From contig NZ_CBDCBI010000001.1 of NCBI RefSeq assembly GCF_965214355.1, positions 9,587 to 73,586 on the forward strand: a DNA stretch of 64,000 bases, written 5' to 3'. Both the position numbers and the translations under genes were made by a program. Source of the stretch: Novosphingobium sp. (lineage in GTDB: Bacteria; Pseudomonadota; Alphaproteobacteria; Sphingomonadales; Sphingomonadaceae). The notes under the pieces are model-generated. The model was not told the origin of the DNA and ran no database searches. It worked only from the letters and a program-made list of their open reading frames with translations. Positions 1 through 64,000 of this stretch are shown here, piece after piece; position 1 is the stretch's first letter; every line of letters begins with the position of its first letter.

Positions 1-97
1 CGATCCGGTCGTTGGGATCGAGCGCGACTTGCACGCTGCCATCCCCGTCAAGACCGATCCTGTCGCGCGTGCGGGCGGGAAGTTCGAGCAAAGCCAT
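1..97 (-). CDS. bchL: Light-independent protochlorophyllide reductase iron protein BchL, 5' end only (runs off the left edge)
   Basis: The minus strand from ATG at 97 reads MALLELPARTRDRIGLDGDGSVQVALDPNDRI, matching the BchL N-terminal 'DG(E/D)GSVQV' leader. An AAGGAA RBS overlaps the bchH stop, and the position fits bchFNBHL order. Confidence 0.8.
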   Translation of the reverse strand, partial: MALLELPARTRDRIGLDGDGSVQVALDPNDRI

Positions 98-106
98 ATC
101 AGTTCC

Positions 107-3100
107 TTACGCTGCCACCGCAACGACACCCTCGAGACGATCCTCGAGTTCATCGCTTGCAGCATGGAGTGCGGCCAGAGTTGCCGCATCGGGTTGCCAG
201 TAATTGCGTTCGCTCGCCTCGATCAGCCGGTGCGCGACACGCGCCGCCGCCCGCGGATTGAGCGCCGCGATCCGTTCGCGCATGGCCGCATCGAGCACGT
301 AGGTTTCGCCGATCCGCTGATAGACCCAGGGATCGACTTCGCCGGTGGTCGCAGACCAGCCCATCGTCGTGGTGACACTGCCCTCGATCTGGCGGACGCC
401 TTCGTATCCGTGGCGCAGCAAACCTTCGGTCCAGACCGGATTGAGAATGCGTGTACGGGTTTCCAGGGCGACCTGTTCCTGCAACGAGCGCACTTTGCCC
501 GATCCTTGCGTCTGGTCGCCGATATAGACGGGCGCCGCGGTGCCTTTGGCGCGCGTGACGGCGCGGCTTATCCCGCCCAGGGCATCGACATACTGGTCGA
601 TCGTGGTGATGCCGAGTTCGACGCTTTCGAGATTCTGGTACGCGCAATCGACCGTCCTGAGCGCAGAGCTCAAAATCGCCGCCTGGCGGACAGGAACCCC
701 TTTGGTCCCGTAAGCATAGCCCTTTTGCCGTTCGAAACTGTCGGCCAGTTCGTCGGGATCGGTCCAGCCGCCGTTATCGATCATCAGATTGACATTGGCG
801 CCGTAGGATCCTTCGGCGTTTGAAAACACGCGCAAAGCCGCCGTTTCGATGTCGCAACCATGCTCGGCCTGATGCGCCAGGCTATGACGCCGGATGAAAT
901 TCAATGCAGACGGCTCGTCGGCCTGCGTGGCCAGCAATGCCGCTTCGGCCAGCATCCGCGTCTGCAGCGGCAGCAGATCGCGAAACACGCCGGACAGCGT
1001 GACGATGACGTCGATGCGCGGGCGGCCCAGTTCTTCAAGGCCGATCAGCTCTGCCCCGGCGAGCCGGTTATAGCTGTCGAACCGTGGCCGCGCGCCCATC
1101 AGCGCCAAAGCCTGGGCGATCTGCGCGCCTTCGCTTTTCAGATTGTCGGTGCCCCACAGCACCATCGCGACCGTTTCGGGAATATGGCCGGCATCGGCAA
1201 GGCTGCGTTCGACCAGGCGCTGCGCCTGCGCCGCACCATCGCGAACCGCATAAGCCGAAGGCAGGCGGAACGGATCAAACCCGTGGATGTTGCGACCGGT
1301 CGGCAGGATCTCCGGTGAGCGCAGCAGATCGCCGCCGGTGACCGGACGGATATAGCGCGCATTCAGGGCATGAACGATGCCGTCGATTTCGCCATTCGAG
1401 GACAGCGCGGTGTTGAGCGCGTCCATGTCCCGCAGCAACGGCGTATCGAGCCGAAGCGTGCCTGCAACCAGGCCCTCGATCGTGTCGAGCGACAGCAATT
1501 CACCGCGCGCGCTGGCAGACGCGGCGATCATGTCGATGCGTTCTTCGCGAGTCGCTGCGGCGCCTGCGACGTGCAGCCCCTGCGGGATGAGTTCGCGTTC
1601 GATTTCGTACAATTTGGCGGCAAGAGCGGCAATGTCGCTGCCGTCGAGATCGATCGCGGTGGCCTGATCGCCGATCAATTCGCCAAGATCGGTCCATTCG
1701 TCGCTGCCGGGTTCAGCATGGCGCCAGCGTTCGACCGACGATTTGAGATCGGCCAGACCCTTGTAGACGCCCGCATTGGTCAAAGCCGGCGTCAGATAGC
1801 TGATCAGCGTGGCGCCCGAGCGGCGTTTGGCGAGCACGCCTTCCGACGGATTGTTTGCCGCATACAGATAGATATTGGGCAGATCGCCGATCAACCGGTC
1901 GGGCCAGCATTTGGCGCTAAGTCCGGCCTGTTTGCCCGGCATGAATTCCAGGCTGCCATGCGTGCCGAAATGCAGCACGGCATGGGCGCAGAAATCCTCT
2001 TTCAGCCAGCGGTAGAACGCGGCGAACGCGTGCGTCGGCGTGTAGCGGCCGGCAAACAGCAGCCGCATCGGATCGCCTTCGTAGCCAAGCGCAGGCTGAA
2101 TCCCGACAAAGACATTGCCGAATTGCGCGCCCAGAATCTGCACCGCGTTGCCGTCGGATTGCAGTTTTCCCGGTGCCGGCCCCCAGGCGTCCTCGATTTC
2201 GGAAAGCCAGGTCTCGCGCTGCACGATCGTATCGGCGCTGACCCGGGCGTGGACATTGGCCTCGGTGCCGTGGCGAGCGGCGTTCCCGCCCAGGACGCGG
2301 TCACGCAAGGCATCGATCGATGCCGGCACATCGACCGTATACCCTTCGCGATCAAGCCGCAGCAGCGTTGCGTGCAGCGAGGCGAAAACACTGAGAAACT
2401 GGGCCGTACCGGCCGCGCCGGCATTGGGCGGAAAATTGAACAGCACCACGGCGATGCGTTTTTCGGCATTTGCGGCCTGGCGCAGTTCGATGATCCGCAG
2501 CACCCGGGCGCTCAACATCTCGGCGCGTTCGCTGCACGCCTGCATGGCGCGGACCTGGCTCGACGCGGGGAAGGTACAGCCGCGCTGGCAGCCGGTGCAT
2601 GGCGTGTCAGACCCGTCCGAACGCCCGCCGAACACCATCGGCACGGTGCCACCGTCGAGTTCGGGAATGGCGACCATCATCGTCGATTCCAGCGGCAGCA
2701 AGCCCTGGCGATTTGTCCCCCAGGCCTGCAAAGTCTGGAATTCCACCGGATGCGCGGCGATATAGGGCCGATCGAGCGTTGCCAGCATCGCCTCGGCCGC
2801 AGCAGTATCGTTGTACGCTGGGCCACCGACCAGGCTGAAACCGGTCAGATTGACAACCGCATCGACGATGGCGACCCCGCCCTTCATGAACAGCGCCTCG
2901 ATCGCCGGCCGCCCGTCGAGCCCGCCGGCAAACGCCGGAATCACGTTCAGCCCGCGCGCTTCCAGGGCGGCAATCACGCCGTCATAATGGCCGGTGTCCT
3001 TTGCCAACACATACGAGCGCAGCATCAACAGGCCGACTGTGCCCTTGGCGCCGCGACGGCGCGGCAATTCGGTCGCGGTGGCGGCCATGCGCTGCGCCAG

Positions 3101-3784
3101 CGCCGGATGATAGACCCCGACTTCGGGATAATCGCGCGGTGGCACCGCTTTCATCGTGCCGCGCAGGGCGCGGCGTTCGCCGTCGGCATAGCGATCAACC
3201 AGCGAGCGGATCATGTCGACGACATTGTCATCCGACGCCGCCAGCCAGTATTGCATCGTCAGGAAATAGGTGCGCACATCCTGCGCCGTGCCGGGAAAGA
3301 ATTTCAGCAGCTTTGGCAGGCGGCGCAACATGGCCATCTGCCGTGCGCCCGAACTCGCGCCCGACTTGGTGGTGCCGCGCATTTTCTTGATCATCGACAA
3401 CAGCCCGGTGGCGGGCTTGTCCATGCGATAATCGCCCATCCGGGTCAGTTTGACGACATCGCCCGCCGACATCAGCCCGATCATCGCATCGCAATCGTTC
3501 TGGCGCGCCACCAGTTGCGGCAGCACGGCGCGGATGTGATCTTCAAGGAACAGCATCGTCATCAAGATGATGTCGCCGCGCGCAATGTCGGCGCGCGCAA
3601 GATCAAGCGATCCCGGCTCTTCGTCCCAATCGGCCGCGGCATGAAACCCGATCGTCACGCCCGAATTCCGGGCCGCGAACTGTTCCTGCGCGCGCAGGAC
3701 CGCGCCCGAAAGATGATTGTCGAGCGTGATGATCACGACACGGACCGGAACCGACATGGCGGTGATGGCTGAACTAGCGGGCAT
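107..3784 (-). CDS. bchH: Magnesium chelatase subunit H
   Basis: Long ORF with CobN/BchH motifs ([36 protein letters not shown]). Start placed at ATG 3784, overlapping the bchB stop; the track start at 3877 lies inside bchB. Confidence 0.95.
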
Positions 3785-5342
3785 AATGCGCCTTCGCATC
3801 GTAGAGCGTTTCGAGCGTAATGGCGGCGATGCCCTGCTCGGTGGCATAGCGCTCGGTGTTCCGCCGTGCTTTCCCACGCACGAAGAACGGGATTTTCAGA
3901 AGTTCTTTTTCAGCGTCGCTGGACCAGCCGGACACAGCCGCAAAGATGTTCTCGGTCACAGGTTCGGCGGGCGAGTCTGCAGGGGCCGAAGGGGCCGCAG
4001 GCGCCGCGCCATGACCAAGATGCGAAGCGCCTGCGCCATCGCTGAATTCGAAATCATCGCGGAACATCGTCAGCAGATGCTCCTCCAGCCCCATCACGAG
4101 CGGATGGACCCACGTGTCGAACAGCACATTGGCGCCCTCGAAACCCATCTGCGGGCTGTAGCGCGCGGGAAAATCCTGCACATGGACCGGGGCGGAAATC
4201 ACGGCGCAAGGGATACGCAGGCGCTTGGCGATGTGCCGTTCCATCTGCGTGCCCAACACCAGCTCGGGCTGCGCCTCCTGGATCGCCGCTTCGACGTCGA
4301 GATAATCGTCGGTGATCAGCGGCTCGACGCCGTACAGCGCGGCCGCCTCACGAACATCGCGGGCAAATTCACGATTGTAGCAGCCCAGGCCCACCACTTC
4401 GAAACCGAGCTCATCACGGGCCACCCGCGCCGCTGCGACCGCGTGCGTCGCATCGCCGAAAATGAACACCCGCTTGCCGGTCAGATACGTCGAATCGACC
4501 GAGCGGCTCCACCAGGGCAGATTGCCCAGGCTTTCGAAGCGGCCGAGTGCGGCAGATGGGTCCAGCCCGCCCAGCATCGACACTTCGGTGATGAAGGCGC
4601 GCGTCGCGGCATGGCCGATCGGGACAGTCCGCACGGTTTTCTGGCCAAATGTCTTGTCCAGCCAGCGGCACGCCGTGTCGGCGATTTCAGGATACAGGCA
4701 GATATTGAAATCGGCCTGGCCCAGCCGCGCCAGGTCGGCCGGTGTCGCACCCAGCGGCGCGGTGACATTCACGTCGACACCGATTGTCGCCAGCATCCGG
4801 GTGACTTCGATAAGATCGTCGCGATGGCGAAAGCCCAGCGCCGTTGGCCCAAGCAGATTGGCCGTGGGCCGGCGCGTTTCGCGCGGAGCGCGCGTCACGT
4901 CTTTATCGGCGAGCTGGCGCACCAGTTGGTAAAACGTTTCTGCCGCGCCCCAGTTTTCCTTGCGCTGATAGCTTGGCAGCTCGAGCGCGATGACCGGGCA
5001 AGGCAACCGCATCGCTTCGGCCAGGCCCGCCGGGTCGTCCTGGATCAATTCGGCCGTGCACGATGCGCCGACCAGCATGGCCTGTGGTTTGAACCGCGCG
5101 TAAGCATCCCGCGCCGCCCGCTGAAACAGGTCGGCGGTATCCTTGCCCAGATCACGCGCCTGAAATGTCGTGTATGTGACCGGCGGGCGCTTTGCGCGAC
5201 GCTCGATCATCGTGAATAGCAGGTCGGCATAAGTATCGCCCTGGGGCGCGTGAAGGACGTAGTGCACGCCTTCCATCGCGGTTGCGATCCGCATTGCGCC
5301 GACATGCGGTGGTCCTTCGTAAGTCCAGACGGTCAGCTGCAT
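3774..5342 (-). CDS. bchB: DPOR subunit B
   Basis: 522 aa with [34 protein letters not shown] and C-terminal [15 protein letters not shown]. Confidence 0.96.
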
Positions 5343-5346
5343 CGCC

Positions 5347-7244
<1,898 letters not shown>

Positions 7245-7382
7245 CTTTGGGCCACACAGGCCGCTAATCCGGTTGCCAGCCACTTATAAATGAGTCTAGG
7301 TTCGAGGGGTATTCGAGTCGCACGCTGCAAAGGCGGCAGGCCCGGGCATGTGGTTGTGGTGTTTGCCAGGCGGGAGCTGGTT

Positions 7383-8327
7383 ATGGCGACGATTGCTTTT
7401 TCCGACGCAAATGCAGCTTGGCCCGGCGATGCCGGACATGCGTCGCAACACGGCGCGTCGGAGTTCAGCGCGCGCGTGTCTCCGTCATTTGATGCCGACA
7501 CGAAAAATCTGGCCGCGTTTCGCGTGATTGCCACGACCGATTTCAAGAACTCGCTATCCCGGCTGATCGAAAACGAGGTTATTCCGCGCCTGATGCTTGC
7601 GCATGCTTTGGAAACGTTCGACACGATCCCCGCTGCGGTCGTCGCCAGCATCGTTGTCGGTGAAGCAGAGGCGCTCGCGGTGCTGGTGCTGCAAGTCGAC
7701 GCCGGCGTCCTGCTCGCCCATGTAGAGGCGATTTTGGCGCGCGGCGTGACAGTCGATACGGTCATGGTCGACCTGTTGGCGCCCACTGCACGACTGCTTG
7801 GCGAATACTGGGAAAGCGACCGCTGCGACTTCGTCGATGTGACCATGGGGCTGTGGCGCTTGCAAGAAGTCGTGCATGTTATTGCTGCACGTGCACCGTC
7901 GGAAAGATTGCTTGCTGCCGGCGGCCACCGCGCCCTTTTTGCATCGATGCCAGGCGACCAGCATAACTTCGGCACAGTCGTGATCGACGAAATGTTCCGC
8001 CGGGATGGCTGGATTACCGATCGGTTGAGTGGTGCCGAGACGTCAGAGCTGCTCAGACGCGTCGGCGAAGAGTGGTTCGACATGATCGGGTTGACGGTCA
8101 GCTGCGAGTGTCATATCGCGACCCTGCCCTCGGTAATTGTTGCACTGCGGAATGTGTCCAAAAATTCGCAAGTCAGCATTATGGTCGGTGGGCCAGTGTT
8201 CAGCAAAGATCCCGGGCAAGCAGAGAAAGTGGGCGCGGATGGTACCGCACCTGATGCACAAGTGGCCTTGAAAGTGGCAGCTGGCCTTGTTCGTACACGG
8301 CAGAGACAGGCTTTAGCGGGCAATTAA
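7383..8327 (+). CDS. ppaA: Cobalamin-binding photoregulator PpaA/AerR
   Basis: B12-binding-type motif ALFASMPGDQHNFG, LGEYWESD and IMVGG; immediately upstream of ppsR. Start at ATG 7383 after GGGAG. Confidence 0.88.
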   Translation: MATIAFSDANAAWPGDAGHASQHGASEFSARVSPSFDADTKNLAAFRVIATTDFKNSLSRLIENEVIPRLMLAHALETFDTIPAAVVASIVVGEAEALAVLVLQVDAGVLLAHVEAILARGVTVDTVMVDLLAPTARLLGEYWESDRCDFVDVTMGLWRLQEVVHVIAARAPSERLLAAGGHRALFASMPGDQHNFGTVVIDEMFRRDGWITDRLSGAETSELLRRVGEEWFDMIGLTVSCECHIATLPSVIVALRNVSKNSQVSIMVGGPVFSKDPGQAEKVGADGTAPDAQVALKVAAGLVRTRQRQALAGN

Positions 8328-8375
8328 ACGAGAGCTGGTCATCACGCTGGTTCGCAGGAGTGCTAAAACCCGGCC

Positions 8376-9815
8376 ATGGATATGCATAGCGCCAATTCGG
8401 CAATCGCCCCCTTCCCCATGGCCGACTTGGTCAAGGGATCACTGCCAGCGGGTGTCGTTTCGGCATTTCTGGCGGCGGTTGGCGATATTGCGCTGATCCT
8501 TTCCGGCGACGGCATGATCGTCGATATCACAGTGGGGCATGGCGAACTCGCCAGCCAGGAATTCGCCGATTGGGTCGGAACCGCCTGGATAGATACGGTC
8601 ACAATCGAAAGCCGGCCCAAAGTTGCCGAAATGTTGGCCGATGCAGCAAAACCCGGCGCCCAGAAAGCCTTGCGGTGGCGGCAGGTCAATCATGTCACGC
8701 CGGGCGGCGACGTTCCGATACGGTATCTGATGCTGGCGCTGGGCGACGACGATCATCTGATCGCGATCGGCCGGGACTTGCGCGGTGCAGCCGTGATGCA
8801 GCAACGCCTGTTGCAGGCGCAGCAGGCGATCGAGCGTGACTACATCCGCCAGCGCCAGTCAGAGATCCGCTATCACATGCTGTTCGACAGCGTGTCGGAA
8901 CCGGTGCTGATTGTCGATGCCGAAGACCGCCGTATCCGCGAAGCCAATCCGGCCGCATACCGCCTGCTCGACGCCAGCCCTGGTGATCTTGCCGGTCGCG
9001 CCCTCACCGAGATCGTCGCACCTGAACACCGTGATGATCTGATTGCTTATCTGGGCGCGGCCGAAGTGACCGACGATCGCGCGCCGCTCGGATTGCGCAT
9101 GGTCAATGGTCGCGGCGACGCCAGTTTGGCTGCGCGGCTGTTCCGCCAGGCAAGCAAGCCGTTGTTTATCGTGCGCATCGAAACGATCCCTGAATCAAAC
9201 GCAGTGCCACAGTTCGACGCGCTGCTGGGCAGTGTCATCGAGCGGATGCCCGATTCGTTTGTCCTGGTCGATCGCGAATTGAATGTCCTGACGGCCAATT
9301 CCGCATTCCTCGAAATGACCGAGGTATCGTCGATCGATCGGGTCGTTGGCCTGCAACTGGGCAAATGGCTGGGTCGCCCCGGGATCGACCTGGAACTGAT
9401 CGTAGGACAGTTGCGCGAACATGGTGCGGTTCGCAATGTCGCCACGATCATGCGCGGCGCGGCGGGTTCGAAAGAAGAGATCGAGGTTTCAGCGGTGTGC
9501 GCCCCGATGGGCGACAGCGAATGTTTTGGCTTCACGATCCGCGATGTTGCCCGGCGGGAGCGCGGTGTTCCCGTAAGCCCCGGCGACGTGCCGCGCTCGG
9601 TCGGGCAATTGACCGAATTGGTCGGCCGGATGTCGCTCAAGGATATCGTGCGCGAAAGTACCGATCTGATCGAGCGGCTGTGCATCGAGGCAGCACTCGT
9701 ATACACCTCTGACAACCGCGCCTCCGCCGCCGAAATCCTGGGTGTCAGCCGGCAAAGCCTCTATTCGAAGCTGCACCGGCACGGGCTTGGCAATCTGGTC
9801 CCCGCGGAGATCTAG
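8376..9815 (+). CDS. ppsR: Photosynthesis gene repressor PpsR (PAS domains plus Fis-type HTH)
   Basis: 479 aa with PAS repeats and C-terminal LIERLCIEAAL...NRASAAEILGVSRQSLYSKL. Confidence 0.95.
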   Translation: MDMHSANSAIAPFPMADLVKGSLPAGVVSAFLAAVGDIALILSGDGMIVDITVGHGELASQEFADWVGTAWIDTVTIESRPKVAEMLADAAKPGAQKALRWRQVNHVTPGGDVPIRYLMLALGDDDHLIAIGRDLRGAAVMQQRLLQAQQAIERDYIRQRQSEIRYHMLFDSVSEPVLIVDAEDRRIREANPAAYRLLDASPGDLAGRALTEIVAPEHRDDLIAYLGAAEVTDDRAPLGLRMVNGRGDASLAARLFRQASKPLFIVRIETIPESNAVPQFDALLGSVIERMPDSFVLVDRELNVLTANSAFLEMTEVSSIDRVVGLQLGKWLGRPGIDLELIVGQLREHGAVRNVATIMRGAAGSKEEIEVSAVCAPMGDSECFGFTIRDVARRERGVPVSPGDVPRSVGQLTELVGRMSLKDIVRESTDLIERLCIEAALVYTSDNRASAAEILGVSRQSLYSKLHRHGLGNLVPAEI

Positions 9816-9885
9816 CGCTTCGCGCAAGCGCTTGTAATATCGAGAGAATGGCAACTTCGCCACAGTGCGAGCACGACGTTGGCGC

Positions 9886-9903
9886 TGTCTATTCGGTTTG
9901 ACA
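9886..9903. promoter_or_regulatory. PpsR box upstream of bchG
   Basis: Exact TGT-CTATTCGGTTTG-ACA, 30 bp before the bchG ATG at 9934. Confidence 0.8.
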
Positions 9904-9933
9904 CTATTTCCTGTCAAGTATAGCATTTCGGCG

Positions 9934-10842
9934 ATGGAACGATTAAGCGCCCCGGGATTCGAAACGCCCTTTCCTGCCCCCAAAGACATTCTCGAACTGC
10001 TCAAGCCGATCACATGGTTTCCGCCCATCTGGGCGTTCATGTGCGGGGTGGTTTCATCGGGGGTTCCCATAGCGAGCCGCTGGCCTTTCGTCATCGCCGG
10101 CATAGCGCTGGTCGGGCCGCTGGTATGCGGGACAAGCCAGGCCGTAAACGACTGGTTCGATCGTCATGTCGACGCCATAAACGAACCGGACCGGCCGATC
10201 CCATCGGGCCGTATCGCCGGATCCTGGGGCCTGGGAATTGCCGTCATCGGCACTGTGATCGGCTTGATGGCGGCGGCGGCAATGGGGCCCTGGGTCCTGA
10301 TCGCGACGATTTTTGCGCTGATATGCGCGTGGTCATACAGCGCGCCGCCGTTCCGGTTGAAAAGGAGCGGCATATGGGGCCCTGTAGCGGTGGCGCTGAC
10401 TTATGAAGGCCTGACCTGGTTCACCGGCGCCAGCGTCATGGCAGGCACCCTGCCCCCGCCCCATGTGCTCGCCATTCTGGCGCTCTATGCCGGCGGCGCG
10501 TTCGGGATCATGACGCTCAACGATTTCAAAGCCATCGAGGGCGATCAGGCCATGGGTATCCGTTCCCTGCCCGCAACGCTCGGCGTCGGCCCGGCGGCGC
10601 GCATTGCCTGCCTGGTCATGGCGGTGGCCCAGATCGCGGTTGTCGCCTTGTTGGTTCACTGGCGTCATCTGGCAGTGGCGGGTATCGTTGCCGCGCTCGT
10701 TGCGGGCCAGATCGGGCTGATGCCCCGGCTCTTGCGCGATCCGCGCGCAAACACGCCGTGGTACAACGCGACCGGCACCACGCTTTATGTGCTGGGCATG
10801 CTCGCGTCGGCGCTTGCGCTTGGCGGGGTGGCTGGCCTGTGA
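9934..10842 (+). CDS. bchG: Bacteriochlorophyll synthase
   Basis: ELLKPITWFPPIWAF, NDWFDRHVDAINEPDRPIPSGR and NDFKAIEGD (UbiA family). Confidence 0.95.
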   Translation: MERLSAPGFETPFPAPKDILELLKPITWFPPIWAFMCGVVSSGVPIASRWPFVIAGIALVGPLVCGTSQAVNDWFDRHVDAINEPDRPIPSGRIAGSWGLGIAVIGTVIGLMAAAAMGPWVLIATIFALICAWSYSAPPFRLKRSGIWGPVAVALTYEGLTWFTGASVMAGTLPPPHVLAILALYAGGAFGIMTLNDFKAIEGDQAMGIRSLPATLGVGPAARIACLVMAVAQIAVVALLVHWRHLAVAGIVAALVAGQIGLMPRLLRDPRANTPWYNATGTTLYVLGMLASALALGGVAGL

Positions 10843-12206
10843 GCGCCTCAAATGCGAGCGCTCAGACTGTAACCGGCCGAACTGCGCTCGGCTGGCTTGG
10901 CATCGTCCGGCTCGGCCTCGTGCAAAGTGCCATCGGCGCTATCGTGATGTTGGCCACATCGCTGCTGAACCGGGTCATGGTGGTGGAATACGCGCTGCCG
11001 GCGGCTTTGCCTGCCGGGCTGGTTGCCTGGCATTACGCAGTGCAGCTTTCGCGCCCGGCCTGGGGCCATGGGTCGGACGGGGGTCGCCGGCGTACGCCGT
11101 TGATCGTGCTTGGCATGGCAACGCTGGCGTCCGGCACGATGCTGGCGGTTGGCGCGCTCAATCTGCTTGCGGTCCGGGCGCCCTGGGGTGTTCCTGCGGC
11201 CGTCGTCGCCTTTACGATGATCGGTGCCGGTGTGGGCGCGGCGGGCACATCGTTGCTGGCGTTGCTTGCCACCCGCGTCACACCGGACCGGCGCGCGGCC
11301 GCGGCATCGATCACCTGGATCATGATGGTGGCCGGTATCGTCGTCACCGCCGGCGTCGCAGGGGCGTGGATCGATCCCTTTTCACTGCCCCGTCTGGCCA
11401 TGGTCGCCGGCAGCGTCGCCGGCGCGGCGTTCCTGACCGCGATGCTGGCGGTTTGGGGAATCGAAGGAGCACCCGCTGCGGTCGCCGCACAGGCCCTGAC
11501 ACGTACGACAGACGGGCAATCGGCACCACACCAGCCATTTGGCATCGCGTTGCGCGCCATGTGGGCCGATGACGAAGTGCGCCGGTTCACGCTGTTCGTG
11601 TTCCTGTCGATGCTCGCCTACTCGATGCAGGAGCTGATCCTTGAACCTTTTGCCGGTTTGTTGTTCGGCTTTACCCCGGGGCAATCGACCCAGCTGTCCG
11701 GGGTGCAACATGGCGGCGTGCTGGCAGGCATGATCGTCGTGGGGCTTGGCGGCGGTGCATTTGCGGGGCGCGGCGCCACGGGCTTGCGCCGGTGGGTCGT
11801 GGGCGGCTGCATCGGCTCTGCGCTGGCGCTTGTCGGGCTGGCCTTTGCGGCACGTATCGGCTTGGGCTGGCCGCTCGCGCTCAACGTGGCACTGCTGGGC
11901 TTTGCCAACGGGGTGTTTGCTGTCGCCACGATCGGCGAGATGATGGCGCTGGCCAGCGTCGATGGCGGGCGTGTCGGCATGCGCATGGGCGTATGGGGCG
12001 CGGGCCAGGCGATCGCCTTTGCGCTTGGCGGCCTGACCGGCGCGGTCGGCATCGACGCGGGCCGTGCGCTGATCGGGTCGACGCCTGAAACGTTCATGAT
12101 CGTGTTTGGCGCAGAAGCATTGCTTTTTCTGGTGGCGGCGTCGCTCGCGTTGCGCGGTGCGGCACAGACCGTCAGGACGTTGACACTTGCCGGTGCGCAA
12201 CAATGA
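10839..12206 (+). CDS. pucC: PucC-family (BCD) MFS protein
   Basis: RLGLVQSAIGAIV...LNRVMVVE and QELILEPFAG; multiple hydrophobic segments; GTGA overlap with bchG. Confidence 0.9.
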   Translation: MSASNASAQTVTGRTALGWLGIVRLGLVQSAIGAIVMLATSLLNRVMVVEYALPAALPAGLVAWHYAVQLSRPAWGHGSDGGRRRTPLIVLGMATLASGTMLAVGALNLLAVRAPWGVPAAVVAFTMIGAGVGAAGTSLLALLATRVTPDRRAAAASITWIMMVAGIVVTAGVAGAWIDPFSLPRLAMVAGSVAGAAFLTAMLAVWGIEGAPAAVAAQALTRTTDGQSAPHQPFGIALRAMWADDEVRRFTLFVFLSMLAYSMQELILEPFAGLLFGFTPGQSTQLSGVQHGGVLAGMIVVGLGGGAFAGRGATGLRRWVVGGCIGSALALVGLAFAARIGLGWPLALNVALLGFANGVFAVATIGEMMALASVDGGRVGMRMGVWGAGQAIAFALGGLTGAVGIDAGRALIGSTPETFMIVFGAEALLFLVAASLALRGAAQTVRTLTLAGAQQ

Positions 12207-13405
12207 TAGAATATGATTGTGTCGTCGTGGGCGGAGGCCCTGCCGGAGCGACTGCAGCCACCGATCTTGCTGCATCCGGGCACAGCGTGTTGCTGCTGGA
12301 TCGCGCGGGACGGATAAAGCCATGCGGCGGAGCCATTCCGCCCCGGCTGATTCGCGACTTTGCCATTCCCGATCACCTGATCGTCGGCCGCGCGCGTTCG
12401 GCCCGGATGATCGCGCCGTCGGACAGCACTGTCGACATGGCAGTCGATCAAACGGAGACCGGTGCCTTTGTCGGCATGGTCGACCGCGAAACCTTTGACG
12501 AATGGCTGCGCGCACGTGCCGCGGATCATGGCGCAACGCGTGCCACCGGAACCTTTGACCAGATCGAGCGGGATGCGCAGCCCGGCGCCATCGTGGTGTT
12601 TTCCGAAGCGCGCGCGGGCGTGCAGCACCGTGTGCGCGCCCGGTGTGTGATCGGCGCCGACGGCGCCCGGTCGCGCGTGGCGCGTGGTGCGCTTGCCGGC
12701 GCCGAACGCATGCCTTGCGTGTTCGCCTATCATGAAGTGATCCGCTCGCCCGCACCACATGCCACAGGGTTTGATCGCGAGCGTTGCGATGTGTTTTATC
12801 AGGGCAGTGTATCGCCCGATTTTTATGGTTGGGTGTTTCCACATGGCGATACCACGAGCGTCGGGGTCGGCAGCGCCAACAAGGGCTTTTCGTTGCGCGA
12901 TGCGGTGACCCGGCTGCGCGCGCGCGAGCATCTGGACAGCTGCGAAACGATCCGGCGCGAAGGCGCGCCTATTCCGCTGCGGCCGCTGCGCAAATGGGAC
13001 AATGGACGTGACGTGCTGGTTACCGGTGATGCCGCCGGCGTGGTCGCTCCTGCGTCTGGCGAGGGGATTTATTATGCCATGGTCGCGGGGCGCTGGTCGG
13101 CAAGCGCGGTAAACGCCTTTCTCGTTTCAGGCGATCCGCGCGCGCTCAAACAGGCGCGCCGCGCTTTCATGCGATCGCATGGCCAGGTTTTCCGAATTCT
13201 TGGAATGATGCAGTATTTCTGGTATCGCAACGACCGGCGACGGGAACGGTTTGTGATGATGTGCAAGGACCGCGACGTGCAGAACCTGATTTGGCCTGCG
13301 TACATGAACAAACGTCTGACATATGCCCGGCCGCTCGCCTATGTGCGGATATTCCTCAAGGATATGCGGCATTTGTTGGCTACCATGACGGCGCCCGCAC
13401 GATGA
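12203..13405 (+). CDS. bchP: Geranylgeranyl reductase
   Basis: VVVGGGPAG, KPCGGAIP, FYGWVFPHG and GDAAGVVAPASGEGIYYA. Confidence 0.95.
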   Translation: MIEYDCVVVGGGPAGATAATDLAASGHSVLLLDRAGRIKPCGGAIPPRLIRDFAIPDHLIVGRARSARMIAPSDSTVDMAVDQTETGAFVGMVDRETFDEWLRARAADHGATRATGTFDQIERDAQPGAIVVFSEARAGVQHRVRARCVIGADGARSRVARGALAGAERMPCVFAYHEVIRSPAPHATGFDRERCDVFYQGSVSPDFYGWVFPHGDTTSVGVGSANKGFSLRDAVTRLRAREHLDSCETIRREGAPIPLRPLRKWDNGRDVLVTGDAAGVVAPASGEGIYYAMVAGRWSASAVNAFLVSGDPRALKQARRAFMRSHGQVFRILGMMQYFWYRNDRRRERFVMMCKDRDVQNLIWPAYMNKRLTYARPLAYVRIFLKDMRHLLATMTAPAR

Positions 13406-13884
13406 GCCGTGCGTGGATCTTTCCCATCCTGATCGCGGGCATCATCGCCATTGGCGTGGCGGTGATGGGCGCGACGATCACCGATATCGGTCCGTGGTAT
13501 CATGGCCTTGCGCAACCGCGGTGGGCACCGGCAGATGCCGTCTATGGCCTGGCGTGGACAGCGGTTTATGGCTTCGCGGCATTGGCGGGCGTTACCGCCT
13601 GGCTTGCCATGCCGCGGTCAAAGGACCGCGAATGGCTGTTGGGCCTGTTTGCGTTGAACGGTTTTCTGAATATCTTGTGGAGCCTGTTGTTCTTTCGATT
13701 TCACCGGCCGGATTGGGCTGAGATCGAAGTCATGGGGCTGTGGTTGTCGGTGGCAGCGCTGGTCATCACCATCTGGCGCCGTTCAATGACAGGCGCACTC
13801 TTGCTGCTGCCCTATTTGCTGTGGGTCATGTATACCGGATACTTCAACATGATCATCGTCCGGCTGAACGGGCCGTTCTCCTGA
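13402..13884 (+). CDS. tspO: Tryptophan-rich sensory protein TspO
   Basis: WYHGLAQPRWAP, WTAVY, NILWSLLFF and LLPYLLWV; ATGA overlap with bchP. Confidence 0.92.
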   Translation: MSRAWIFPILIAGIIAIGVAVMGATITDIGPWYHGLAQPRWAPADAVYGLAWTAVYGFAALAGVTAWLAMPRSKDREWLLGLFALNGFLNILWSLLFFRFHRPDWAEIEVMGLWLSVAALVITIWRRSMTGALLLLPYLLWVMYTGYFNMIIVRLNGPFS

Positions 13885-14135
13885 CCACGCTGCACTGGCT
13901 CTATGCCAGCGGCCACGCTGTCGATATCGTGTTGACGATCATCACGATCGAATATGTATGGCTGGTTCGTGTGGGCGGTTGGAAAAACACCGACGCGGTG
14001 CTCCGGCTCTCCCCGGGTATCATGATGCTAGTTGCCTTGCGGGCGGCATTGGCCGGGCAGGAATGGTATTGGATCGCCCTGCCCCTGCTGGTTTCGTTTC
14101 CGCTCCATCTTGCCGACATCGCCCGACACCGATGA
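13881..14135 (+). CDS. Small hydrophobic membrane protein of unknown function at the PGC edge
   Basis: About 84 aa, mostly hydrophobic (LHWLYASGHAVDIVL...WYWIALPLLVSFPLHLADI). A CTG start overlaps the tspO TGA by 4 nt; the start is uncertain. Confidence 0.65.
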   Translation: MTTLHWLYASGHAVDIVLTIITIEYVWLVRVGGWKNTDAVLRLSPGIMMLVALRAALAGQEWYWIALPLLVSFPLHLADIARHR

Positions 14136-14173
14136 TCCGTACCCGGCGATCGCAATCGCCGGGTACAAGATGG

Positions 14174-14707
14174 TCAGGAGTTGGTTTTGAGATAGGCGAT
14201 CACGTCGGCGCGTTTTTGCGGATCGGACCAGCCTGGAAAGGTCATTTTCGTACCCGGAACAACGCGCTGCGGATTTTCGAGATACTGGAACAGCTTTGCT
14301 TCGGTCCAGGTTATGCCACTGCCCTTGTTGGCAGCGGAGTACGTGTAGCCATCGATGCTGCCGGCCTTGCGTCCCACGACGCCGTGAAGCGATGGACCGA
14401 TCTTGTTGACCCCCTGCTCGATGGCATGGCACGTCATGCATGTGGTGAAATCGGCTTTGCCGGCCACCGCGTCGCCAGTGTAGCTGGCATATTTGACGCC
14501 GCTGATCGTGTCTGTGTTGTCCGCGGCCGGTGCCGCCGCTGCGGGTGCCGCAGGCGATGCCGCGGCGACGGCGGGATCCGGGGCCGTCGCGGCCGTCGTC
14601 GTGCTTGTGTCGGGCGCTTTCTTTGCGCACGCCGTCAGCGCAAGCACGCTGACCGACACACACACGGCCACATAACCAAGCCGACTTTTCGATACTGAAT
14701 GCATCAT
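14174..14707 (-). CDS. cycA: Cytochrome c2-like class I cytochrome with lipoprotein signal and Ala/Pro/Thr linker
   Basis: Heme motif CMTCH, KIGPSLHGVVGR and PGTKM (axial Met). N-terminal lipobox LTAC; GGAGAGG RBS before ATG 14707. Confidence 0.9.
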   Translation of the reverse strand: MMHSVSKSRLGYVAVCVSVSVLALTACAKKAPDTSTTTAATAPDPAVAAASPAAPAAAAPAADNTDTISGVKYASYTGDAVAGKADFTTCMTCHAIEQGVNKIGPSLHGVVGRKAGSIDGYTYSAANKGSGITWTEAKLFQYLENPQRVVPGTKMTFPGWSDPQKRADVIAYLKTNS

Positions 14708-14766
14708 ATCATCCTCTCCGCTGCATATCTGTCCAGCGCCTGCACTTTCGGCCCCGCACGCCTGAA

Positions 14767-14784
14767 TGTCCAATGGTCTTTACA
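14767..14784. promoter_or_regulatory. PpsR box upstream of cycA
   Basis: Exact TGT-CCAATGGTCTTT-ACA, 60 bp upstream of the cycA start. Confidence 0.8.
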
Positions 14785-14954
14785 CATTCAATGACGAAAA
14801 AATGCACAACTTCTCAGATTGTTTCGGCGACGGGTTTGCGGGTCGCTTTGTTCACGGTTGAGCGGTGTCGACGCTGAATACGATATCGCGTCACTGCTGT
14901 GCTTGTGATTTGGTTGGAAGCGCCTCGAGCGCGTACCCCCCTGCCCCGATACCC

Positions 14955-15235
14955 TATGTCTTTCTTATCAGATTCACTGAAAAGAAGAATCCGGGCTGTT
15001 AGACTGGTTTCTTTAGGGGTTAGATAGTTAAGTCGGCGCGAGTCGGTCGTAACGTCTTGTATTTGGCCGCTATTGCCGGATCGGTCGTTCCCGATGTATC
15101 GAGCCTGTGTTCCTGAAGGATCGAGAATTGTGTTCCCGATGTGTCGACTATCGGTTCCCGGAATACCGTGATTCGTTCCTGATGTGTCGATGGGTCAAGA
15201 AAACAGGCACATTCGGCATAGGGTTTGAATCATTT
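14955..15235. other. Putative plasmid replication origin (oriV)
   Basis: AT-rich stretch (about 14955-15030), five GANTC sites (14971, 14987, 15040, 15170, 15228) and an iteron array, immediately downstream of repA. Confidence 0.75.
15087..15190 (+). repeat. Five 16-bp iterons, consensus GTTCCYGATGTRTCGA
   Basis: GTTCCCGATGTATCGA (15087), GTTCCTGAAGGATCGA (15109), GTTCCCGATGTGTCGA (15132), GTTCCCGGAATACCGT (15154, degenerate) and GTTCCTGATGTGTCGA (15175); period 21-23 bp. Confidence 0.85.
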
Positions 15236-15375
15236 TCGAGGCCAATCGAGGAATAGAGGTTCAAGAATTCGGCTTGGCCGCGCCAGAGGCTGCGCAGGTG
15301 GGTGAATTTCAGCGGTAAGGCAACCAGGGCCCGACACTTCAGGAACGCTTGGGGCCGATTTGCACGGCAAACGGC

Positions 15376-16608
15376 TTAGCCGCGGAGGGTATGGCGGTTG
15401 TCCTTGTCATACCTTCGAACAAACCCGAGGAAGGCATTCTGGTAATTGACAGGCGTGCGCGAGGGGTCGCCGTCAATCCATTCTCTGAAAAGCGCGTGGA
15501 GGTTCTGATAGTCCCAGCCCGGACAATCGCTCCGCAGCGTTTGCATCGTCTGGTCGGTGATGAAACCTTCGGTCGCCCTGGATGACAGGTTTGAAACGGT
15601 ACGGCGCACCAGACTGCGGACATCATAAGTGTTCGTCGAGGCGCTATCTTGCGCTTGGACGGTTGTCGATGATGACCGTTCGTTGGATGCGCCGGCATCG
15701 CCCTTCGGTTTGGTGTCCGGTCGGCGAGCCCCCTGCCCTTTCTGATGGCGTGTCGTGTGCTCGGTGTCGGCCTCGGATCGCCGCCGCATGCGCAAGGCTG
15801 GTTCACGTTTGCCCGGAACTTGCTCGACCGTCACGGCGTATCCTGGCAGCTCGTTGCGTTCGGCTATTTTTGCAATCTCGAACTTGAAGCGCCGATACTG
15901 CCCCTCGGCCCCCGATTTTTCGAACAGCGTCGGTAGCGAAATTGCAAAGCCGGCTTCGCCCGCACCCCCTGCGTGCTTTCGCGCAACCTTGTAGAGCCAG
16001 CGCTCTCTGCCTCCGCTGATATCGAAATACGCGCGATCGATCGAAAGGATGCCGCCCTGCATGAGGACACCTTCATGGAACCAGTTGCTTAGCTCGATCG
16101 TCATGCCGCGCGACCGTTCGGTCTTTTCATCGACAAGTTGGGTCCAGCCATCGAGCCAGCTGAAGGTTGCCTCGCGCCGGTTCTCGGCCCGGATGTTGGT
16201 CTTGACCGTGGTGGAGACCAGGCGGTCCAGTGACTGGGCGAGCAGTTCATACGCGCGGCCGGTCGTGGGGCGGCCGATCGCGCGCAACAGATCGTATGGC
16301 ATGAGATGGAGTTTGCGCGGAACGTCATTCGCGCCCCGGCGAGCCATATCGGCAAGTGTCGACGCACAATAGATCAGGATATCCGCATCCCAGATCGTGG
16401 CCATGCCATAACCCGGGTTTGCCGAGACATGGACCCATAACTTGCCGTCAGGGGAATTGTAGTCGATCGGCTTGATCCGTTTTGACTTTGCCAGGCTGAA
16501 GAACGGTCGTTCCATCATCTCGCGTTGATCGCGCAGAGGCAGATCGGCGATATAGGGAAGGAACAGGTCGAACTGGTCGCTGATTTGGGTTTTCTTTGCT
16601 TTTGTCAC
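15376..16608 (-). CDS. repA: Plasmid replication initiator RepA (RPA-type)
   Basis: RDQREMMERPFFSLAK, GMATIWDADILIY, LERWLY-like GRERWLYKVARKHAG; GTG start; adjacent to parAB and iterons. Confidence 0.9.
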   Translation of the reverse strand: MTKAKKTQISDQFDLFLPYIADLPLRDQREMMERPFFSLAKSKRIKPIDYNSPDGKLWVHVSANPGYGMATIWDADILIYCASTLADMARRGANDVPRKLHLMPYDLLRAIGRPTTGRAYELLAQSLDRLVSTTVKTNIRAENRREATFSWLDGWTQLVDEKTERSRGMTIELSNWFHEGVLMQGGILSIDRAYFDISGGRERWLYKVARKHAGGAGEAGFAISLPTLFEKSGAEGQYRRFKFEIAKIAERNELPGYAVTVEQVPGKREPALRMRRRSEADTEHTTRHQKGQGARRPDTKPKGDAGASNERSSSTTVQAQDSASTNTYDVRSLVRRTVSNLSSRATEGFITDQTMQTLRSDCPGWDYQNLHALFREWIDGDPSRTPVNYQNAFLGFVRRYDKDNRHTLRG

Positions 16609-16740
16609 GGATGCTGCCTGGTGAGTGATGTTTGCGTTTCAGGGCGGGGTTTCGGGGCAGGGCGGGGCGGGGGCGTCGCCCGGTGAAGGCATCGATGCCC
16701 AGGTTCCAGGACCGCGCGCTGGCGTTGAGGCGGATAGGCA

Positions 16741-16760
16741 AAGTTTCCCCGGGGAAACTT
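16741..16760. repeat. Perfect 20-bp palindrome, parS-like site 1
   Basis: AAGTTTCCCCGGGGAAACTT between repA and parB. Confidence 0.75.
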
Positions 16761-16891
16761 CGTGGCTCCAACCGGGTGCAGGGCAGGGGCGATGCAGACG
16801 ACAGGGCGGGGCAGGGGAGGGCGTCCGACCTCCGGCCGGCAATGGGCGCGCGCTTGCGGCGTGGTTGGCCTGTCGCGGGTGTTGGCAAGCT

Positions 16892-16919
16892 GCGCATGTT
16901 TCCCCGGGGAAACATGCGC
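16892..16919. repeat. Perfect 28-bp palindrome, parS-like site 2
   Basis: GCGCATGTTTCCCCGGGGAAACATGCGC, directly after the parB stop; shares the core GTTTCCCCGGGGAAAC with site 1. Confidence 0.75.
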
Positions 16920-17981
16920 TCAACGAAGACGATTGCGGCCTGTGTCATCGAGATATGCAAGTGCTTCGCGCAGGCCCCGAAGCAGATCTTCCTCGGTGGC
17001 CCCCGAGCCGGCATGAAGCCTGATGGTCACCCCCTGCCGATTGGATGACACGACACTCAGCGCTGTTCGGCCCAACTTGCTCTGGAAGATAAAGGGTTCG
17101 CTGGCATCTGCCGTATTCTGCGTCGCCAGATGAAGGCGACGGAACACCTCGGGGGCGGCAAGGGCTGGCTCACCACTCGACTTGCGCCCTGCTTGCTGTT
17201 TTGCCAGCACCTTGGCGGCGGCGACGATGGCGGCCGCCCTGGTCTTGTCATCGAGAAGCTGTGCCAGGGCATAAGCCGGTTTCAGGTGGATGTCGGACGG
17301 GGTGGCGAAGGCCGACACGACCATATCAGGCAGCGCTGCGACCTTCAGCATCTTGGAGAGCCAGCCCTTCGACACTTTGAGGCGCTCTGCCATCCGGGTC
17401 ATATGGTTGCCGTAATGTTGTCGCAGGGCGGCAGCGTAATTGCGGGCGCGCTCGAGATCGGAGACGTCTGTACGCGCGCGGTTTTCCAGATCAGCAAGCC
17501 GAAAGGCGGCTTCGTCATCGAGAACCGCCACCTGGGCGACAAACTGCATCTCCGGATAGGAGTTGCGCCTGAGCCACGAGATCGACCAGTGACGACGCGT
17601 GCCGGCGATCACCTCGAAATCGTGCGCCGGGTCGTCAGCGACCCGCCGGACGACGGCAGGCACCTTTTGCCCGCCCTCTGCGAGGATCGAATCGATCAAT
17701 TCGCGGCAGTTGTCTTCGGTCAGATGCTCATAGAGGCGGGCGTTTCCACTCCAGACGCGAACCCGCGCGGGATCCAGGAGCATCTGGGTGACCTGGCGGA
17801 CTTCACCGGTGGCAACGCGTGCCAGCGCGGTCTCGCGACCGAGCAGCGTATTGCCGCGCATGCGATCCGGCCTGGCCGGAGGGGTCGCCCGCGCGCTGGT
17901 CTCGTCGTTCGAAGAGTCGACCCCAGGCGCATCTTCGTCCGCAAGAAGATCGGCGAGATAGCCCTTTTGATTACGCGCCAT
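16920..17981 (-). CDS. parB: Plasmid partition protein ParB
   Basis: GQKVPAVVRR, FEVIAGTRRHWS (GxRR CTP-binding motif) and ENRARTDVSDLERA; start placed at ATG 17981. Confidence 0.92.
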   Translation of the reverse strand: MARNQKGYLADLLADEDAPGVDSSNDETSARATPPARPDRMRGNTLLGRETALARVATGEVRQVTQMLLDPARVRVWSGNARLYEHLTEDNCRELIDSILAEGGQKVPAVVRRVADDPAHDFEVIAGTRRHWSISWLRRNSYPEMQFVAQVAVLDDEAAFRLADLENRARTDVSDLERARNYAAALRQHYGNHMTRMAERLKVSKGWLSKMLKVAALPDMVVSAFATPSDIHLKPAYALAQLLDDKTRAAAIVAAAKVLAKQQAGRKSSGEPALAAPEVFRRLHLATQNTADASEPFIFQSKLGRTALSVVSSNRQGVTIRLHAGSGATEEDLLRGLREALAYLDDTGRNRLR

Positions 17982-18043
17982 CGGATCGCTCCCAATCGGC
18001 CGGCGACGGCACCGGAGTGCGGGCTGCAGCGGGGCGGGGGGCG

Positions 18044-19252
18044 TCAAGCGGCTTCATTGACAAGAGCCTCCTCGCTGACGGGCGATACACGGCCCCAGCC
18101 CCGGCGGACAAGCTGCTCTACCTGGCCAAGTGCCTCGTCGAGATTTGTGCGGCACCGCTTGTGCGTCCGCGTTGTCCCGATTGGCTTGTCGAGTTCATAT
18201 ACGGTCATCATCCGCATTGCCGCATGGCTTATTTCCGCTGACTCCAGTATCGGCACCGGCAAGAGGGCCGGCCCGAAAGTCTGTTCCATGATCTGCTGGA
18301 CCATGGCATGCGCGGGGTCATTCCCGTTGAATTTCGAGCAAATCAGGCGGACGAACGCATAGTCGACATCGATCCCGGCCTGCCCGAGCTGATCGATGAC
18401 CTGCTCCATCATCGACAGGAATTGCACCGTCGAGCAAAAATCCGGGGTTGTTGCCGCCAACGGCACGATCAGCGCATTGGCCGCCTGCATGACGGCAAGA
18501 CTGATCGTGCCCAGTGCAGGTGGCGGGTCGAGCAGCACGACGTCGTACGATCGTGCAAGATCCGTAAGACCAGCTTTCAGTTTTCGGAACCGTGTTGCAA
18601 GAATGCTCCCGCCGTCGGCGCCGGCTGCTGCCATCTCGTATTCCACATCGAACAACTCGAGATTCGAGGGAATCAGATCGACATTGGGCCAGGGCGTCTT
18701 CTTTACCGCATAAAGAAGGTCGGCCTGCGTCGGGTCGATCGAAAGATACGGATAGAGTGTTTCCTCGCGAGTCACGTTGAAATGCGGATTGAGCCCGAAA
18801 AGCGTCGTCGTCGTCGCCTGGCTGTCGCAATCCACCACGAGCACGCGATAGCCCTGTACCGCCAGATAGTGGGCCAGGTGGGTCGTCACGGTCGATTTGC
18901 CAACGCCGCCCTTGAAGTTCTGGACGGCGATTATGGGCGGCTGATCCATCGGCGCGCGGGCAGGGGAGGCGCCCAGCACTTCACGCATATTCAGAAGTTC
19001 TTCAATGGTATAGCCGGATCGGCGGCCGGAATCGGTGGCCGGCGGTTGGGGCAGCCGGCCATCATCTTCGGCCATCCGAATGCGGTTTGTCGAGCACCCG
19101 AGCAGAGTGGCGGCCTCGGCGATGCCGTATCGCACATCCAGACCCTTGCGCGTATCGGGGAGAAAGGCTTTCCGGCGGAGGCGTTCGATCATTCGAACGC
19201 CGGCGTCTGCCAGCTCGGCGATCCGGCTCGCGTCTGAAGTCGTGTCAGCCAT
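18044..19252 (-). CDS. parA: Plasmid partition ATPase ParA with N-terminal HTH
   Basis: Deviant Walker A NFKGGVGKST, VDCDSQA and LDPPPALG; the N-terminal YGIAEAATLLGCS...RIR HTH indicates type Ia. Start uncertain (19252 or 19258). Confidence 0.93.
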   Translation of the reverse strand: MADTTSDASRIAELADAGVRMIERLRRKAFLPDTRKGLDVRYGIAEAATLLGCSTNRIRMAEDDGRLPQPPATDSGRRSGYTIEELLNMREVLGASPARAPMDQPPIIAVQNFKGGVGKSTVTTHLAHYLAVQGYRVLVVDCDSQATTTTLFGLNPHFNVTREETLYPYLSIDPTQADLLYAVKKTPWPNVDLIPSNLELFDVEYEMAAAGADGGSILATRFRKLKAGLTDLARSYDVVLLDPPPALGTISLAVMQAANALIVPLAATTPDFCSTVQFLSMMEQVIDQLGQAGIDVDYAFVRLICSKFNGNDPAHAMVQQIMEQTFGPALLPVPILESAEISHAAMRMMTVYELDKPIGTTRTHKRCRTNLDEALGQVEQLVRRGWGRVSPVSEEALVNEAA

Positions 19253-19389
19253 TAGCATCCAATCTGAATATAATCGAGCGAACATAGGCTCAATTTCATT
19301 CAATCGTCAATCGTATACTCAAAAGTGATCACGTCGGCCGTGCCACTTGTGGGATGTCTTCATCGCGATCTTCGCCCCGGAAACCTGCA

Positions 19390-20379
19390 TCATCCTGGCC
19401 TGGGTTCTCCTACGTATCTTTCCGGATTGGCATGCGAAATGTGAAGCGGGTTTCGCCGCCCGACGACGCGACTTCGAGCGGCCCTGCCATGCTGCCGCGG
19501 CGACACGCCCATGATGCGTTTGAAAGCCGCGCCAAAGGCACTTTCGGATTCGTATCCGGCGCCTCGCGCGGCCTCGGCAACCGAGACGCCTGCATGGGTC
19601 AGGCGGTCCGCTGCCACCATCATCCTCCAGCGGGTCAGATAGTCCATCGCCGATTCTCCGACCTTTTCCTTGTATCGCAGCGCGAAGCTCGATCGCGACA
19701 TGCCGGCAAGTCCGGCGAGCATGGCCAGCGTCCATTTACGCGCCGGGTCGGCATGCATCGCGGTTATCGCGGCAAGTATCTGCGGATCGCCCAGCGCAAA
19801 CAGCCAGCCAGCGCTGGCCATCGCATCATCCGCCAGATGCAGCCGCAACGCCTCGATCAGCAACGCCTGGGCAAGATGCCCGGCGATGAGGGCATGGCCG
19901 GGCCGCTGCACGCGCAATTCGCGCATCAGGCGTTCGATCGAGCTGCGCAGCGCCAATTTGTCCGGTTCGGTCCGGATATGCACGACCGGCGGCAGCATCC
20001 CCAGCAGGCGCTCGGCATGTTTGCCACTGAACCCGAAAAAACCCCCGACACCGGTGCAGCTGCCGCCCCCGTTCAGCACGGCGGTTTCACCGGGAGGGAC
20101 GCGCGGAAAGAACGCGTAGGCGTCAATCGCGGGCACATCGGGCGAACTGCAGAGGCGAAACGCGCGACGCGCGGGCGACAACACGAAGTCGCCCGGATCC
20201 AGCCAGACCGCCGCCGGGGTTTGGTCGTCCAGCAGCCAGCAGCCGCCGGTCTCGACCGCAAAGCATTTGATGCCCTCGGCCGCCGTGTATGCAAGCGCCC
20301 ATTCGCCCCCGGCTTCAAGACCCCGGAAACCGTAGCTGTTGGGCCTGAGCAGGGAGAGCACTTCGGAAAGGGGATCCAT
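19390..20379 (-). CDS. AraC-family regulator with N-terminal cupin (RclR-like)
   Basis: MDPLSEVLSLLR..., WTLAMLAGLAGMSRSSFA and GYESESAFGAAFKRIMGVSP. Confidence 0.9.
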   Translation of the reverse strand: MDPLSEVLSLLRPNSYGFRGLEAGGEWALAYTAAEGIKCFAVETGGCWLLDDQTPAAVWLDPGDFVLSPARRAFRLCSSPDVPAIDAYAFFPRVPPGETAVLNGGGSCTGVGGFFGFSGKHAERLLGMLPPVVHIRTEPDKLALRSSIERLMRELRVQRPGHALIAGHLAQALLIEALRLHLADDAMASAGWLFALGDPQILAAITAMHADPARKWTLAMLAGLAGMSRSSFALRYKEKVGESAMDYLTRWRMMVAADRLTHAGVSVAEAARGAGYESESAFGAAFKRIMGVSPRQHGRAARSRVVGRRNPLHISHANPERYVGEPRPG

Positions 20380-20486
20380 GACACTTCCGGACGATCGCGA
20401 CGATATTGCGGATTGCAACGCATAGCATGTCCACAAAGGTGGCGCTAAATGCAATCAGCATCGCATCGCAACTGGCTTGGGAACAC

Positions 20487-20565
20487 GCATGACACGCAAT
20501 TTCCATCTCTGCGGATCGCGATCCTGGGCGCCGGAAACATCGGCTTCGCCAGGTTCGGCCCCTGC
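20487..20565 (+). pseudogene. Remnant 5' end of a Rossmann-fold oxidoreductase
   Basis: Reads ...PSLRIAILGAGNIG (GxGxxG), then degenerates; divergent from the AraC gene. Confidence 0.5.
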
Positions 20566-20646
20566 CGCAGATGTCGCAGCCATTGCCGCCACGATGCCGG
20601 CGTAAGCTTGCGATCAGAAGGTTTTCCCTGTTTACGAGGTGCAATC

Positions 20647-21066
20647 TTGCCCGTTGTCAGCGTCACACGTTTTCGTACCCGCTCCTGGCGGTTCGTGCCC
20701 TCGTTCCTGTTTCATGCGCAGCGCGCGATCGCCCAAATGCGCCGGTCGGACGGCTATATTGCCGGCGCCGTGCGCCGCGACCGTGATCTTGCGTTCTGGA
20801 CGATGACGGTGTGGCGCGATGAGCAGGCGATGATGCGCTATGTCCTGAGCGGGGCGCACCGCACCGCCATGCCGCGCCTCGCAAACTGGGGCGCCGAGGC
20901 GAGCACGGTCCGCTGGACGATGGCAGGGGACGATGTGCCCGACTGGGCGACTGCCGATGAGCGGATGAAGGCAAACGGCCGTGCGCTTGCGCTGCGGCAT
21001 GCAGAGCCGCTGCATGAAGGCGTTGCCTATGTTTCCTCGCCCGCCACGTTTACGACACGTCTCTGA
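20647..21066 (+). CDS. DUF3291-like / antibiotic-biosynthesis-monooxygenase-like small protein
   Basis: TTG start after GAGG; VSVTRFRTRSWRF, FWTMTVWRDEQAMMRYVLSGAHRTAMP. Confidence 0.7.
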   Translation: MPVVSVTRFRTRSWRFVPSFLFHAQRAIAQMRRSDGYIAGAVRRDRDLAFWTMTVWRDEQAMMRYVLSGAHRTAMPRLANWGAEASTVRWTMAGDDVPDWATADERMKANGRALALRHAEPLHEGVAYVSSPATFTTRL

Positions 21067-21150
21067 TTGCTGGACAGATTATCGAGATTCATCAATGACC
21101 TCGCGCTTCATCGTGGTTTTCCTGTTGCTGGCATATGAGGATATCGCCAA

Positions 21151-22461
21151 TCAGCTTGCTGAGGGTGATGGCACTATCCGTCCCTCGCAAGGGCCAAAGC
21201 CGATTGTCGCAAATCCCGCCCGGGAGCATCGTCCGCTGAGAAAAATCCGGTCGCCGTCTTCGATGAAGATCCTGCTTTCTCCGCCAGGAAGCATCACGGG
21301 TTCGACACCGCCGCGCGTCCGCTCGATCAACGCGCCGCAGGACAGGGCATCGGGACCCGAAATCGTGCCTGTGCCAATCAGGTCGCCTGGCCGAAGATTG
21401 CAGCCGTTGCTGGCATGGTGGGTCACGATCTGGGCGGCAGTCCAATACATATGGGAAGCGTTCGACCGGCACAGCGTCGCCGGGCCAAGTCCCATTCGCT
21501 CCATCGCCGGGCTGGCCAGAGTCACCTCCAGCTCGATGTCGAGCGCGCCGCCCGCCTGATCCGCTGCGTCGAGTAGATAGGACAGCGGTTGAGGATCACC
21601 GGGCGGCCGCGATGGCTGGGGAATGCGGAATGGCGCCAGGGCCTCGGCCGTGATGACCCAGGGGGAGATGGTCGTGGCAAAGCTTTTGGAAAGAAACGGC
21701 CCAAGCGGCTGATTCTCCCAAGCCTGGACATCCCGCGCCGACCAGTCATTGAGAAGCGAGAGGCCAACGATGCGTTCGTGCGCCTGTGCGACTGACAGCG
21801 TGGCGCCGAGTTCGTTACCCTCTCCCAGCCAAAGCCCCAGTTCGAGCTCGTAATCGAGACGGCGCGATGGTTCGTAGCGCGGTGGCGCGTCGGGCGAGGG
21901 ACGCACCTGGCCACGCGGACGTTTTATGGTGGTGCCGGACACAACCACCGAAGAGGCGCGGCCATGATATCCGATCGGCACGTATTTGTAGTTGGGGAGT
22001 AGCGGTTGATCTGGCCTGAACACCCGACCGACGTTCATTGCGTGGTGGATGCCGACAAAGAAATCGGTGTAGTCGCCGATTTGTGCAGGCAGACAGGCCA
22101 CGCACTCCGATAACGGCTTGAGCAGCTGTTCGGTCGCTGCGCGATGTTTCGAACCCACCAGAAGCAAGGCGAAGAGCTGGCGGCGAAGGTCCCGGCGGGG
22201 AGCCGGGCCAAGCGCGAAGAAGCCGTTCAGCGTCCCGCCTGCCATCGCGGCAACCGCACGACCGGCTGCACCGGAAAGCAGCCCGGCGGCCGCGGCTGCA
22301 TGCAGGTCGAGCACATAGTCGCCGATCGCGGTGCCTGCCCACGGCTTGCTGCCCCTGGACGAGACGATGCCGAATGGAAGATTCTGGATCGGGAAGTCGC
22401 AATGCCCGTTGGCCGACGCGACCCAGCTTCGCGCCGTGCCGTCATGCGTCTCGTCGATCAT
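21151..22461 (-). CDS. fahA: Fumarylacetoacetase
   Basis: FPIQNLPFG, GDYTDFFVGIHHA, PIGYHGRASS, LDYELELG and NDWSARDVQAWE. Confidence 0.92.
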   Translation of the reverse strand: MIDETHDGTARSWVASANGHCDFPIQNLPFGIVSSRGSKPWAGTAIGDYVLDLHAAAAAGLLSGAAGRAVAAMAGGTLNGFFALGPAPRRDLRRQLFALLLVGSKHRAATEQLLKPLSECVACLPAQIGDYTDFFVGIHHAMNVGRVFRPDQPLLPNYKYVPIGYHGRASSVVVSGTTIKRPRGQVRPSPDAPPRYEPSRRLDYELELGLWLGEGNELGATLSVAQAHERIVGLSLLNDWSARDVQAWENQPLGPFLSKSFATTISPWVITAEALAPFRIPQPSRPPGDPQPLSYLLDAADQAGGALDIELEVTLASPAMERMGLGPATLCRSNASHMYWTAAQIVTHHASNGCNLRPGDLIGTGTISGPDALSCGALIERTRGGVEPVMLPGGESRIFIEDGDRIFLSGRCSRAGFATIGFGPCEGRIVPSPSAS

Positions 22462-22630
22462 TTGACCACGTCGGAAACTGTGCCGGCTTGCGCGCTTTTC
22501 ATGCTTCGCGTTTAATCCTTCGGGCAGGCGATAGACCAGTGCTTTCTCGCGCTTGTCCGCGTGATCGGCCCGGCGTTGAGCGGGCGGGTGCGCGGCGCTT
22601 CGTGCCAGGCGGGCAGCGCGGGTGGAAGAT

Positions 22631-23125
22631 TTACCACCACTGGCTGCCGGGCTCGCCCTTGAACGGGCCGGCTACGTCCGGCGTGATCCAGCCACCGTAG
22701 AACTGTCCGGATTGCGCAATGACCTGCTGTCCATCGACGGTGCACAGGTCCAGCGGGCCTGCATAAAACGCGACATGATCGCGCAGCAACCGGAATGCAC
22801 GGGTGGGATCAGGATAGCTCCAGGCGATGTCTTTCAACCGGCGATCCCCGATCACCAGATCATGATAGACTGCATGGCCCTTCCACTCGCAAAACGATCG
22901 GCGTGCCGAAGGCTGCAGCACCCTCGGCGTGATGTCGTCGGGCGGAAGATAATAGCTGGGCGGATGACTGGTCTCGAGCGTGCGCACCGCACGCCGGGTG
23001 TCTGCCACGACCATGCCGCCATGCATGACGCGGATGTGGCGCGGCGAAAGCTCGGCGATCGCGGGGCGGGGGTAGCGCCACACGCTTTCCTGGCCGGGGC
23101 GGGGCGGGTCGGGAACGGGTGTCAT
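22631..23125 (-). CDS. DUF427 family protein
   Basis: QESVWRYPRP, LETSHPPSYYLP, SFCEWKGHA and FYGGWITPDVAGPFKG; ATGA overlap with the upstream gene. Confidence 0.85.
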   Translation of the reverse strand: MTPVPDPPRPGQESVWRYPRPAIAELSPRHIRVMHGGMVVADTRRAVRTLETSHPPSYYLPPDDITPRVLQPSARRSFCEWKGHAVYHDLVIGDRRLKDIAWSYPDPTRAFRLLRDHVAFYAGPLDLCTVDGQQVIAQSGQFYGGWITPDVAGPFKGEPGSQWW

Positions 23126-23481
23126 GTGCGAAGCCAATCCTGCAGGCGAGGGCGAACTTTCAGAAAGCGGCGATACGTCCATTCCAGCACCCGCAGCGCG
23201 AACGGGTGCCGTGCGAGCAGACCCAGAGGGCGTAAAAGCGGAATTGCGCGCCACATGGCGGCGAACGCCGCAGCGCCGGACAGCAGCCGGCCATCCTCCA
23301 TTGCGTGAAACCGGGCCAGCAACGCCGATCGATCGATCGGGCACGCGGTCGCCTGATCCGCCGCATCGACAAATTGAATGGCACCGCGCCTGTCGAGACG
23401 CCGCATCAGGGCAATCTCGCGCGCGCACAGCGGGCATGCGCCATCATGCCACACGGTGATCCGTCCCGGCGTTGTCATCAT
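23122..23481 (-). CDS. DCC1-like/DUF393 thiol-disulfide oxidoreductase family protein
   Basis: WHDGACPLCARE (CxxC) and YRRFLKVRP. Confidence 0.85.
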   Translation of the reverse strand: MMTTPGRITVWHDGACPLCAREIALMRRLDRRGAIQFVDAADQATACPIDRSALLARFHAMEDGRLLSGAAAFAAMWRAIPLLRPLGLLARHPFALRVLEWTYRRFLKVRPRLQDWLRT

Positions 23482-23715
23482 GACGGCACGGCCGCGCTCG
23501 CCGGGGTTATCGTCGCTCATGCTTCAATTGCCGTTCCAGTCCGCGCCGCACACAGCAGGCCGCGGTCTCGCGCCGACATTACCAGATATCGCGCGCCGAA
23601 AAGCCGATATGTGTCGTGTGTGCACCAAGGTGAAGTGCCGGGTTGGCCACCCTGGTGTGCCATGCGGCAAACCAAGGCGCTTGACCGCCGTATGATATCG
23701 GTGCCATCGTTGCCA

Positions 23716-23729
23716 AGGTAGCGGTACCA
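23716..23729. promoter_or_regulatory. XylR (LacI-type) operator 1
   Basis: AGGTAGCGGTACCA upstream of the GH3 gene; near match to WGRTAGCGCTAYCW. Confidence 0.65.
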
Positions 23730-23760
23730 AAGATGCCGCAAACGGGTGGGTGAAAGCAGC

Positions 23761-26292
23761 ATGTCGCGACGGCTTGACGGCATTTTCTTGTATTCGGTAT
23801 GGGCGACCCTGGCGTTCTGCGTTGCGGCGCCCGGCTGCGCGCAAGCCGGTGACGCGGCAACACCCTCCGCCGCTTCCGCGCAGCGCGGCGCAGGCATTGC
23901 GCATCCGCAGATATGGCCAAAGTATCACTGGCCGGTCGTACCGGATGATCGCGCCGAAGCCAGAATTAAAGACCTGCTGTCACGCATGACCCTCGAGGAA
24001 AAAGTCGGGCAACTGGTTCAGGGCGACATCGCCTTCACCACGCCTGATGACGTGCGCAAATACCACCTTGGCTCCGTGCTGAGCGGGGGCAGCAGCGGGC
24101 CTTATGGCAACGATCTGGCGCCCGCCCCCCAATGGCTGAAACTGGCGGACGAATACTGGTCCGCATCGACCGATACCGCGCATGGGGGGGTCGGCATCCC
24201 GGCCTTGTGGGGGATCGATGCGGTGCACGGCCATTCCAACATCATCGGCGCGACGCTGTTTCCGCACAACATCGGCCTTGGCGCGGCGCACGATCCCGCA
24301 CTGATCGAACGGATCGGCGCCGCTACTGCTGCGGAAATCCGCGTGACCGGGCAGGAATGGACTTTTGCACCCACCGTCGCCGTTCCCCAGGATTATCGCT
24401 GGGGCCGCGCTTATGAAGGGTATTCGTCCGATCCTGCGCTGGTCTCTGCCTATGTCGGCGCCATGGTGCGCGGATTGCAGGGCCCGCCTGCGCAGACTGA
24501 TCTGCTGGCCCATGGCAAGGTCCTGGCATCGACCAAGCATTTCCTGGCCGATGGCGCCACGACCAATGGCGTGGACCAGGGTGATGCCGCGATCAGCGAA
24601 ATCGACTTGCGCGATATTCACGGCGCACCCTACGGGCCGGCAATCGAAAACGGCGTCGGCACTGTCATGGCCAGTTTTTCCAGTTGGCAGGGGCACAAGA
24701 TGACCGGCAACGCCAGCCTGCTGACCGGTGTGCTCAAACAGCGCATGGGCTTTGGCGGCTTCGTCGTTTCTGACTGGAACGCGCATGGCCAGGTCGAAGG
24801 ATGCACCAACGCCGCGTGTCCGCAGGCGCTGGTGGCGGGCATCGATATGTACATGGCGCCGGACACCTGGAAAAGCGTGTGGGAAAATCTGGTCACCGAG
24901 ACCCGCGCCGGGCACATTGCGATGGCACGGGTCGATGATGCGGTGGCGCGTATCCTGCGAGTCAAATTCCGGGTGGGCCTGTTCGATGCGCCGCGTCCCT
25001 CGGCCCGTCCGTTGTCGGGCGACTGGGCGCTGCTGGGCGCGCCCGACCACCGCGCGATCGCACGCGAAGCCGTGCGCAAATCGTTGGTACTCTTGAAAAA
25101 TACCGGCGTGTTGCCGTTCAGGCCTGGTATCCGGTTACTGGTGGCGGGCGACGCCGCCAACGATATCGCGCGCCAGTCGGGCGGATGGACGATCAGCTGG
25201 CAGGGGACCGGGCTCACCAATGCCCAATTCCCCGGCGCGACGTCATTGTGGCAGGGTCTGGCGCAAGCGGCGCACACGATAGGCGGCACCGCCGAACTGT
25301 CCCCCGATGGCCAGTTTACCACGCGCCCCGACGCCGCCGTGGTGGTCTTTGGCGAAAAGCCCTATGCAGAATTTCAGGGCGATCGCGCCTCGTTGCAGCT
25401 CGATGCGGACCTGACCGCGCCATGGGCCACGATCCGCCGCCTGAAAGCGGCCGGCATCCCGGTGGTCGCCGTCATGCTGACTGGTCGTCCGCTGTATGTG
25501 AATCCGGCGCTTAACCTGGCTGATGCGTTTGTCGTGGCCTGGTTGCCCGGCAGCGAAGGCGAAGGCCTGGCCGACGTGCTGTTTGGCGATTCGCGGGGCC
25601 GACCCCGTTTCGGGTTTAGCGGCACGCTGCCGGCAAACTGGCCGCTCAAGGCGCAGATCGCGGACGGTGTACTGTACCCGCGCGGCTACGGGCTTACTTA
25701 TGCCAGCAGCAACCGGCAGTGGGCGCCGCTGGCCGAGCTTGCCGCCACGGCGGCTGGCGGTGACAGCCGGGTGTGGTTTGCCAATGGTGTGCCGGCCGCG
25801 GGCTGGTCGCTGCGGGTGGGATCGCCCGGCGACGATCAGACCCGGATCAGCGCTGTCCCGGCAAAGGCGCTGGATGGACGGATGACGATCGCTGCCACCG
25901 ACTTCAAGGTCCAGGAAGGCGCGCGGCGGTTTACCGTCACGGCGGGGATCGCCAATCTGCTGCTGGATCCGCCCGGCCCGATCGATCTGGCCCGGGAGAC
26001 CAATGGCGATGCCCTCGTGCTCATGACCCTTCGCAACTTCGGCCCGGCCTTGGCCGCCCGGCTGGAAATGCGCTGCACCGGCAAAGTCTGCGGGACTGCG
26101 GTGCCGATCACCGTGCCAACCTCCGATCATTATGTCCGCTACGGCCTGCCGCTCCGCTGTTTTGCCACCCACGGCGTCGACATGCACGCAATCAGCACGG
26201 CCTTTGCGATCGGCACGTCGGGACCTGCGGATTATGCGCTGGGCGAAATCCGCATCGGCACCGATGCAGACACGGTGCTGCCGTGCCCGTGA
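23761..26292 (+). CDS. Secreted GH3 beta-glucosidase/exo-glucanase with C-terminal galactose-binding-like domain
   Basis: Signal peptide; MTLEEKVGQLVQ, WGIDAVHGH, STKHFLADG and GFVVSDWN (nucleophile Asp). Confidence 0.92.
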   Translation: MSRRLDGIFLYSVWATLAFCVAAPGCAQAGDAATPSAASAQRGAGIAHPQIWPKYHWPVVPDDRAEARIKDLLSRMTLEEKVGQLVQGDIAFTTPDDVRKYHLGSVLSGGSSGPYGNDLAPAPQWLKLADEYWSASTDTAHGGVGIPALWGIDAVHGHSNIIGATLFPHNIGLGAAHDPALIERIGAATAAEIRVTGQEWTFAPTVAVPQDYRWGRAYEGYSSDPALVSAYVGAMVRGLQGPPAQTDLLAHGKVLASTKHFLADGATTNGVDQGDAAISEIDLRDIHGAPYGPAIENGVGTVMASFSSWQGHKMTGNASLLTGVLKQRMGFGGFVVSDWNAHGQVEGCTNAACPQALVAGIDMYMAPDTWKSVWENLVTETRAGHIAMARVDDAVARILRVKFRVGLFDAPRPSARPLSGDWALLGAPDHRAIAREAVRKSLVLLKNTGVLPFRPGIRLLVAGDAANDIARQSGGWTISWQGTGLTNAQFPGATSLWQGLAQAAHTIGGTAELSPDGQFTTRPDAAVVVFGEKPYAEFQGDRASLQLDADLTAPWATIRRLKAAGIPVVAVMLTGRPLYVNPALNLADAFVVAWLPGSEGEGLADVLFGDSRGRPRFGFSGTLPANWPLKAQIADGVLYPRGYGLTYASSNRQWAPLAELAATAAGGDSRVWFANGVPAAGWSLRVGSPGDDQTRISAVPAKALDGRMTIAATDFKVQEGARRFTVTAGIANLLLDPPGPIDLARETNGDALVLMTLRNFGPALAARLEMRCTGKVCGTAVPITVPTSDHYVRYGLPLRCFATHGVDMHAISTAFAIGTSGPADYALGEIRIGTDADTVLPCP

Positions 26293-26302
26293 TCCAGGGC
26301 AG

Positions 26303-27217
26303 TCAATCCGGCGCCCTTGCAGGATGCGCAGCCATGCGGATGGTGGCGTTGAAACAGGCGCCGGCCGCGATTACCGGGACAGGCGAGGCATTCGGCAGAT
26401 TCAGCGCATTGTTTGCGTGCGGGACGGGCTCGAAGCAGAAATAGGCCTCGCCTTGCGGAATATAGACGATGGCACACGGCAATCCGGCTGTGGCTGACAA
26501 CGCCAGTCGCCAGGGCAACCCGTCCCAGCCAATGTCTGCCACGCCGTCCCAGCCTTCATAGCAGTTGTCGATGCGGCGGCCGGCAACCAGGCCGCCATCG
26601 GCGAAATCGAAATCACCGCGCGGCGGATCGCGTTGGTCGGGCAGGTGCAGGGCGGAATTGCGCCATACGGTCTGCGCACCAAACCGCAAGGTTGCGCCTT
26701 GCGCATCGAAATAGGGGTGATGGCCAAATCCCATGGGCACTGCGTGATCGGCCAGATTGCGCGCCTCCAGCTCCAACGACAGCACGCCGCCTGTCAGGAC
26801 GATGCGTTGCCGCGCAACGAAGGGCCAGGGCCAGTCTGCATTGGCGGCATGATGCATGCTCATCACCGCGCTGTCGCGCCCGATCGCGTCGAGACGCCAG
26901 CGCGCGCGCCACCCCACCCCGTGGATGGCGTGGGGTTCCGGCGCGAAATTCTTCCGAATTCGGACCGGCTGCCTATCCCAGCGGAACTGGCCATCGGCAA
27001 TCCGGTTCGAATACGGCACCAGCGGAAAACCGGCGCTGTCGACCGGCTGCGTACACGTCATGACCGAAGGAAGCGCGCTGCGCACCAGCGGTTGCCCGTG
27101 ATGGTGCCAGCCCAGCAGCATCCCGCCGGTCACCGACATCGCGATGAAACTGTCCGGCGTGCCAAGCCGGAAGACATCGCTATCCGCTGTATCGGGCACA
27201 TCGCAAAAGTTCAGCAT
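26303..27217 (-). CDS. Aldose 1-epimerase family protein
   Basis: FPLVPYSNRI, HAIHGVGW, GFGHHPYF and FCFEPVPH. Confidence 0.88.
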   Translation of the reverse strand: MLNFCDVPDTADSDVFRLGTPDSFIAMSVTGGMLLGWHHHGQPLVRSALPSVMTCTQPVDSAGFPLVPYSNRIADGQFRWDRQPVRIRKNFAPEPHAIHGVGWRARWRLDAIGRDSAVMSMHHAANADWPWPFVARQRIVLTGGVLSLELEARNLADHAVPMGFGHHPYFDAQGATLRFGAQTVWRNSALHLPDQRDPPRGDFDFADGGLVAGRRIDNCYEGWDGVADIGWDGLPWRLALSATAGLPCAIVYIPQGEAYFCFEPVPHANNALNLPNASPVPVIAAGACFNATIRMAAHPARAPD

Positions 27218-27274
27218 CTGGCGTCTGTCAAACAGACCACGATGATCCCTTTGGCTGGCACACGTTCCGCCGGC

Positions 27275-28588
27275 TCAGCAGCAATTGCTGATGATGTTTT
27301 CCAGCATTTCCTGCCGTCCCGAGCGAGGCTTGGGCGCAACGCCGTCGGCCACGGCCTTGTCGGCAATCTCGGCGAGCCCGATGCTGCCCGACAACATGGC
27401 CTGCGCCTCGGGAGTCTGCCAGCCGGCATACCGCTCGGCAATGATGCCATCGAGCTGTCCGCCCTCGATCAGCTTGGCCGCGCCGAGCAGACCGCGTGCG
27501 AGGACATCGATGCTGCCGACGTGGCCATGGAACAGATCCACCGCATCAATGCTCTGGCGCCGCACTTTGGCATCGAAATTGTTGCCGCCGGTGCCCAGGC
27601 CACCGTTCTTGAGAATATAATACATGGCCATCGTGATTTCGCGGACATCGTTCGGGAATTGGTCGGTGTCCCAACCGTTCTGCGGATCGCCGCGGTTCAT
27701 GTCGATCGATCCCAGAATGCCCAGCGATACGGCCGTTGCAATTTCGTGTTCGAAACTGTGGCCTGCCAATGTCGCATGGTTGGCTTCGATATTGACCTTC
27801 ACCTCGTTTTCCAGGCCGTGCTTCTGCAGGAATGCATACACGGTCTCGACATCGAAATCGTACTGATGCTTGGTCGGTTCGTGCGGCTTGGGCTCGATCA
27901 GGATTGTTCCGGTAAAGCCGATCTTGTGCTTGTGCTCGACGACCAGGTTCAGGAACCGGCCCAATTGCGCCTTTTCCTGCGCCAGGTCGGTGTTGAGAAT
28001 AGTGTCGTAGCCTTCGCGGCCACCCCACAGCACGTAATTATCACCATGCAGGCGATGCGTCGCCTCCAGGCACTGGCGCACTTGCGTTGCGGCAAAGCGG
28101 TACACATCGGGATCGGGATTGGTCGCGCCGCCCGCCATATAGCGCGGATGGCTGAACAGGTTTGCCGTGCCCCACAGCAACTTGACGCCGGTCTGCGCCA
28201 TCTTGCCCTCGATCTTGTCGATGATCGTGGCAAAATTGCGGACATGTTCGTCGATCGTGCCGGCCACAGCCATCACGTCGACATCGTGGAAACAGAAATA
28301 GGGCAGGCCGAGGCGCGTGAAAAATTCGAACGCTTCGTCAAGTTTGTGCTCGGCGCGCGCCTGATCGACCGGGCCGCCGTGCCACGGCCGATTGAACGTA
28401 CCGGCGCCGAACACGTCGAAGCCGTCCCAGCAGAACGTGTGCCAGTAGCACACCGCCAGACGCAGGTGATCTTCCATCGTCTTGCCCATCACCATGCGGG
28501 TCTTGTCGTAGAATTTGAATGCCAGCGGATTGGTCGAGTCCGGGCCTTCGTAGCGGATCGGTTCGATGTCCGCGAAATAACTGGTCAT
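27275..28588 (-). CDS. xylA: Xylose isomerase (class II)
   Basis: [36 protein letters not shown] and GWDTDQF; ATGA overlap with xylB. Confidence 0.97.
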
Positions 28589-30045
28589 GCTTGGCACTCC
28601 TTGAAACGGGCCTGCAGAGAGGAATACAATGAACGGAAATGGGGTTGGTGCCGGGCGAAATGTTCGACCAGGGCGGGTTCGGGTTCGATGACCCGGTCGA
28701 CCGGCGGCGGTGCGCATACAATTTCGACAGTGCCGTGGTCGACGCCGAGTTGTGCGAGCCGCGCCGCGCCATAGGCCGGCCCGACTTCGCCGCCGCGCCG
28801 ATAGGTCAGCGGCCGGTCGAGCGATGCGGCGAGCAATCGTCCCCAATAGGCCGAACGCGACCCGCCACCGATGACCGTGATGGTATCGAGCTGGCTGCCG
28901 GCATCGACCAGCGCATCGAGCCCGTCGCGAAAGGCCATGGCCACGCCCTCAAGCACGGCTTGGCCCACGACGGCTGCATCGCTGTCGTGATTGAGGCCGA
29001 ACAGCACACCGGTCGCATTGGGATCGTTGTGCGGGGTGCGTTCGCCGGACAGATAGGGCAGGAACACTACGCTTTGCGCCAGTGCGCCCCGATTTTCGAC
29101 CACGCGCAACAGCGCGGCCGCGTCGTTCAGCCCGGTCAGCCGCGCGGCCCAGTCGATACAGCTCGCAGCGCTCAGATGCACAGCCATCTGGTGCCAGCGG
29201 TTGGGCAGGGCGTGGCAGAAGGTGTGCACGCCGCCGGCAGGATTGGGCTGGTAAGTGGCATTGGCCAGGAACAGCACACCTGATGTTCCCAAGGACAGGA
29301 ATGCGTCGCCGGGCCGGACCACGCCGACACCGACCGCACCGGCGGCATTGTCGCCGCCGCCTGCCACCACCGGGACCTGGTCCATGCCCCACGCTTCGGC
29401 CAGTTCGGCGCGCAGGCGCCCGGTAATGTCGGATCCTTCGTGCAATGCGGGCATCTGGCTGCGCGTCAGCCCGGTTGCTGCCAACAGCCGATCGGACCAG
29501 TCGCGCCGGGCGACATCGAGCCACAGCGTGCCCGCCGCATCCGACATGTCCGAAGCGCAATCGCCGGTCATGCGCAGCCGCACATAATCCTTTGGCAACA
29601 GCACCATCGCAACCTGATCGAAAATCGCCGGCTCGTGTTCGCGCACCCACATCAGCTTCGGCGCGGTAAAGCCGGGCATCGCGCGGTTGCCCGAAATTGC
29701 GCCAAGGTCGGGGCAATCTGCCTCCAGCTGCACGCATTGCGCAGCAGCGCGCCCGTCATTCCACAAAATGGCGGGGCGCAGCGCACGGTGCGACCGGTCG
29801 AGCAATGTGGCGCCATGCATCTGTCCGGCAAGGCCGATGCCGCGCACGCCACGCCGGATTCCGGCCGGCAGCTGGCTGACTGCAGAATTGGTGGCAGACC
29901 ACCAGTCGGCCGGGTCCTGTTCGGACCACAGCGGATGCGGTCGCGAACTGGTCAGATCCACGCTGGCCTGTCCGACCACCGTGCCTGTTTCGTCCACCAC
30001 CACGGCTTTCACGCACGAAGTGCCTATGTCCAATCCCAAAAACAT
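28585..30045 (-). CDS. xylB: Xylulokinase
   Basis: [31 protein letters not shown] and LGTSG (FGGY kinase). Confidence 0.96.
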
Positions 30046-30073
30046 GCTTATGACTCACTTCGTCTGGCCAGCT

Positions 30074-30087
30074 GGTTAGCGCTACCA
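30074..30087. promoter_or_regulatory. XylR operator 2 (divergent xylB/xylE)
   Basis: GGTTAGCGCTACCA. Confidence 0.8.
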
Positions 30088-30201
30088 ATTGGACTTGTAC
30101 AACCTCTTTTCGTGTGCTTGTCCTCTTAACCGACACAGCCCGTTCGAATCAACGAACCGGGTCCCGCGCAAACGACGCGGCAAAACAGAGGATATCAGGG
30201 G

Positions 30202-31614
30202 ATGAGCGATCCACAGGCAGCGGTTGGCGATCAGACCAACTTACCGTTGATTGCCGCAATCGTCGGGGTGGCGACGATCGGCGGCTTTATGTTCGGGTAT
30301 GATTCGGGCGCGATCAACGGCACGCAGGTCGGGTTGCAGACTGCGTTCGGCTTGAGCGATGCGGCGCTTGGCCAATTGGTCAGCTCGCTGTTGCTGGGAT
30401 GCGCGACCGGGGCCTTCATCGCCGGGCGACTGGCCGATGTGATGGGCCGCCGCATGGTGATGATGGCCGCCGCAGTCCTGTTCACGCTGTCTGCGCTGGG
30501 CGCAGGCGCGGCGCAGTCGGCTGGCGTGTTTGCTGCATTCCGCTTTTTGGCCGGCGCTGCCGTGGGTGCTGCCTCGGTGCTGTCGCCTGCCTATATCGCC
30601 GAAGTGACGCCTGCCGGCATTCGCGGGCGGCTGTCGAGCGTGCAGCAGATCATGATCATCACCGGCCTGACCGGGGCGTTCGTCGCCAATTACCTGCTGG
30701 CGCAATGGGCCGGCAACTCGCTGCAGATCCTGCATGGTTATGCAGCGTGGCGCTGGATGTTCTGGGTGCAGGCAATCCCGGCGCTGCTGTTTCTCGGTAC
30801 GCTGCTCGTCATTCCCGAAAGCCCGCGGTTCCTGGTGTCGAAAGGCCGGATGGCCGAGGCCGAGGCCGTCATGGCCCGCTTGTTTGGTGGGGCCGCCGCC
30901 CACGCCAAAGTCCAGGACATCAACAATTCGCTAGTTGCCGACCATCGCCCGACATTTGGTGATCTGCTGGACCGTGGCACCGGTCGCGTCCGCCCGATCA
31001 TCTGGGTCGGGATCGGTCTGGCGGTGTTTCAACAGCTCGTCGGGATCAACGTGGTGTTTTATTATGGCGCGATCCTGTGGCAGGCGGTCGGGTTCAGCGA
31101 AGCGGATTCGTTCAAGGTCAATATCATCTCGGGCGCGGTTTCCATCGTCGCCTGCCTGATCGCGGTGCTGGCGGTCGATCGGATCGGGCGCAAACCGATG
31201 CTGCTGATCGGTTCGATCGGCATGACGGTCACTCTGGCCATGCTGACGTTCTGCTTTACCCAGGGCGTGTTCATCCACGGCAAACTGCAATTGCCCGCCG
31301 GTATCGGGACGTTCGCGCTGCTGTCCGCCAATGCCTATGTGGTGTTCTTCAACATCAGCTGGGGTCCGGTCATGTGGGTGATGCTGGGTGAAATGTTCCC
31401 CAACCAGATGCGCGGTTCGGCGCTGGCCGTGGCCGGCGCTGCGCAATGGCTGGCAAACTACGCCATCTCGTCCAGCTTTCCCCCTGCGGCCAAAACCCTG
31501 GGCCTACCCATAACCTATGGCTTTTACACGATTTGTGCTGCGCTATCGGCCATATTCGTGCTGCGCATGGTCAAGGAAACCAAAGGCATAGAATTGGAAG
31601 ACATGACCGGCTGA
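30202..31614 (+). CDS. xylE: MFS sugar porter, probable xylose:H+ symporter
   Basis: GGFMFGYDSGAING, PESPRFL, QQLVGINVVFYY and WGPVMWVMLGEMFPNQMRG; divergent from xylBA. Confidence 0.88.
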   Translation: MSDPQAAVGDQTNLPLIAAIVGVATIGGFMFGYDSGAINGTQVGLQTAFGLSDAALGQLVSSLLLGCATGAFIAGRLADVMGRRMVMMAAAVLFTLSALGAGAAQSAGVFAAFRFLAGAAVGAASVLSPAYIAEVTPAGIRGRLSSVQQIMIITGLTGAFVANYLLAQWAGNSLQILHGYAAWRWMFWVQAIPALLFLGTLLVIPESPRFLVSKGRMAEAEAVMARLFGGAAAHAKVQDINNSLVADHRPTFGDLLDRGTGRVRPIIWVGIGLAVFQQLVGINVVFYYGAILWQAVGFSEADSFKVNIISGAVSIVACLIAVLAVDRIGRKPMLLIGSIGMTVTLAMLTFCFTQGVFIHGKLQLPAGIGTFALLSANAYVVFFNISWGPVMWVMLGEMFPNQMRGSALAVAGAAQWLANYAISSSFPPAAKTLGLPITYGFYTICAALSAIFVLRMVKETKGIELEDMTG

Positions 31615-31634
31615 CCGGGTTCTTCATGATTGTA

Positions 31635-31686
31635 CCTGCCCGCCCGCCTTTTTTGATAGCGCTATCATAAAAGGCGGACGGGCAGG
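31635..31686. repeat. 52-bp near-perfect palindrome centred on XylR operator 3 (TGATAGCGCTATCA, 31654-31667)
   Basis: The arms cctgcccgcccgccttttttgatagc and gctatcataaaaggcggacgggcagg pair with 2 mismatches in 26. Confidence 0.85.
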
Positions 31687-31706
31687 GGAACAGCGGTGAT
31701 ACGGAT

Positions 31707-33683
31707 GTGTTCACAATGACCCTGATTGATGCTTTGCAAACCGTGTCGCTGCGTTGCCGCCAGCCGCGCCCTTCGATCTCCACAGGGTCTGCCCTCCTGA
31801 TCCCGGCCCTGCTGGCTGGGGCATCTGCCTCGGCCGCGCCGGTGCCGGGCCCGGCATGGGCCGATCACATGGTCATCCAGCGCGATGCGCCGATCGTGAT
31901 CGAGGGCACGGCCAACGCGGGCGAAGCCGTTGCCGGGTCGGTGGGAACCGACCGTGCGACTGCCACCGCCGATGCCGCCGGTCACTTCGCGCTGCACTTT
32001 GCCGCCCATGCGGCCAGCGCCACGCCGGTGCCGATCGAAATCACCGCCGGGCAGGGCACTGCGCCGATCGTGCTGCACGATGTCCTGATTGGTGATGTCT
32101 GGCTGTGCTCGGGCCAGTCCAACATGGAATATCCGCTGACACGCGCGCTCGATGGACCCAGTGTCGCCGAGGGTTCGGCCGACGCCGGTCTGCGGCTGCT
32201 GACCATCGCCAAAGCCACGAGCACTGTCCCAAAGGCTGATTTTCCTACCGCCGTAAACTGGCAGGCAGCGGCGCCGGCCAGCGTGTCGCCGTTTTCGGCG
32301 GCCTGCTATTTCATGGCACGCGAATTGCGCAAGACATCGCGTGTGCCGATCGGCGCGATCCATGCGAGCTGGGGTGGATCGCAAATCCGCCCGTGGCTGG
32401 CACCTGCGACCGGCGTGGCGCTGTACGGCTCTGCCGACATGGCGCTGTTGCGTCAGTTTCCGGGTGATCCGCTCGGCGCCGTGGCTGCCTTTGCCCCGCG
32501 ATGGGCCGATTGGTACGCCGGGGGCACCGGCGGATCGCGGCCATGGCTGGCACCCGACACACTGGCGTGGCACCCGGTCCCGAAGATCGGCTACTGGAAC
32601 GATTGGACCGGCACCCCTCTGGCGTCGCATGCTACGGGTACGGTCTGGCTGCGCCGCCAGGTCACGTTGAATGCGGCGCAAGTGAGGGCGGGCGGCACGC
32701 TAAATCTCGGCATTCTCGACGATATGGACATGACCTGGGTCAATGGCCACGCCGTGGGCAACAGTTTCGGCTGGGATTACGAACGCCGCTATCGCGTGCC
32801 GCCATCCTATCTGCACGCGGGGGCCAACGAGATCATGGTCGCCATCACCAACAGCTATGGCACCGGTGGCTTCACCAGCCCGGCCGACCATCTGCAATGG
32901 GCCGTCGAGGGGGGTACACCGCTATCGCTCGCGACGGACTGGCGCTATGCGATCGCGCCCGTCAGCAGTTATCCGCCGCGCGCGCCGTGGGATTCCAATG
33001 GCGGTATCGGCGTGATGTATAACGCCATGATCGCGCCTTTCGGCCATTTCGCGCTGAAAGGCGTGGCATGGTACCAGGGTGAAAGCGATGACGGCATACC
33101 GGGCTATGAGGCACGGCTGCGTGGCTTGATCCAGGGATGGCGCGGCCAGTTCGGATCGAGCGCGCAAATGCTGGTGGTGCAACTGGCCAATTTTGGCGCG
33201 CCCCAACTGGCCCCGACGGAATCGGGATGGGCCACCGTGCGCGAGGACCAGCGCCTGGCAAGCGTCGCAGAGCCCGACACCGCACTGGTCACTGCGATCG
33301 ATCTTGGCGAGGCGGAGAATATCCACCCGGCCAACAAGGCGAGCCTGGGCCACCGGCTCGCGCTGGCGGCCCAGGGCGTTGCGCTGCCGGTGCCGATTTC
33401 GGCCCGTCGCGAAGGGTCTGCCATCCGGGTCGTGTTTGCCGGAATCGAAGGCGGGCTGGCCGCGTGGAGCGCGGCCGCGCCGATCGGATTTGAACTGTGC
33501 GGCGCAGGCCAGTCCAGTTGTCGCTATGCCCCCGCGCGCATAGAGGGGACCAGTGTCGTGCTATCGGATGATGGCAGACCCGTCACCCGCGTGCGGCATG
33601 GCTGGGCGGGCAATCCGTTGATCAACACCCGCGACGCGCGCGGTATCCCGTTGCCCGGGTTCGAGCTTTCCGTCGGGCCATAA
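31707..33683 (+). CDS. Sialate O-acetylesterase-like (SASA domain) carbohydrate esterase
   Basis: GDVWLCSGQSNME, WGGSQI, WYQGESD, VQLANF and IHPANK; N-terminal signal-like segment; start uncertain. Confidence 0.88.
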   Translation: MFTMTLIDALQTVSLRCRQPRPSISTGSALLIPALLAGASASAAPVPGPAWADHMVIQRDAPIVIEGTANAGEAVAGSVGTDRATATADAAGHFALHFAAHAASATPVPIEITAGQGTAPIVLHDVLIGDVWLCSGQSNMEYPLTRALDGPSVAEGSADAGLRLLTIAKATSTVPKADFPTAVNWQAAAPASVSPFSAACYFMARELRKTSRVPIGAIHASWGGSQIRPWLAPATGVALYGSADMALLRQFPGDPLGAVAAFAPRWADWYAGGTGGSRPWLAPDTLAWHPVPKIGYWNDWTGTPLASHATGTVWLRRQVTLNAAQVRAGGTLNLGILDDMDMTWVNGHAVGNSFGWDYERRYRVPPSYLHAGANEIMVAITNSYGTGGFTSPADHLQWAVEGGTPLSLATDWRYAIAPVSSYPPRAPWDSNGGIGVMYNAMIAPFGHFALKGVAWYQGESDDGIPGYEARLRGLIQGWRGQFGSSAQMLVVQLANFGAPQLAPTESGWATVREDQRLASVAEPDTALVTAIDLGEAENIHPANKASLGHRLALAAQGVALPVPISARREGSAIRVVFAGIEGGLAAWSAAAPIGFELCGAGQSSCRYAPARIEGTSVVLSDDGRPVTRVRHGWAGNPLINTRDARGIPLPGFELSVGP

Positions 33684-33827
33684 CGTTCGGCCGATCTTGC
33701 TGGATCGCCTGGATAAGAACGCCGCCCCGCCCTGGTTGGGGGAAGGACGATTTTGGGCTGGCATTGAGGCGGGTTTTGGGTACGACGAAAAACCGCCATT
33801 TGTGGCACCCTCAACCCGGCTGACCGC

Positions 33828-34907
33828 ATGATGAGCACCAAAGGATCGCGCCGACAAAGCAGCGCACCTACGATCGCCGATGTTGCAGAGCATGCCGGCG
33901 TTTCGCCGATGACGGTCTCGCGCGTGATCAACGACCACAAAACCGTGCGTCCCGAAACGCGGGAACGTGTCGAACAGGCCATTGCCAAGCTGAATTACGA
34001 ACCCAGCCCGGCGGCGCGGACGCTGGCAGGTGCAAAAGAAACCCGTATCGGCCTGCTGTATTCCAACCCTTCGGCGTCGTACTTGTCCGAATTCCTGATG
34101 GGCAGCCTGGATCAGGCAAGTCGGCTCAACGTCCTGCTGACTGTTGAAAAATTTGCGGATGACATGACCGTCGACCGGGTCATCGACCACTTGCACCGGG
34201 CGCGCGTGTTTGGCGTGGTGCTGCCACCGCCGCTGTGCGATTCAAACGACATGCTCGCTGCGCTCAAGGCTGCATCGATCTACACGGTTGCCGTTGCCAC
34301 CGGCCATATCCGGACCGATGTGTCCTCGGTCAATATCGACGATCAGCTCGCCGCCGAGGAAATGACCCGCCATCTTTTGACGATGGGGCACAAGCGGATC
34401 GGGTTCATCAAGGGCAACCCCGATATCTCGGCGAGCGAACGCCGCTTTGCCGGATATTGCGCCGCGCTGGCAGAGGCGGGTGTGCCGTTCGATCCGGCGC
34501 TGGTTGCGCAAGGGCTGTTCACATACCGTTCTGGCCTCGATGCGTCGGAACACATCCTCGACCAGGCCGTGCCGCCCACCGCGATCTTTGCCAGCAACGA
34601 CGACATGGCAGCCGCAACCATGGCAATCGCGCATGGGCGCGGGCTCGATGTGCCCGGCGACCTTACCGTTTGCGGGTTTGACGATACCCCGCTGGCGACC
34701 GCAATCTGGCCCGAATTGACGACAATCCGCCAACCGATCAGCGATATGGCGCGCTCGGCGGTGGATCTGCTGGTCCAGCACCTGCGCAATGGCACCCCGG
34801 CCGACGACGCGGATCCCGCAGAGGCGGTGACCCACGTCCGCATGGATTATCAGTTTGTCCGCCGGCAATCCGACGCCGCGCCAAGGCGCAAGCCGCGCAA
34901 GCGTTAG
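33828..34907 (+). CDS. xylR: LacI-family transcriptional regulator, probable XylR
   Basis: PTIADVAEHAGVSPMTVSRVIN, LNYEPS, IFASNDDMA and ELTTIRQP; located centrally among the operator-bearing genes. Confidence 0.88.
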   Translation: MMSTKGSRRQSSAPTIADVAEHAGVSPMTVSRVINDHKTVRPETRERVEQAIAKLNYEPSPAARTLAGAKETRIGLLYSNPSASYLSEFLMGSLDQASRLNVLLTVEKFADDMTVDRVIDHLHRARVFGVVLPPPLCDSNDMLAALKAASIYTVAVATGHIRTDVSSVNIDDQLAAEEMTRHLLTMGHKRIGFIKGNPDISASERRFAGYCAALAEAGVPFDPALVAQGLFTYRSGLDASEHILDQAVPPTAIFASNDDMAAATMAIAHGRGLDVPGDLTVCGFDDTPLATAIWPELTTIRQPISDMARSAVDLLVQHLRNGTPADDADPAEAVTHVRMDYQFVRRQSDAAPRRKPRKR

Positions 34908-37399
34908 AACGTTTCCGCCGCAGCCGCCGTCGCAGCGCGCGCTGCAAGAATGTACGCAGCCGTCGTGCTGACCGTGTATTCGTTTTCGAACCACAGGAAT
35001 GGCCAGTCGGTCTTTACTTCGGGAAAGTCCGGCTTGATGACAACCATGCCGGGCTCCAGCCCGCCCGGGATGAACGTATAATCGGCGCGGTTGTGGCCAT
35101 AGCCGATCAGTTTCGACGCGGTTCCGACTGTCGATACGAATGACAGGTTGTTGGCCGGATGGCGCCCGAGCACGTAATCGAGCGCGTCGAGCGTGTAGGC
35201 CGTGCCGACAATATCCGGAAAGGCCTTGTGCAGCATGTACATCGTCGTGCCGAAGCTGACGACCTGGTTGGAACCACCCCAACCGCCCATGCTGATCGGC
35301 ACGCCAAACGGATTGTGCCCGTCCGCGCCGTCCGCCCGGGCTTTGATCGCCCTGACCAGCGGCACCAGTTGCGCGCGGTAATCTGCGTCCATGAACGGTA
35401 TCGCGCGCACTGCGACACTGGCGACTCCTTCGAAATTCTGCCGGATCACGGGCATCAGGGCGCGCAGCCGATCGGCATAGACCTTGTCGCCCTTGGTGGT
35501 CAGCAACAGTTCGATCGTCGCAGAGACATTGCTCATGTCCGGCGACCGTGCCCAGGTGCCGTCATCGCGCCCGTCGCCCGCTCGCAAGGTGCCCGATTGT
35601 TGCCGGGCCCACAGCGTCTTCGCCGCGGCAAGCGCCTGGGCCGCCATGGCCGGGTCACTGGCGGCCAGCGCCCGGCTGGCGCCGGCCAGCGCGCCTGCCA
35701 TCAGCAGGTCGTTGGCAGGATAGTCGGTCGTGAATGCCCAGCGATCGTCGGGAATCGCCGATGCCACACCGGTCTGCGTGTTGGGCTTGAGCGCGGCATC
35801 ATAGATCAGGCCATCGGTCTGCGACCCTGCCTCACCCAGATGGGCATATTGGCGCAACGCCGGATCGACGATGCCGACGATGGCGTGGCCAAACACCTTG
35901 TATTGCGCCAGCAGCTGCAGCGTGCCGTGCCGGATCTGCTGCACGGCATCCTCGATCCCGTCGGGCCGGCGAATTTCGACAGTCCGGGCAGTCTCGTCGA
36001 TGCTCGTTTCGTCCCAATCGAGCCCGAACAGTTCGCGCGCCCAGACCAGATCGCGCACGACCATCGTGTTTTCAGGCGTCTGGATATCGTAATCGCCCGC
36101 ATCCTGCCAGCCGCCGACGCTCAGGCCGGCGATATGCTCGCCCGGCTTGAACGGCGAATCGAGGTTTGCACCCATCTTGTAGGCATCGAAATGCACGATA
36201 TTCGGCGGTGCCTGCCGCGCATCGTCGAGGTGGGAAGGGGCTGTCCAGACGCGGTACTGTTCGCGCACGCCGATATGATCCATCTGTTCGGCGATGAACG
36301 TATCGAGCGATGCCTGCCAGATCCGCCCGTAGGCATCCGCCGAAATCCGGAACGGGTTGGTCGTGCTGCCCGCATAGGAAATTGCATAAATGCCGGGATC
36401 GCGCACCGACGAAAAATCGAAACTGGCATAGTTGTAGCGTGTCCACCGGCCTTGCGGTTTTATCGCGGCGCTCAACACCGTCTGGCGCGTGCCATCGGCC
36501 GCCAGTTTGACAAGTTGCGCCTCGCGCGGCGCGGAAAAATTGGGGTCGAGTTCGATCATCGCGATCTTGCTGCGGGTCGGGGTATAGCCGGACTGGTTGA
36601 ACGATACGACCGGCTGGCGCACCCAGTTCTTTATGACGTTGGGCCGCACGTGCCACACGATCGCATTGTCCCTGGCGCCGGCCGCGATCATCGAACGAAC
36701 GACAAACCAGCCGTTCTGGGCACGGTTGCGGGCGTCGTACAACATCAGTGGCGCCCCGTCGGAGGCGATCGTCACCCGCGTCAACGGGTCTTCGGGTGCC
36801 AGCGTCAGCGCATGGCCGCCCTCTGCGATCGGCAGTGGATCGCCCGATCCGTCCTTTGCCATGGGGCCGTCGGGATGGCGGGGAAACAGGCCCGGCGCGC
36901 GATCCATCAGGTATGTCTTGCCGAAATAGGTGGTCGGCAGAAAATCGAGATTGAACCCGGCTTTGCCCGCCAGGCTTTCCGGCAACGGCTGATCCAGGTC
37001 GACTGCGATGCGAAAGCCGTCACCCTCGGCGGTGACTTTGACCGTATAGGCGAGATTGGCGGCCTTGTATGCCGATCGCACGACGACCTGGTTCGGCTCC
37101 TTGCCGAGCGTGCGGCCGACAAATGCCGGGACCGGGGCCCATTGCTCCGGGGTGCGATCGAGCCGGACCGCCCCATCGGTGGCAATCCGGTCGCCATGCA
37201 GAATGATCTGGATGCCGGCATTTTTCTCGTCGAAAAAGATCGGGTTGAACTGGTTCTGATCGATCACGACGGTAAGGCCCTGCATCTCCAGCGTCTGGGC
37301 CGGCGTCACGGTCAACGCCTGGCCAAGCGCAACGGCCGGGCCGGCGAGCGCGCTGGCAGAGGCCAGCAAGGCGGTTCCCACGTATTTCAGCACCATCAA
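34904..37399 (-). CDS. Secreted GH9 family glycoside hydrolase with extra N-terminal domain
   Basis: Signal peptide; NQSGY (Ig-like domain), GGWQDAGDYD, LGRHP and WFENEY. Confidence 0.8.
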   Translation of the reverse strand: MMVLKYVGTALLASASALAGPAVALGQALTVTPAQTLEMQGLTVVIDQNQFNPIFFDEKNAGIQIILHGDRIATDGAVRLDRTPEQWAPVPAFVGRTLGKEPNQVVVRSAYKAANLAYTVKVTAEGDGFRIAVDLDQPLPESLAGKAGFNLDFLPTTYFGKTYLMDRAPGLFPRHPDGPMAKDGSGDPLPIAEGGHALTLAPEDPLTRVTIASDGAPLMLYDARNRAQNGWFVVRSMIAAGARDNAIVWHVRPNVIKNWVRQPVVSFNQSGYTPTRSKIAMIELDPNFSAPREAQLVKLAADGTRQTVLSAAIKPQGRWTRYNYASFDFSSVRDPGIYAISYAGSTTNPFRISADAYGRIWQASLDTFIAEQMDHIGVREQYRVWTAPSHLDDARQAPPNIVHFDAYKMGANLDSPFKPGEHIAGLSVGGWQDAGDYDIQTPENTMVVRDLVWARELFGLDWDETSIDETARTVEIRRPDGIEDAVQQIRHGTLQLLAQYKVFGHAIVGIVDPALRQYAHLGEAGSQTDGLIYDAALKPNTQTGVASAIPDDRWAFTTDYPANDLLMAGALAGASRALAASDPAMAAQALAAAKTLWARQQSGTLRAGDGRDDGTWARSPDMSNVSATIELLLTTKGDKVYADRLRALMPVIRQNFEGVASVAVRAIPFMDADYRAQLVPLVRAIKARADGADGHNPFGVPISMGGWGGSNQVVSFGTTMYMLHKAFPDIVGTAYTLDALDYVLGRHPANNLSFVSTVGTASKLIGYGHNRADYTFIPGGLEPGMVVIKPDFPEVKTDWPFLWFENEYTVSTTAAYILAARAATAAAAETF

Positions 37400-37452
37400 C
37401 TCCTGCTTTTATCGTATCGTTGCCTGCGGCCGGGATTTCTGGATGCGGCAGA

Positions 37453-38415
37453 TTACCCCGCTGGTTTCACCCACCCGTGCATCGTCATCCAGCGCACGAA
37501 TTCGTCGAACCAGCCGGTGCTCGTCGTCGGCTTCTGATACATGCCAAAGCCGTGGCCGCCCTGTTCGAAGAAATGCAGTTCGACCGGGCGCTTCGCCGCG
37601 CGCCAGGCATCGATCAGGCCAAACCCGCTGTTGCCGAAATACGGGTCATCGGTGGCCAGCGCGACAAACAGCGGGGGCGCATCCGCCGGGACGGTCATCG
37701 CTGTCATCGGGCCATAGATATCGCCGACAAAGGCTGGTTTCACATCGGTCGCGCGCAATGTCGTTGCCATCGTCAGCATGGCGCCTGCCGAAAAGCCGAT
37801 CATTCCGATGCGCGCGGGATCGATATGCCATTTACCCGACCGCTGCCGGATCAGCGCGAATGCTGCGCGCGCGTCGGCGATCTGCGGGTCGATATCCGCC
37901 ATCATGGCGCTGGCATCGGGTCGTGGCCGGTTGGTCCCGGATGTGGCGGCAGGTGGCGCGGCAAAAGTGGCTAGATCCTGCGGTGTCTGATGCAACCGGT
38001 ATTTCAGGACGAAGGCGGCAACGCCCCTGGCCGCGAGCGCGCGTGCGACGTCCCACCCTTCGTTTTCCATCGACAGCGACTGAAATCCGCCACCAGGCGC
38101 CACCACGACCGCGGTCCCTGTGGCCTTGGCCGGATCGGGCAGAAACGGCGTCAGAGTCGCGGCCGTCACATTGCGGGCAAACATGCTGCCATACTGGCTG
38201 TGCCATGCTTCGGGCGCTTTGGCTCCGGCGACACCGCCTGTGTTCAACGCAATCGCACCGGGCTGTGCCGGGATGGCGATGGTGGTCATGTGATCGTTCT
38301 GCGCCACGACCGGGGTTGCGATCATGCACCCGATCGCTGCATTGCAAAGCCAAACCGCCGTGCGAATACCGCGCGCCGATCGACGCAATGGCGTCATGCC
38401 AAAGGCTCGAATCAT
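37453..38415 (-). CDS. Secreted alpha/beta hydrolase (probable carbohydrate esterase)
   Basis: VVAPGGGF, LKYRL, GFSAG nucleophile elbow and GGHGFG. Confidence 0.85.
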   Translation of the reverse strand: MIRAFGMTPLRRSARGIRTAVWLCNAAIGCMIATPVVAQNDHMTTIAIPAQPGAIALNTGGVAGAKAPEAWHSQYGSMFARNVTAATLTPFLPDPAKATGTAVVVAPGGGFQSLSMENEGWDVARALAARGVAAFVLKYRLHQTPQDLATFAAPPAATSGTNRPRPDASAMMADIDPQIADARAAFALIRQRSGKWHIDPARIGMIGFSAGAMLTMATTLRATDVKPAFVGDIYGPMTAMTVPADAPPLFVALATDDPYFGNSGFGLIDAWRAAKRPVELHFFEQGGHGFGMYQKPTTSTGWFDEFVRWMTMHGWVKPAG

Positions 38416-38454
38416 CGCATCTCTCCGTCGTTGTTCTTATGCCGGCCGGTGTAG

Positions 38455-38468
38455 CGGTAGCGCTACCA
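38455..38468. promoter_or_regulatory. XylR operator 4
   Basis: CGGTAGCGCTACCA upstream of the esterase-GH9 pair. Confidence 0.8.
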
Positions 38469-38503
38469 TCTGACAATCCCCGGCAGATGGCTGGCGTGCC
38501 CGG

Positions 38504-40102
38504 TTACTGCAGATCGAGCACGACCACCGACATCGGCGGCAGTGCAACCGCCAGTGCGCCGCCTTTCACTTGCGCGCCGTGGAACGGCATCGGCACAAGC
38601 GCATCGGGGTGATCGAAATCGTTGTGCGCGTCCATCGCCAGTGCGGTCAGGATACGCCCGGAAACCGAGCCGGGGCGCAGACCCGCCAAGGTCATGGCAA
38701 CCGGTATCGCGCGGTGCGGATCGAGATTGGCCAGCGCGACATGCATCCGCCCGCCCGTGTCGCGCACCGCCGAGGCACTGATCGCGGGCAGGGCGGTGTC
38801 GCCGTTGCGATAGACCGGCGATTGCAGATCGATCGGCAGCGTCGTTGCATCCTGCCAGGGCTTGTACAGGTCGAACACCCAGTACGTCGGCGTCTTGACC
38901 ATGCGAACGCCATCGGTCAGCAGCATCGCCTGCAGCACGTTGACCATCTGCGCGATCGCCGCCATTTTCACGCGGTCTGCATGATGCGCAAAAATGTTGA
39001 GGTTCAGCGCGGCGACAACGGCATCGCGCAGGCTGTTCTGCTGGACCAGGAAGCCCGGATTGGTGCCGGGCGCCGGGTCGTACCACGTGCCCCACTCGTC
39101 AACGACCAGCCAGGTCTTTTTGGCCGGGTCGTATTTGTCCATGATCGCCGAATGGCGCGTGACGAACTCTTCCATCTGCAAGGTATGCGCCATCGTTGCC
39201 GCCCACTCGCGTTCGGTGAAGCCCAGCGCCGGTCCCTTGTCGTTCCAGTTGGCATCACGCGGGCGGGTGTAATAATGCAGCGACAGGCCGTCGATAGCCT
39301 TGCCCGCCAGACGCATCATCGTGTCGGTCCATTCATAATTGGAATCGCTCGGCCCGCTGGCAATCTTCAGCATCGGTCCCGCGCCCGATTTGGCAAACTG
39401 GGCATAGCGATTGGTCAGGTCCGCTGCATATTCGGCGCGCATATTGCCGCCGCATCCCCACAGCTCGTTGCCCACGCCCAGGTACGTCACCTTGAACGGC
39501 GCGGGATGGCCGTTTGCGGCGCGTTCCTTGGCCAGGGTCGATCCGGTCGGGGACGTCAGATATTCGATCCACGCGGCCGTTTCGCTCGGCGGCGCACTGC
39601 CGACGTTGGCCGACACATAGGCCTCTGCGCCCAGCCGTTCGACAAAACCCATGTATTCCTGCGTTCCGAACGCATTGTCTTCGTTTACACCGCCCCAATT
39701 GGTGTTGATCTTGACCGGGCGCGCGGCGGCCGGCCCGATGCCGTCGCGCCAGTGGTATTCGTCGGCAAAGCATCCGCCGGGCCAGCGCACCACCGGGACC
39801 TTGATCGCGCGCAACGCCGCGATGACATCGCTGCGATAACCGTGGTCGTTGGGTATTGCCGAATTCGCGCCGACCCAGACCCCGCCGTAGATCCCGTGCC
39901 CCAGATGTTCGGCGAACTGGCCAAACACCTGGCGGTTCATGACCGGCCCGGGGCGGTCGGCATGGATCGTCCCCGTCGCCGTCTCGGTTGCGGCGCCGGG
40001 CGCGGCCCCGGGCGCGGCTTGCGCCAGGACCATCGGCGCGGCCATCGCCGTCGCCAGACCGAGGATGGCGGTGATCCCGCGCAAGGGGGGCTTTGCAAAC
40101 AT
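38504..40102 (-). CDS. abfA: GH51 alpha-L-arabinofuranosidase
   Basis: GQFAEHLG, VRWPGGCFADEYHW, GVGNELWGCGG and VDEWGTW; signal peptide from ATG 40102. Confidence 0.92.
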   Translation of the reverse strand: MFAKPPLRGITAILGLATAMAAPMVLAQAAPGAAPGAATETATGTIHADRPGPVMNRQVFGQFAEHLGHGIYGGVWVGANSAIPNDHGYRSDVIAALRAIKVPVVRWPGGCFADEYHWRDGIGPAAARPVKINTNWGGVNEDNAFGTQEYMGFVERLGAEAYVSANVGSAPPSETAAWIEYLTSPTGSTLAKERAANGHPAPFKVTYLGVGNELWGCGGNMRAEYAADLTNRYAQFAKSGAGPMLKIASGPSDSNYEWTDTMMRLAGKAIDGLSLHYYTRPRDANWNDKGPALGFTEREWAATMAHTLQMEEFVTRHSAIMDKYDPAKKTWLVVDEWGTWYDPAPGTNPGFLVQQNSLRDAVVAALNLNIFAHHADRVKMAAIAQMVNVLQAMLLTDGVRMVKTPTYWVFDLYKPWQDATTLPIDLQSPVYRNGDTALPAISASAVRDTGGRMHVALANLDPHRAIPVAMTLAGLRPGSVSGRILTALAMDAHNDFDHPDALVPMPFHGAQVKGGALAVALPPMSVVVLDLQ

Positions 40103-40154
40103 GGCAATCCTTCTCTCGTGGTGGGTCGGCCCGGCCCGGTGGGCGCAGGGCCGT

Positions 40155-41168
40155 CTAGTGCAGGTTGCGCAGCAGATGCATGACGCGTGCCCGGATCGCG
40201 CCGTAGTTCTGCCGCAGCGGGCCGAGCAGGCCGTGCTTGTCCGGGGGCAAATGCGCCAGCGGGTGCCCGTCTTGGCGAAAGACATAGTGATCGAAAAACG
40301 CGCGCCAGGCGTTGCGCTCCGCCAGCGGCCGCTCGCTCATCGTGATCATGGCCAGCAGCAGTGCGGTATAGGGCGAATCCGGTCCGGCGGCGAAAGCATC
40401 CCACCAGTAATTGACCAGGCCATTGACCGGCGCGGTCGCCTCGACTTTGTGCCACCACAACTTGGGCAGATACAGCGCATCGCCCGCGGCAAGATCGGCC
40501 ACCAGCATCCGTTCGCGTGCATGCGCAAAGCGCGGATAGGCGCCGGCGTCGCCCGACGATGCGGCCAGGCTGACCGGTTGCCCCGCCATCGTGTGGTCGA
40601 TCGGCCCGACATACAGATTGCCGATGGTATCGGGCGGAAACAGCGTAAACCGCCGTTCGCCGGCGACGACACAGGCCAGATTGTCGAGCGTGTCATAATG
40701 CGCAGAAACCGTCGAAGCGTGGCCAAGCCACAGCCGTGGCGCAATCGCCGGCGCCAGCAACGGCATCGGGTTGGCCTGTGCAAACCCCGTCAGATACGCT
40801 TCTGCCGGGATCGACCCGATATAGATCGTGTCGTCGCCCATTGCGGGCGGAGACAGTATCGCCGCAATGGCATCGCGCAATTGCATGGTGCGGCGCTCGA
40901 AATTGAAGCCGGCCAGGTCGTCGTTGTAGTAGTACGTGCCCTTGATCTGCGGCGAACCGATGAAGGCCTCGACGTCGCCGGTCGCGGCAAACTGGTCCAG
41001 ATAGGCGCTCAATGCCTGATCAGAGTGCGTGGCGGCGCGGGTGATCGGCCATTGCGTAACCAGGCCGCGAATGATGACCGGGCGGCATCCGGCCACGACC
41101 TCTGCGTAAAATTGCGCAGGATCGCGCAAGCTGGCGCCGTCGATCGTGGCAGGCGAGTGCCCTGTCAT
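40155..41168 (-). CDS. Cupin-like (JmjC/Cupin_8) protein
   Basis: RLWLG, AHYDTLDNLACVV (HxD), RRFTLFPP, LYLPKLWWHKV and VNYWW. Confidence 0.85.
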   Translation of the reverse strand: MTGHSPATIDGASLRDPAQFYAEVVAGCRPVIIRGLVTQWPITRAATHSDQALSAYLDQFAATGDVEAFIGSPQIKGTYYYNDDLAGFNFERRTMQLRDAIAAILSPPAMGDDTIYIGSIPAEAYLTGFAQANPMPLLAPAIAPRLWLGHASTVSAHYDTLDNLACVVAGERRFTLFPPDTIGNLYVGPIDHTMAGQPVSLAASSGDAGAYPRFAHARERMLVADLAAGDALYLPKLWWHKVEATAPVNGLVNYWWDAFAAGPDSPYTALLLAMITMSERPLAERNAWRAFFDHYVFRQDGHPLAHLPPDKHGLLGPLRQNYGAIRARVMHLLRNLH

Positions 41169-41187
41169 CGCGCACGCATGGGGGATA

Positions 41188-41886
41188 TCAACCCAGATCC
41201 AGCAAGGCGCGGTTTTTCATCTGGGCAAGCCCGTTGACGTGCCTGACCGATGCCATCATCAGATAGATCAGCTTCAGATACCCGCGCCGAAAGAGATCGG
41301 TGACCACGGCATCGTCCAGCTGCTGCAAGGTGTCCTGGCTGATGGTGTAGAGCCCCACCACATCACGCCGCGTTCCGTCATCGAATGCTACATCGATCGC
41401 AATCGGCTCGATCAGCTTGTGCTGCAACAGCGTGTCGATAAACGCCCTGGTCGCAGTTGCCCCGGTCGTCAGCGCCCGCATCGTGCCCACAATGCTGTCA
41501 AGGTACGGGCTGGCCGATCCGTCGGGGCCAAACAGCGGCTGCCCTTCCATCCGGCTTATGCGCGGATGATCGAGGTCGATGGCCAACTCGTTGCCCGCTG
41601 TGAAAAACGGCCCACGCTGCAGATTGAGCGGACGATAGATGTCAAGCGGCGCACGCTTGCCCAGAAACAGGTTCTCTTCTTCATCGAAGCCCATCATCGC
41701 ACCGCAGTAAAAAGCTCCGGTATCGGCATCTTTTGAGAAGAAGAGCGGGTAATGCAGTATCAGATTGGTAAATTCCGGCAAAACCACCGGCACGAAGCGT
41801 ACCGCATCGCCAAGATGCGCTGCGCTATCCGTTTTGATACGAATATCCTTGTGGGCTTCACCATTGAGCACTGCGATATTTGGCAT
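41188..41886 (-). CDS. SapC family protein
   Basis: VPVVLPEF, HYPLFFSK, MGFDEEENLF and RGPF; located between the halogenase and cupin genes. Confidence 0.82.
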   Translation of the reverse strand: MPNIAVLNGEAHKDIRIKTDSAAHLGDAVRFVPVVLPEFTNLILHYPLFFSKDADTGAFYCGAMMGFDEEENLFLGKRAPLDIYRPLNLQRGPFFTAGNELAIDLDHPRISRMEGQPLFGPDGSASPYLDSIVGTMRALTTGATATRAFIDTLLQHKLIEPIAIDVAFDDGTRRDVVGLYTISQDTLQQLDDAVVTDLFRRGYLKLIYLMMASVRHVNGLAQMKNRALLDLG

Positions 41887-41906
41887 ACGGGAAGGACAGT
41901 CCAAAG

Positions 41907-43448
41907 CTAAATTGCCTGAAAGCCGTATTGATGTATCTTGGCGATCAGATCACGGTTTTTCGGCAGTTGTGTCCGCATTTTTCGCGTGAGGGCGGTATTT
42001 TCCTGAAACATGCGTGCTGCAATCAATGACGATCGGGCGTTTTCGTCCGGCTCGACTTCGGTTTTGAAGCCCATGCCGTACAAGACGTATTGATAGCTGG
42101 CGGCGGGAAAAACCTCCTCCAGACGGTCGAATTCGTCAAAAAACCACGGCGACTGGTATTTCCACAGCGTCAGCAGATTTTTTAACCGATCGGGAATGCT
42201 GGATGCTTCCAGATTGTCGCGCCAGAACGGCGTGTCGGTCCGCTTGGTCAGCACATAATGCAGTTTCAGGAAATCGATGATCCGACCCCAACGGTAGGAA
42301 GTCGTCTCGTTGAACCGCGCTGCGATTATGTCCATCACTTCGCGGTTGGCCGGCATCTGCTCTGCGATCAATTTGGCCGACAGCTCGACCAGGACGATCG
42401 CCGATGCCTCCAGCGGTTCGAGAAAACCTGCCGCCAGACCCACTGCAACGCAATTCTTTTTCCAGAACACCTCCCGGTGCCCCGAACGGATCGGAATTTT
42501 GCGGACCGTATTGCGCTGATGACTTTTGCCGACATAGCGCATCAGCTCGTTATGCGCCTGGTCTTCGCTGATATGGTTGCTGGAATAGACATGGCCCACG
42601 CCGCGCCGCGTGGGCAGGCCGATATCCCAGATCCACCCTGCGCTTTGCGCGGTCGACAGCGTTTCCGATGCCATGGGGGCATCCTGCGTATCGTAATCGA
42701 CCTGTACGGCCAGCGCCGTGTCGCAAAACAGCACGTCGCTGCAATCCTTGAACCCGACGCCCAGCGTCTTGCCCAGCAATAGCGACGAAAAACCGGTACA
42801 GTCGATGAACAGATCCCCGGCGATTTCGCCGGCTTCCCGCGTCAGCACGCTGGCGATATCACCCGTATCGGTCTGGTTGACGGCCACGACGTCTGCGAGC
42901 ACGTGGCGGACATGCAGCTTTTCCGTGCAGTGTTTCTGCAGGAACGGCGCAAACTTGCCCGCGTCGAGATGATACGCATAATTTGCCATCGCGTCATATT
43001 CGGCGGTCGCGATCGTCTTAGGCGCCAGGCCCTCGTCGCACAGCACGCCCTGCGGGCTGACCGCGTCGCAAAACGTGCCGACCTGCTCTGCTGCCAGCCA
43101 GTGCGGCGCCAGATTCATCTGGGTAAAGCCCTGCGGCATCATCAGCGGGTGATGATAGGCATCGCCTTGCGCACCCGTCGTCCAATGGGCAAACTTTGCG
43201 CCCTGTTTGAACGCCACGTCGCAATGACGGAAAAACTCGGTTTCCGACACACCCATCTTGGCCAGCGTCGAGCGCATCGTCGGCCAGGTGCCTTCGCCTA
43301 CGCCGATAATGCTGACCGTCGGGGATTCGACCAGAGTGACGGTAAAGCCCGACTTCATAAGGCCCTGGTGGCGGGCGGCAATGACGCCGGCCGTCAGCCA
43401 TCCGGCCGTACCGCCACCAACGATCACGATATTCTTTACTGCGTGCAC
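41907..43448 (-). CDS. Tryptophan-halogenase-family flavin-dependent enzyme
   Basis: IVIVGGGTAGW, IGVGEGT, FKQG (catalytic-Lys region), FIDCTGF, GWIWDIG and FLEPLEAS; GTG start at 43448. Confidence 0.9.
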   Translation of the reverse strand: MHAVKNIVIVGGGTAGWLTAGVIAARHQGLMKSGFTVTLVESPTVSIIGVGEGTWPTMRSTLAKMGVSETEFFRHCDVAFKQGAKFAHWTTGAQGDAYHHPLMMPQGFTQMNLAPHWLAAEQVGTFCDAVSPQGVLCDEGLAPKTIATAEYDAMANYAYHLDAGKFAPFLQKHCTEKLHVRHVLADVVAVNQTDTGDIASVLTREAGEIAGDLFIDCTGFSSLLLGKTLGVGFKDCSDVLFCDTALAVQVDYDTQDAPMASETLSTAQSAGWIWDIGLPTRRGVGHVYSSNHISEDQAHNELMRYVGKSHQRNTVRKIPIRSGHREVFWKKNCVAVGLAAGFLEPLEASAIVLVELSAKLIAEQMPANREVMDIIAARFNETTSYRWGRIIDFLKLHYVLTKRTDTPFWRDNLEASSIPDRLKNLLTLWKYQSPWFFDEFDRLEEVFPAASYQYVLYGMGFKTEVEPDENARSSLIAARMFQENTALTRKMRTQLPKNRDLIAKIHQYGFQAI

Positions 43449-43508
43449 GGCAACCACCATCAAAACGCAAGGGTAACGCACGATCCGAAATTCCGGCCAG
43501 ACAAAAAT

Positions 43509-43534
43509 GGGGTTGCTCCCGAAAGAGCAACCCC
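43509..43534 (-). terminator. Intrinsic terminator after the TonB-dependent receptor gene
   Basis: GGGGTTGCTC-CCGAAA-GAGCAACCCC stem, followed on the minus strand by ATTTTT. Confidence 0.75.
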
Positions 43535-43556
43535 GGATTTGGAAAACCTTGCCGGC

Positions 43557-46523
43557 TTACAGTTTCATGTGCACGCCGAAGGTGAAGCTCCGGCCGAATT
43601 TGACGACATCGAGCACTTGCTCCTTGAACCGCCCGTGCGTGCTGTACGTCGAATTGTTGAGGTTGAGCGCCTCGAAGTAGACGTTGAGGTGCTTGTTGAC
43701 GTCATAGCTGGTGCTGAAGTCAACCTGGGTATTGGCATTCACGAACGTCGGCTCCGACCCAAAGGCCGAATTGTTCTGCTGCTGGCCAAAGTGATCGAGG
43801 TAATCGGCGCGCCAATTGACCGCGACACGAGCCTGGAAGCCATATTTGTCGAAGAATGCCACGGCGTTGACCGAGTTGGCAAGGCCGGTCACCGCAAAGT
43901 TGCTGACGTCGGTATTGGCCTTGTCATACGGTTTGTTCGTACCAACAAGGGTTCCGTTGACCTGGGCCCCAAAGCCCGACTTGCCAAAGACGTGCTGGAT
44001 GGCGCCTTCAAGACCATAGACCGCAGCCGATGGACCATTGATGTTGGTCGTGACACTGAATTGGCCGGGCTGCCCGGTCGTTGGATCGATTACATTGTTA
44101 ATGGTTTGACGAGTCGTACCACCAATAATGAAGTTGCTGACCTGTTTGCCATAGGCGGCAAGCGAGATGTACGAGTTGGCCGCATAGTACCATTCCGCAC
44201 CCAGATCCAGGTTGTCCGAGAGATAAGGCTGCAAGTTCGGATTGCCGCCGGTTGCGTTCAAACTGTTCAGGCGTTGGGTCGCGCCGATATTGAGAACCGG
44301 GGTCAGCAGGTTGAGCGGCGGACGGGTCAATGTGCGTGACGCATCGAACCGAATCTTGAGGTGATCGGTTGCCGACAAGACCAGATCGAGGTTTGGCAGT
44401 AGATACCGATACACGTTCTTGCTGGTGACGGGGGTGATGTCACCAGTTTTGACCTGGAATGCAGTGTGATCGCTTGACTGAATAGTCAGCAACACTGGCA
44501 GGGTAGCCAGGCCAGAGGATCGCGTTGTAGTCTGCTCGAAACGCAACCCCATGTTGATCTTCAGTGGCATGTCACCGACACGCGTTTCATCGTTGATATT
44601 GAGGAAGGCCGAGGCAGTGCTTTCCTCGATCGTCTGGAAGCTGCCTGTATTGGGAGCCGTGCGATAGATGCCATCGAATGCCGGTATACAACACGCGGTG
44701 TTTGCACCCGGAATCACTTTGGTCTGCGGATTGCCGAGCCCTTGCAGATAGTTCAGCACCGAATACGGATTGAACGCCAGAATATTGGCAGGCAGATTGC
44801 CCCCGTTCTTGAAGCCGTTGATGAAATTCGCCGTACTGAACGAATTGGTGAACAGGTTCTGCGGTAGGGCGACACCGCCGGGATTGTTCGATGCCGGACC
44901 GTACCCGGCATACGCCTGCCAGTCATTGTTGGCGAATGTGTCATATTCGCTGAGGTTTTTCTTGTCATTGACGTACTGAACACCAAATTTGATTTTCAGC
45001 GTGTCTTCGGACCAGGCGCCTTCAAGTTTGCCTTGAGTAACGACGTCCTTGTTCTGCTGGCTAGTAATCGGCAGAACATGCGAGCCAATGAGGCCGTTGT
45101 TGATGAACATCGCCGCGTTACCGTTTGGCCCGATACCCGTGGGATACGGCAAACTGCCAGGCGCAACGCCGGCAATGCCGACATTGGTGCCATTGATGCC
45201 GTTCGGGCTCGACGGCCCATAGCCGACATCGACGTCGAGGCTGCTCAATTCACCCTTGGGATTCAGTTGCGATTCAGCGCGATCAAGGTCGAGAACGACA
45301 TTGAACTTGGGGCTGACCGTCCATTTGGTGTTGAAGCCGACTTCGTTGTTGACGATGACCGACGAATTGATCTGTGACTGGAAATCGGTCGGCGTGTTGG
45401 CCTGAGAGAAGTTCGTCAACGTGCCGTTGGCATTGCGCTCGACCCCGGTCAGGGAGCTGGCGTTGAACCACACCGAGTAGCCATATTGCTGCTGGCTAAG
45501 GTGATCGCGCGAATAGTCGTCGTTCAGCGTCATTTCGATCGAGTCGCTGGGACGCCATTGCAGGACCAGGCGGCCGTCGATGCGCTTGTCCTCGGTATGC
45601 TCCTGATACACGCCATAATCCTGGATCACCCAGGACGCCGGATTGGAGGGAGGATTGGTCTTCGCACCCGCATCGGTGAACCCGGCTGCCATCGCGGCTG
45701 CTGGATCTGCAAACTGGCCGGGCGCCATATACCTGTTGCCCTCCCAGCCCTGGATGTTGACGTGATTCTGGCGCGTTTTCTTGTCGGAATAAGCAAAGTC
45801 GGCCAGAATACCGATCGTGTTGTTGGCAAATGTATCGCTGATCAACGCGCCACCGTTTGGCGTAACGCTCTTGGCATCGGGCGAATACTTGCCGGAAAAC
45901 GATGCCGATGCGCGCAGGCCCGGATGATCGAACGGCTTGGGGTATTTGATATTGATCGTCGCGCCGATCGCACCGCTGGACAGCGTCGCGTCTGGCGTCT
46001 TGAGAATGTCGACTTCGCTGACGAAATCGGACCCGACCGCGCTGAAGTCAAAGCCGCGGTTGCTGGTGCCGGTCGAAGCCTGGCGCCCGTCGTACAGCGT
46101 TTCGTTGAAAGTCGGTCCGAAGCCGCGAACCGTGATTTCGGTCGCATCGCCGGTCGAGGTCGGCAGGCCGCCGAGGCTGCTTGCACCGCGACTGACCGAA
46201 ATGCCCGGAATACGCTGAACCGCAGCGGCGAGGTTCGAGTCGGGAAACTTGCCGATATCTTCGGCCGAAATCGCGTCGATGACGCCAACGGCGTTCTTCT
46301 TGATATCCAGGCTGCGCTGCAACGAGCCACGAAGCCCGGTAACAATGATTTCCGACGGTGCCGGCGCGTTGGTTGATGTGATGTCTGGTGCTGCCTGTTG
46401 CGCAGCGGCCTGTTGGGCAAATGCGCCTGGCGTTACTGCGCCGATAGCTACGGTTGAGACCCCACCCAACAAAACAAGGCGCGCAAGACGAAGCACGGCT
46501 GTCATGTCCCCATTTTTATTCAC
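43557..46523 (-). CDS. TonB-dependent outer-membrane receptor
   Basis: Signal peptide; TonB-box-like EIIVTG, DAISAEDIGKFPDSN, plug motifs and C-terminal GRSFTFGVHMKL. Confidence 0.95.
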   Translation of the reverse strand: MNKNGDMTAVLRLARLVLLGGVSTVAIGAVTPGAFAQQAAAQQAAPDITSTNAPAPSEIIVTGLRGSLQRSLDIKKNAVGVIDAISAEDIGKFPDSNLAAAVQRIPGISVSRGASSLGGLPTSTGDATEITVRGFGPTFNETLYDGRQASTGTSNRGFDFSAVGSDFVSEVDILKTPDATLSSGAIGATINIKYPKPFDHPGLRASASFSGKYSPDAKSVTPNGGALISDTFANNTIGILADFAYSDKKTRQNHVNIQGWEGNRYMAPGQFADPAAAMAAGFTDAGAKTNPPSNPASWVIQDYGVYQEHTEDKRIDGRLVLQWRPSDSIEMTLNDDYSRDHLSQQQYGYSVWFNASSLTGVERNANGTLTNFSQANTPTDFQSQINSSVIVNNEVGFNTKWTVSPKFNVVLDLDRAESQLNPKGELSSLDVDVGYGPSSPNGINGTNVGIAGVAPGSLPYPTGIGPNGNAAMFINNGLIGSHVLPITSQQNKDVVTQGKLEGAWSEDTLKIKFGVQYVNDKKNLSEYDTFANNDWQAYAGYGPASNNPGGVALPQNLFTNSFSTANFINGFKNGGNLPANILAFNPYSVLNYLQGLGNPQTKVIPGANTACCIPAFDGIYRTAPNTGSFQTIEESTASAFLNINDETRVGDMPLKINMGLRFEQTTTRSSGLATLPVLLTIQSSDHTAFQVKTGDITPVTSKNVYRYLLPNLDLVLSATDHLKIRFDASRTLTRPPLNLLTPVLNIGATQRLNSLNATGGNPNLQPYLSDNLDLGAEWYYAANSYISLAAYGKQVSNFIIGGTTRQTINNVIDPTTGQPGQFSVTTNINGPSAAVYGLEGAIQHVFGKSGFGAQVNGTLVGTNKPYDKANTDVSNFAVTGLANSVNAVAFFDKYGFQARVAVNWRADYLDHFGQQQNNSAFGSEPTFVNANTQVDFSTSYDVNKHLNVYFEALNLNNSTYSTHGRFKEQVLDVVKFGRSFTFGVHMKL

Positions 46524-46614
46524 TTTGCTCTCCCACTTTTAATTTTTTTCAGAATTACGTCAGAGGTGCGGCGCAATCGATGGCTGACAAAGCCCGCTTT
46601 ATCAGTGTTTCCAT

Positions 46615-46628
46615 TGATAGCGCTACCA
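46615..46628. promoter_or_regulatory. XylR operator 5 (TonB-dependent receptor promoter)
   Basis: TGATAGCGCTACCA. Confidence 0.82.
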
Positions 46629-46761
46629 ACTGCGATAGATATGCGTGAATTTGCGACGATTGCAACCGAAAAATGGGGCTATGATACACTTCGCCGACAA
46701 TCCCGTCAGGAATGGCACAAGCATCGCCGCCGGCCCGCGTCTGACCACGCCGATGCGTATC

Positions 46762-46806
46762 CGATTGCACCAGCAGCGATTGCACCAGCAGCGATTGCCC
46801 CGGCTG
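46762..46806 (+). repeat. 15-bp tandem repeat x3
   Basis: CGATTGCACCAGCAG, CGATTGCACCAGCAG, CGATTGCCCCGGCTG. Confidence 0.85.
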
Positions 46807-46808
46807 CG

Positions 46809-47983
46809 TTACAGGCGAACCACGACGCCGTCTGCATCGGCGCTGCGGTAGATCGCCTCGATCAGGGTAATATCGCGCAGGCCATGGACCCTGGCGTGCG
46901 GTGCGGCACATTGTCGCGCGCAGCCTGGGAAAATGCGTCGATCTGGGCGGAAAATTGCGGCAATGACGCGGTGGTGTCGATGACCACGTCGGGCTGATCC
47001 ACCCGCCGCCTGTGTGCGACATTGCGATCATAGACATTGGCCGGATCCATCGCCAGGCTGCCGCGTGTGCCGGTAACGAGCTGGCGATTGATGTGCGACA
47101 TCGCATACGACGAACAGCCTTGCGCATGAACGCCGCCGGCAAAGCGCATGCGCCACAGGACGCCGCCTTCGACTTGCGCAAAGCGCGGATCGCCGGCCGG
47201 GGTCGTATAGATCGCGCTAACATCGGTCGGTGCGGCGTCATCAAGCATCATGAGCGTACCGTTCAGGCCATAAATGCCATAATCGAACATCGATCCGCCG
47301 CCGCCCAGCGCTTTGGTCAGGCGCCACGCGTGCGGCGGAAATGCAGGATTTGCGTCGAAACAATTGTCTGCAGACAGATACCGCACCGCACCGATCTCGC
47401 CCGATCGGATCATCTGCGCAACCTGGCGATTGAACGGATCGAAATGCACGCGGTAGGCCACGCCCAACTGGCGCCTGGCGGTGTGCGCCGCTGCGATCAT
47501 GGCGCGACATTCGGCACTTGTCGATGCCATCGGCTTTTCGCACAGCACATGTTTTCCCGCTTGCAGGGCACGAATGGCAAAGGCTGCGTGCAGCCCGACC
47601 GGCAAGGCAATATAGACGCAATCGATTTGCGGATCGTGGGCGATCTGATCGAATGTTTCGTATGTATAGCACCGCGCCACGCCAAAGCGTGCGGCCAGAT
47701 CGGCCGCTTTTGCCGGGCTGCCCGAAACCAGCGCGGTGATTCGTGCACGCCGCGATTCCAGAAAGGCCGGCATCATGTGACCCACGGCGAAATTGCCCAG
47801 GCCGACAACCGCCCAGCGCATGCGGTCGCCCATCGGGTCGGGTATGTCATCGACGCCCGACAGGATCTGGCTTTGCGCACGCGGTGGTATTGCGGGCGTG
47901 GCAGCGACCGCTTCCCTGGCGGCAAGGCCGGCCGTCACCGCCGCAGCCAACACACCGCGCCGCGACAATCGGGCAGATGTCAT
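46809..47983 (-). pseudogene. Tat-exported Gfo/Idh/MocA (glucose-fructose/aldose oxidoreductase-like) gene with a 1-nt frameshift near its 3' end; may be a sequencing error
   Basis: SRRGVL Tat motif, WAVVGLG, HVLCEKPMA and GGGSMFDYGIYG. The ORF stops at 46862 (TPGSMACAILP*), but adding one G at 46882-46883 gives TPGSMGLRDITLIEAIYRSADADGVVVRL* ending at 46809. Confidence 0.75.
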
Positions 47984-48054
47984 GGGTATTGTCCTCTCTC
48001 ACAGGGGAGTTTTTTGATTTCATCGCATACATTGCGGCGCCATGCACAATAAAA

Positions 48055-48068
48055 AGGTAGCGCAATCA
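48055..48068. promoter_or_regulatory. XylR operator 6 (divergent oxidoreductase/esterase)
   Basis: AGGTAGCGCAATCA (reverse complement TGATTGCGCTACCT). Confidence 0.7.
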
Positions 48069-48154
48069 TTGGCGGCTTGACGTCATCGGCAGTACGCCGA
48101 CATATTCGGACGGCGCCCGCGCGCTTTGCGTCATGGGCTCTGTCAGGAACTTCG

Positions 48155-49150
48155 ATGGCACGTTTGACCAAGATTCTCGCGGCAGCCGGGATGGCGCTGG
48201 CCGCGTGCGGCGGGCTGGGACTCGGGCAGGGGCTCGCGCTGGGCGCAACGCCCGCCCATGCCGACGCTGCGTCGCCGCCTGCATTGCCCTCGCGAGCGCC
48301 ATGGCCGCTGGCCATGCCCGTGCCGGCCAGGATCGTGCTCTGGCCTGCTGGCGCGCCCAACACGCCGGCCAAACGCCGCAGCGAAGCGGTGCAGGCGCAG
48401 GATTACTGGCTGAAAAATATCCACGAACCATCGCTGACCGTCTATCCTGCCGACCCCCGTCATAATTCGGGCGCCGCGATCATCGTGATCCCCGGCGGCG
48501 GGCATCGCCTGCTGGTATGGACGACGGAAGGCATCGATGTCGCCCCCCGGCTCAACCAGATGGGCGTCAACGTGTTCGTGCTGCAATACCGGCTCGCGCG
48601 CGAACCTGGGTCACCCTATTCGATCGAGGGCGATGCCGCTGCCGATGCGCGCCGGGCCATCCGGACGGTGCGCGCCAATGCGGCGCGGCTTGGCATCGAT
48701 CCCCACCGCTTGGGCGTCATGGGCTTTTCGGCCGGTGGCGAACTGGTGGCGCTGGTGGCCGACAATCCGGAACCCGCGCGCACATGGCCGCTGGACGCCA
48801 TCGACCGCCTCGATGCGCGTCCGGATTTCCAGGTCGCGATCTTTCCCGGGCCGCTCGGCATTCCGGGTACCGCTGCGCGCGAGGCGCCGCCCGCGTTCAT
48901 CGCGGCAGGGTCGCTGGACCAATGCTGTGCCAAACCGGCGTTGCAACTGTACGAGCAATTGCAGGGGTTGGGCGTGCCGGCCGAACTGCACCTTTATGCG
49001 CAGGCCGATCACGCGTTCAATCTGGGCGAACGGTCAAGCCTGCTGTCGATCATTCACTGGCCCGACCGGTTGGCCGACTGGCTGGCCGATGGGGGGTGGC
49101 TGGATGGCAAGGGCGGTCCGCTGCAGACCGAGGTGCGCCCGCGTCCCTGA
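48155..49150 (+). CDS. Secreted alpha/beta hydrolase (probable carbohydrate esterase)
   Basis: Signal peptide; IVIPGGGH, LQYRL, GFSAGG and ADHAF; AGGAA RBS before ATG 48155. Confidence 0.85.
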   Translation: MARLTKILAAAGMALAACGGLGLGQGLALGATPAHADAASPPALPSRAPWPLAMPVPARIVLWPAGAPNTPAKRRSEAVQAQDYWLKNIHEPSLTVYPADPRHNSGAAIIVIPGGGHRLLVWTTEGIDVAPRLNQMGVNVFVLQYRLAREPGSPYSIEGDAAADARRAIRTVRANAARLGIDPHRLGVMGFSAGGELVALVADNPEPARTWPLDAIDRLDARPDFQVAIFPGPLGIPGTAAREAPPAFIAAGSLDQCCAKPALQLYEQLQGLGVPAELHLYAQADHAFNLGERSSLLSIIHWPDRLADWLADGGWLDGKGGPLQTEVRPRP

Positions 49151-49169
49151 CGGGGTCGCGGTGGTGCGC

Positions 49170-51068
49170 TTATCTGTCCAGCGCCGCCTCGCCCCAGGCG
49201 ACAGGATCGGGATAGCGCGGATCGGCCGCGCCGCGTGCAACCAGTTCGATGATCGCCACGCCGGTCACGTCGGCATCGATGGCCACCGGCACCGCGCCAT
49301 AGGGCACAGGCTCGGTCTGCGTTAGCAGACGCCCGTCGCCATAGACCGCAAAGCGCACCGGCATGCGGCGATCGCGGGCGGAATCGTCGATCCCGACCTG
49401 GGCCGAAAACCGGCGATACCCAGCGTTTTTGACCTCGATCCGCGAATTGGCGAGAACACCGATGCCGTTGGCCAACGATACGCCGTGCAGTTTCAGAGCC
49501 TGGCCATAGGGCGTTGCATCCGCTCTTGCGCCACCCCAGCCGCCATAGGCGGGATGTTCGCCATCGCCGCGCGTACTGCGCCAGGGCAGAACTCCGCGAT
49601 GGACCAGGGGATCCGCTTCGGGTTCGACAATGCCGTCGACCGCGGGGTTGACCCGCCCGGTCTGTTCGGAAAGATACAGGCCCTGCGCCCGCGCGGCCAC
49701 GCCCCGCACCCGGAACACGCGCGTTTCGTGCCCGGCCAGATGCAGCGGCTGCTCTTCGCGAAAACGACTGATCGTCCCGCTCCACAAATCGGTCAGCGCG
49801 ATGTCGGTATCCGGGCGCAATTTCATGTGCCGCGCGGTCAGCACCGCATCGGCCGGCGCGGCGGTGCGATTGACAATCGCGACGGCCTTGTCGCCATCGG
49901 CCAGGGTCTTGACCAGGATCTGCACGGTATCGCTGTCAAAGGCCAGCACCGCCTGGTTCCCCGCCGGATCCTGATCGAGCGCGATGATCGCGCGATTGCC
50001 GAGAATGTCGAGCAGGGCCGGGGTCAGCTTGCGCAGATCATACCCGATCATCAGCGGCGCGCTCAGCATCGCCCACAAGGTCAGGTGCGTGCGAGCCTCC
50101 ACCGGGTGATCGGCAGCGAAGGCGCCGGTGCCGATATACAGCATGTCCGGATCATTCCACGACCCGGGGTGCGCATACAGTTCGCGGCGCACCGCGGAAT
50201 CGAAATTGTGCAGCATCCGCTCCCAGTCGGGCGAGATATCCTGGCTGGTGCGCGACATCTGGCCCACGAACCGCGCCCAGCTGCGCACATCTGCGCCGCC
50301 CCACAGGCATAGCGAAAACACGTAGTCGTGTGCCGGGCGCGTCCGTGCCATCGCCACCGCCACCGCTTCGTACAGCTTGCGGACGCCGGCAATATCGGTG
50401 TCGGGCAGGGTGTCGTAATCGATCAGCGGCCCCAGCGCGCGATAGTCGCCCGATGCCACGTGGGGATTGGCCGGCGTCATGGCGCGGATGCCGCAACCAT
50501 CCACTTTCAGCAGATCAAATCCCCACGCGCCCATGAACAAAGCGATATCCTGGTCGACATGGCCGTACAGTCCCACTTCGCGCTCGTCGATGCGCCCTTG
50601 CGGCTGGTTGGCAAAGTTCGACGTGTACGCCTGGCCGCAGGTGTTGCGGCCGATGTCGGAATAAATGCCGGCCTTCAGCCCCATGGCATGCAACCGGTCG
50701 GTCAGCGGCCGAAAGCTGGTCGCGCCATCGGGCGTTGCTGCCGACGGAAAATTGGCGGCGCGGATGATCAGGCGGCCATCGGGCATGCGCCGTTTCAGCC
50801 ACCAGCCATCGTCGATATCGACATAGCGATAGCCTTTGGCAGCCAGGCCGGTCGTGACCAGCGCCGTCGCCGATGCCAGCAATTTGGTCTCGTCGATATC
50901 GCTGTTGAACGCGTTCCAGCTGTTCCAGCCCATCGGGGGCACCGGGGCGCTGCCGCGCGCATCGATGCTCCATTGCCCGGTTGGCGCCAGCGGATCGGTC
51001 TGGCCGATCGCGGCGCCGGCGGTCGTGGCCAGCATCGCGGCACCCATCAAAGTTCCGAGGCGGTTCAT
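49170..51068 (-). CDS. GH27 alpha-galactosidase-family enzyme with C-terminal NPCBM domain
   Basis: PPMGWNSWN, YVDIDDGW, LLKVDGC, WNDPDML and C-terminal NGIGVLANS...FSAQVGIDD. Confidence 0.9.
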   Translation of the reverse strand: MNRLGTLMGAAMLATTAGAAIGQTDPLAPTGQWSIDARGSAPVPPMGWNSWNAFNSDIDETKLLASATALVTTGLAAKGYRYVDIDDGWWLKRRMPDGRLIIRAANFPSAATPDGATSFRPLTDRLHAMGLKAGIYSDIGRNTCGQAYTSNFANQPQGRIDEREVGLYGHVDQDIALFMGAWGFDLLKVDGCGIRAMTPANPHVASGDYRALGPLIDYDTLPDTDIAGVRKLYEAVAVAMARTRPAHDYVFSLCLWGGADVRSWARFVGQMSRTSQDISPDWERMLHNFDSAVRRELYAHPGSWNDPDMLYIGTGAFAADHPVEARTHLTLWAMLSAPLMIGYDLRKLTPALLDILGNRAIIALDQDPAGNQAVLAFDSDTVQILVKTLADGDKAVAIVNRTAAPADAVLTARHMKLRPDTDIALTDLWSGTISRFREEQPLHLAGHETRVFRVRGVAARAQGLYLSEQTGRVNPAVDGIVEPEADPLVHRGVLPWRSTRGDGEHPAYGGWGGARADATPYGQALKLHGVSLANGIGVLANSRIEVKNAGYRRFSAQVGIDDSARDRRMPVRFAVYGDGRLLTQTEPVPYGAVPVAIDADVTGVAIIELVARGAADPRYPDPVAWGEAALDR

Positions 51069-51157
51069 CCCTGTGCTCCCAGCCGGCGCGCCATGTGACA
51101 AGATGCTGCGCGCGATCACGCCCGGCATATTGCCCGGCGGTGCGCGGACAATTCGTT

Positions 51158-51171
51158 TGATAGCGCTACCT
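51158..51171. promoter_or_regulatory. XylR operator 7 (divergent GH27/GH3)
   Basis: TGATAGCGCTACCT. Confidence 0.8.
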
Positions 51172-51336
51172 ATTTGAATTAGCTATGCACCAAGTTGGTC
51201 GAAACCAGCGTCGCCCGGACACCACGGGCCGGGAAGAGTGAGGGGCATCGCGATGCCGGCACACCGCACGGTCGGGATATGTCCTGTGAGATGGCAAGCA
51301 GCGCGCCTGACGCTGATCGTTGAAGGAAGATTTCGG

Positions 51337-54006
51337 ATGCGTCCTGCGTTTTTCGCCCTGCCGCCACGCGCTCTGGCCTGGTCGCTGGTTCTGGCGCTGG
51401 CATGGCCGGGCACGGTCGCGTCCGTGCAGGCCAAGCCCGTCCTCAACCCGCGCGAACAGGCCGATCAACTGGCCACGGCGGTTGTTGCGCGCATGACGAC
51501 GGATGAAAAGATTGCGCAACTGGTCAATGTTGCGCCGGCAATCCCGCGTCTGGGCATTCCGGCCTACAACTGGTGGACAGAATCGCTGCATGGCGCGATC
51601 GGCGCGATCGCCACGACCAATTTTCCGGAACCCATCGGGCTGGCCGCAACGTTCGATGCGCCGCTGGTGCACGATGTCGCCGGGACGATCAGCATCGAAA
51701 ACCGCGCCCTGCATACCCTGGGCCGGCAGACCGGGCATCTTGGCGTGATCGGCACCGGGCTCGACACGTGGTCGCCGAATATCAATATCTTTCGCGATCC
51801 CCGCTGGGGCCGCGGGCAGGAGACCTATGGCGAGGATCCGTTCCTGACGGCGCATCTGGGCGTTGCCTTTGTGACCGGGATGCAGGGGCCCGATCCCGAT
51901 CTGCCGCTGGTCATTGCCACGCCCAAGCATTTTGCGGTGCACTCGGGACCCGAATCGACGCGCCACGGGGCCAATGTGTTCGTCACGCCTCACGATCTTG
52001 AGGACACATACCTGCCTGCGTTTCGTGCGGCCATTGTCGAGGGCAGGGCCGGCTCGATCATGTGCGCGTACAATCGCATCGATGGCCAACCCGCGTGCGG
52101 CAGCGAGCCCTTGCTGACCGACCATTTGCGCAACGCCTGGGGATTTACCGGCTATGTCGTATCCGATTGCGATGCGGTCGTCGATATTGCCGACCATCAC
52201 AAATATGCCCCGGACCCGGCAGCGGCCGTCGCGGTCGCGTTGAAAGCCGGGGTGGACAATGAATGCAACACCCAGACGATGTCGGCGGCGACCGGCCTTG
52301 GCGCGCGGTATGCCGAAGCGCTGCAGCGCGGATTGATCACGACCAACGACCTCGATCGGGCGCTGGCCCGGCTGTTCTCGGCACGGTTTCGCACAGGCGA
52401 TCTGCCCGGCCTTGCCGAGCGGCGCGATCCTCCGGTACCGGTCAGCGCGATCGGCACGCCGGAGCATCAGGCGCTGGCCCTGCGCGCGGCGATCGAAAGC
52501 GTTGTCATGCTGAAAAACGATGGCACGCTGCCGCTTCGTCCCGGGGCCAAAGTCGTCGTGATCGGTCCGCTGGGCGATGCCACGCGTGTGTTGCGCGGCA
52601 ATTATTCGTCGGCGCAATCGGGCAAGCCGGTTTCCGTCATCGATGGCCTGCGCCAGGTGATGCCCGCCGCGCAGATCAGCCTGGTGCCATTCGGCGCATC
52701 GATCACCGATGGCGACCTGGTTCCCGACGGGCTGTTTCAGACACCTGATGGCAAGCCGGGGCTGCAGGCGGCGTATTTCAACGCCGTGGGCACGACCGCG
52801 GCATTCGGCCAGCGGACATTTGCGGCAACCCCGGTTGCGCGGCGGATCGAGCCCAATCTGATTGCGCACACCGAAGGGCTGCCCCAGATCGGCGACATCT
52901 ACAAAGTGCAATGGTCAGGATATTTCGTCGCACCGGAATCCGGGACCTATCGCTTGGGCGTGACCGGAGTCAAAGGCACGCTTGACCACGATGGCACGCC
53001 GATCCTGGTCGCCAAACAGTATTCGCAATGGTCAGAGCCGGTGAAGCTGAGCCAGGTCACATTGCGCAAGGGCGAACGCTATGCCCTGCATTTCGAATCC
53101 GAAAGCAAGCTTGCAGCCGCACCCGGCCTGATCTGGAAACGCATCGCGCCCGATGCCGATGCCGCGCTGGCGGCAGGTATTGCCGATGCCGATGTGATCG
53201 TGGCGGCAGTCGGGCTGACCTCCGATCTCGAAGGCGAAGAAATGCCGGTAAAGATCGACGGGTTTACAGGCGGCGACAAAACCTCGCTGGACCTGCCGGC
53301 GGACCAGCGCGCGATGCTGGAAAGAGCGCGCGCATCGGGCAAACCGGTCGTGGTCGTGGCGCTCAACGGCAGCGCGATCGACCTGACCTGGGCACGCGAC
53401 CACGCCGCCGCCATTGTCGAGGCCTGGTATCCGGGGCAGGCGGGCGGCCTTGCGCTCGCCAAGGTCCTGACAGGCCAGGAAAATCCTGCCGGACGCCTGC
53501 CTTTGACGTTTTATCGCGACATTGCCGATCTGCCCGCGTTCGACGATTACCGGATGCAGGGGCGCACGTATCGCTATTTCACCGGAAAGCCGGTGTACGG
53601 ATTTGGCTATGGGCTAAGCTATACGCACTTTGCCTATGGCAACCCGGTGGTGTCACCGGTTGACGGCGATGCGGCCAAAGGCATCCGGGTCAGTGCCGAA
53701 GTGCGCAACACCGGGCCGCGCGACGGCAACGAAGTGGTGCAGCTGTATTTGCGCGTGCCCCAGAAACCGGGGGCGCCCCGCCTAGCCCTGCGCGGGTTTC
53801 AACGCATTGCGCTCAAGGCCGGCGAAGCGCGTACGGTCACGCTCAGGCTTGACCCACGCGACCTGTCGGCGGTCACGCCGGGCGGGGCGCGGCAGGTATG
53901 GCCGGGGCACTATGTCCTCAGCCTGGGCGGGGGCCAGCCCGACAGCGGATTACCGACCGTATCGGCGCAATTCGACATCGATCACACGGTTGATCTACCG
54001 CGCTGA
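51337..54006 (+). CDS. Secreted GH3 beta-xylosidase-like enzyme with PA14 insertion and Fn3-like domain
   Basis: NWWTESLHG, WSPNINIFRDPRWGRGQETYGEDP, PKHFAVHSGPE, GYVVSDC and MQGRTYRYF. Confidence 0.93.
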   Translation: MRPAFFALPPRALAWSLVLALAWPGTVASVQAKPVLNPREQADQLATAVVARMTTDEKIAQLVNVAPAIPRLGIPAYNWWTESLHGAIGAIATTNFPEPIGLAATFDAPLVHDVAGTISIENRALHTLGRQTGHLGVIGTGLDTWSPNINIFRDPRWGRGQETYGEDPFLTAHLGVAFVTGMQGPDPDLPLVIATPKHFAVHSGPESTRHGANVFVTPHDLEDTYLPAFRAAIVEGRAGSIMCAYNRIDGQPACGSEPLLTDHLRNAWGFTGYVVSDCDAVVDIADHHKYAPDPAAAVAVALKAGVDNECNTQTMSAATGLGARYAEALQRGLITTNDLDRALARLFSARFRTGDLPGLAERRDPPVPVSAIGTPEHQALALRAAIESVVMLKNDGTLPLRPGAKVVVIGPLGDATRVLRGNYSSAQSGKPVSVIDGLRQVMPAAQISLVPFGASITDGDLVPDGLFQTPDGKPGLQAAYFNAVGTTAAFGQRTFAATPVARRIEPNLIAHTEGLPQIGDIYKVQWSGYFVAPESGTYRLGVTGVKGTLDHDGTPILVAKQYSQWSEPVKLSQVTLRKGERYALHFESESKLAAAPGLIWKRIAPDADAALAAGIADADVIVAAVGLTSDLEGEEMPVKIDGFTGGDKTSLDLPADQRAMLERARASGKPVVVVALNGSAIDLTWARDHAAAIVEAWYPGQAGGLALAKVLTGQENPAGRLPLTFYRDIADLPAFDDYRMQGRTYRYFTGKPVYGFGYGLSYTHFAYGNPVVSPVDGDAAKGIRVSAEVRNTGPRDGNEVVQLYLRVPQKPGAPRLALRGFQRIALKAGEARTVTLRLDPRDLSAVTPGGARQVWPGHYVLSLGGGQPDSGLPTVSAQFDIDHTVDLPR

Positions 54007-54015
54007 GCTAGAGCT

Positions 54016-54048
54016 GCTGCGTTAAATCCGGTGCGGATTTAACGCAGC
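54016..54048. terminator. 15-bp-stem hairpin between the convergent GH3 and GH43 genes
   Basis: GCTGCGTTAAATCCG-GTG-CGGATTTAACGCAGC; no strong U-tract on either side. Confidence 0.6.
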
Positions 54049-54069
54049 GCACGCGCTCAGGTGTATCTG

Positions 54070-55209
54070 TCAGCGCGCGACCATCGGATCGATGGTCTGG
54101 ATCGTGCCGTCCGGATTGAAGGTCAGCTGCGTGACTTTGACATTGCGCAGGTGGTTCTTGTTCGACAGTTGCGTGTCGGCATAAAACAGCCACCATTGAT
54201 GATCCGCCTGGATGATCGAGTGATGCGTTGTCCAGCCTTGCACAGGCTTCAGGATATGCCCCGCATACGTGAACGGGCCATAGGGGCTCGTTCCGGTCGC
54301 ATAATTGATGAAATGCGTGTCCCCGGTTGAATACGTGTAATAATATGTGCCGTTGCGCTTGAACATCCACGAGGCTTCAAAAAACCGCCGTTCGTGATCA
54401 CCGCCCAGGATTGGCTTGTGATTCTGGTCCAGGATGACCGCATCGCGCGGCTTTTCGGCAAAACTTTTCAGATCCGCGCCCATCTGCACGACTTTCCCGG
54501 TCAGCGCGGGCGCGCTGTCGTCATGCAAGTCGGTGTCGGAGCCGGCGGGATCGAAATGGCCTTTGGCCCAGCGCTGCAATTGCCCGCCCCAGATGCCGCC
54601 GAAATACATGTAAGTCTTGCCATCGGTGTCGGTGAACACGGCCGGGTCCATCGAAAAGCTGCCCGGGATCGGTTTGGGCTCGGCAGTGAACGGCCCCATC
54701 GGATTTCTGGACGTGGCAACGCCGATGCGAAACGTGCCGAGGCCGTTCTTGTCGAGCGACCGGTCGCGCGCCGGAAAATAAAGATAATAGATGCCGTTGC
54801 GATAGGCCGCATCCGGTGCCCACATCTGTTTGGAGGCCCATGGCACATTCCTGACATCGAGCGCCACGCCGCCGACAGTAACCGGGGCGCCGACATGGTC
54901 GAGACGCAGAACGCGATAATCGCGCATCGCGTATTCGTTGCCCAGATCGTCATCGGGTGCGGCCGTCGGGACGTCGTGCGATGGATAGACATAAATCTTG
55001 CCGCCGAAAACATGCGCGGATGGATCGGCTGTGTACAAGCTGCGGACCAAAGGTTGATCCCGAAACGCGCTGTCCGGCGCGCCACCGCTTTTGCTTGTTT
55101 CTACCGCCGGAATCCGGGCCGGCTCCTGCGCCGACGCATGGACCGATCCGAGCGCCCCAAACACGCCGACCATGCGAATTGCAAACAACGCTGCTTTCAT
55201 ATCTGACAT
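54070..55209 (-). CDS. GH43 (subfamily 1-like) beta-xylosidase/arabinofuranosidase
   Basis: LYTADPSAHVFGGKIYVYPSHD, QMWAPD, SMDPAVF, RRFFEASW and GWTTHHSI. Confidence 0.92.
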   Translation of the reverse strand: MSDMKAALFAIRMVGVFGALGSVHASAQEPARIPAVETSKSGGAPDSAFRDQPLVRSLYTADPSAHVFGGKIYVYPSHDVPTAAPDDDLGNEYAMRDYRVLRLDHVGAPVTVGGVALDVRNVPWASKQMWAPDAAYRNGIYYLYFPARDRSLDKNGLGTFRIGVATSRNPMGPFTAEPKPIPGSFSMDPAVFTDTDGKTYMYFGGIWGGQLQRWAKGHFDPAGSDTDLHDDSAPALTGKVVQMGADLKSFAEKPRDAVILDQNHKPILGGDHERRFFEASWMFKRNGTYYYTYSTGDTHFINYATGTSPYGPFTYAGHILKPVQGWTTHHSIIQADHQWWLFYADTQLSNKNHLRNVKVTQLTFNPDGTIQTIDPMVAR

Positions 55210-55279
55210 CCTGTGAATGACCCAAGCGCGCTTTTTTTAGCGCTGCCTGCGCCCTTGATTGCCACCAATTGTCCCCACT

Positions 55280-55293
55280 TGGTAGCGCTATCT
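55280..55293. promoter_or_regulatory. XylR operator 8 (GH43 promoter)
   Basis: TGGTAGCGCTATCT. Confidence 0.8.
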
Positions 55294-55497
55294 ACAAGGC
55301 GACACTGCACGTTGGCTTGATGGATTTACGACACGCCAATGACTGGCGGTCAGCATGACTGTGTCCGTTAACTCTGGACCCACGATGGCGATTCGGACAA
55401 GACTGCAAATCGATGGGAAAACGGACAGATCGGGACCGGCCGTGGCGCTGATCGGCTATGCGCGGTTCGAGCGCGACCTGATCGTAAAGGAAAACTC

Positions 55498-56691
55498 GTG
55501 CACCACGTCGATGTCGTTACGCTCGGGCTATTGCTATTTGTGGCCTGTCTCGTTGCTATCGTCACACGGCGGGTGGGATTGCCTTATGCAATAGGGCTCG
55601 TGGTTGCCGGCATAGCCCTTAGCCTGTTCGGCTACGAGAGCCGGCTCGTTCTGACCCCGGAAATCATCTTCACGTTCCTGCTGCCGCCTCTGATCTTCGA
55701 GGCTGCGTTGCATCTCGGCTGGGGCCAATTCAAACGCGAGACACCGTTGGTCCTGAGTATGGCGTTCGTCGGCACGCTGTTGTCGGCGGTTGTCGTCGCG
55801 GGAGGTATGCATTGGCTGATCGGCTGGGGCTGGCAGGCTTCGCTGCTGTTCGGATCGTTGATCGCCGCGACCGATCCAGTGTCGGTCATCGCCATGATGA
55901 AGGAGCAGAATGCGGAGAAACGGCTCCGTTTCCTGATGGAAGCGGAAAGCATCGTTAACGACGGTGCGGCTGCAGTCCTGTTCACACTCGTCGTGGCCTG
56001 GATCGCAGGAGGAGACATGAGTGCGGGCGGCGTTACCCTCTCGCTCGTGGTGACGGCGGGCGGCGGCGTCCTGTGCGGTCTACTCGTCGCAGGACTGGTT
56101 CTGATCATTGCCGGCGGATCGGACGATCATCTTGTCGAGATCACGCTGACGATGCTCGCGGCCTACGGATCCTTTCTGATCGCAGAGAAGCTGCACGTGT
56201 CGGGCGTGTTGGCAACGCTTGCCGCCGGCATGCTGGTCGGCAACTGGGGGCGCGGACGCAGGCTTAGCGATGCCGGCGGAGAAGCCATGATCCGCTTTTG
56301 GGCTTTCGCCGCTTTCCTCGCCAACTCGGTTGTATTCCTGCTGATCGGGAGCCGGGAGGCGACCCAACCGCTCGTCGGCTATCTGCTACCGGCCGCAGTT
56401 GGAACTGCCCTTGTGCTGGCTGGACGTGCAATTGCCGTCTATCCGATAACCTGGCTTTTTCGTCGTTCGGCGCTCGCGACGGATCGCCTTACCCAGCACA
56501 TCTTGTTCTGGGGTGGGTTGCGAGGCGCTCTTGCCCTGGCACTCGCGCTCGCTGCTCCAACAGCGTTGCCGGAGCATGATGCGCTGATCGGCGTCGCCTT
56601 CGCTGTGGTCGCCTTTTCCATCTTCGTTCAAGGCTTGACCGTGCCAGCACTGCTTAGGCGATCCCGCGCGTCCCAGGACGATGTTGCATGA
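55498..56691 (+). CDS. CPA1-family Na+/H+ antiporter
   Basis: LLPPLIFEAA, AATDPVSV, EAESIVNDGAA and WGGLRGALALAL; many transmembrane segments. Confidence 0.92.
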   Translation: MHHVDVVTLGLLLFVACLVAIVTRRVGLPYAIGLVVAGIALSLFGYESRLVLTPEIIFTFLLPPLIFEAALHLGWGQFKRETPLVLSMAFVGTLLSAVVVAGGMHWLIGWGWQASLLFGSLIAATDPVSVIAMMKEQNAEKRLRFLMEAESIVNDGAAAVLFTLVVAWIAGGDMSAGGVTLSLVVTAGGGVLCGLLVAGLVLIIAGGSDDHLVEITLTMLAAYGSFLIAEKLHVSGVLATLAAGMLVGNWGRGRRLSDAGGEAMIRFWAFAAFLANSVVFLLIGSREATQPLVGYLLPAAVGTALVLAGRAIAVYPITWLFRRSALATDRLTQHILFWGGLRGALALALALAAPTALPEHDALIGVAFAVVAFSIFVQGLTVPALLRRSRASQDDVA

Positions 56692-57107
56692 CGGGCAAGC
56701 CTGTCGCCACCCGTAATTCGACAAGGACAAAATCACCGGTCGCAGCCGTTCGTGATCCGTTTACGCTTAGCGTCCACAAAACTCACTTTCGTGTAGTGAA
56801 CCTTCGAATCCTCAAAGTGTGCACTTCCTGTTAGCGTCCGCCCGGGAACATCATTGTTCCTGCCATTTAGAAAAGACACAAATTCCGCCAGATAGAAATG
56901 TCACACGCCGGGGTCAGCAGGGGCTGCGCGGAACCCTCCAAATTGTGCAGCGTAGCCCCTGCTGATGCACTGGGCTGGCATGGATGCGCCTCGGACCCGC
57001 TGCTCTGCAGTGGGCCCGCTTAATCTGCGGAACCGTTTAGTTGGCGGACAGTCTCCTCGTGCTCTGCTAACGGAGGTGTTTGACTGGACCAAAGCGCGAG
57101 GGGTAAA

Positions 57108-57377
57108 ATGGATCGCCAGGAACTTCACGATCGCTTGATTGCCGCAAACGTCGATCCGAGAGTATTCGACGTTCTCGGATCTGATCCGGATCCTTTCCCC
57201 GGAGACATCTTTGTTCTCCGCCATGTTCAAATACGTGACGCCGGCACACCGAATTATTGGACCACTTATTATTGTGAAAGAGGTGGGCGCTACTTTGCCA
57301 GCCGATTTGCGTCGGAAGATGAGGCGTGCAGGCATTTGTTTCTGCAGATTACCAAATCTCCCATAATCACGCCGTAA
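57108..57377 (+). CDS. Small hypothetical protein, possibly an orphan polymorphic-toxin immunity protein
   Basis: 89 aa with GAGG RBS and a WTTYYCERG...FASEDEAC motif; family assignment is from memory only. Confidence 0.6.
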   Translation: MDRQELHDRLIAANVDPRVFDVLGSDPDPFPGDIFVLRHVQIRDAGTPNYWTTYYCERGGRYFASRFASEDEACRHLFLQITKSPIITP

Positions 57378-57396
57378 TCATTGCCTGAAGTCGGCG

Positions 57397-58770
57397 TTAC
57401 TCCTTTTCCGCGAGCGTGAGTTGGCGCAGGGGAGGGCGTCCACGCTTGCGTTTAGCCGGCGCTAATGCGTCAGGCTCCGGCACCGCAAACATATGTGCCC
57501 CCTGCGATCGGCGCTTGGGTTCGTTGTTGTTGCGCTTCCGCACCGGCAGTTGCTCCTGCATCAGCTTGGCCATCATCAGCGCGGCATCGAGATGCTTGTT
57601 TTCGACAATCGCTGCCTGGTTCACTTTCCAGATCTTGTCGAACACGCGATAGGGCAGCACATGATCGCCGTGCCTGATTTCCAGGCTGCCATCAGGATAT
57701 TCGCACACATCCACACGCTTGCCCGCCAACGGCCGGGTGATCTCTGTCGGTTCGAGGATGAACAGCACCTTGTTGTAATGCAACGCCAAGGCCCGGGTTA
57801 CCGCGCGCTCTTCGCGCCAGACCATCACGACGCGCATATCATCATCCGAGGCGAGGGGGCGGTGAAGGTCGCGCGCATCGAACGCGGGCTTGGCAAACCG
57901 CGCATTATGCTGCGCCATGTAGGCCGGCAGAAACGCGTTAGCCTCAGCGATCGTTGCAATACCTTCGAGCCGCATCGCCTTGACCAACCGGTCCTGCAAA
58001 GTCGCATTCGCGCGCTCGACCCGACCCTTGGCTTGCGGAGAATTGGCGCAGATAATCTCGATGTTCAGTGTTTCCATCGCACGACCAAAATGCGTCATGC
58101 CGTCACCTTTGGCAGACGCTGTGTTGTTGCGGAAAACCGAGTGTTTGTCTGAATATAGCGCCACAGGCTTGCCGTGACGTTCGATATATTCGCGCGTCGC
58201 ATCCATGTAGGAAAACGTGCTCTCGCTCTCGACCATCTTCAGCTGCATCAGTTCGCTGGTTGCGTCGTCGATATAGACCAGCAAGGTGCATTGCGGCCCG
58301 CGATCCTCGAACCACCAGTGCTTCGAGCCATCGACCTGGATCAGTTCACCACGGCAATCACGCCGGTAGCGCGGTTGGTAAGGGCGAGGGCGCCGCGCCG
58401 CACGGTCTTGCCACAATCCGGCCCCCATCATCAACTGCCGCAAAGTCTCGCGCGCTATCGTGATCTTGTGCCGTTCGGCCAAATACTCGGTCGCCAAAGT
58501 CGGCCCGAAATCAGCATAATGCTCACGAACCAGCGTCATGATCCGCTCGCAAAAAGTATCGCTATGCCGCCTGTTGCTGGGCTTGCCGCGTTTGCGGGAA
58601 ACAAGGCCTTCGGCACCATCCGCGCGCAAACGGATCAGCAATCGACCGACCTGACGACGCGACAACCCCAAAAGTGTCGCAGCGTCCTCAACTCGCAGTT
58701 CGCGCCGCGTAACCCGAAGCAGTGTGTCGTATCGCGAGAGCTCGCTCTGGCTCATTGCCACCACCGTCAT
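57397..58770 (-). CDS. DDE transposase (IS481-related, ISNCY/IS1202 family)
   Basis: N-terminal HTH (LLGLSRRQVGRL), GELIQVDGS (D), ALYSDKH (D) and PQAKGRVER (E). Confidence 0.93.
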   Translation of the reverse strand: MTVVAMSQSELSRYDTLLRVTRRELRVEDAATLLGLSRRQVGRLLIRLRADGAEGLVSRKRGKPSNRRHSDTFCERIMTLVREHYADFGPTLATEYLAERHKITIARETLRQLMMGAGLWQDRAARRPRPYQPRYRRDCRGELIQVDGSKHWWFEDRGPQCTLLVYIDDATSELMQLKMVESESTFSYMDATREYIERHGKPVALYSDKHSVFRNNTASAKGDGMTHFGRAMETLNIEIICANSPQAKGRVERANATLQDRLVKAMRLEGIATIAEANAFLPAYMAQHNARFAKPAFDARDLHRPLASDDDMRVVMVWREERAVTRALALHYNKVLFILEPTEITRPLAGKRVDVCEYPDGSLEIRHGDHVLPYRVFDKIWKVNQAAIVENKHLDAALMMAKLMQEQLPVRKRNNNEPKRRSQGAHMFAVPEPDALAPAKRKRGRPPLRQLTLAEKE

Positions 58771-58890
58771 AGACACATCCTTCAGACACTGAAGGATGAC
58801 TATGCCACCACAGACCCGCGAGCGCCCATCAGCATGGGACATTTCTAAAATAGCGGGATGGGACATTTCTATCTGGCGCTTACAATTATC

Positions 58891-58918
58891 TGGTTCGATA
58901 ATATTAATTATGTTAATA
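58891..58918. other. dif-like XerC/XerD recombination site (xrs/pdif)
   Basis: TGGTTCGATAA-TATTAA-TTATGTTAATA has the 11-6-11 layout. The right arm matches E. coli dif TTATGTTAAAT at 9/11, the left arm ends ATAA, and the IS end lies 6 bp outside the left arm. Confidence 0.7.
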
Positions 58919-59005
58919 GCGACACCACGAGTGTCCATGTAATCTGTGTCCAGTGTGATGGGAATCGCTTGCGGTATCCGGTTTCCTTCAACAGTATCTG
59001 CGACC

Positions 59006-60220
59006 GTGTCCACTTCGTTCGCCACAACGCCTTGGCAGGCTGCACGCATCGAAATGCCCGGCGGTCGCAGGGCGTGGACGGTTGTGAATGACGATGGCGA
59101 TGTCGTCGAAAGCCTTCGTAACTGGATCGTGCATCTCGAACAAACCAGCACTTCGCCGAACACGATCCGTGCGTATGTTCGCCACGTTGTCGACTTCGCG
59201 AACTTCATCGTCGCCAATGGCGCCGGCATCGGTGAAGCCACGGTAGCGTTGTATGACAGTTTCCTGGCCTGGCGGCTTGCGCGGCGAAAAGATGCATTGC
59301 CGAGCCCGCGGCTGATCCTGCTGAACAAGCAGAAAACGCGAATTCTGGCGCCATCGACGCGCAATCAGATCCAGCTCGCGGTCAAATCGTTTTATCGCTT
59401 CTACAATGGCACCGACGACTTCGCGGTCGACACCCGTGATGTTGCCAGGGCTTATGACGGGCACCGACTTTACAAGCCGTTCCTGGAACATATCAGCCAG
59501 CGCCGCACGACGCGGCGCAAGGACCGCTATCTGTCAGGCGATCCCGGCAAGGTTCAGCAGCAGGTGCTCAAGAAGCGATTGACGCCAGGCGAGGTGTTGC
59601 GGCTAATCGAGGCTTGCGGGCTCGCGCGCGACGCGTTCCTGATTGTGCTGCTCTACAACACCGGCCTCAGGATCGGTGAAGCGCTGGGCTTGCGCCACGT
59701 TGACATCGATCTTGCCGAAAGGGTCATCTGGGTCGTTCCGCGCGAAGACAATGCCAATGAGGCCCGCGCGAAATCCGGGCGCACGCGCGGTGTGCCGGTG
59801 CACGAATACGTGCTGAACATGTACGTCGATTACCTCACCAGCAACGAATATCTGCCGGCGTTCGAGGCCGGCGCGGAATATGTCTTTGCCAATGTCAAAG
59901 CCGGCGCCATCGGCCATGCCATGGGCCTGTCTTACGCGCAGAAGCTCGCGGGTATGCTGAGGCAGCGCACCCATATCGCCTTCAGCTGGCACATGTTCCG
60001 CCACAGCCATGCATCCGAAGCGATCGCGGCGGGATACAGCCTGCTCGAAGTGGCTGATCGCCTTGGGCATGCCAGCCCGCAGACGACCGCAGCGTTCTAC
60101 CAGCACCTGTTCGCCTCGGAAATCCGCAGACTTTATCTCACAGGTCCCAACGAGGTGCATGAAAGACTTGGGAAACTTCGTGAGGCGGAACTGCTCGGGA
60201 AGGATTTGCGATGGGCATGA
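59006..60220 (+). CDS. Tyrosine recombinase, Tn554 TnpA-like
   Basis: SPNTIRAY, LYNTGLRIGEAL (R), WHMFRH (HxxR) and LGHASPQTTAAFY (H, Y); start uncertain. Confidence 0.88.
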   Translation: MSTSFATTPWQAARIEMPGGRRAWTVVNDDGDVVESLRNWIVHLEQTSTSPNTIRAYVRHVVDFANFIVANGAGIGEATVALYDSFLAWRLARRKDALPSPRLILLNKQKTRILAPSTRNQIQLAVKSFYRFYNGTDDFAVDTRDVARAYDGHRLYKPFLEHISQRRTTRRKDRYLSGDPGKVQQQVLKKRLTPGEVLRLIEACGLARDAFLIVLLYNTGLRIGEALGLRHVDIDLAERVIWVVPREDNANEARAKSGRTRGVPVHEYVLNMYVDYLTSNEYLPAFEAGAEYVFANVKAGAIGHAMGLSYAQKLAGMLRQRTHIAFSWHMFRHSHASEAIAAGYSLLEVADRLGHASPQTTAAFYQHLFASEIRRLYLTGPNEVHERLGKLREAELLGKDLRWA

Positions 60221-62343
60221 CGCCGCTGGCGGTAGTCGGCGGCACACCGCACGATACCGATCGCTACAGCAACTGGCTTGAAGGGCGTCTTGCTGAAATA
60301 TCCCCCCTCCTCGTCACCAATACCATCTGGTCGGACGCCGTAATGCGAGAGGTGTTCGGCCATCCCTGGTTGAGCCAGACATATGCAAGCCTGCCGCTTG
60401 GCGCTGCGGTTCCGGTCCTGACCAACGAGATCAAGACGTACCTGGCGGCATCCGTGCTCGACGATCGCAAGGCGGACGCCCACTGGTTCCAGCGCCGCAT
60501 CCCGGTGATCCGCTATCTCGTCGAGGAAGGTGCGGACCTGCTTCGCCACTTTGAGGCGACCTGCCTTGCCGACATCCCTCACCCGGGCTTCGCGCCATCC
60601 GATAACGCGGGAGCGCGCAAATCGAACCAGCACAGCGATGCAGTGCTGGCGCTTTACGCCGCCTGGTATGGCACGAACTATGGGCAGCGCAGGCAAAGCC
60701 AGACCCGCCAGTGGATCCGGGATGGCGAAATCGTCACCACCCAGTACCGCTCACCGGAAATACAGCTGTTCGGCGATATCCATCGCTTCGCGATCATCAA
60801 CCGGGCGCAGATGGCGCCGATGCATGACCGTGACATCATCCTGCTCAACGATCTCTACAGCGAAGACGACACGCGCTTCCGTGATCGGCAGCGGTTGAAC
60901 GACACCTATATCAGCTTGCTGAACTTCGAGCCGTGGCTTCGCCCGCTGATGCGCGGCTTCCTGCTCGACAAGGTCGCGCATGGCGAATTGGCGCCGGCCA
61001 CCATGGTGACGTTGATCTCGCGCTTGCGTCTGTTCGCGCGGTTCCTGTGCGAACAGGAAATTGCCGCCGCCGGACAAATCAACGAGCCGCTGATGGAGCG
61101 CTACCTGGCCTGGGGGAACACGCGGCACACCGCCGGCAAAAACTGGTACACCGATATCGTCCAACTCCTGCGCGCGGCGCCGGTATTGCTGCCGGGGCAG
61201 TGGCCTCGGATTGCGCTCGACAAGCGCGCGGCACGGCGCATCCGCTACAAGCAGGCGCCAGATGACCCCCGCAACCGGCTCTACGCTTCGCGTGAAGGCG
61301 CCAACCGGGCGGCGCCTCCCGAGGCCCTGGCCGCCATGGTGGCCAGGCTCGATGAACTGCCCGCGCCCATCCCTGCGATCTTCATGATCGGGATCACAAC
61401 CGGGGCACGAGCGGAAGACCTGCATGCCCTGCTCTTCGACTGCCTGCGGCCCGATCCGCACGACAAGCGATTCATGCTGTTCACGTTCTGGCAGAACAAG
61501 GTCAGTCGCTGGAACACCAAGCCTTTGCTGGCAACCGATCCAGCGCACCGGACCATGATCGAGCTGATCGAAGCCCAGCAACATCGTATCCGGGCGCGGT
61601 ATGGTCACGCCACCAAGTACCTGTTCCCGGTCTTTTATGGGAAACGGGAATCGTTCCTCGGCAACAACTGGACTTTGCAGGAGCTCAGAATGCTGAGCCT
61701 CAGGCACGGGATCGTCGATGGCGAAGGCAATCCGTTCGACTTCTCGTGGCATCCGCTGCGCCACCATCGCGGGACACAGATGGCAGCCGAAGGGCACGAC
61801 ATCCTGAGCATCATGTTCGAGCTCGGCCATGCTTCGCCCGACATGGCCTCGATGTACGTCAACAAGCGCCTCGACCTCAAAAAGAACACCTTGCTGCGCA
61901 AAGGCGGCGGGCAGTTCTTCACGATTGCCGGCAAGGTCGACGAGGCCGTCGGCGATCTCCTGCTGCGCAAGGAAACCATGCTGGCCACACGGGTTTGCGG
62001 CGGTGCCTGCACCCTGCCGGGCCAGCTTGGCGAATGGTGCGAGCATGCCCATGCCTGTCTGACCTGCCGGTTCTTCCGCGCCGATGGTGACGACCTCGAG
62101 CACTTCCGCGGCGAACGCGCCGGACTTTACGTCGCGATCGCAGGGCTCGAGCAGGAAGCCCAGAATTACGAGGAGGGCGGCCAAACCCGCTTGGCAGACA
62201 TCGCTCGCAAGCGGTTGCAGCGGAACAAAGACGCTGTCCACAACACCGACACCATCGTCCGTTCCATCGAGGAGCACGGCCACTACAAGGGCGAAAAGCA
62301 GCGCTACAAGCCAGCCTCTGCTCGGGAAGACGCGAAATCATGA
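60211..62343 (+). CDS. Large tyrosine recombinase, Tn554 TnpB-like
   Basis: TTGARAED, WHPLRHHRGT, LGHASPDMASMY and Cys-rich C-terminal GACTLP...CEHAHACLTCRFF. Confidence 0.88.
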   Translation: MGMTPLAVVGGTPHDTDRYSNWLEGRLAEISPLLVTNTIWSDAVMREVFGHPWLSQTYASLPLGAAVPVLTNEIKTYLAASVLDDRKADAHWFQRRIPVIRYLVEEGADLLRHFEATCLADIPHPGFAPSDNAGARKSNQHSDAVLALYAAWYGTNYGQRRQSQTRQWIRDGEIVTTQYRSPEIQLFGDIHRFAIINRAQMAPMHDRDIILLNDLYSEDDTRFRDRQRLNDTYISLLNFEPWLRPLMRGFLLDKVAHGELAPATMVTLISRLRLFARFLCEQEIAAAGQINEPLMERYLAWGNTRHTAGKNWYTDIVQLLRAAPVLLPGQWPRIALDKRAARRIRYKQAPDDPRNRLYASREGANRAAPPEALAAMVARLDELPAPIPAIFMIGITTGARAEDLHALLFDCLRPDPHDKRFMLFTFWQNKVSRWNTKPLLATDPAHRTMIELIEAQQHRIRARYGHATKYLFPVFYGKRESFLGNNWTLQELRMLSLRHGIVDGEGNPFDFSWHPLRHHRGTQMAAEGHDILSIMFELGHASPDMASMYVNKRLDLKKNTLLRKGGGQFFTIAGKVDEAVGDLLLRKETMLATRVCGGACTLPGQLGEWCEHAHACLTCRFFRADGDDLEHFRGERAGLYVAIAGLEQEAQNYEEGGQTRLADIARKRLQRNKDAVHNTDTIVRSIEEHGHYKGEKQRYKPASAREDAKS

Positions 62344-62819
62344 CCATGGGACCCGATCTGCGGATCGCAACACTCAACGATGCCCGCAGCCGCCGCAGTG
62401 CAGAAAAGCGCGCCGCGGTCGAGGATGCCATCATGCGCCTGCGCGAAACGAAGCAGGTCGTGACGTTCGTGTCGGTGGCCCGCGAGGCCAAGGTCAGCCG
62501 CCAATACCTCTATAACAACTTCGTCGACGAGATCGGAGAGGAACGCGTCGAAACCCGTGCGGAAACCGAAGTAATTAACGGCAAGAAGGTCCCGCTGCGA
62601 ACGCCCGAGGAATACCGGCACATCGAAGCCGCGCTTCGCAACAAGATCGATCGCCTTGAAACCGAGCTCCGCGACGCGCGCGCCGAAAAAGCCAAGGCGG
62701 ACCGAACAGCCGAACGCGAGCGCGGCAAGGCTGAGCATTGGCACCAGCTCTACACAGTCGTCCTGACGCGCGTATCGGCGGGAAATGCGCCTGCTCCGCC
62801 GCCGCCGGCCGAAGATTAA
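62340..62819 (+). CDS. TnpC-like (DUF6262-type) accessory protein
   Basis: AVEDAIMRL...VTFVSVAREAKVSRQYLY HTH followed by a coiled coil; ATGA overlap with the TnpB-like gene. Confidence 0.82.
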   Translation: MTMGPDLRIATLNDARSRRSAEKRAAVEDAIMRLRETKQVVTFVSVAREAKVSRQYLYNNFVDEIGEERVETRAETEVINGKKVPLRTPEEYRHIEAALRNKIDRLETELRDARAEKAKADRTAERERGKAEHWHQLYTVVLTRVSAGNAPAPPPPAED

Positions 62820-62961
62820 ACCGTCGCGCATCGATCGAGTTACGCTCAAGGGAGTTTGAAGTGAGCCGCCTGCGGCGTCTTGCACTTCCAACTCCCTTGG
62901 GCGTCCAAATTATGGGCGAAACACAGTTGACACACGTTCTGCTATCAACCGATTGAAATTA

Positions 62962-63372
62962 CTATAAAAGACGCGACCTGGTGCTGATATATGTTAAATG
63001 ACCGCGGGGTTTGGCGGCCCTGGAACTCGTTGTGCCGCCGGCAGCGTGCTGGCTCACAGGCGTCCCGTCGATCAGGATCACACGGTCCTCGTCAATAATC
63101 TTGCGAAAAGCTTCACTGGTGGTCGCCCAATCGAGCAGATCCACTTTCCACGGCAAGTCAGACTCGTCAAAGGCGTCTGCAAGGTCACTCAGCAGCGCCG
63201 CAGGCAACGGATGTTTACCGGCCAAGGCCAGATCGAGATCGGAATAGCGCTGCGCATTGCCCTTGGTTCGGCTACCGAACGCCCAGACAGCGATGCCCGT
63301 TGGCACATGCCTCGCGAGCGTCTCGAGCAGGATCGCCTCATGTTCCGGGCTCAGGTCCAGCAACCCCGTCAT
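62962..63372 (-). CDS. Minimal nucleotidyltransferase (MNT) antitoxin
   Basis: AFGSRTKGNAQRYSDLDL (GS-x10-DxD) and KVDLLD; ATGA overlap with the HEPN gene. Confidence 0.88.
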   Translation of the reverse strand: MTGLLDLSPEHEAILLETLARHVPTGIAVWAFGSRTKGNAQRYSDLDLALAGKHPLPAALLSDLADAFDESDLPWKVDLLDWATTSEAFRKIIDEDRVILIDGTPVSQHAAGGTTSSRAAKPRGHLTYISTRSRLL

Positions 63373-63779
63373 TCCGTGCCCGCGCGTTCGACAAGGCGGT
63401 CGCGCAAAAAACCGGCTTCGAAGATGAAATCAGGTATGCTTGCGACCACCTCCAAGGCTTTGGCCTCGTCATAGGTATGGGACGTGATGTTGCGCTTATC
63501 GCGATATAGCTTCCATTGCGCCCACTCGCCACGCAGCAGTCCCTGTTCAGAACCGGTACGGATCAGCGCAGGAAACGACATATGCTCGACAACCTCTGGG
63601 GTCGGGGCGGTTTGGGTCAGGTAGCGTTTCAACATTTTGTGGCTGAGATCATAGGTGAATTCAAAGCGCTGAACGAGGCCGTCGCGAATTTGCTGGTCCG
63701 ACGTATCCTTCAGATAGCGGGCATAGCCCTCCTCCAATCGCGCGAGTGCAGATGCCAGCGGGGTTAGGTCAAGCGCCAT
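63369..63779 (-). CDS. HEPN-domain toxin (HI0074/nucleotidyltransferase substrate-binding family)
   Basis: DGLVQRFEFTYDLSHK and RNITSHTY (Rx4H followed by Tyr). Confidence 0.88.
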   Translation of the reverse strand: MALDLTPLASALARLEEGYARYLKDTSDQQIRDGLVQRFEFTYDLSHKMLKRYLTQTAPTPEVVEHMSFPALIRTGSEQGLLRGEWAQWKLYRDKRNITSHTYDEAKALEVVASIPDFIFEAGFLRDRLVERAGTE

Positions 63780-64000
63780 AATGCCTCACGGTTTTGCCAT
63801 CAAATTGCTTCAGAGAAGAACTCAGATACAGATATTTTGTGCGCCTGGCACCTCTCCTGTTCGCCGAGTTTTGCCTACGGGCCCGCGCCCTTGGCGCAGC
63901 TTACCGAGCTTGTAGTCTCGGCCTGACGGTTACGGTCAATAACGCGGCCTAGGGCCAGCCCTCAGCGATCTTCGAATTGGCTTTCGCCCAAGCTTCCTTC

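Follow-up and report, generated by a model that had tools for sequence, protein, structure and literature searches.

The complete photosynthesis gene cluster (PGC) of this Novosphingobium strain, 43.4 kb long, ends 250 bp from the AT-rich, five-iteron origin of a RepA-ParAB replicon. We consider it quite probable that the window (the whole 64,000-nucleotide stretch that was analysed) is part of a circular 126-kb secondary sphingomonad replicon, with replication, partitioning, cargo and history as proposed below. On a more far-reaching reading, no photosynthesis chromid had been described outside the Rhodobacterales before this one, which would be a small sphingomonad RPA replicon locked into its host once the hemC and hemF of the PGC had taken the place of their chromosomal counterparts. 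A 98-99% identical relative has the element in a replicon of at least 537 kb, with repA and parAB deleted, and the two would capture a PGC in transit between plasmid and chromosome. To this second reading we give an even chance.

Replicon identity

The assembly consists of two contigs, C1 (126,451 bp, 62.7% GC), which carries the window, and C2 (4,144,489 bp, 63.7% GC). dnaA and both 16S genes with their rRNA operons are found on C2 only. In tblastn searches all 29 PGC and replicon proteins matched C1 alone, C2 lacks any PGC gene, and the sole RPA replicon of the genome is the one on C1. An earlier sequence-only reading had proposed a photosynthesis plasmid or chromid, probably of a sphingomonad, and would have given this up had the contig been the main chromosome; for this assembly the chromosomal case falls away. 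The ends of C1 interrupt hemE: URO-D positions 5-267 of 346 are encoded at the 3' end, the final 75 residues at the 5' end. Since hemE continues across the contig ends, C1 is read as circular, although the closure point within the gene is short by 5 nt.

The photosynthesis gene cluster

The PGC spans the end and start of C1, and its right-hand part lies in the window as follows.

1..97, minus strand: 5' end of bchL, the rest lying left of the window (C1:8778-9683); Fer4_NifH, E 3.7e-83
107..3877, minus strand: bchH, Mg-chelatase H subunit; CobN-Mg_chel (1053 bits) and DUF3479
3774..5342, minus strand: bchB; Oxidored_nitro and PCP_red
5347..6636, minus strand: bchN; Oxidored_nitro, ATG start checked
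6633..7154, minus strand: bchF; PF07284 BCHF, E 1.4e-58
7290..8327, plus strand: ppaA/aerR-like B12-binding regulator; B12-binding domain, 58-65% identity to its positional counterpart in G037 and G281
8376..9815, plus strand: ppsR, PGC repressor; PAS domains and HTH_8
9934..10842, plus strand: bchG; UbiA
10839..12206, plus strand: PucC-family gene (bch2); PUCC, E 1.4e-84
12203..13405, plus strand: bchP, geranylgeranyl reductase; FAD-binding and GGR domains, 77-80% identity to PGC bchP of relatives
13402..13884, plus strand: tspO; TspO_MBR, identical protein in the metagenome relative
14174..14707, minus strand: cytochrome c, terminal PGC gene; Cytochrom_C, also last after tspO in G037 and G281 (79-85% identity)

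The puf, puh and crt genes that had been expected to the left of the window are present on the rest of C1. They include the reaction-centre genes pufL, pufM and puhA together with pufC (two Photo_RC matches, PRCH and CytoC_RC), two LHC-family ORFs upstream of pufL that correspond to pufB and pufA of the LH1 antenna, crtF and a crtD/I-type desaturase, and an ORF at the crtC position that has no Pfam match. The bacteriochlorophyll gene set is full (bchHDI, M, acsF, LNB, XYZ, F, C, G and P, by Pfam and by tblastn against relatives). By gene content the cluster is a proteobacterial PGC, and C1 holds the cell's entire complement, its own PpsR and PpaA regulators included. The genes that flank the PGC in G037 map to scattered places on C2, and using them no empty site of a former chromosomal PGC could be defined there.

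Origin and RepA-ParAB module

From the cytochrome c start codon (ATG at 14707) it is 248 bp to the AT-rich tract and 669 bp to the repA stop at 15376, the close spacing that the sequence-only reading had described. The module, and a further gene pair that may serve the replicon, are made up as follows.

14955..15010, no strand: AT-rich tract, candidate DNA-unwinding element of oriV; 37.5% GC, in the lowest 0.2% of 60-nt windows
15087..15346, no strand: five candidate RepA iterons, four direct and one inverted; motif search, position conserved in relatives
15376..16608, minus strand: repA, RPA-family initiator; full PF10134 domain, 1-228/228, E 2.9e-63
16743..16758, no strand: palindrome 1, candidate parS or operator; perfect 16-mer
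16892..16919, no strand: palindrome 2, perfect over 28 nt with the 16-nt core inside, at 16898
16920..18047, minus strand: parB, SopB-like centromere-binding protein; SoPB_HTH, E 1.2e-33
18044..19303, minus strand: parA, Walker ATPase with a long N-terminal extension; AAA_31, CbiA and ParA domains
62962..63779, minus strand: MNT-HEPN pair, possible addiction module of the C1 replicon; NTP_transf_2/Polbeta and NTase_sub_bind

The 16-nt iteron GTTCCYGANGNRTCGA starts at 15087, 15109, 15132 and 15175, with an inverted copy at 15331. Chance would give 0.15 copies, and none of 100 shuffles reaches five. Of 80 related replicons, 39 have the motif immediately downstream of repA, as does the congener G346. 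Perfect palindromes GTTTCCCCGGGGAAAC occur twice (at 16743 and 16898; 0.04 expected), and the exact 16-mer stands between parB and repA in 46 of the 80. RepA is 86% identical over 409 aa to a protein encoded on a Sphingobium contig and aligns with relatives over residues 1-409 of 410, while ParA is 96% identical to its Sphingobium arseniciresistens homologue. RepA, ParB and ParA all align full-length with relatives, so the module shows no visible decay; the iteron-bearing origin, the two parS-like sites and the undecayed state had each been read correctly from the bare sequence.

By gene content this is an RPA-type iteron replicon with ParAB, whose proposed modes of replication and partitioning draw on homology and on the conserved layout only. 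RepA would bind the five iterons beside the AT-rich tract, and the SopA/SopB-like ParA-ParB pair would act on the two conserved palindromes. Cumulative GC skew was dropped as an origin locator, being too confounded by operon orientation. Its turn, about 8 kb away from the iterons, is the one observation that would suit a relic RPA module on a contig replicating from some other, unrecognised origin. This we find scarcely credible, as the turn coincides with the switch in PGC operon orientation, the module is full-length with all conserved family elements kept, and no Rep gene besides repA was found among the scanned C1 ORFs.

C1 had also been envisaged as a potential vehicle for the horizontal transfer of phototrophy, and this holds up weakly: when nearly every C1 ORF longer than about 110 aa was scanned with Pfam, neither a relaxase nor a coupling protein nor any type IV secretion gene turned up. 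A small or unfamiliar relaxase, or an oriT, may have escaped such a scan. On its gene content C1 would have no transfer genes of its own, and self-transfer is unsupported.

hemC, hemF and chromid status

A six-frame search of the genome returned a single PF01379 match, the hemC at C1:123940-124551. In three congeners hemC sits between homologues of C2:997497-998189 and C2:998461-999498; in this strain these flanking genes are 271 bp apart, and no remnant was detected between them by HMM or tblastn at E=10. hemF (PF01218) follows the same pattern, with the C1 copy alone in the genome and the corresponding slot on C2 shrunk to 95 bp. No true hemN is present in the genome, the top score being 95 bits against a 325-bit cut-off (a HemW/HemN-like radical-SAM gene on C2). 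The C1 HemC is 81.5% identical to a PGC-linked HemC of another genus and 57-62% identical to the housekeeping HemC of congeners. With the genome's sole hemC and hemF on C1 and the chromosomal slots empty, C1 is probably indispensable to the cell, judged by gene content. The cluster would have brought both genes, the chromosomal copies have been deleted, and loss of C1 would be lethal.

Could C1 nonetheless be a dispensable accessory plasmid, with unrecognised chromosomal enzymes standing in for HemC and HemF? C2 does carry paralogues of hemE and hemA, and HemW/HemN-like proteins such as the one scoring 95 bits are at times annotated as coproporphyrinogen oxidases. Set against this are the lack of hemC on C2 and its empty conserved slot, the presence of at least one copy of hemC in all 16 other sphingomonad genomes checked, and the fact that no bypass for porphobilinogen deaminase is known. 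A dispensable C1 is accordingly given little chance.

The chromid concept is said to originate with Harrison et al. 2010. C1 shares three features with chromids of that type, namely plasmid-type replication (RepA/ParAB on C1, dnaA on C2 only), a composition close to that of the chromosome, and core genes, hemC and hemF, that are chromosomal in related species and here confined to C1. As to composition, GC (62.7% vs 63.7%) and tetranucleotide usage fall inside the range of chromosome chunks, with a TETRA r of 0.92, where the 5th percentile for chunks of the same size is 0.915. It differs in being very small for a chromid at 126 kb, and in that its core genes appear to be xenologues brought with the cargo cluster, the native copies having been displaced. 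Because C1 carries the sole hemC and hemF, with both chromosomal slots empty, it fits the chromid definition quoted in PMC6739100, and of the two terms left open by the sequence-only reading 'chromid' fits better than 'plasmid' on this content.

A relative in a larger replicon

An independent metagenome contig of 537 kb, ctg167174 of ERZ26273096, is 98–99% identical to the C1 region. The PGC-oriV-repA junction recurs in it at 98.3% identity, and since that assembly is independent the junction is not a misjoin, which disposes of the suspicion of misassembly. The contig differs from C1 in one segment.

16360..19432, no strand: segment missing in the 537-kb relative; blastn breakpoints and junction sequence

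Lost with it are the first 83 codons of repA, the two palindromes, parB and parA. The element in this relative appears, from the contig sequence, to be part of a larger replicon of at least 537 kb, either chromosome or megaplasmid. A tandem-multimer artefact is unlikely: some 4.3 copies would be required, and in this sample the HEPN gene is found on a different contig. A TnpC look-up among the metagenome proteins matched only short unrelated contigs.

Such a neighbour raises the question of whether the element in the living Novosphingobium cell is a chromosomal cointegrate, formed through Tn554-like or IS66 sequences, with the separate circle reflecting assembly resolution or a minority excised form. 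C1 and C2 share a 4,124-bp Tn554-like element at 99.9% identity (C1:68464-72587 and C2:2181502-2185625) and carry IS66 copies that are 98% identical, and the near-identical relative has the same region within its 537-kb contig. However, repA, parB, parA, palindromes and iterons are intact here and rep/par are lost in the relative's larger contig, a contrast that speaks for selection on the replicon, and hence for its use, in the C1 strain; the genome also closes as two contigs, with hemE running on across the C1 ends. We regard a cointegrate as improbable, if less so than the other alternatives, and retain the separate circular replicon. The backbone common to sphingomonad genera and the near-identical relative in a larger replicon suggest that an RPA plasmid brought the PGC in or captured it, and that the element may recombine into other replicons.

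Comparison with known photosynthesis replicons

Plasmids and chromids that carry PGCs are described from the Roseobacter group, including those of Roseobacter litoralis (94 kb), Sulfitobacter guttiformis (118 kb), Tateyamaria, Thalassococcus and others (PMC6052148, PMC6739100, PMC12654162). Some of these have been called chromid-like, and some have hemC/hemE in the cluster (PMC6739100); the roseobacter PGC plasmids in PLSDB are mostly non-mobilisable by typing. C1 resembles these low-copy extrachromosomal replicons of about 80-190 kb in its size, its ParAB system and its complete PGC. It differs in its host order (Sphingomonadales, not Rhodobacterales), in its RPA/iteron initiator with sphingomonad plasmids as the nearest replicon relatives, in a PufM just 60-66% identical to the roseobacter plasmid copies, and in that its indispensability is argued from loss of the chromosomal hemC and hemF, not from codon usage. 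By neither replicon nor PGC would C1 be placed in the Roseobacter plasmid lineages, and in the literature no plasmid-borne PGC outside roseobacters was found described.

The replicon itself is of a familiar sphingomonad kind. Its RepA and nucleotide relatives are sphingomonad plasmids, in line with the affiliation first proposed, and the order parA-parB-palindromes-repA-iterons is shared with RPA plasmids of Sphingomonas panacis (319 kb, NZ_CP014169) and Novosphingobium aromaticivorans (NC_009427). At the nucleotide level C1 is 83.7% identical to the S. panacis plasmid, and the iteron motif and 16-nt palindrome are shared as well. Sphingomonad PF10134 RepA-ParAB replicons of this kind, which we take to be the 'Mega-RPA' group of Stolz 2014, are known for cargo that is mostly catabolic, and among the 80 closest RepA relatives not one lies within 10 kb of a PGC gene.

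Two database entries come closer in cargo, the 611-kb NZ_CP140001.1 of Novosphingobium capsulatum HAMBI_0103 and a 672-kb contig (C2) of the congener G346; both are extrachromosomal PGC replicons of Sphingomonadaceae for which no literature discussion was found. G346 also has a parA-parB-repA(RPA) module, 66-80% identical to that of C1. Unlike C1, both are five times larger and carry another PGC lineage (PufM 76-78%). In G346 about 70 kb separate the PGC from the replicon module, and chromosomal hemF is retained; in N. capsulatum the 50 kb upstream of the PGC contain no annotated replication gene.

Significance

Until now, plasmid spread of alphaproteobacterial phototrophy has been argued almost wholly from Roseobacter-group genomes, and C1 would represent the same solution in a different order and with a different replicon family. 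It points to a route by which a cargo plasmid may become indispensable: once the cargo supplies pathway genes, their chromosomal counterparts become redundant and are then lost. The metagenome relative would show what follows, with the element lodged in a larger replicon and its plasmid replication genes decaying. In Sphingomonas the distribution of photosynthesis genes is patchy and incongruent with phylogeny (present in 33 of 201 sampled species, from two lineages), and how such a pattern arises becomes testable with one strain. Curing C1 is expected to be lethal, and not just to abolish bacteriochlorophyll, unless hemC and hemF or haemin are supplied.

Genome layout

The assembly consists of two contigs, the smaller of which (C1; 126,451 bp, 62.7% GC) contains the window, at C1:9587-73586. 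The larger (C2; 4,144,489 bp, 63.7% GC) holds the two 16S genes and the sole DnaA, so C1 is not the main chromosome. The ends of C1 split hemE, which begins at C1:125669 and extends as far as the final base (URO-D positions 5-267 of 346), its last 75 residues being encoded from C1:2. This shows that the ends belong together and, since hemE continues from contig end to contig start, C1 behaves as a circle. Across C1:126451/1 the reading frame of hemE is shifted by one base. Both the chromosomal paralogue and the orthologue in G037, a phototroph of another genus, have two codons at the split point, which suggests that closing the circle dropped about 5 nt inside hemE. A small flaw of the assembly would explain the offset; a genuine frameshift in a redundant copy is the less likely alternative. 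Cumulative GC skew peaks at about 66-68 kb of C1 (about 56-59 kb of the window), beside a dif-like site, and turns again near 16 kb of C1, at a distance of 8 kb from the iterons. Such a profile is compatible with replication that proceeds from the RPA (RepA family with the PF10134 domain) origin toward a dif-like terminus, with operon orientation as a confounder.

The photosynthesis gene cluster

The photosynthesis gene cluster (PGC) begins with pufC (C1:107411), crosses the contig ends and finishes with a cytochrome c gene (C1:24359). Its 43.4 kb account for roughly one third of C1.

Gene order of the PGC and adjoining replication genes
From C1:107411, all minus strand: pufC-M-L-A-B, bchZ-Y-X-C, crtF
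Next: crtD/I-type desaturase gene; bchO-D-I; second tspO; hemC, hemF, hemE
Next: NmrA-like reductase gene; hemA (ALA synthase); puhE, acsF, puhC-B-A, lhaA, bchM-L
Window 107-14707 (Pfam): bchH-B-N-F, ppaA, ppsR, bchG, PucC-family gene, bchP, tspO, cytochrome c
Window 15376-19303 (Pfam): RPA-family repA (complete PF10134 domain), SopB-like parB, parA

A tblastn search with 29 cluster proteins as queries found no photosynthesis genes on C2. The cluster comprises two conserved halves joined otherwise than in the closest relatives (G037, G162, and G281), where the puhE-hemA end adjoins the DUF3422-pufC end; variation of this kind is already known among aerobic phototrophs. Two tspO paralogues (C1:123289-123804 and window 13402-13884), 46% identical, bracket the bch/hem region of the cluster.

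The replication and partition module

The cytochrome c gene starts with an ATG at 14707 of the window and repA stops at 15376. The gap between them contains a 56-nt tract whose GC content, 37.5%, ranks among the lowest 0.2% of 60-nt windows, together with five 16-nt iterons (0.15 expected by chance) and five GANTC sites (0.8 expected). Two perfect GTTTCCCCGGGGAAAC palindromes (0.04 expected) occupy the repA/parB interval, one of which extends to a 28-nt palindrome. Pfam searches and motif counts thus recovered, in place, every element that the sequence-only reading had listed when it described a PGC abutting a complete RepA-ParAB replicon.

RepA relatives are common among sphingomonads: 586 stretches were confirmed to encode one, and the best 80 of these were kept for comparison. 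The best of the 80 is a Sphingobium arseniciresistens contig (RepA 86%, ParB 79%, and ParA 96% identical); the nearest PLSDB plasmid is a 319-kb plasmid of Sphingomonas panacis, at 83.7% nucleotide identity. The iteron motif lies directly downstream of repA in 39 of the best 80 relatives, and in 46 the parB-repA interval contains an exact copy of the 16-nt palindrome. Because both recur at the same positions, the module is a complete and typical representative of a conserved replicon family. In none of these 80 is there a PGC gene within 10 kb. RepA would bind the iterons and open the AT-rich tract, ParB would bind the palindromes, and the ParA ATPase would segregate the copies.

A metagenomic relative lacking the partition genes

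A 537,380-bp contig of metagenome assembly ERZ26273096 (ctg167174) matches C1 at 98.3-99.2% identity for 57 kb or more, from 100.7 kb of C1 through the PGC to 33.9 kb. A misassembly joining the PGC to the rep region is excluded, since this independent assembly has the same cytochrome c-oriV-repA junction, with all five iterons. It lacks window 16360-19432, a clean 3,073-bp deletion with a simple junction (1 nt of microhomology) that removes the first 83 repA codons, both palindromes, parB, and parA. About 540 bp near 21.1 kb, including a RidA-like gene, are additional to the window. The RepA remnant cannot be functional, and the contig has four times the length of C1; the element in this relative must therefore depend on a different and larger replicon, either a chromosome or a megaplasmid. 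The intact rep/par state of the window must be the older state at this locus.

Mobile elements and other cargo

Essentially all C1 ORFs longer than about 110 aa were searched with Pfam, and no relaxase, coupling protein, or type IV secretion genes were found. The contig carries IS66, ISL3, IS1202-like, and Tn554-like elements, a glycosyltransferase and sucrose-phosphate synthase cluster, and the following.

Further features of C1
Window 23746-55209: 30-kb xylan/arabinan (hemicellulose) utilisation island, including GH3 (two), GH9, GH43, GH51, alpha-galactosidase, esterases, xylose isomerase, xylulokinase, sugar transporter, LacI regulator, TonB receptor, halogenase-like gene
Window 58878-63001: Tn554-like element
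Window 62962-63779: MNT (nucleotidyltransferase) and HEPN (substrate-binding) pair
C1:74574-87965: nitrate/nitrite assimilation cluster; cobA-type methylase, nirB, NMT1-like binding protein, MFS transporter, porin, nasA-flavodoxin-reductase fusion (1374 aa); then IS66, ISL3

The MNT-HEPN pair is likely a toxin-antitoxin module and could add to retention of the replicon. The Tn554-like insertion replaces the last MNT codons (136 aa here versus 127 aa in the metagenomic relative), and its TnpC is identical on 19 contigs of many metagenomes. A 99.9% identical copy of the element lies at C2:2181502-2185625, beside tmk-holB-metG-tatD, and IS66 is also found on C2 (98% identical). These common copies point to traffic between C1 and C2 and give substrates for cointegration; the main alternative reading is that C1 is also integrated in this strain, the two circles being the assembly's resolution of a cointegrate. 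This is unlikely, because the full rep/par module is kept here and was lost where the element sits inside a larger replicon.

Distribution of the cluster

Of the genomes sampled, 63 of 301 from the family and 33 of 201 from the genus encode PufM. The PufM of C1 is 87-89% identical to a group including four congeners and four other genera (among them G162), and 75-79% identical to most other congeners. Since it is nearer to copies from other genera than to those of most congeners, PGC lineages cut across genera. Complete genomes usually have the PGC on a megabase contig. The exception is a congener, G346, with three contigs (4.40 Mb, 672 kb, and 149 kb): on the one of 672 kb, a full PGC belonging to the other lineage occupies 3-37 kb, and a parA-parB-repA(RPA) module follows at 108-112 kb. 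Eleven PLSDB plasmids encode PufM: seven are from roseobacters, the others from Roseinatronobacter, Methylobacterium aquaticum, Candidatus Thiodictyon, and Novosphingobium capsulatum (611 kb). Plasmid-borne PGCs in the literature found were from the Roseobacter group only (PMC12654162, PMC6739100, PMC6052148), with no mention of an extrachromosomal PGC in Sphingomonas. C1 is a new variant of the type known from roseobacter photosynthesis plasmids.

Haem genes and chromid status

A six-frame HMM search of the genome found a single hemC (porphobilinogen deaminase), and this copy is on C1. Three congeners that have no PGC carry hemC between homologues of C2:997497-998189 and C2:998461-999498, which in C2 are only 271 bp apart, with no trace of a hemC remnant in this slot even at E=10. 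The gene for oxygen-dependent coproporphyrinogen oxidase, hemF, is also single-copy and on C1, its conserved chromosomal slot on C2 having shrunk to 95 bp; no true hemN was found in the genome (the top hit scored 95 bits, where the cut-off is 325). HemC of C1 shares 81.5% identity with the PGC-linked copy of G037 but only 57-62% with congeneric housekeeping copies, which are 68-75% identical among themselves. It follows from the single copies, the empty slots, and these identities that the PGC's own haem genes have displaced the native chromosomal ones. G037 also keeps only PGC-linked hemC and hemF, so such displacement has occurred at least twice; G162 retains both copies.

That C1 is a dispensable plasmid is very improbable, as this would need an unknown substitute for hemC; its loss would instead be expected to be lethal. 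With a plasmid-type replicon, a chromosome-like nucleotide composition, and core genes, C1 has the usual marks of a chromid. The earlier proposal of a photosynthesis plasmid or chromid is thus borne out as to a secondary replicon, and the sole hemC and hemF place it on the chromid side. Small chromid is the best description of C1, a genuine secondary replicon that bears the photosynthesis genes of a Sphingomonas.

Follow-up and report, generated by a model that had tools for sequence, protein, structure and literature searches.

A flavin halogenase, SapC and JmjC oxygenase gene cassette behind a TonB-dependent receptor in a predicted XylR regulon of Novosphingobium

To ask what a flavin-dependent halogenase, a SapC family protein and a JmjC-type oxygenase might do in a hemicellulose-uptake locus, we analyzed a stretch of 64,000 nucleotides from Novosphingobium sp. 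(hereafter the window), in which these three genes follow a carbohydrate receptor on a plasmid-type replicon of 126 kb (also termed a chromid). An initial reading of the sequence alone (the sequence-only reading) had described the trio as an undescribed pathway, a label that has to be withdrawn: a neighbourhood of JmjC, one to three halogenases, a TonB receptor and SapC was defined in 2010 (Iyer et al., 2010; PMC2938197), and the type B halogenase relatives BrvH and Xcc4156 have been assayed and crystallized. The gene set is thus known since 2010 and widespread, and the window holds a clean additional copy of it. That no physiological role is assigned to the trio agrees with the literature that we searched, and full-text searches returned no functional study of the cassette. 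The features on which the argument rests are the following, listed from the promoter side of the receptor onwards.

46681 to 46709, minus strand: tentative sigma-70-like hexamers CTGACG-17-TATCAT, upstream of the operator (consensus scan, 9/12 matches; weak evidence)
46615 to 46628, no strand assigned: xyl-box operator TGGTAGCGCTATCA of the LacI-family XylR type, an exact pattern match 92 nt upstream of the receptor start codon
43557 to 46523, minus strand: TonB-dependent receptor, 988 aa, TonB-Xanth-Caul carbohydrate-scavenging subfamily (Pfam Plug and barrel; TIGR01782)
43500 to 43534, minus strand: intrinsic terminator in the receptor/halogenase gap (11-bp GC-rich stem, 4-nt loop, T-run)
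41907 to 43460, minus strand: flavin-dependent halogenase of type A (the 2PYX clade), 517 aa, PF04820 (E 1.6e-122), without signal peptide
41188 to 41886, minus strand: SapC family protein, 232 aa from the ATG at 41886, PF07277, cytoplasmic (ORF open from a TTG at 41904)
40155 to 41168, minus strand: JmjC/Cupin_8 Fe(II)/2-oxoglutarate oxygenase (the cupin), 337 aa, PF13621 (E 4e-58)
38504 to 40102, minus strand: GH51-type alpha-L-arabinofuranosidase (Alpha-L-AF_C and ASD1 domains) with signal peptide, without an operator of its own
38455 to 38468, no strand assigned: following xyl-box TGGTAGCGCTACCG, 35 nt beyond the GH51 stop, in front of the esterase-GH9 genes
33828 to 34907, plus strand: LacI-family regulator (LacI HTH and Peripla_BP domains), presumed to be the XylR that acts on the xyl-boxes

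The receptor, halogenase, SapC, cupin and GH51 genes are all co-oriented on the minus strand in this order, as the sequence-only reading had placed them. The GH51 gene sits beyond the 40155-46628 range, with a signal peptide that begins at Met62 of its long ORF, and the esterase-GH9 genes come downstream of it, after the next xyl-box. Spacing is tight, at about 20 nt both between halogenase and SapC and between SapC and cupin, which leaves no precursor-peptide-sized gap inside the trio; the gap of about 95 nt from receptor stop to halogenase start is filled by the terminator, and a search for a remnant of a type B halogenase between cupin and GH51 found just 52 nt there. In the gene calls from 19 to 57 kb we found no flavin reductase, NRPS or PKS, nor any precursor peptide gene, ligase or exporter of a RiPP/NRPS cluster, which bears out the earlier remark that such genes are missing nearby. 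The genome carries two Flavin_Reduct genes, both chromosomal, and a single halogenase, a single Cupin_8 and a single cassette-type SapC.

To see how this copy compares with others, we surveyed 80 SapC neighbourhoods across Pseudomonadota. The cassette, which in the window as elsewhere comprises a co-oriented TonB-class receptor, a PF04820 halogenase, SapC (PF07277) and a JmjC/Cupin_8 protein, was present in 23 of them, always behind a receptor and in the same order. It was found in at least 17 of the 301 Pseudomonadota genomes sampled, frequently as several copies, and where a genome holds several cassettes each stands behind a different receptor. Such sets lie behind sugar-type TonB receptors in both Alpha- and Gammaproteobacteria, and the recurrence stated in the sequence-only reading holds. 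The 173 flanking ORFs of the 23 cassette loci include GH3 (12), GH1 (5) and GH5 (3) glycosidases and 7 LacI regulators, together with GH20 and NagA/SIS/kinase genes, GH67 and sugar MFS transporters. Since these flanks vary between β-glucoside, chitin and xylan genes, with LacI-type regulators, the cassette is independent of the type of cargo. Fuller cassettes have up to two halogenases and two oxygenases; judged by its genes, the window copy is evidently a reduced cassette, with a type A halogenase, SapC and the JmjC oxygenase and with neither a type B halogenase nor DUF6445.

We next consider regulation. The xyl-box motif has 21 matches at ≤3 mismatches, compared with 3.7 expected in shuffles, none of which reaches 21. 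The operator predicted ahead of the run was found where the receptor promoter region would be expected, as a palindromic xyl-box, with a LacI-family regulator in the same locus; promoter-like hexamers across the region were no more numerous than chance in the consensus scan. No further xyl-box occurs between 38469 and 46614, so the box upstream of the receptor is the only one for the entire receptor-to-GH51 run and the next one follows GH51. Because it has no operator of its own, GH51, the obvious hemicellulose gene, would depend on transcription through the cassette. On a plasmid of Novosphingobium humi, receptor-halogenase A-GH3 and SapC-cupin-GH27 diverge from a single xyl-box, with 35-71% identity to the window counterparts, and xyl-boxes also lie close upstream of cassette receptors in two other sampled loci (L011 and L072). 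Operator placement and the Novosphingobium humi plasmid, on which the same genes flank one xyl-box, make the predicted wiring of the cassette into the XylR regulon well supported, as the sequence-only reading had it.

The proposed intrinsic terminator was likewise recovered: a hairpin at 43534-43509 (-21 kcal/mol alone) is followed by ATTTTTGT, and the region folds at -33.1 kcal/mol (z = -4.28). Of 28 cassette loci, about 17 have a hairpin with a T-run behind the stop codon of the receptor. Such hairpins are also seen behind receptors without a cassette, so this one may do no more than terminate the receptor gene. We propose that xylose would free the operator at 46615 from XylR and that transcription would then start upstream of the receptor; the strong hairpin would stop most transcripts, and a minority would read through into halogenase, SapC, cupin and GH51. 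Partial read-through, which we infer from this arrangement, would therefore yield the receptor in quantity and the three cytoplasmic proteins in catalytic amounts.

The halogenase ORF opens at a GTG at 43481, and the ATG at 43460 fits the N-terminus of PDB 2PYX. All motifs named in the sequence-only reading are present (GGGTAG, FKQG and FLEPLE, the last as FLEPLEASA, beside GWIWDIG), the GxGxxG FAD-binding motif taking the form VGGGTAGW. In the alignment, FKQG and EPLE correspond to FKLG and EPLE of Xcc4156 and its clade, where the catalytic Lys (K79 in PrnA/RebH) and Glu (E346 in PrnA) lie. Across 17 type A halogenases the catalytic residues are conserved. For the Xcc4156 clade they have been mapped onto RebH (PMC7336383). 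The reported WIWDIG in place of WxWxIP is a real residue change, but it is no one-off deviation: all 17 type A sequences have Gly or Ala where Pro stands in 17 of 18 type B sequences. We therefore regard WIWDIG as a conserved signature of the type A clade that gives no indication of decay. The Gly of the Fx.Px.Sx.G halide-site motif is also absent, EPLEASA having Ala at that place, where type B, like BrvH, has Ser. The two clades (31-37% identity between the window enzyme and type B) hold fixed positions, with type A always between receptor and SapC and type B (Xcc4156/BrvH, canonical WxWxIP) after the cupin; type B is absent from both the locus and the genome. With FADH2 from a chromosomal flavin reductase, O2 and halide, the window enzyme would be expected to halogenate through its conserved Lys and Glu.

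In the cupin, the iron triad His157/Asp159/His240 and Arg172 are invariant in 19-20 cassette cupins. Arg172 is a candidate for the basic residue that binds the C5 carboxylate of 2-oxoglutarate: it aligns at the position held in FIH by a Lys (K214). The AF2 model (pLDDT 83) has the JmjC double-stranded beta-helix fold, for which Foldseek returned TYW5, FIH, JMJD5 and JMJD7 (E about 1e-19 to 1e-20, TM 0.55-0.7), and the PDB sequence matches are the same four proteins. The cupin would thus probably use Fe(II), 2-oxoglutarate and O2. SapC also gave a confident model, which matches no solved structure; H18, E44, N78 and D110 are invariant in it. Its gene occurs without the cassette in 56 of the 80 sampled loci, and on the chromosome of the window's own genome too; because SapC also occurs alone, its function is not tied to receptors. 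The neighbours of the 56 orphan genes reflect lineage synteny only (DEAD-box helicase, FAD-linked oxidase, response regulator). Cassette-type and orphan SapC differ at G32, D33, P114, R115 and G148, positions that include no aromatic, Asn, Lys or Arg site suggestive of modification, and SapC was accordingly set aside as the substrate. An apparent SapC fusion ORF in sampled locus L062 proved to have no Pfam domain besides SapC.

What, then, would the trio act on? As receptors for different glycans are found with this one cassette, the sugar cargo would not be the substrate. BrvH and Xcc4156, whose active sites are open, do not accept free tryptophan, and peptide substrates were suggested by their authors (PMC7336383). 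Since type B rejects free tryptophan and the relatives of the cupin act on macromolecules, the substrate would most likely be a polypeptide and less likely a tRNA. Our tentative main reading, to which we give a probability of roughly 30%, is that the trio tailors, at a low level, a macromolecular substrate that belongs to the uptake route. Of the candidates, the receptor precursor ahead of Sec export would be the simplest, and SapC would then serve for recognition or as a scaffold. The narrower version, in which the cassette acts in the cytoplasm, ahead of Sec export, to halogenate and hydroxylate the receptor precursor or a different exported partner and SapC is the substrate-recognition subunit, is distinctly doubtful. 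The receptor scores 569 bits for TIGR01782 (cutoff 310) and has a signal peptide and an EIIVTG TonB box. In the alignment, no column sets the cassette-linked receptors apart from the unlinked ones; the top columns reach 55-79% in linked versus 0-20% in unlinked receptors, and the window's receptor lacks most of them. This comparison is a weak test, because the cassette could act in trans on paralogues. Near-identical receptor paralogues occur both with and without the cassette, and the cassette label requires at least nine changes on the receptor tree. We know of no report of a halogenated or hydroxylated TonB receptor; if the narrower version were true, such enzymatic modification of side chains would be without known precedent among outer-membrane transporters.

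Another explanation is that the trio tailors or detoxifies small aromatics that enter with the glycan, by halogenation and hydroxylation in the cytoplasm, for example arabinoxylan-derived ferulate or p-coumarate or the aglycones of aryl beta-glycosides. We consider both the explanation and these candidates possible but on the unlikely side. BrvH and Xcc4156 brominate free indoles and phenol-type compounds in vitro (PMC7336383), the regulon contains two BD-FAE-type esterases and GH51, GH43 and GH3 enzymes for decorated xylan, and GH1, GH3 and glycoside MFS transporters in many cassette loci are typical of aryl-glycoside use. However, the cassette also occurs in chitin/GlcNAc loci, in which no aromatic moiety is expected, and the relatives of the cupin act on macromolecules. 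Every CAZyme and both esterases of the regulon have signal peptides, whereas halogenase, SapC and cupin have none, and the regulon's sole inner-membrane transporter is an MFS of the xylose type. The suggestion in the sequence-only reading that imported aromatic substituents are modified is thus weakened by the chitin and beta-glucoside loci that carry the cassette and by the export of the glycosidases and esterases away from a cytoplasmic trio.

It is more improbable that the cassette makes a halogenated, hydroxylated metabolite that the adjacent receptor imports, a siderophore-like compound or signal derived from an amino acid, as Iyer et al. inferred from the neighbourhood (PMC2938197). Full cassettes with up to two halogenases and two oxygenases do resemble tailoring pathways. 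Against this, the receptor belongs to the carbohydrate subfamily TIGR01782 and not to a siderophore type, control lies with sugar repressors and a xyl-box, each of several cassettes per genome stands behind a different receptor, and neither the window genes nor the 25 commonest Pfam families per flank batch include an NRPS, ligase or exporter.

Less probable again is a role of the cupin as an FIH-like sensor of O2 and 2-oxoglutarate that hydroxylates a regulatory or translational protein or a tRNA, assisted by halogenase and SapC; the cell would in this way adjust glycan uptake to its oxygen and carbon status, and the tie to the receptor would be a regulatory one and not a structural one. Its fold and sequence neighbours (FIH, JMJD5, JMJD7, TYW5), the need of both enzymes for O2 and the existence of SapC without receptors are consistent with such a role, which leaves unexplained the strict place behind receptors and the two position-specific halogenase clades; nor is any regulator a constant neighbour. 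Finally, that the trio is a laterally acquired passenger without a hemicellulose role, silenced by the terminator or transcribed independently, is very improbable: the strong terminator between receptor and trio, a GC dip at 42-46 kb (0.56-0.58 versus 0.62-0.67) and a tree in which the halogenase groups with copies from other classes and away from the other sphingomonad type A copy would fit, but all ORFs are intact, the catalytic residues are invariant, GH51 lies downstream without its own operator and the rearranged XylR locus of Novosphingobium humi keeps the same genes at the identities given above.

Tailoring of a macromolecular substrate, our preferred reading, would concern a cassette that is wired into the glycan-uptake loci of aerobic heterotrophs, for plant, algal and chitin glycans. 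The window copy is a favourable test system, being single-copy, in a short operon on a plasmid-type replicon and with xylose as the defined inducer predicted through XylR. Because the genome has one halogenase, one Cupin_8 and one cassette-type SapC, no paralogue would hide the effect of a deletion. Handles for biochemistry come from the position-specific split of the halogenases into two clades and from a SapC fold without a solved relative.

Among known systems, the closest is the neighbourhood of Iyer, Abhiman, de Souza and Aravind (2010), which has the same four families in one co-oriented block and, like the cassette surveyed here, is sporadically distributed in Alpha- and Gammaproteobacteria with signs of lateral transfer. 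The window differs from it in having one halogenase (type A), no DUF6445 second dioxygenase, GH51 afterwards and a XylR operator, and its sugar-type receptor and regulation do not fit the siderophore interpretation. The best PDB match of the halogenase is 2PYX (E 8e-165), a Shewanella frigidimarina 'tryptophan halogenase' from structural genomics, followed by 9LU2 (E 1.6e-137) and 9LTB (E 2e-134), for which the literature search returned no paper; 2PYX and 9LU2 share GWIWDI[GA]L, FKQG and EPLEA with the window enzyme. Xcc4156 (PDB 6Y1W) and BrvH (6FRL) belong to the same superfamily and have the same catalytic Lys and Glu, but with WxWxIP and EPLESTS where the window enzyme has WxWxIG and EPLEASA. 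A 'tryptophan halogenase' was also hit by a single unconfirmed transposon insertion among colony-morphology mutants of Sphingomonas sp. LM7 (PMC11340318). The protein hydroxylases FIH, JMJD7 and JMJD5 and the tRNA wybutosine hydroxylase TYW5 share with the cupin the beta-helix and the HxD...H iron triad, with a basic residue at the putative 2-oxoglutarate-binding position, although identity is 17-22%, the residue there is Arg and not Lys and the window protein is bacterial and cytoplasmic. The regulation has its counterpart in the xylose CUT loci of Xanthomonas campestris (XCC2828) and Caulobacter crescentus (CC0999), which share a palindromic xyl motif (Blanvillain et al., 2007; PMC1790865); the main text of that paper does not mention halogenase, SapC or cupin genes. 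As in those loci, the window places a receptor of the subfamily to which those xylose/xylan-induced receptors belong behind a conserved palindromic operator, with induction in the window as the prediction.

The sequence-only reading had described a co-oriented run of receptor, halogenase, SapC, cupin and GH51 genes, and this block is real and accurately described, with its genes, domains and motifs found at the locus. It spans 46.7 to 38.4 kb on the minus strand of the window, which is carried by the 126,451-bp contig C1. Its features, including a xyl-box (a palindromic operator presumed bound by the LacI-family regulator XylR), are as follows:

46615-46628, xyl-box operator, 92 nt ahead of the receptor's start codon
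46523..43557, minus strand, TonB-dependent receptor, 988 aa, plug and barrel (TIGR01782 'TonB-Xanth-Caul', 569 bits vs cutoff 310)
Open from GTG 43481, with ATG 43460, minus strand, PF04820 halogenase (E 1.6e-122)
Start most likely ATG 41886, minus strand, SapC (PF07277, E 7.5e-60)
Between SapC and GH51, minus strand, Cupin_8/JmjC protein (E 4e-58)
Start 40102, minus strand, GH51-type arabinofuranosidase with an Alpha-L-AF_C domain
33828-34907, outside the block, LacI-family regulator gene

Read from ATG 43460, the halogenase has the same N-terminal length as its best solved relative; the SapC start is preferred because homologues open M-x-N-x-x-L-L-N, and the GH51 start codon is the Met ahead of a signal peptide, 52 nt past the cupin stop. 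Spacers of about 20 nt separate halogenase from SapC and SapC from cupin. All the regulon's glycosidases and esterases carry signal peptides; the halogenase, SapC and the cupin carry none.

A hemicellulose/xylose regulon surrounds the block: two GH3, GH9, GH27, GH43 and GH51 enzymes, one SASA-type and two BD-FAE-type esterases, an aldose epimerase, a xylose-isomerase-like protein, an FGGY kinase, a Gfo/Idh/MocA oxidoreductase and a xylose-type MFS transporter. The palindrome TGGTAGCGCTAYCA has sites at 23716, 30074, 31654, 38455, 46615, 48055, 51158 and 55280, and the motif has 21 matches with at most 3 mismatches (3.7 expected), a number reached by no shuffle. The xyl-box-like site at 48055-48068 (AGGTAGCGCAATCA, with 2 mismatches) has an esterase gene on one side and, on the other, the divergent oxidoreductase gene, whose product carries a Tat-like signal (SRRGVL). 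Between the oxidoreductase gene and the receptor promoter region, at 46762-46798, a 15-bp unit, CGATTGCACCAGCAG, is perfectly repeated in tandem (2.5 copies). Between the receptor operator and the site at 38455, 35 nt beyond the GH51 stop, we found no xyl-box with up to 3 mismatches. Since GH51, an obvious regulon member, has no operator of its own, xylose control would reach it only via transcription across the three cassette genes (halogenase, SapC and cupin). On this map, the cassette follows the receptor inside a predicted transcription unit under XylR control. The region's strongest terminator-like element falls between receptor and halogenase (11-bp stem with 7 GC pairs, 4-nt loop, then ATTTTTGT; fold of -33.1 kcal/mol and z = -4.3 for the 67-nt region), and we infer that it may act as a leaky terminator and keep the receptor at a high level relative to the enzymes.

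A Novosphingobium humi plasmid (NZ_CP103869.1, 424817-444194) carries these regulon genes with the cassette split in two. One strand carries the receptor (43% identity to the window's), a type A halogenase (71%; the type is explained below) and GH3 (71%), the opposite strand SapC (35%), cupin (51%) and GH27 (70%). The two sets diverge, and the intergenic region that they share holds a single xyl-box, AGGTAGCGCTATCA, at locus position 13534. This arrangement is independent support for the predicted XylR control, and it indicates that the linkage outlasts loss of receptor co-transcription.

The window's halogenase (GGGTAG, FKQG, GWIWDIG, FLEPLEASA) has as its best solved relatives 2PYX (E 8e-165; Shewanella frigidimarina, structural genomics), then 9LU2 and 9LTB; BrvH, Xcc4156 and PrnA are far more distant. 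In a tree from 80 SapC neighbourhoods, SapC-adjacent halogenases form two clades split by a branch of 100% support. Type A, the 2PYX clade (n=17, the window's among them), in every case has the receptor on one side and SapC on the other, and carries GW[IV]WDI[GA]L, FKQG and EPLEA[ST]x; type B, the Xcc4156/BrvH clade (n=18), lies after the cupin or, in two loci, directly behind a receptor, and carries the canonical GWQWRIPLQHR, FKLGI and EPLESTS. Both keep the catalytic Lys and Glu. The WIWDIG that the sequence-only reading took as a departure from WxWxIP is present as claimed but is typical of type A; because W[IV]WDI[GA] is common to that clade, it is a conserved signature and not erosion. 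One type B member has E values of 5e-171 to Xcc4156 and 5e-132 to BrvH. Both enzymes brominate indoles, not free tryptophan; their active sites are open and their native substrates unknown (PMC7336383). The window's halogenase is the only one in this genome, which lacks type B.

The cupin's PDB sequence matches are JMJD7, FIH, JMJD5 and TYW5, and its AlphaFold model (pLDDT 83) matches the same four at E about 1e-19 to 1e-20; these are hydroxylases of proteins or tRNA. The 19-20 cassette cupins compared all share H157, D159, H240 and, in the 2OG-binding position, R172. The halogenase and cupin are an intact, conserved, cytoplasmic pair of predicted O2-dependent enzymes, accompanied by SapC. Orphan and cassette SapCs differ at G32, D33, P114, R115 and G148 (positions as in the window's SapC, counted from TTG 41904). 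A second, orphan SapC of this genome (chromosome, G000:C2:2647529-2648185; L005:9455-10258) adjoins an FAD-linked oxidase and lies away from any receptor, halogenase or cupin gene.

SapC is present in 95 of an even set of 301 Pseudomonadota genomes, from which the 80 neighbourhoods were drawn; 23 hold the cassette, and 56 (~70%) hold orphan SapC with no receptor, halogenase or cupin nearby. The cassette genes keep a constant order: receptor, [type A], SapC, [cupin, type B], often then DUF6445, which occurs in 6 cassette flanks and after type B in at least 6 sampled loci. At L085:11230-13497 (+), a type B halogenase (residues 14-464) and DUF6445 (530-751) share a single unbroken 756-aa ORF, which looks like a Rosetta-stone fusion linking a putative fifth member to the halogenase. 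The window's form (type A-SapC-cupin, then GH51) was not found elsewhere in the sampled loci and is a reduced version. A sphingomonad locus (L127, G300:C1:1113500-1120700) has a receptor followed first by a 227-aa ORF without Pfam match and then by a cupin that shares 47% identity with the window's; a halogenase fragment lies at the opposite side. It may be a further variant with a SapC replacement. Among 173 ORFs around the 23 cassette loci are GH3 (12), GH1 (5), GH5 (3), GH20 with NagA/SIS/kinase genes, GH67, sugar MFS transporters and 7 LacI regulators, and the cassette therefore goes with receptors of beta-glucoside, chitin and xylan loci. Two loci (L011, L072) likewise have xyl-boxes a short way upstream of the cassette receptor. 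To judge from these flanks, the same gene set accompanies receptors for different glycans.

We also considered the receptor itself as substrate. On a tree of 49 receptors (29 with cassette genes, 20 without), the cassette label is clustered (10 changes vs 15.7 in shuffles; 1/500 as low), requires at least 9 changes and differs within close paralogue pairs. No alignment column is common to linked receptors and absent from unlinked ones; the best occur in 55-79% of linked vs 0-20% of unlinked receptors, and most are absent from the window's. A hairpin and T-run follow the receptor stop in ~17/28 cassette loci and also most unlinked receptors. The receptor-as-substrate idea is therefore without support from sequence signatures, though it could still hold if a cassette worked in trans or on a feature that is not conserved. 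In the 4.27-Mb genome, a search with a profile built from cassette-linked receptors gives just four ORFs of at least 550 aa at E <1e-5, unusually few for a sphingomonad, with the cassette receptor at 968 bits and the next at 350 bits.

Our tentative reading, with a probability of about 0.3, is that the cassette would be co-expressed at low level via terminator read-through and would tailor a macromolecule belonging to the uptake route, whatever the cargo. That it instead acts on small aromatics from decorated glycans is rather unlikely. The siderophore or metabolite proposed in 2010 is improbable, and an FIH-like O2/2OG-sensing role, for all the cupin's likeness to FIH, slightly more so; a silent passenger, set beside an intact enzyme pair, is highly improbable.

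GC is 0.56-0.58 over receptor and halogenase (42001-46000) vs 0.62-0.67 in neighbouring regulon genes, a drop consistent either with separate acquisition or with amino-acid bias in a barrel protein. In the tree, the window's halogenase is sister to the Novosphingobium plasmid copy, nested among copies from other classes and not grouped with the other sphingomonad type A gene. This placement agrees with the lateral spread of the neighbourhood noted in 2010 (Iyer et al., PMC2938197). The recurrence and unknown role put forward by the sequence-only reading hold, but the pathway is not undescribed: the block has already been published as a 'known unknown', and the value of this copy lies mainly in its being a non-redundant, inducible genetic system.

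Follow-up and report, generated by a model that had tools for sequence, protein, structure and literature searches.

In the window, i.e. the whole stretch of 64,000 nucleotides of Novosphingobium DNA that we analysed, an insertion sequence (IS) lies 6 bp from a dif-like site of a 126-kb plasmid. This locus raises the question of whether the IS transposed next to a genuine Xer recombination site of the replicon, or whether the two came to be neighbours in another way. An earlier note had favoured the former, on the basis that members of one IS1202-family subgroup target Xer sites, where they insert a few bp beyond the XerC arm with their left end proximal. This agrees with the rule reported by Siguier et al. 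2022 and Harmer et al. 2023, namely that IRL is proximal and a few bp outside the XerC arm. The features of the locus are collected in Table 1.

Table 1. Features of the IS, of the adjacent dif-like site and of the element inserted in its XerD-type arm (positions in the window).
Feature	Position	Strand	Basis or remark
Target-site duplication, left copy, ATCAT	56850..56854	.	Abuts the IRR tip
IS1202-family IS, assigned to the ISAba32/ISAjo2 short-duplication subgroup	56855..58884	-	2030 bp; ends are the limits of homology with 76-80% relatives
IRR, TGTTCCTGCCATTTAGAAAAGACAC	56855..56879	+	16/25 identical to IRL; conserved in relatives
Inner repeat of the IR core by IRR, CGCCAGATAGAAATGTCAC	56886..56904	+	Inverted-repeat search
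Passenger ORF, 89 aa	57108..57377	+	Convergent with the transposase gene
Transposase gene, 457 aa, HTH and DDE domains	57397..58770	-	Profile matches and motifs
Inner repeat of the IR core by IRL	58834..58852	-	ATGGGACATTTCTA at 58834 and again at 58858; direct repeat
IRL, TGTAAGCGCCAGATAGAAATGTCCC (read on the - strand)	58860..58884	-	Transposase-proximal end
Target-site duplication, right copy, ATTAT	58885..58889	.	Followed by one extra base, C (58890)
XerC-type arm, TGGTTCGATAA	58891..58901	+	9/11 identical to the chromosomal arm GGGTTTGATAA
Central region, TATTAA	58902..58907	+	Same as the chromosomal dif spacer
XerD-type arm, present reading, TTATGTTAATA	58908..58918	+	Hybrid of plasmid (TTATGTTAA) and element (TA) bases
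attL, left copy of the TATGTTAA core	58909..58916	+	Junction comparison
Tn554-like element body, 4.1 kb	58917..62989	+	Two tyrosine recombinases and a small third gene
Tyrosine recombinase, 424 aa	58946-60220	+	Pfam Phage_integrase
Tyrosine recombinase, 710 aa	60211-62343	+	Pfam Phage_integrase
Small DUF6262-like protein, 159 aa	62340-62819	+	Pfam, below cut-off
attR, right copy of the TATGTTAA core	62990..62997	+	The next AT (62998-62999) completes the original XerD arm

The IS is of the IS1202 type, as the earlier note had claimed. Its transposase matched the NCBIfam model NF033594 (transpos_ISNCY_2) with an E value of 1.5e-148 and a score of 494.9 bits, for a cut-off of 250, whereas the IS481 model gave 113 bits only. 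Proteins of the IS1202 family are recognized by a DDE triad in which two further D residues are conserved between D1 and D2, and by a Q rather than K/R seven residues after the E. Translation and alignment revealed all of these traits, in the motifs IQVDGS, YIDDAT, LYSDK and GRVERANATLQ, the last of which has the Q at +7. The transposase is 45-50% identical, nearly without gaps, to ISKpn21-, ISLad2- and Acinetobacter-type proteins, and 41% identical to ISEsa1. The alignment took in proteins of these four types. The transposases of the IS1202 subgroup are described as having a ~30-aa insertion, and those of the ISTde1 subgroup an insertion of 5-10 aa between D2 and E; the near-gapless alignment of the catalytic domain shows neither of them. 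Judged indirectly from this alignment, the assignment of the transposase to the short-duplication, xrs-targeting subgroup holds. IRL begins with TGTAAGCGC and thus has a C at position 9, whose conservation is one criterion of the ISAba32/ISAjo2 subgroup. The passenger ORF has no match in Pfam or NCBIfam. It has only three homologues, none of which is inside an IS, and its position in the relatives is taken by unrelated sequence, seen as an alignment gap.

The host genome harbours one full copy of this IS. Its tips are TGT (56855) and ACA (58882-58884, i.e. TGT on the transposase strand), and its 25-bp terminal repeats are imperfect and inverted. The IS had initially been delimited as 56829-58918. 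The right tip at 58884, next to the site, was correctly identified, but the left end was not, and the 28-mer lies outside of the IS. The boundary at 56829 (TGTTAGCG) is ruled out, as the homology of the relatives begins at the TGT at 56855. It is because of this misplaced boundary that an ATTAT(C) duplication had been reported to be missing at the far end. The true end carries ATCAT, which matches ATTAT at four of five positions (chance ~0.016). Perfect 5-bp duplications (AAACG, GCGCT, GCTTC and CTCCA) flank four relatives with 72-81% protein identity, and the length of the duplications in the subgroup is given as 5-6 bp, or as 3-5 bp in Harmer.

Two other delimitations were rejected. An IS ending at the long inverted repeat 56886/58878, with GCTTACA assigned to the neighbouring element, is ruled out since the relatives and the Acinetobacter copy all end with ...CTTACA; these repeats appear rather to be copies of the inner binding site. 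That idea had been prompted by the presence of GCTTACA on the chromosome as well. An internal ATTAT followed by TGT at ~57273, which would yield an IS of 1612 bp, is a chance match, with no IRR-like sequence there. By analogy, we presume that the inner repeat near IRR is a second transposase-binding site; an inner binding site close to each end is described as a trait of the IS1202 family in Harmer 2023.

Inspection of the sequence confirmed that IRL is separated by ATTATC (58885-58890) from an 11-6-11 site, TGGTTCGATAA-TATTAA-TTATGTTAATA, at 58891-58918. On a PWM derived from 29 dif sites in the host genus, the plasmid site scored 32.5 bits and the chromosomal dif 34.0 bits, and the next best sequence on the plasmid scored -2.7. 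A relaxed dif regular expression, run on both strands, matched at 5 places in the 4.27-Mb genome. The plasmid dif-like site is far above chance. Both approaches detected a single such site on the plasmid, which does not have the layout of the Acinetobacter-type system, where gene modules are delimited by multiple pdif sites that alternate in orientation. The cumulative skew of the plasmid turns at this site.

The chromosome has one strong dif motif, GGGTTTGATAA-TATTAA-TTATGTTAA.., at position 2,185,612 of C2, and its cumulative GC skew peaks at ~2.18-2.19 Mb, corresponding to the terminus. The spacer and the XerD arm of this dif are identical to those of the plasmid site, and the XerC arms match at 9 of 11 positions. 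The dif consensus of the genus is nnGATTGATAA-TATATA-TTATGTTAAAT (0 matches for the reversed control pattern), and among 31 sites of the genus, the TATTAA spacer was found in this genome alone. The chromosome codes for a XerC-like protein (C2:2582716-2583588, best match to the XerC model, 256 bits) and a XerD-like protein (C2:2221064-2221906, best match to the XerD model, 263 bits), both scores being below the NCBIfam curated cut-offs, as they are in most control genomes. No serine resolvase is encoded in the whole host genome. The chromosomal dif is also preceded by GCTTACA in the same 6-bp register, although there is no IS there. Among related species, none was close enough to provide an orthologous chromosomal flank without this GCTTACA relic.

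The flanks of related IS copies revealed a consistent association with dif-like sites. In each of the four relatives within the genus, IRL lies 6 bp away from an 11-6-11 site, and these sites differ from one another. At the level of the Sphingomonadaceae, IRL lies beside a dif-like site in 15 of the 15 evaluable copies, at distances of 6 bp (eight copies), 5 bp (three copies), 7, 8, 16 and 16 bp, and the same holds for the named loci of Novosphingobium, Sphingobium and Sphingomonas (24/24 evaluable). Most of these distances are exactly 6 bp, and the outliers are the two copies at 16 bp listed above and a further one at 17 bp. Sphingobium sp. R-21 has three replicons, each with one IS copy beside its site. 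No dif-like site was found on the IRR side. As a positive control, an Acinetobacter plasmid copy has a near-identical IRL 5 bp from a pdif. A literature search for the IS1202 family in Sphingomonas returned nothing. An IS1202-related circle in Sphingobium herbicidovorans is cited by Siguier 2022. The earlier note had regarded sites of this type as little described on alphaproteobacterial plasmids, which was overstated: Table 8 of Harmer 2023 already lists ISRel10, ISRel26 and ISMex6 next to sites that resemble dif.

The first reading of this locus had taken the position of the IS as support for a functional Xer site. This inference is strengthened by the location of the relatives beside dif-like sites, by the match with the terminus dif and by the presence of XerC- and XerD-like genes in the host. 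The IS thus appears to mark a genuine Xer site, a conclusion supported at the sequence level.

The other arm of the site is occupied by a 4.1-kb element resembling Tn554. The two large ORFs of the element matched Phage_integrase of Pfam with 92.9 and 31.8 bits, and the third matched DUF6262 with 27.5 bits, just below the cut-off of 29; the first recombinase gene starts 27 bp downstream of the site. The element is identical to C2 2185625-2181502 except for the flank, i.e. a second copy is inserted in the chromosomal dif. Relatives of it were found in genomes G127, G161 and G170. Plasmid, chromosome and G127 all have the TATGTTAA core at each of the two junctions. The displaced AT of the plasmid's XerD arm is found at 62998-62999, and all other sites of the genus end with ...TTAAAT. 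Joining the two flanks yields the pre-insertion site TGGTTCGATAA-TATTAA-TTATGTTAAAT, from which the present hybrid site differs by the two outermost bases of the XerD arm alone. The rebuilt attP is GGTGCTGATA-TATGTTAA-TAGCGACACC, whose arms are inverted at 7 of 10 positions. The site occupied by the element in G127 is found uninterrupted in G051, and in G127 the element and an IS1202-type IRL are again on either side of one site. The XerC arm and the spacer vary between the targets of the element, and thus they are part of the target, not of the element. Integration of the IMEX type, with crossover in the spacer, is ruled out, since attR has neither XerC arm nor spacer and since the spacer tracks the target rather than the element (G127 compared with G051). 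That the XerD arm serves as the integration site of a Tn554-like element had been missed in the earlier note. A literature search for Tn554-like elements at dif returned nothing.

Taken together, we consider it very probable that an IS of the xrs-targeting subgroup transposed beside the Xer-type site of the plasmid, and that a Tn554-like element separately used the other arm. The plasmid would originally have had a single XerCD-type site, a near copy of the terminus dif of the host, which most likely serves to resolve plasmid dimers with the chromosomally encoded XerC and XerD. As for every member of the subgroup, the IS would have landed with IRL at a fixed distance outside of the XerC arm, here made up of the 5-bp duplication and one extra base. 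Orientation, spacing (5-6 bp) and circular intermediates are taken from the literature. On that basis, the TnsB-like DDE transposase may read the XerC side of an xrs that is occupied or structured rather than a fixed sequence, and transposition is probably of the copy-out-paste-in type via a circle. As the duplication is imperfect (4/5), direct transposition of the plasmid copy is inferred, recombination between two copies being an alternative route. The Tn554-like element would rely on its own pair of tyrosine recombinases to integrate at the 8-bp core TATGTTAA in the XerD arm, generating the hybrid site.

Other explanations can be envisioned. The site might be a decayed or inactive dif relic, with the IS reading DNA sequence or shape alone, in which case its position would have no bearing on Xer function. 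ISRel10, ISRel26 and ISMex6 indeed adjoin sequences that are only loosely pdif-like (Harmer 2023), and the XerD arm of the plasmid site is interrupted. However, the element changed just the two outermost bases of that arm, and the plasmid site fits the genus dif model almost as well as the chromosomal dif (scores above). It also has the same unusual spacer as the chromosome and sits on the skew turn of the plasmid, and a serine resolvase that could do the same job is missing from the genome. We thus regard a relic as unlikely. Even less probable, in our opinion, is that the 28-mer is mainly an attachment or binding site for the recombinases of the Tn554-like element rather than a Xer site, and that the IS was drawn to the end of the element. 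The first recombinase gene starts 27 bp after the 28-mer, attL makes up the right part of the 28-mer, and the same element and an IS1202-type IRL flank one site in G127. Yet one such 11-6-11 motif per replicon is also found in genomes of the genus without the element (at least 29), as well as at the GC-skew terminus of the host chromosome. The site of G127 is known in its uninterrupted form in G051, and the XerC arm and spacer differ among the targets of the element. Finally, a homologue of the element's recombinases was found in none of 35 named IS loci, almost all of which have the site. This makes such a scenario highly improbable.

The IS might also not have transposed at this locus, if a segment composed of the IRL tip, dif and the element was copied between the chromosome and the plasmid by recombination. 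The GCTTACA before the chromosomal dif, in identical register and without an IS, would fit with this scenario, as would the TATTAA spacer common to both sites and absent from the other sites of the genus. However, from the tip to the core of the XerC arm the two loci diverge at 5 of 10 bases, whereas the next 4.1 kb are identical, a pattern expected of two distinct targets. A near-perfect duplication borders the IS itself. The orphan GCTTACA can arise otherwise, as in relatives an IS30-family insertion at that nucleotide also leaves a 7-nt IRL tip by dif, and partial copies keeping IRL were described by Siguier 2022. Copying of such a segment is thus very unlikely, and transposition of the IS next to the Xer-type site remains our preferred reading.

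More generally, the replicon dif of Sphingomonadaceae may represent a nested landing pad for three unrelated kinds of mobile element, namely IS1202-type, Tn554-like and IS30-family ones, a proposal that we favour only slightly. An IS30-family IS would repeatedly hit the same nucleotide, at 7 nt from where the IRL of the IS1202-type IS has its tip, and such an insertion would explain the orphan GCTTACA 6 bp from the chromosomal dif. Integration of the Tn554-like element at TATGTTAA, for its part, would rebuild a near-native dif.

The available evidence supports the view that this IS is a further case of a behaviour published in 2022-23, with alphaproteobacterial examples already included. It extends the xrs targeting of the ISAba32/ISAjo2 subgroup, with very high fidelity, to a clade of ISs spread through Sphingomonas, Sphingobium and Novosphingobium, where each target is a single, near-canonical dif of a chromosome, a second chromosome or a large plasmid. 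The IS can thus be used as a reliable marker to locate the Xer site of a sphingomonad replicon. It also provides a second, non-Acinetobacter system to study recognition of the XerC side, with natural arm and spacer variants at hand. As the plasmid and the chromosome have the same spacer, XerCD could in principle fuse and separate the two replicons. Less expected, and fresher as a lead, is the finding that a Tn554-like element with recombinases of its own also uses dif for attachment.

The closest known systems are found in the same subgroup. Like the ISAjo2/ISAba32 group of Acinetobacter (Harmer 2023, Siguier 2022), the plasmid IS has a TnsB-like DDE transposase (441-457 aa) with Q+7, TGT/ACA tips, imperfect IRs of ~25 bp, an inner repeat at each end and a putative 5-bp duplication (perfect in four relatives, 4/5 here), and its IRL, near-identical to theirs (GGACATTTCTAyyTGGsGCTTACA), faces the XerC arm. 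It differs from them by a protein identity of ~48%, by its size (2030 bp with a passenger, compared with 1.5 kb), by its distance of 6 bp from the conventional 11-nt arm, compared with mostly 5 bp for the Acinetobacter copies, and by its target, which is one dif-like site of a large replicon in an alphaproteobacterium rather than paired pdif bounding dif modules. ISRel10, ISRel26 and ISMex6 (Harmer 2023, Table 8), also from alphaproteobacterial plasmids and chromosomes, similarly generate a 5-bp duplication and are found 5 bp from a single dif-like site, and ISRel10 carries a passenger ORF as well. Their targets are loosely dif-like, in contrast with the near-canonical dif described here, which matches that of the host terminus. 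These three ISs were compared by description, and the Rhizobium matches to the transposase are ~48-53% identical. ISKpn21, a 'transporter IS' of the same subgroup, also has an unrelated passenger ORF and targets plasmid xrs and chromosomal dif, but it shares 45% identity, has another passenger and is found in an enterobacterial host.

The 4.1-kb element was likened to the Tn554 family (Staphylococcus aureus) by its gene layout and mode of insertion. In each, a pair of overlapping tyrosine-recombinase genes precedes a small one, which in the plasmid element codes for a candidate counterpart of TnpC. Both also lack terminal inverted repeats and insert site-specifically at a short core that is then seen on either side, but Tn554 targets att554 in radC rather than the XerD arm of dif. 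The element also resembles IMEX (CTX-phi, TLC-phi and the gonococcal genetic island) in being mobile DNA that leaves a copy of dif, here a presumably usable one, after insertion there. In contrast with IMEX, which have no recombinase, borrow XerCD and cross over in the spacer, it has two recombinases of its own and crosses over in the XerD arm.

The transposase of the insertion sequence (IS) matched the NCBIfam ISNCY_2 transposase model with 494.9 bits in a profile search (cut-off 250), and the IS481 model with 113 bits only. The right end proposed in the earlier note was confirmed: on the forward strand the tip reads ...GGCGCTTACA, with its last base at 58884, followed by ATTATC and the 28-mer TGGTTCGATAA-TATTAA-TTATGTTAATA. 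In contrast, the left boundary had been misplaced at 56829. In other genomes of the genus, the alignment of copies with 76-80% identity extends only from 56855 to the right tip, and the IS is therefore 2030 bp long. With this boundary, the flanks ATCAT and ATTAT form a 5-bp duplication differing by one transition. This answers the caveat of the note that the far end has no duplication, although an exact copy of ATTAT(C) is indeed absent. The core of the inverted repeats recurs a few bases inward of both ends. The genome contains a single copy of the IS, which is 81.8% identical to its closest named relative and represents a new, probably unnamed member of a kind already published.

The IS also carries a passenger ORF, for which a search for a family match found none. 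Only three homologues exist among 5.8 billion proteins; elsewhere these do not lie within an IS, and related IS copies have unrelated DNA at this position. On soil metagenome contigs, one set of homologues adjoins two other tyrosine recombinases (570 and 403 aa); the other set has ordinary chromosomal surroundings.

Features of the plasmid window and of the host chromosome (contig C2)
Feature	Position	Strand	Remarks
IS	56855-58884	-	IS1202 family
IRR (far end)			TGTTCCTGCCATTTAGAAAAGACAC; 16/25 identical to IRL
IRL (transposase-proximal end)			TGTAAGCGCCAGATAGAAATGTCCC; 16/25 identical to IRR
Passenger ORF	57108-57377	opposite to transposase	89 aa; in the ~0.5 kb between transposase stop and IRR
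Plasmid dif-like site	58891-58918		TATTAA spacer at 58902-58907
Plasmid/chromosome repeat	58878-63001		99.88% identity
Tn554-like element, plasmid copy	58909-62997
Tn554-like element, chromosomal copy	C2 2181502-2185625
Tn554-like element, copies in relatives	loci L065, L066, L067		genomes G127, G161, G170
Tyrosine recombinase	58946-60220		424 aa; in the 4.1-kb repeat
Tyrosine recombinase	60211-62343		710 aa; overlaps the 424-aa gene
Small third protein	62340-62819		159 aa; score just below the DUF6262 threshold
Nucleotidyltransferase/HEPN-type (NTase_sub_bind) pair	62962-63779	-	directly right of the dif-like site
Chromosomal GCTTACA	C2 about 2185619-2185625	minus in L003	about 7619-7625 in locus L003

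We then considered the position of related copies. Within the genus, IRL lies beside a dif-like site in 4/4 cases, always at exactly 6 bp and each time next to a different 11-6-11 site. IRL also adjoins a dif-like site in all 15 evaluable copies from 400 genomes of the family (6 bp in eight, 5 bp in three, then 7, 8, 16 and 16 bp) and in 24/24 evaluable copies in named assemblies of Novosphingobium, Sphingobium, Sphingomonas and others, where the distance is 6 bp in almost every case and 17 bp in one; the latter two sets may overlap in genomes, and their counts are not fully independent. In Sphingobium sp. R-21, chromosome 1, chromosome 2 and a plasmid harbour one copy each, beside different sites. 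The XerC arms and spacers of IS-adjacent sites vary, and thus the site does not move with the IS. Perfect 5-bp duplications flank the IS in four relatives, and no dif-like site was found on the IRR side.

The genome comprises the 126,451-bp plasmid to which the window belongs and a 4.14-Mb chromosome, whose sole strong dif motif, GGGTTTGATAA-TATTAA-TTATGTTAA.. at 2,185,612, is a few kb at most from the peak of the cumulative GC skew. Sites of the type nnGATTGATAA-TATATA-TTATGTTAAAT occur in at least 29 genomes of the genus, roughly one per replicon, and a reversed control pattern gave zero matches. Spacer and XerD arm of the plasmid site are the same as in the chromosomal dif, and the XerC arms agree at 9/11 positions. 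With the genus model, the plasmid site scores 32.5 bits; the chromosomal dif reaches 34.0 and the next-best plasmid position -2.7. The site also lies at the turnover of the plasmid's own cumulative skew, a weak signal on so small a replicon. A XerC-like and a XerD-like recombinase are each encoded once on the chromosome, and a search of the genome for a serine resolvase found none. The reading of the earlier note, that the IS marks an xrs, is well supported because targeting is faithful throughout the clade and the site matches the host dif. We infer that the 28-mer is the dimer-resolution site of the plasmid, which host XerCD would serve. The TATTAA spacer shared by plasmid and chromosome is absent from all 29 other dif sites of the genus; with the same central region at both sites, XerCD would be able to fuse the two replicons.

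The earlier note had missed a 4.1-kb repeat and an element in the XerD arm. The repeat recurs in the chromosome directly at dif; all five mismatches are located between the IS tip and the XerC-arm core, the other 4.1 kb being identical. Its gene layout is like that of Tn554. Every other dif of the genus ends with TTATGTTAAAT on the XerD side, and TTATGTTAATA-GCGACACC is found only in the two sites of this strain; the far end of the element reads ...GGTGCTGATA-TATGTTAA-AT. In G127, a related element separates AAGATTGATAA-TAATGA-TTATGTTAA from TATGTTAA-AT-CAACAAGTTA, and in G051 the same target is uninterrupted. These junctions of occupied and empty sites establish that the element is integrated inside the XerD arm, with the 8-bp core TATGTTAA on both sides. 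The rebuilt attP, GGTGCTGATA-TATGTTAA-TAGCGACACC, has inverted arms (7/10), which are typical of tyrosine-recombinase core sites. The 28-mer is therefore attL, with its two final bases contributed by the element; the original site had ended in ...AAAT. Since these two outermost bases alone are altered, the Xer site probably still works. An IS1202-type IRL also lies 6 bp from the element-occupied site of G127; with IRL and element at one site in independent genomes, both arms can thus be occupied at once. The most interesting by-product of this analysis is that the dif targeted by the IS also serves a Tn554-like element with its own recombinases as attachment site; literature searches revealed no precedent.

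The G161 copy was assembled as a contig of exactly the element's length. The nucleotidyltransferase ORF now extends with its last 13 codons into the right end of the element, so that the insertion has changed the C-terminus of the protein. In addition, IS-adjacent sites in L071 (G475) and L117 (Sphingobium aromaticivastans) end in TTATGTTAATA rather than ...AAAT. No homologue of the Tn554-like recombinases was found within 1.3-2.5 kb of them, and this ending may represent natural variation or a different XerD-arm insertion.

The sequence in front of the chromosomal dif is GCTTACA-ATGCGC, but there is no IS. GCTTACA corresponds to the terminal 7 nt of an IS1202-type IRL in the correct 6-bp register from the XerC arm, and is probably the relic of an earlier insertion; upstream of it are a hairpin and an ORF of the size expected for a TonB receptor. 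Incomplete copies in which IRL is retained 5-6 bp from xrs have been described (Siguier et al. 2022, bioRxiv 10.1101/2022.12.17.520857). In Sphingobium sp. TA15 pTA15-1 (L091, NZ_AP025357) and S. faniae (L112), an IS30-family IS is inserted at one nucleotide inside IRL, 7 nt from its tip, giving ...[IS30]GCTTACA, 6 bp and a dif-like site. The junction in G041 (L045), ...[IS30]CGCTTACA, is one nucleotide further in; L120 and L129 also have such insertions. The dif-like sites next to these copies differ. The IRL junction is probably interrupted as well in Sphingomonas sp. SRS2 and one more distant copy. These cases suggest that the IS30-family IS targets the end of another IS, and loss of such a nested pair could hypothetically leave exactly the chromosomal 7-nt relic. 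In three different Klebsiella/Raoultella plasmids (L092, L094, L095), the IS3-family ISKpn38 abuts truncated IRLs of ISKpn21, ISLad2 and ISEsa1 families; ISKpn38 may be another IS with a preference for such ends or for the flank of the xrs.

The family and its subgroups were defined by Siguier et al. 2022 (bioRxiv 10.1101/2022.12.17.520857) and Harmer et al. 2023 (PMC10132070). According to these papers, only the ISAba32/ISAjo2 subgroup generates 3-6-bp duplications, and its IRL is found at a distance of 5-6 bp outside the XerC arm, at XerCD sites on plasmids as well as at chromosomal dif. Characteristic residues of the family are present in the window transposase, namely the DDE triad, a DD pair located between D1 and D2, and a Q seven residues after E; position 9 of the IRL is C. 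The transposase belongs to the xrs-targeting clade, in which the relatives' IRLs adjoin dif-like sites. It aligns almost without gaps with ISKpn21-, ISLad2- and Acinetobacter-type proteins at 45-50% identity, the range within the short-duplication group (Harmer et al. 2023, PMC10132070). The copy on A. baumannii plasmid p8E072658, our positive control, has an almost identical IRL, GGACATTTCTACTTGGGGCTTACA, located 5 bp from ACTTCGCATAA-CAACCA-TTATGTTAAAT, compared with 6 bp in the window. Unlike the Acinetobacter-style pdif module system, the plasmid has a single candidate Xer site.

Follow-up and report, generated by a model that had tools for sequence, protein, structure and literature searches.

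A minimal Tn554-family element associated with dif and plasmid dif-like sites in Novosphingobium and related bacteria

The locus and its genes

The window analysed is a 64,000-nucleotide stretch of a Novosphingobium sp. genome; coordinates refer to it, and features to its forward strand, unless stated otherwise. It holds a 4,081 bp element (58916-62996) comprising the genes tnpA, tnpB and tnpC, which encode a short Xer-like tyrosine recombinase, a long tyrosine recombinase and a small protein, without cargo. Neighbouring genes overlap, tnpA and tnpB by 10 bases and tnpB and tnpC by 4; the tnpC stop is followed by 177 bp, free of cargo genes, up to the right end.

TnpA (59006-60220; 404 aa from the GTG at 59006, in a reading frame open from 58946) matches Pfam Phage_integrase in a profile search (2.5e-26) and the NCBIfam XerA, XerC and XerD models at 1e-22 to 1e-30, under those models' cut-offs. 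Comparisons with Tn554 used tnpABC-spc-ermA on an E. faecalis plasmid as the reference; TnpA is 31% identical to its Tn554 counterpart over 359 aa (E 9e-50), and its R..HxxR..H..Y residues align with those of archaeal XerA and Tn554 TnpA. TnpB (60211-62343; 710 aa) also matches Phage_integrase (1.5e-07) and has an additional N-terminal domain of ∼240 aa and a C-terminal Cys/His cluster. Its match to Tn554 TnpB (29% identity over 301 aa, E 3e-22) includes the CxxC region. Among 36 homologues R400, H514, R517, H540 and Y549 are invariant, as are C600, C610, C616 and C619 in the homologue alignment. The AlphaFold model of TnpB (pLDDT 80.8) finds XerH, IntI, XerA and Cre as top fold matches, over ∼335 residues. 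TnpC (62340-62819; 159 aa) has a conserved N-terminal segment that aligns with Tn554 TnpC (37% identity over 41 aa, E 5e-07), the alignment spanning most of the length of the latter. It matches Pfam DUF6262 at 3.9e-06 and 27.5 bits, slightly below the 29-bit Pfam cut-off; a helix-turn-helix plus coiled-coil fold is a possible reading, by inference only.

Direct homology to the canonical Tn554 proteins places the triad in the Tn554 family. An initial annotation of the window had described translationally coupled, Tn554-like tnpABC genes with intact catalytic motifs and no cargo, and this is borne out by the homology, the overlaps and the invariant residues.

Element ends and subterminal sequences

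A second copy of the element lies on the chromosome (C2:2181502-2185625), with 0 mismatches inside the element and different flanks. The two copies remain identical as far as 63001, since AATGA flanks the element in both targets. There is no target duplication at the element ends. The left terminal arm, ATAGCGACACC (58916-58926), is an imperfect inverted repeat of the right terminal arm, GGTGCTGATAT (62980-62990), which is common to both genomic copies; 8 of the 11 bases are complementary, inverted around the core described below. The left-end pattern ATA....(C/T)ACC is kept in alpha- and gammaproteobacterial relatives, and GGTG(Y)(T/G)(G/C)ATA(T/C) in all 25 of the 25 copies that have a right end.

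Inside the left end are two direct boxes, GTGTCCATGT and TGTGTCCA (58931-58952), whose columns are conserved across 14 aligned left ends from Alpha- and Gammaproteobacteria; a third, CGTGTCCAC, lies at 59005-59013. The two boxes might be accessory recombinase-binding sites, a possibility inferred from sequence alone. The right subterminal region (62920-62976) carries inverted boxes, which read ACACAGTTGACAC in this copy and ACAATGGACAG in relatives, with AAGACNCG close to the end. Their TGGACA is the reverse complement of the left TGTCCA boxes (12 right ends aligned). Between tnpC and these boxes is a hairpin (62842-62904; inverted repeat I4, 22-nt arms, 91% complementary, 19-nt loop) that is kept in alphaproteobacterial copies and is likely a transcription stop or a binding structure.

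The left end initially annotated at 58912-58920 straddles the true junction, where the core occupies 58910-58915 and the element starts at 58916, and the GTGTC boxes noted with it hold as TGTCCA/TGTCTA motifs kept from Alpha- to Gammaproteobacteria. The right end proposed with it, GCTATCAAC at 62941-62949, fails: the true end is 47 bp further on, at 62980-62996, and the second genomic copy together with 24 further copies with both ends rules the candidate out.

The dif-like attachment site

The dif site is where bacteria untangle their chromosomes and plasmids. The 28-mer at 58891-58918, reading TGGTTCGATAA-TATTAA-TTATGTTAATA, is the dif-like site of a plasmid, and the window copy sits inside its XerD arm. 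Its XerC-binding arm, TGGTTCGATAA (58891-58901), matches the genus dif consensus ..GATTGATAA and, like the central region TATTAA (58902-58907), is target DNA outside the element. The XerD-type arm TTATGTTAATA (58908-58918) is a hybrid, with 58908-58915 derived from the target and 58916-58918 from the element. In empty sites the uninterrupted XerD arm reads TTATGTTAAAT, with which the empty dif of 28 relatives ends; occupied sites all read TTATGT(T/A)AATA, followed by the element.

A 6 bp core, ATGTTA (or ATGTAA), corresponding to positions 3-8 of the XerD arm TTATGTTAAAT, is found at both junctions: at attL (58910-58915) inside the XerD arm and at attR (62991-62996), where it travels with the element under the Tn554 footprint rule. 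Beyond attR the element separates the three outer bases of the original XerD arm, AAT (62997-62999), from the remainder of dif; once joined, the flanks read ...TTATGTTA|AAT, the intact XerD arm of the genus. attL and attR have TATGTTAA in common in alphaproteobacterial copies and ATGTTAA in gammaproteobacterial ones, and precise cleavage positions cannot be fixed from sequence within these 7-8 bases. In 6 of 25 copies attL and attR disagree at the fifth core base (T/A).

The initial annotation allowed that the 28-mer might be only the tnpA promoter or the element's own recombinase site. It is not merely a piece of the element, because its XerC arm and central region change from one host site to another. 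The two genomic copies have 5 mismatches at 58887-58896, and the XerC arm region differs among all other copies. The central hexamer differs even between sites of near-identical elements (TATATA, TATATC, TAATGA, TTTACA, TAATCA).

On the other side of the XerC arm lies an IS1202-type (ISNCY) insertion sequence (56886-58884, reverse strand; NCBIfam transpos_ISNCY_2, 1.5e-148; left coordinate from the initial annotation plus an observed inverted repeat), mentioned here for context only. Its end is ∼6 bp from the XerC arm, and it is a second, independent dif-seeking element: the same end occurs at the same distance in ES2-1 p4, TomTYG65, G235 and L059, and beside an empty dif in G466.

Chromosomal copy, empty sites and mobility

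Only one dif-like site exists on the chromosome, and the chromosomal copy sits in it; the cumulative GC-skew maximum (2,190,437) is 5 kb away. Across the 4.27-Mb genome a 20-base core of the plasmid site has only two matches, each at the left junction of one of the elements, so the dif-like character ascribed to the 28-mer from the outset holds, as it does in the genus-wide pattern. The dif pattern matches once or twice in 28 of 36 same-genus genomes, where it is uninterrupted, while a reversed-pattern control gave 0 matches in the same-genus genomes. Joined together, the flanks of the chromosomal copy match an unbroken dif that stands in front of the same right-flank gene in 10 relatives or more. 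This supplies the empty site that the initial annotation had proposed looking for. Of 401 Sphingomonadales species genomes, all but 2 lack the element. It is mobile, because identical copies occupy two replicons and sites are empty among relatives. Excision and a circular intermediate are inferred from sequence alone, without experimental or read-level evidence.

Survey of related copies

Readable upstream DNA made 37 related copies from Alpha- and Gammaproteobacteria evaluable, and 34 of these show the same junction in the same orientation: a XerC arm, 6 bp and then TTATGTNAATA at the tnpA end, with tnpA always toward the XerC arm and central region. Their sources are Novosphingobium, Sphingobium, Sphingomonas, Sphingopyxis, Azospirillum, Halomonas, Alcanivorax, Salinicola and MAGs. 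At attL the XerC arm and central region are specific to the host and lead into TTATGTTA|ATA...; attR reads ...GGTGYTGATAT-ATGTTA|AAT. The XerC arm and central region vary by host site and the element end does not. In the complete chromosome of Alcanivorax sp. IL2 the lone ATAA-N6-TTATGTTAA site is the element junction. Cargo varies among relatives, with anti-phage defence systems in the gammaproteobacterial ones.

A complete dif is absent at the junction in three copies (L072, L075 and L078); in L078 the junction is retained although no XerC arm can be recognised. Homologous triads at unrelated targets, named at the outset as grounds for refutation, were not what we found, homologues being at dif down to ∼38% TnpB identity. 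A Microvirga relative whose TnpB is 33% identical has no dif-like site adjoining, and dif targeting therefore belongs to one clade and not to the whole family. The search for other copies and the flank alignment thus fixed the ends and confirmed a specific association with dif/pdif (34/37 evaluable copies, single orientation), and the early proposal of a minimal alphaproteobacterial Tn554-like element targeting such sites held.

Proposed mechanism and alternatives

We consider it very likely that the triad is a minimal, intact, recently active, site-specific Tn554-family transposon whose attachment site is the XerD-binding arm of dif; this judgement covers the whole explanation, including both chromosomal dif and plasmid dif-like dimer-resolution sites. 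TnpA and TnpB, aided by TnpC, would join the ends into a circular or equivalent intermediate, whose junction, GGTGYTGATAT-ATGTTA-ATASCGAYACC, would be a classic palindromic core site and would recombine with the identical hexamer in dif. The first element bases (ATA) would restore the XerD arm as TTATGTTAATA, leaving a near-normal dif at attL, so that the host could still resolve dimers. XerD binding by the restored arm is an inference whose only basis is that three chromosomes have no other dif-like site. For such an element dif would be a conserved, single-copy safe harbour, and plasmid dif a route between cells.

Insertion would not be catalysed by host XerCD. The crossover core is situated in the XerD arm and not in the central region, which attR does not have at all; integration is therefore attributed to the element's own recombinases, and the initial suggestion that host XerCD might take part is unsupported as a catalytic route. 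Action of the element's own recombinases is further backed by the inverted ends around the core (8/11) and the unequal attL and attR cores (6/25), a behaviour of Tn554 and the related SE elements (PMC10214605).

The alternative that survives best, though we think it unlikely, is a mixed mechanism in which a host Xer protein, bound at dif or the right arm, works with the element's recombinases, either selecting the target or serving as an architectural partner. Within the triad TnpA is the most Xer-like, and the host has XerC and XerD homologues. The right arm also resembles and covaries with the XerC arm of the host class (alphaproteobacterial GGTGTTGATAT versus ..TTGATAA, gammaproteobacterial GGTGTGCATAC versus ..GCGCATAA), leaving room for a Xer cofactor. 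There is precedent in Tn6022, whose transposon-encoded XerC-like protein has been shown to pair with host XerD (PMC11014353). However, the core is within the XerD footprint, and XerD bound at dif would cover the site of exchange. No spacer separates the XerC-like arm from the XerD arm remnant in attR, which is therefore not an XerCD substrate. Xer-like arms are in any case expected of a Xer-descended recombinase, and the L078 junction persists without a recognisable XerC arm.

Much less likely is integration and excision by host XerCD at a dif-like attP, as in IMEX, with tnpABC a passenger or regulatory module. It is suggested by the location at dif, like that of CTX-phi, the gonococcal genetic island and other IMEX, and by the dif-like site kept at one junction, but the junction anatomy already contradicts it. 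The integrated form is not bounded by two dif-like sites; attR is without a central region; at attL that region is specific to the host and no hybrid; and the common core is in the XerD arm, beyond the XerCD cleavage points. Moreover, IMEX elements lack an integrase, whereas this element consists only of two intact recombinases and TnpC. A non-mobile dimer-resolution module linked to its own site, like XerS/difSL or XerH/difH, would fit recombinase genes adjoining a resolution site and the best fold match of TnpB (XerH), but is all but excluded by the presence/absence pattern (two genomes in the order, empty sites in close relatives), identical copies on two replicons with unlike flanks, sharp boundaries, variable cargo among relatives and the host's retention of its own XerC and XerD.

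Comparison with known elements

IMEX (CTX-phi, TLC, VGJ, gonococcal genetic island) likewise insert at dif and preserve a functional copy of it at one of their junctions, but they have no recombinase of their own and recombine through XerCD in the central region, whereas this element has two recombinases and a crossover in the XerD arm. Insertion sequences of the IS1202 family related to ISAjo2 prefer dif/pdif on chromosomes and plasmids, in fixed orientation (PMC10132070); those are DDE transposons landing ∼5 bp outside the XerC arm, in contrast to tyrosine recombinases acting within the XerD arm.

The GInts (ginABCD) and the strand-biased circularizing elements (SEs; intA-tfp-intB-srap) are also site-specific islands with several recombinases, 6 bp footprints and a fourth, TnpC-like protein. 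They have four core genes, one encoding a recombinase-fold protein without the catalytic set, against three genes here, and in published surveys no ginC-ginD and no tfp-srap blocks turned up among Alphaproteobacteria (PMC10214605).

The Tn554 family (Tn558, Tn559, Tn6260, Tn6674 and others, of staphylococci and enterococci) shares the gene order and overlaps, and all three proteins are homologous. Shared too are the lack of target duplication, short imperfect terminal repeats only, one preferred attachment site in one orientation, a 6 bp core (GATGTA in Tn554, ATGTTA or ATGTAA here), and attL and attR cores that may differ under the Tn554/SE footprint rule (PMC10214605). The differences are the target (att554 in radC, as opposed to the XerD arm of dif/pdif) and the hosts (Alpha- and Gammaproteobacteria). 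In addition, cargo is absent from the window copy and consists of defence systems instead of resistance genes in its relatives, TnpB is 80 aa longer than that of Tn554, and protein identity is merely 29-37%.

The tnpABC elements of Novosphingobium aromaticivorans pNL1 and pNL2 are of the same lineage (87% DNA identity, 89% TnpB identity). They were listed in 2012 as Tn554-related and probably mobile, with no target named (Van Houdt et al. 2012, PMC3414803, Table 2). The element type is thus not wholly new, and its initial description as a candidate new element holds only in part. We found no report of dif targeting by such elements in the literature searched; the pNL1 and pNL2 copies are shown here to have dif junctions.

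Element ends and copies

The tnpA-tnpB-tnpC transposon at window positions 58916–62996 very probably represents a lineage of the Tn554 family that uses dif as its attachment site. The genome assembly comprises two contigs, a 126-kb contig (C1) that carries the window and a 4.14-Mb chromosome (C2). A second copy is present on the chromosome: window positions 58878–63001 recur at C2:2181502-2185625, and all five mismatches between the two copies fall at 58887–58896, left of the element. Seven further plasmid copies from Novosphingobium and Sphingobium (pNL1, pNL2, ES2-1 p1, p2 and p4, WTD-1 and TomTYG65; 79–87% identity) fix the ends. On the tnpA side a XerC-type arm and a central hexamer differ from copy to copy and are followed by the constant TTATGT(T/A)AATA(G/C)CGA(C/T)ACC; at the tnpC end all copies read ...GGTG(T/C)TGATAT-ATGT(T/A)A, then variable DNA starting with AAT or a near variant.

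In the window the left junction, attL, consists of a XerC arm at 58891–58901 (TGGTTCGATAA), a central region at 58902–58907 (TATTAA) and a hybrid XerD arm at 58908–58918 (TTATGTTAATA), the last containing the attL core (58910–58915, ATGTTA) and running into the left arm of the element (58916–58926, ATAGCGACACC). The right junction, attR, consists of the right arm (62980–62990, GGTGCTGATAT), the attR core (62991–62996, ATGTTA) and the remainder of the XerD arm (62997–62999, AAT). The length including one copy of the core is 4,081 bp. The terminal repeats amount to a single pair of inverted 11-bp arms matching at 8 of 11 positions, and an inverted-repeat search at the element ends found no longer terminal inverted repeat. 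TGTCCA/TGTCTA boxes are conserved inside both ends, inverted relative to each other. There is no target-site duplication: joining the flanks restores an intact dif, and no sequence other than the shared core is doubled.

The initial annotation had described a Tn554-like triad on a dif-like site and had placed the right end of the element at GCTATCAAC (62941–62949). Its observation is confirmed except for that right end, and its interpretation is supported. The proposed end fails, as it is internal to the element: it lies inside the region common to both copies and is conserved only in part.

Contigs of 4,083–4,088 bp in draft assemblies begin and stop at the element ends; they fit a repeat present in several copies and collapsed in assembly, or possibly a free circular form. 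In four such loci (L048-L051; Novosphingobium olei, Sphingobium olei, S. xenophagum and S. fluviale) the whole contig is exactly the element, and one of them bears a coverage label of 312. A separate observation concerns a locus from an uncultured gammaproteobacterium (L069), where two copies of the right arm plus core lie 741 bp apart, 4929 and 5670 bases downstream of the start of tnpB. These paired right ends might stem from insertions that are nested or in tandem, or one of them may be an internal att site.

The target site

A 20-base core of the site has two matches in the whole genome, one per replicon, both at element junctions. Allowing two mismatches, the dif-like pattern has one or two matches in 28 of 36 genomes of the same genus, where reversed control patterns have no match. 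The genus dif consensus, ..GATTGATAA-TATATA-TTATGTTAAAT, has the 11-6-11 layout and is single copy in most genomes. On the chromosome, the copy is 5 kb away from the point of maximum cumulative GC skew (2,190,437), and the genome encodes homologues of both XerC and XerD. When the chromosomal flanks are joined they read ...GATAATATTAATTATGTTA|AATGAAAC..., a complete dif, and empty sites, with an uninterrupted dif at an equal distance from the same right-flank gene, are found in at least 10 same-genus genomes. For the pNL1-type plasmid site, a search with the joined pNL1 flanks found no record spanning both. Both sites occupied in this genome have an unusual central region, TATTAA vs TATATA in the genus consensus.

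The 28-bp target is present in similar form in Escherichia coli laboratory strains. With a length of 4.1 kb, no cargo and this defined target, the element offers a proteobacterial model for how Tn554 moves, which is still poorly understood; questions about circular intermediates, about footprints and about what TnpC does can therefore be tested directly.

Genes and proteins

Three co-oriented genes, all on the plus strand, are found between the element ends, and the window copy has no cargo. Their order is that of the Tn554 family: tnpA for a short tyrosine recombinase (59006–60220, in a reading frame open from 58946; Phage_integrase, 2.5e-26), tnpB for a long one (60211–62343; 710 aa, with a weak Phage_integrase match at residues 376–552) and tnpC for a small protein (62340–62819; 159 aa; DUF6262, 3.9e-06, at 27.5 bits vs the 29-bit cut-off). 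The overlap is 10 bases between tnpA and tnpB and 4 bases between tnpB and tnpC. Among NCBIfam models TnpA matches XerA, XerC and XerD best, with every score far under its cut-off.

The R..HxxR..H..Y catalytic set is intact in both recombinases. TnpA motifs align with those of Tn554 TnpA and XerA; in TnpB, R400, H514, R517, H540 and Y549, together with four cysteines, are invariant among 36 homologues. The structure model of TnpB (pLDDT 80.8) matches XerH, IntI, XerA and Cre over ∼335 residues; outside this match lie an additional N-terminal domain of ∼240 aa and a helical region at the C terminus. Residues 595–625 (window ∼61993–62085) hold a Cys/His cluster (C600, C610, H612, C616 and C619) that does not vary among homologues and is also present in Tn554 TnpB; it is probably a zinc-binding module, in a part of TnpB where model confidence is low.

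Our reference for comparison was the canonical Tn554 (tnpA, tnpB, tnpC, ant(9)-Ia, erm(A)) on the E. faecalis plasmid NZ_CP102072.1. TnpA is 31% identical to its Tn554 counterpart over 359 aa (E 9e-50), TnpB 29% over 301 aa (E 3e-22), spanning the catalytic domain and the Cys-rich C-terminal motif, and TnpC 37% over 41 aa (E 5e-07).

Recombination

The only sequence common to attL and attR is (T)ATGTTAA, which lies within the XerD arm. We propose that the element ends, joined through one core, would form GGTGCTGATAT-ATGTTA-ATAGCGACACC, a typical tyrosine-recombinase site with two arms and a 6-bp spacer, and that upon integration the first bases of the element would restore the interrupted arm to TTATGTTAATA. 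The site with this hybrid arm is the sole dif-like site in the chromosome of the genome studied here, in the Alcanivorax chromosome and in one Novosphingobium MAG. That the rebuilt site still works as dif is an inference, its function being untested.

The attL and attR cores differ (ATGTTA vs ATGTAA) in 6 of 25 copies. Under the rule reported for Tn554 and SE elements, attL retains the target hexamer and attR carries that of the donor (PMC10214605); with donor sites unknown, the differing cores may follow this footprint rule and are merely consistent with it.

At all right ends the right arm (62980–62990 in the window) is similar to the host-class XerC arm and varies in step with it: GGTGTTGATAT vs ..TTGATAA in Alphaproteobacteria, and GGTGTGCATAC vs ..GCGCATAA in Gammaproteobacteria.

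Alternative explanations

One alternative is simple integration by host XerCD, as for integrative mobile elements exploiting Xer (IMEX). The presence of a dif-like site at one junction would suit it. Cleavage by XerCD falls at the edges of the central region. Since the shared core lies within the XerD arm, attR has no central region and the central region at attL is host-specific, catalysis by XerCD is disfavoured, and junction anatomy rules out the simple form of this explanation.

A second alternative takes the dif-like 28-mer (58891–58918) to be part of the element; it is ruled out because, from one site to another, the element remains unchanged while the adjoining XerC arm and central region vary. 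A third, that the genes encode a fixed resolvase linked to dif, is excluded by the pattern of presence and absence and by the empty sites.

Distribution and cargo

A large protein collection holds 94 relatives of TnpB. We examined 36 loci from species genomes and two looked-up contigs. A full XerC arm, 6 bp and TTATGTNAATA are present at the tnpA end in 34 of the 37 copies with readable upstream DNA, and orientation is uniform, tnpA facing the XerC arm in all dif-sited copies. The exceptions are one locus with only the central region and XerD arm (L078), one with only the XerC arm (L072) and one with none of these parts (L075). In the gammaproteobacterial relatives (Halomonas, Alcanivorax, Salinicola and MAGs; TnpB ∼40% identical) the site is the canonical ..GCGCATAA-TGTATA-TTATGTTAA|TA, and in the complete chromosome of Alcanivorax sp. 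IL2 the element junction is the sole site of that kind. The element is rare: within the order, 2 of 401 genomes have it.

On plasmid pMVF16-4 of Microvirga sp. VF16 (L085; TnpB 33% identical) no dif-like site was found between tnpABC and its upstream neighbour. Because this relative is without such a site and Tn554 uses radC, we regard dif targeting as the trait of one clade.

In gammaproteobacterial relatives of 6–12 kb, defence genes lie in the interval from tnpC to the right end (L045, L069, L070, L073 and L074, from Halomonas and other Gammaproteobacteria). This cargo includes Ppl (3.8e-128) with a type III restriction-modification system, a HamB-type helicase (Hachiman-like), a Ppl/Lamassu-like ATPase, PDC-S39 and an LmuB_C protein. 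Relatives thus bring Ppl, Hachiman-like, type III restriction-modification and Lamassu-like defence systems to dif.

A bolder reading, which we consider slightly more apt to fail than to hold, is that the whole clade (TnpB at least ∼38% identical; Alpha- and Gammaproteobacteria and one Burkholderiaceae MAG) has become a specialist of the XerD arm of dif, a landing site that is nearly universal. Its members would act through their own recombinases independently of XerCD, rebuild a working dif, move between chromosome and plasmid via shared Xer sites and, in Gammaproteobacteria, ferry anti-phage defence to the terminus.

Separately, a dif-like site with arm TTATGTTAATA, the rebuilt-arm variant, occurs in a related genome (L007, G017:C32), followed by AATAACAATGG and a VapBC-like pair, without tnpABC. 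It could be a natural plasmid variant or a scar.

Neighbours of the insertion site

The left neighbour of the element encodes an ISNCY/IS1202-type transposase (1.5e-148). This IS (window 56886–58884) stops ∼6 bp short of the XerC arm in the dif-like site, and an equal IS end lies at an equal distance beside four other occupied sites (L034, L040, L044/L055, L059 and L088 are named). The same end is found beside the empty chromosomal dif of a related genome (G466). In these bacteria dif is thus targeted by two unrelated elements. The use of dif as a target explains why mobile DNA builds up at their terminus and plasmid resolution sites, in the present case as an IS and a transposon at one site. 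An ISNCY transposase also lies directly upstream of the Microvirga tnpABC relative.

The 9-mer GCTTACAAT, the IS end plus two bases, occurs at window 58878–58886 and at C2:2185617-2185625. The chromosomal 9-mer lies 6 bp left of dif with no IS there and was probably left behind when an IS copy was deleted. As DNA of the element or of a longer target it is ruled out, being the end of the IS1202-type IS and present beside the empty dif of G466 as well.

Directly right of the element, and outside it, the minus strand encodes an MntA-type nucleotidyltransferase antitoxin and its HI0074/HepT-type partner (62962–63779).

Comparison with known systems

The tnpABC sets of pNL1 and pNL2 have been described as Tn554-like and probably mobile, with no ends and no target given (Van Houdt et al. 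2012, PMC3414803). Targeting of dif has been published for IS1202-family elements (PMC10132070), as has a Tn7-like element whose XerC-like protein acts with host XerD (PMC11014353). In the literature searched we found no description of a Tn554-like element placed in dif. For annotation, dif-adjacent pairs of genes labelled ‘tyrosine-type recombinase/integrase’ can now be named and their ends predicted.

Like the Tn554 family, the element has one preferred site, one orientation and a 6-bp core (here ATGTTA/ATGTAA); its attachment site is dif, whereas Tn554 uses att554 in radC. RIT elements combine three normal-sized tyrosine recombinases with long terminal inverted repeats, whereas here the third gene encodes a 159-aa TnpC-like protein without a recombinase domain and the long terminal repeat is absent. 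GInt/SE islands have four core genes, including GinC or Tfp, with a recombinase fold lacking the catalytic set; the present element has three genes, and both of its recombinases are catalytically complete. IMEX have no integrase of their own and are integrated by host XerCD through a dif-like attP, with exchange in the central region and two flanking dif-like sites. In contrast, this element has two intact tyrosine recombinase genes plus tnpC, and its attR is GGTGCTGATAT-ATGTTA-AAT, with no central region.

The dif site belongs to a small set of sequences that nearly all bacterial chromosomes have to retain. Its known exploiters either borrow XerCD, as IMEX do, or land beside the site, as does the IS1202 family; if our reading is true, there is a further way to use dif, in which an element's own recombinases cut into the XerD arm and its own end repairs that arm.
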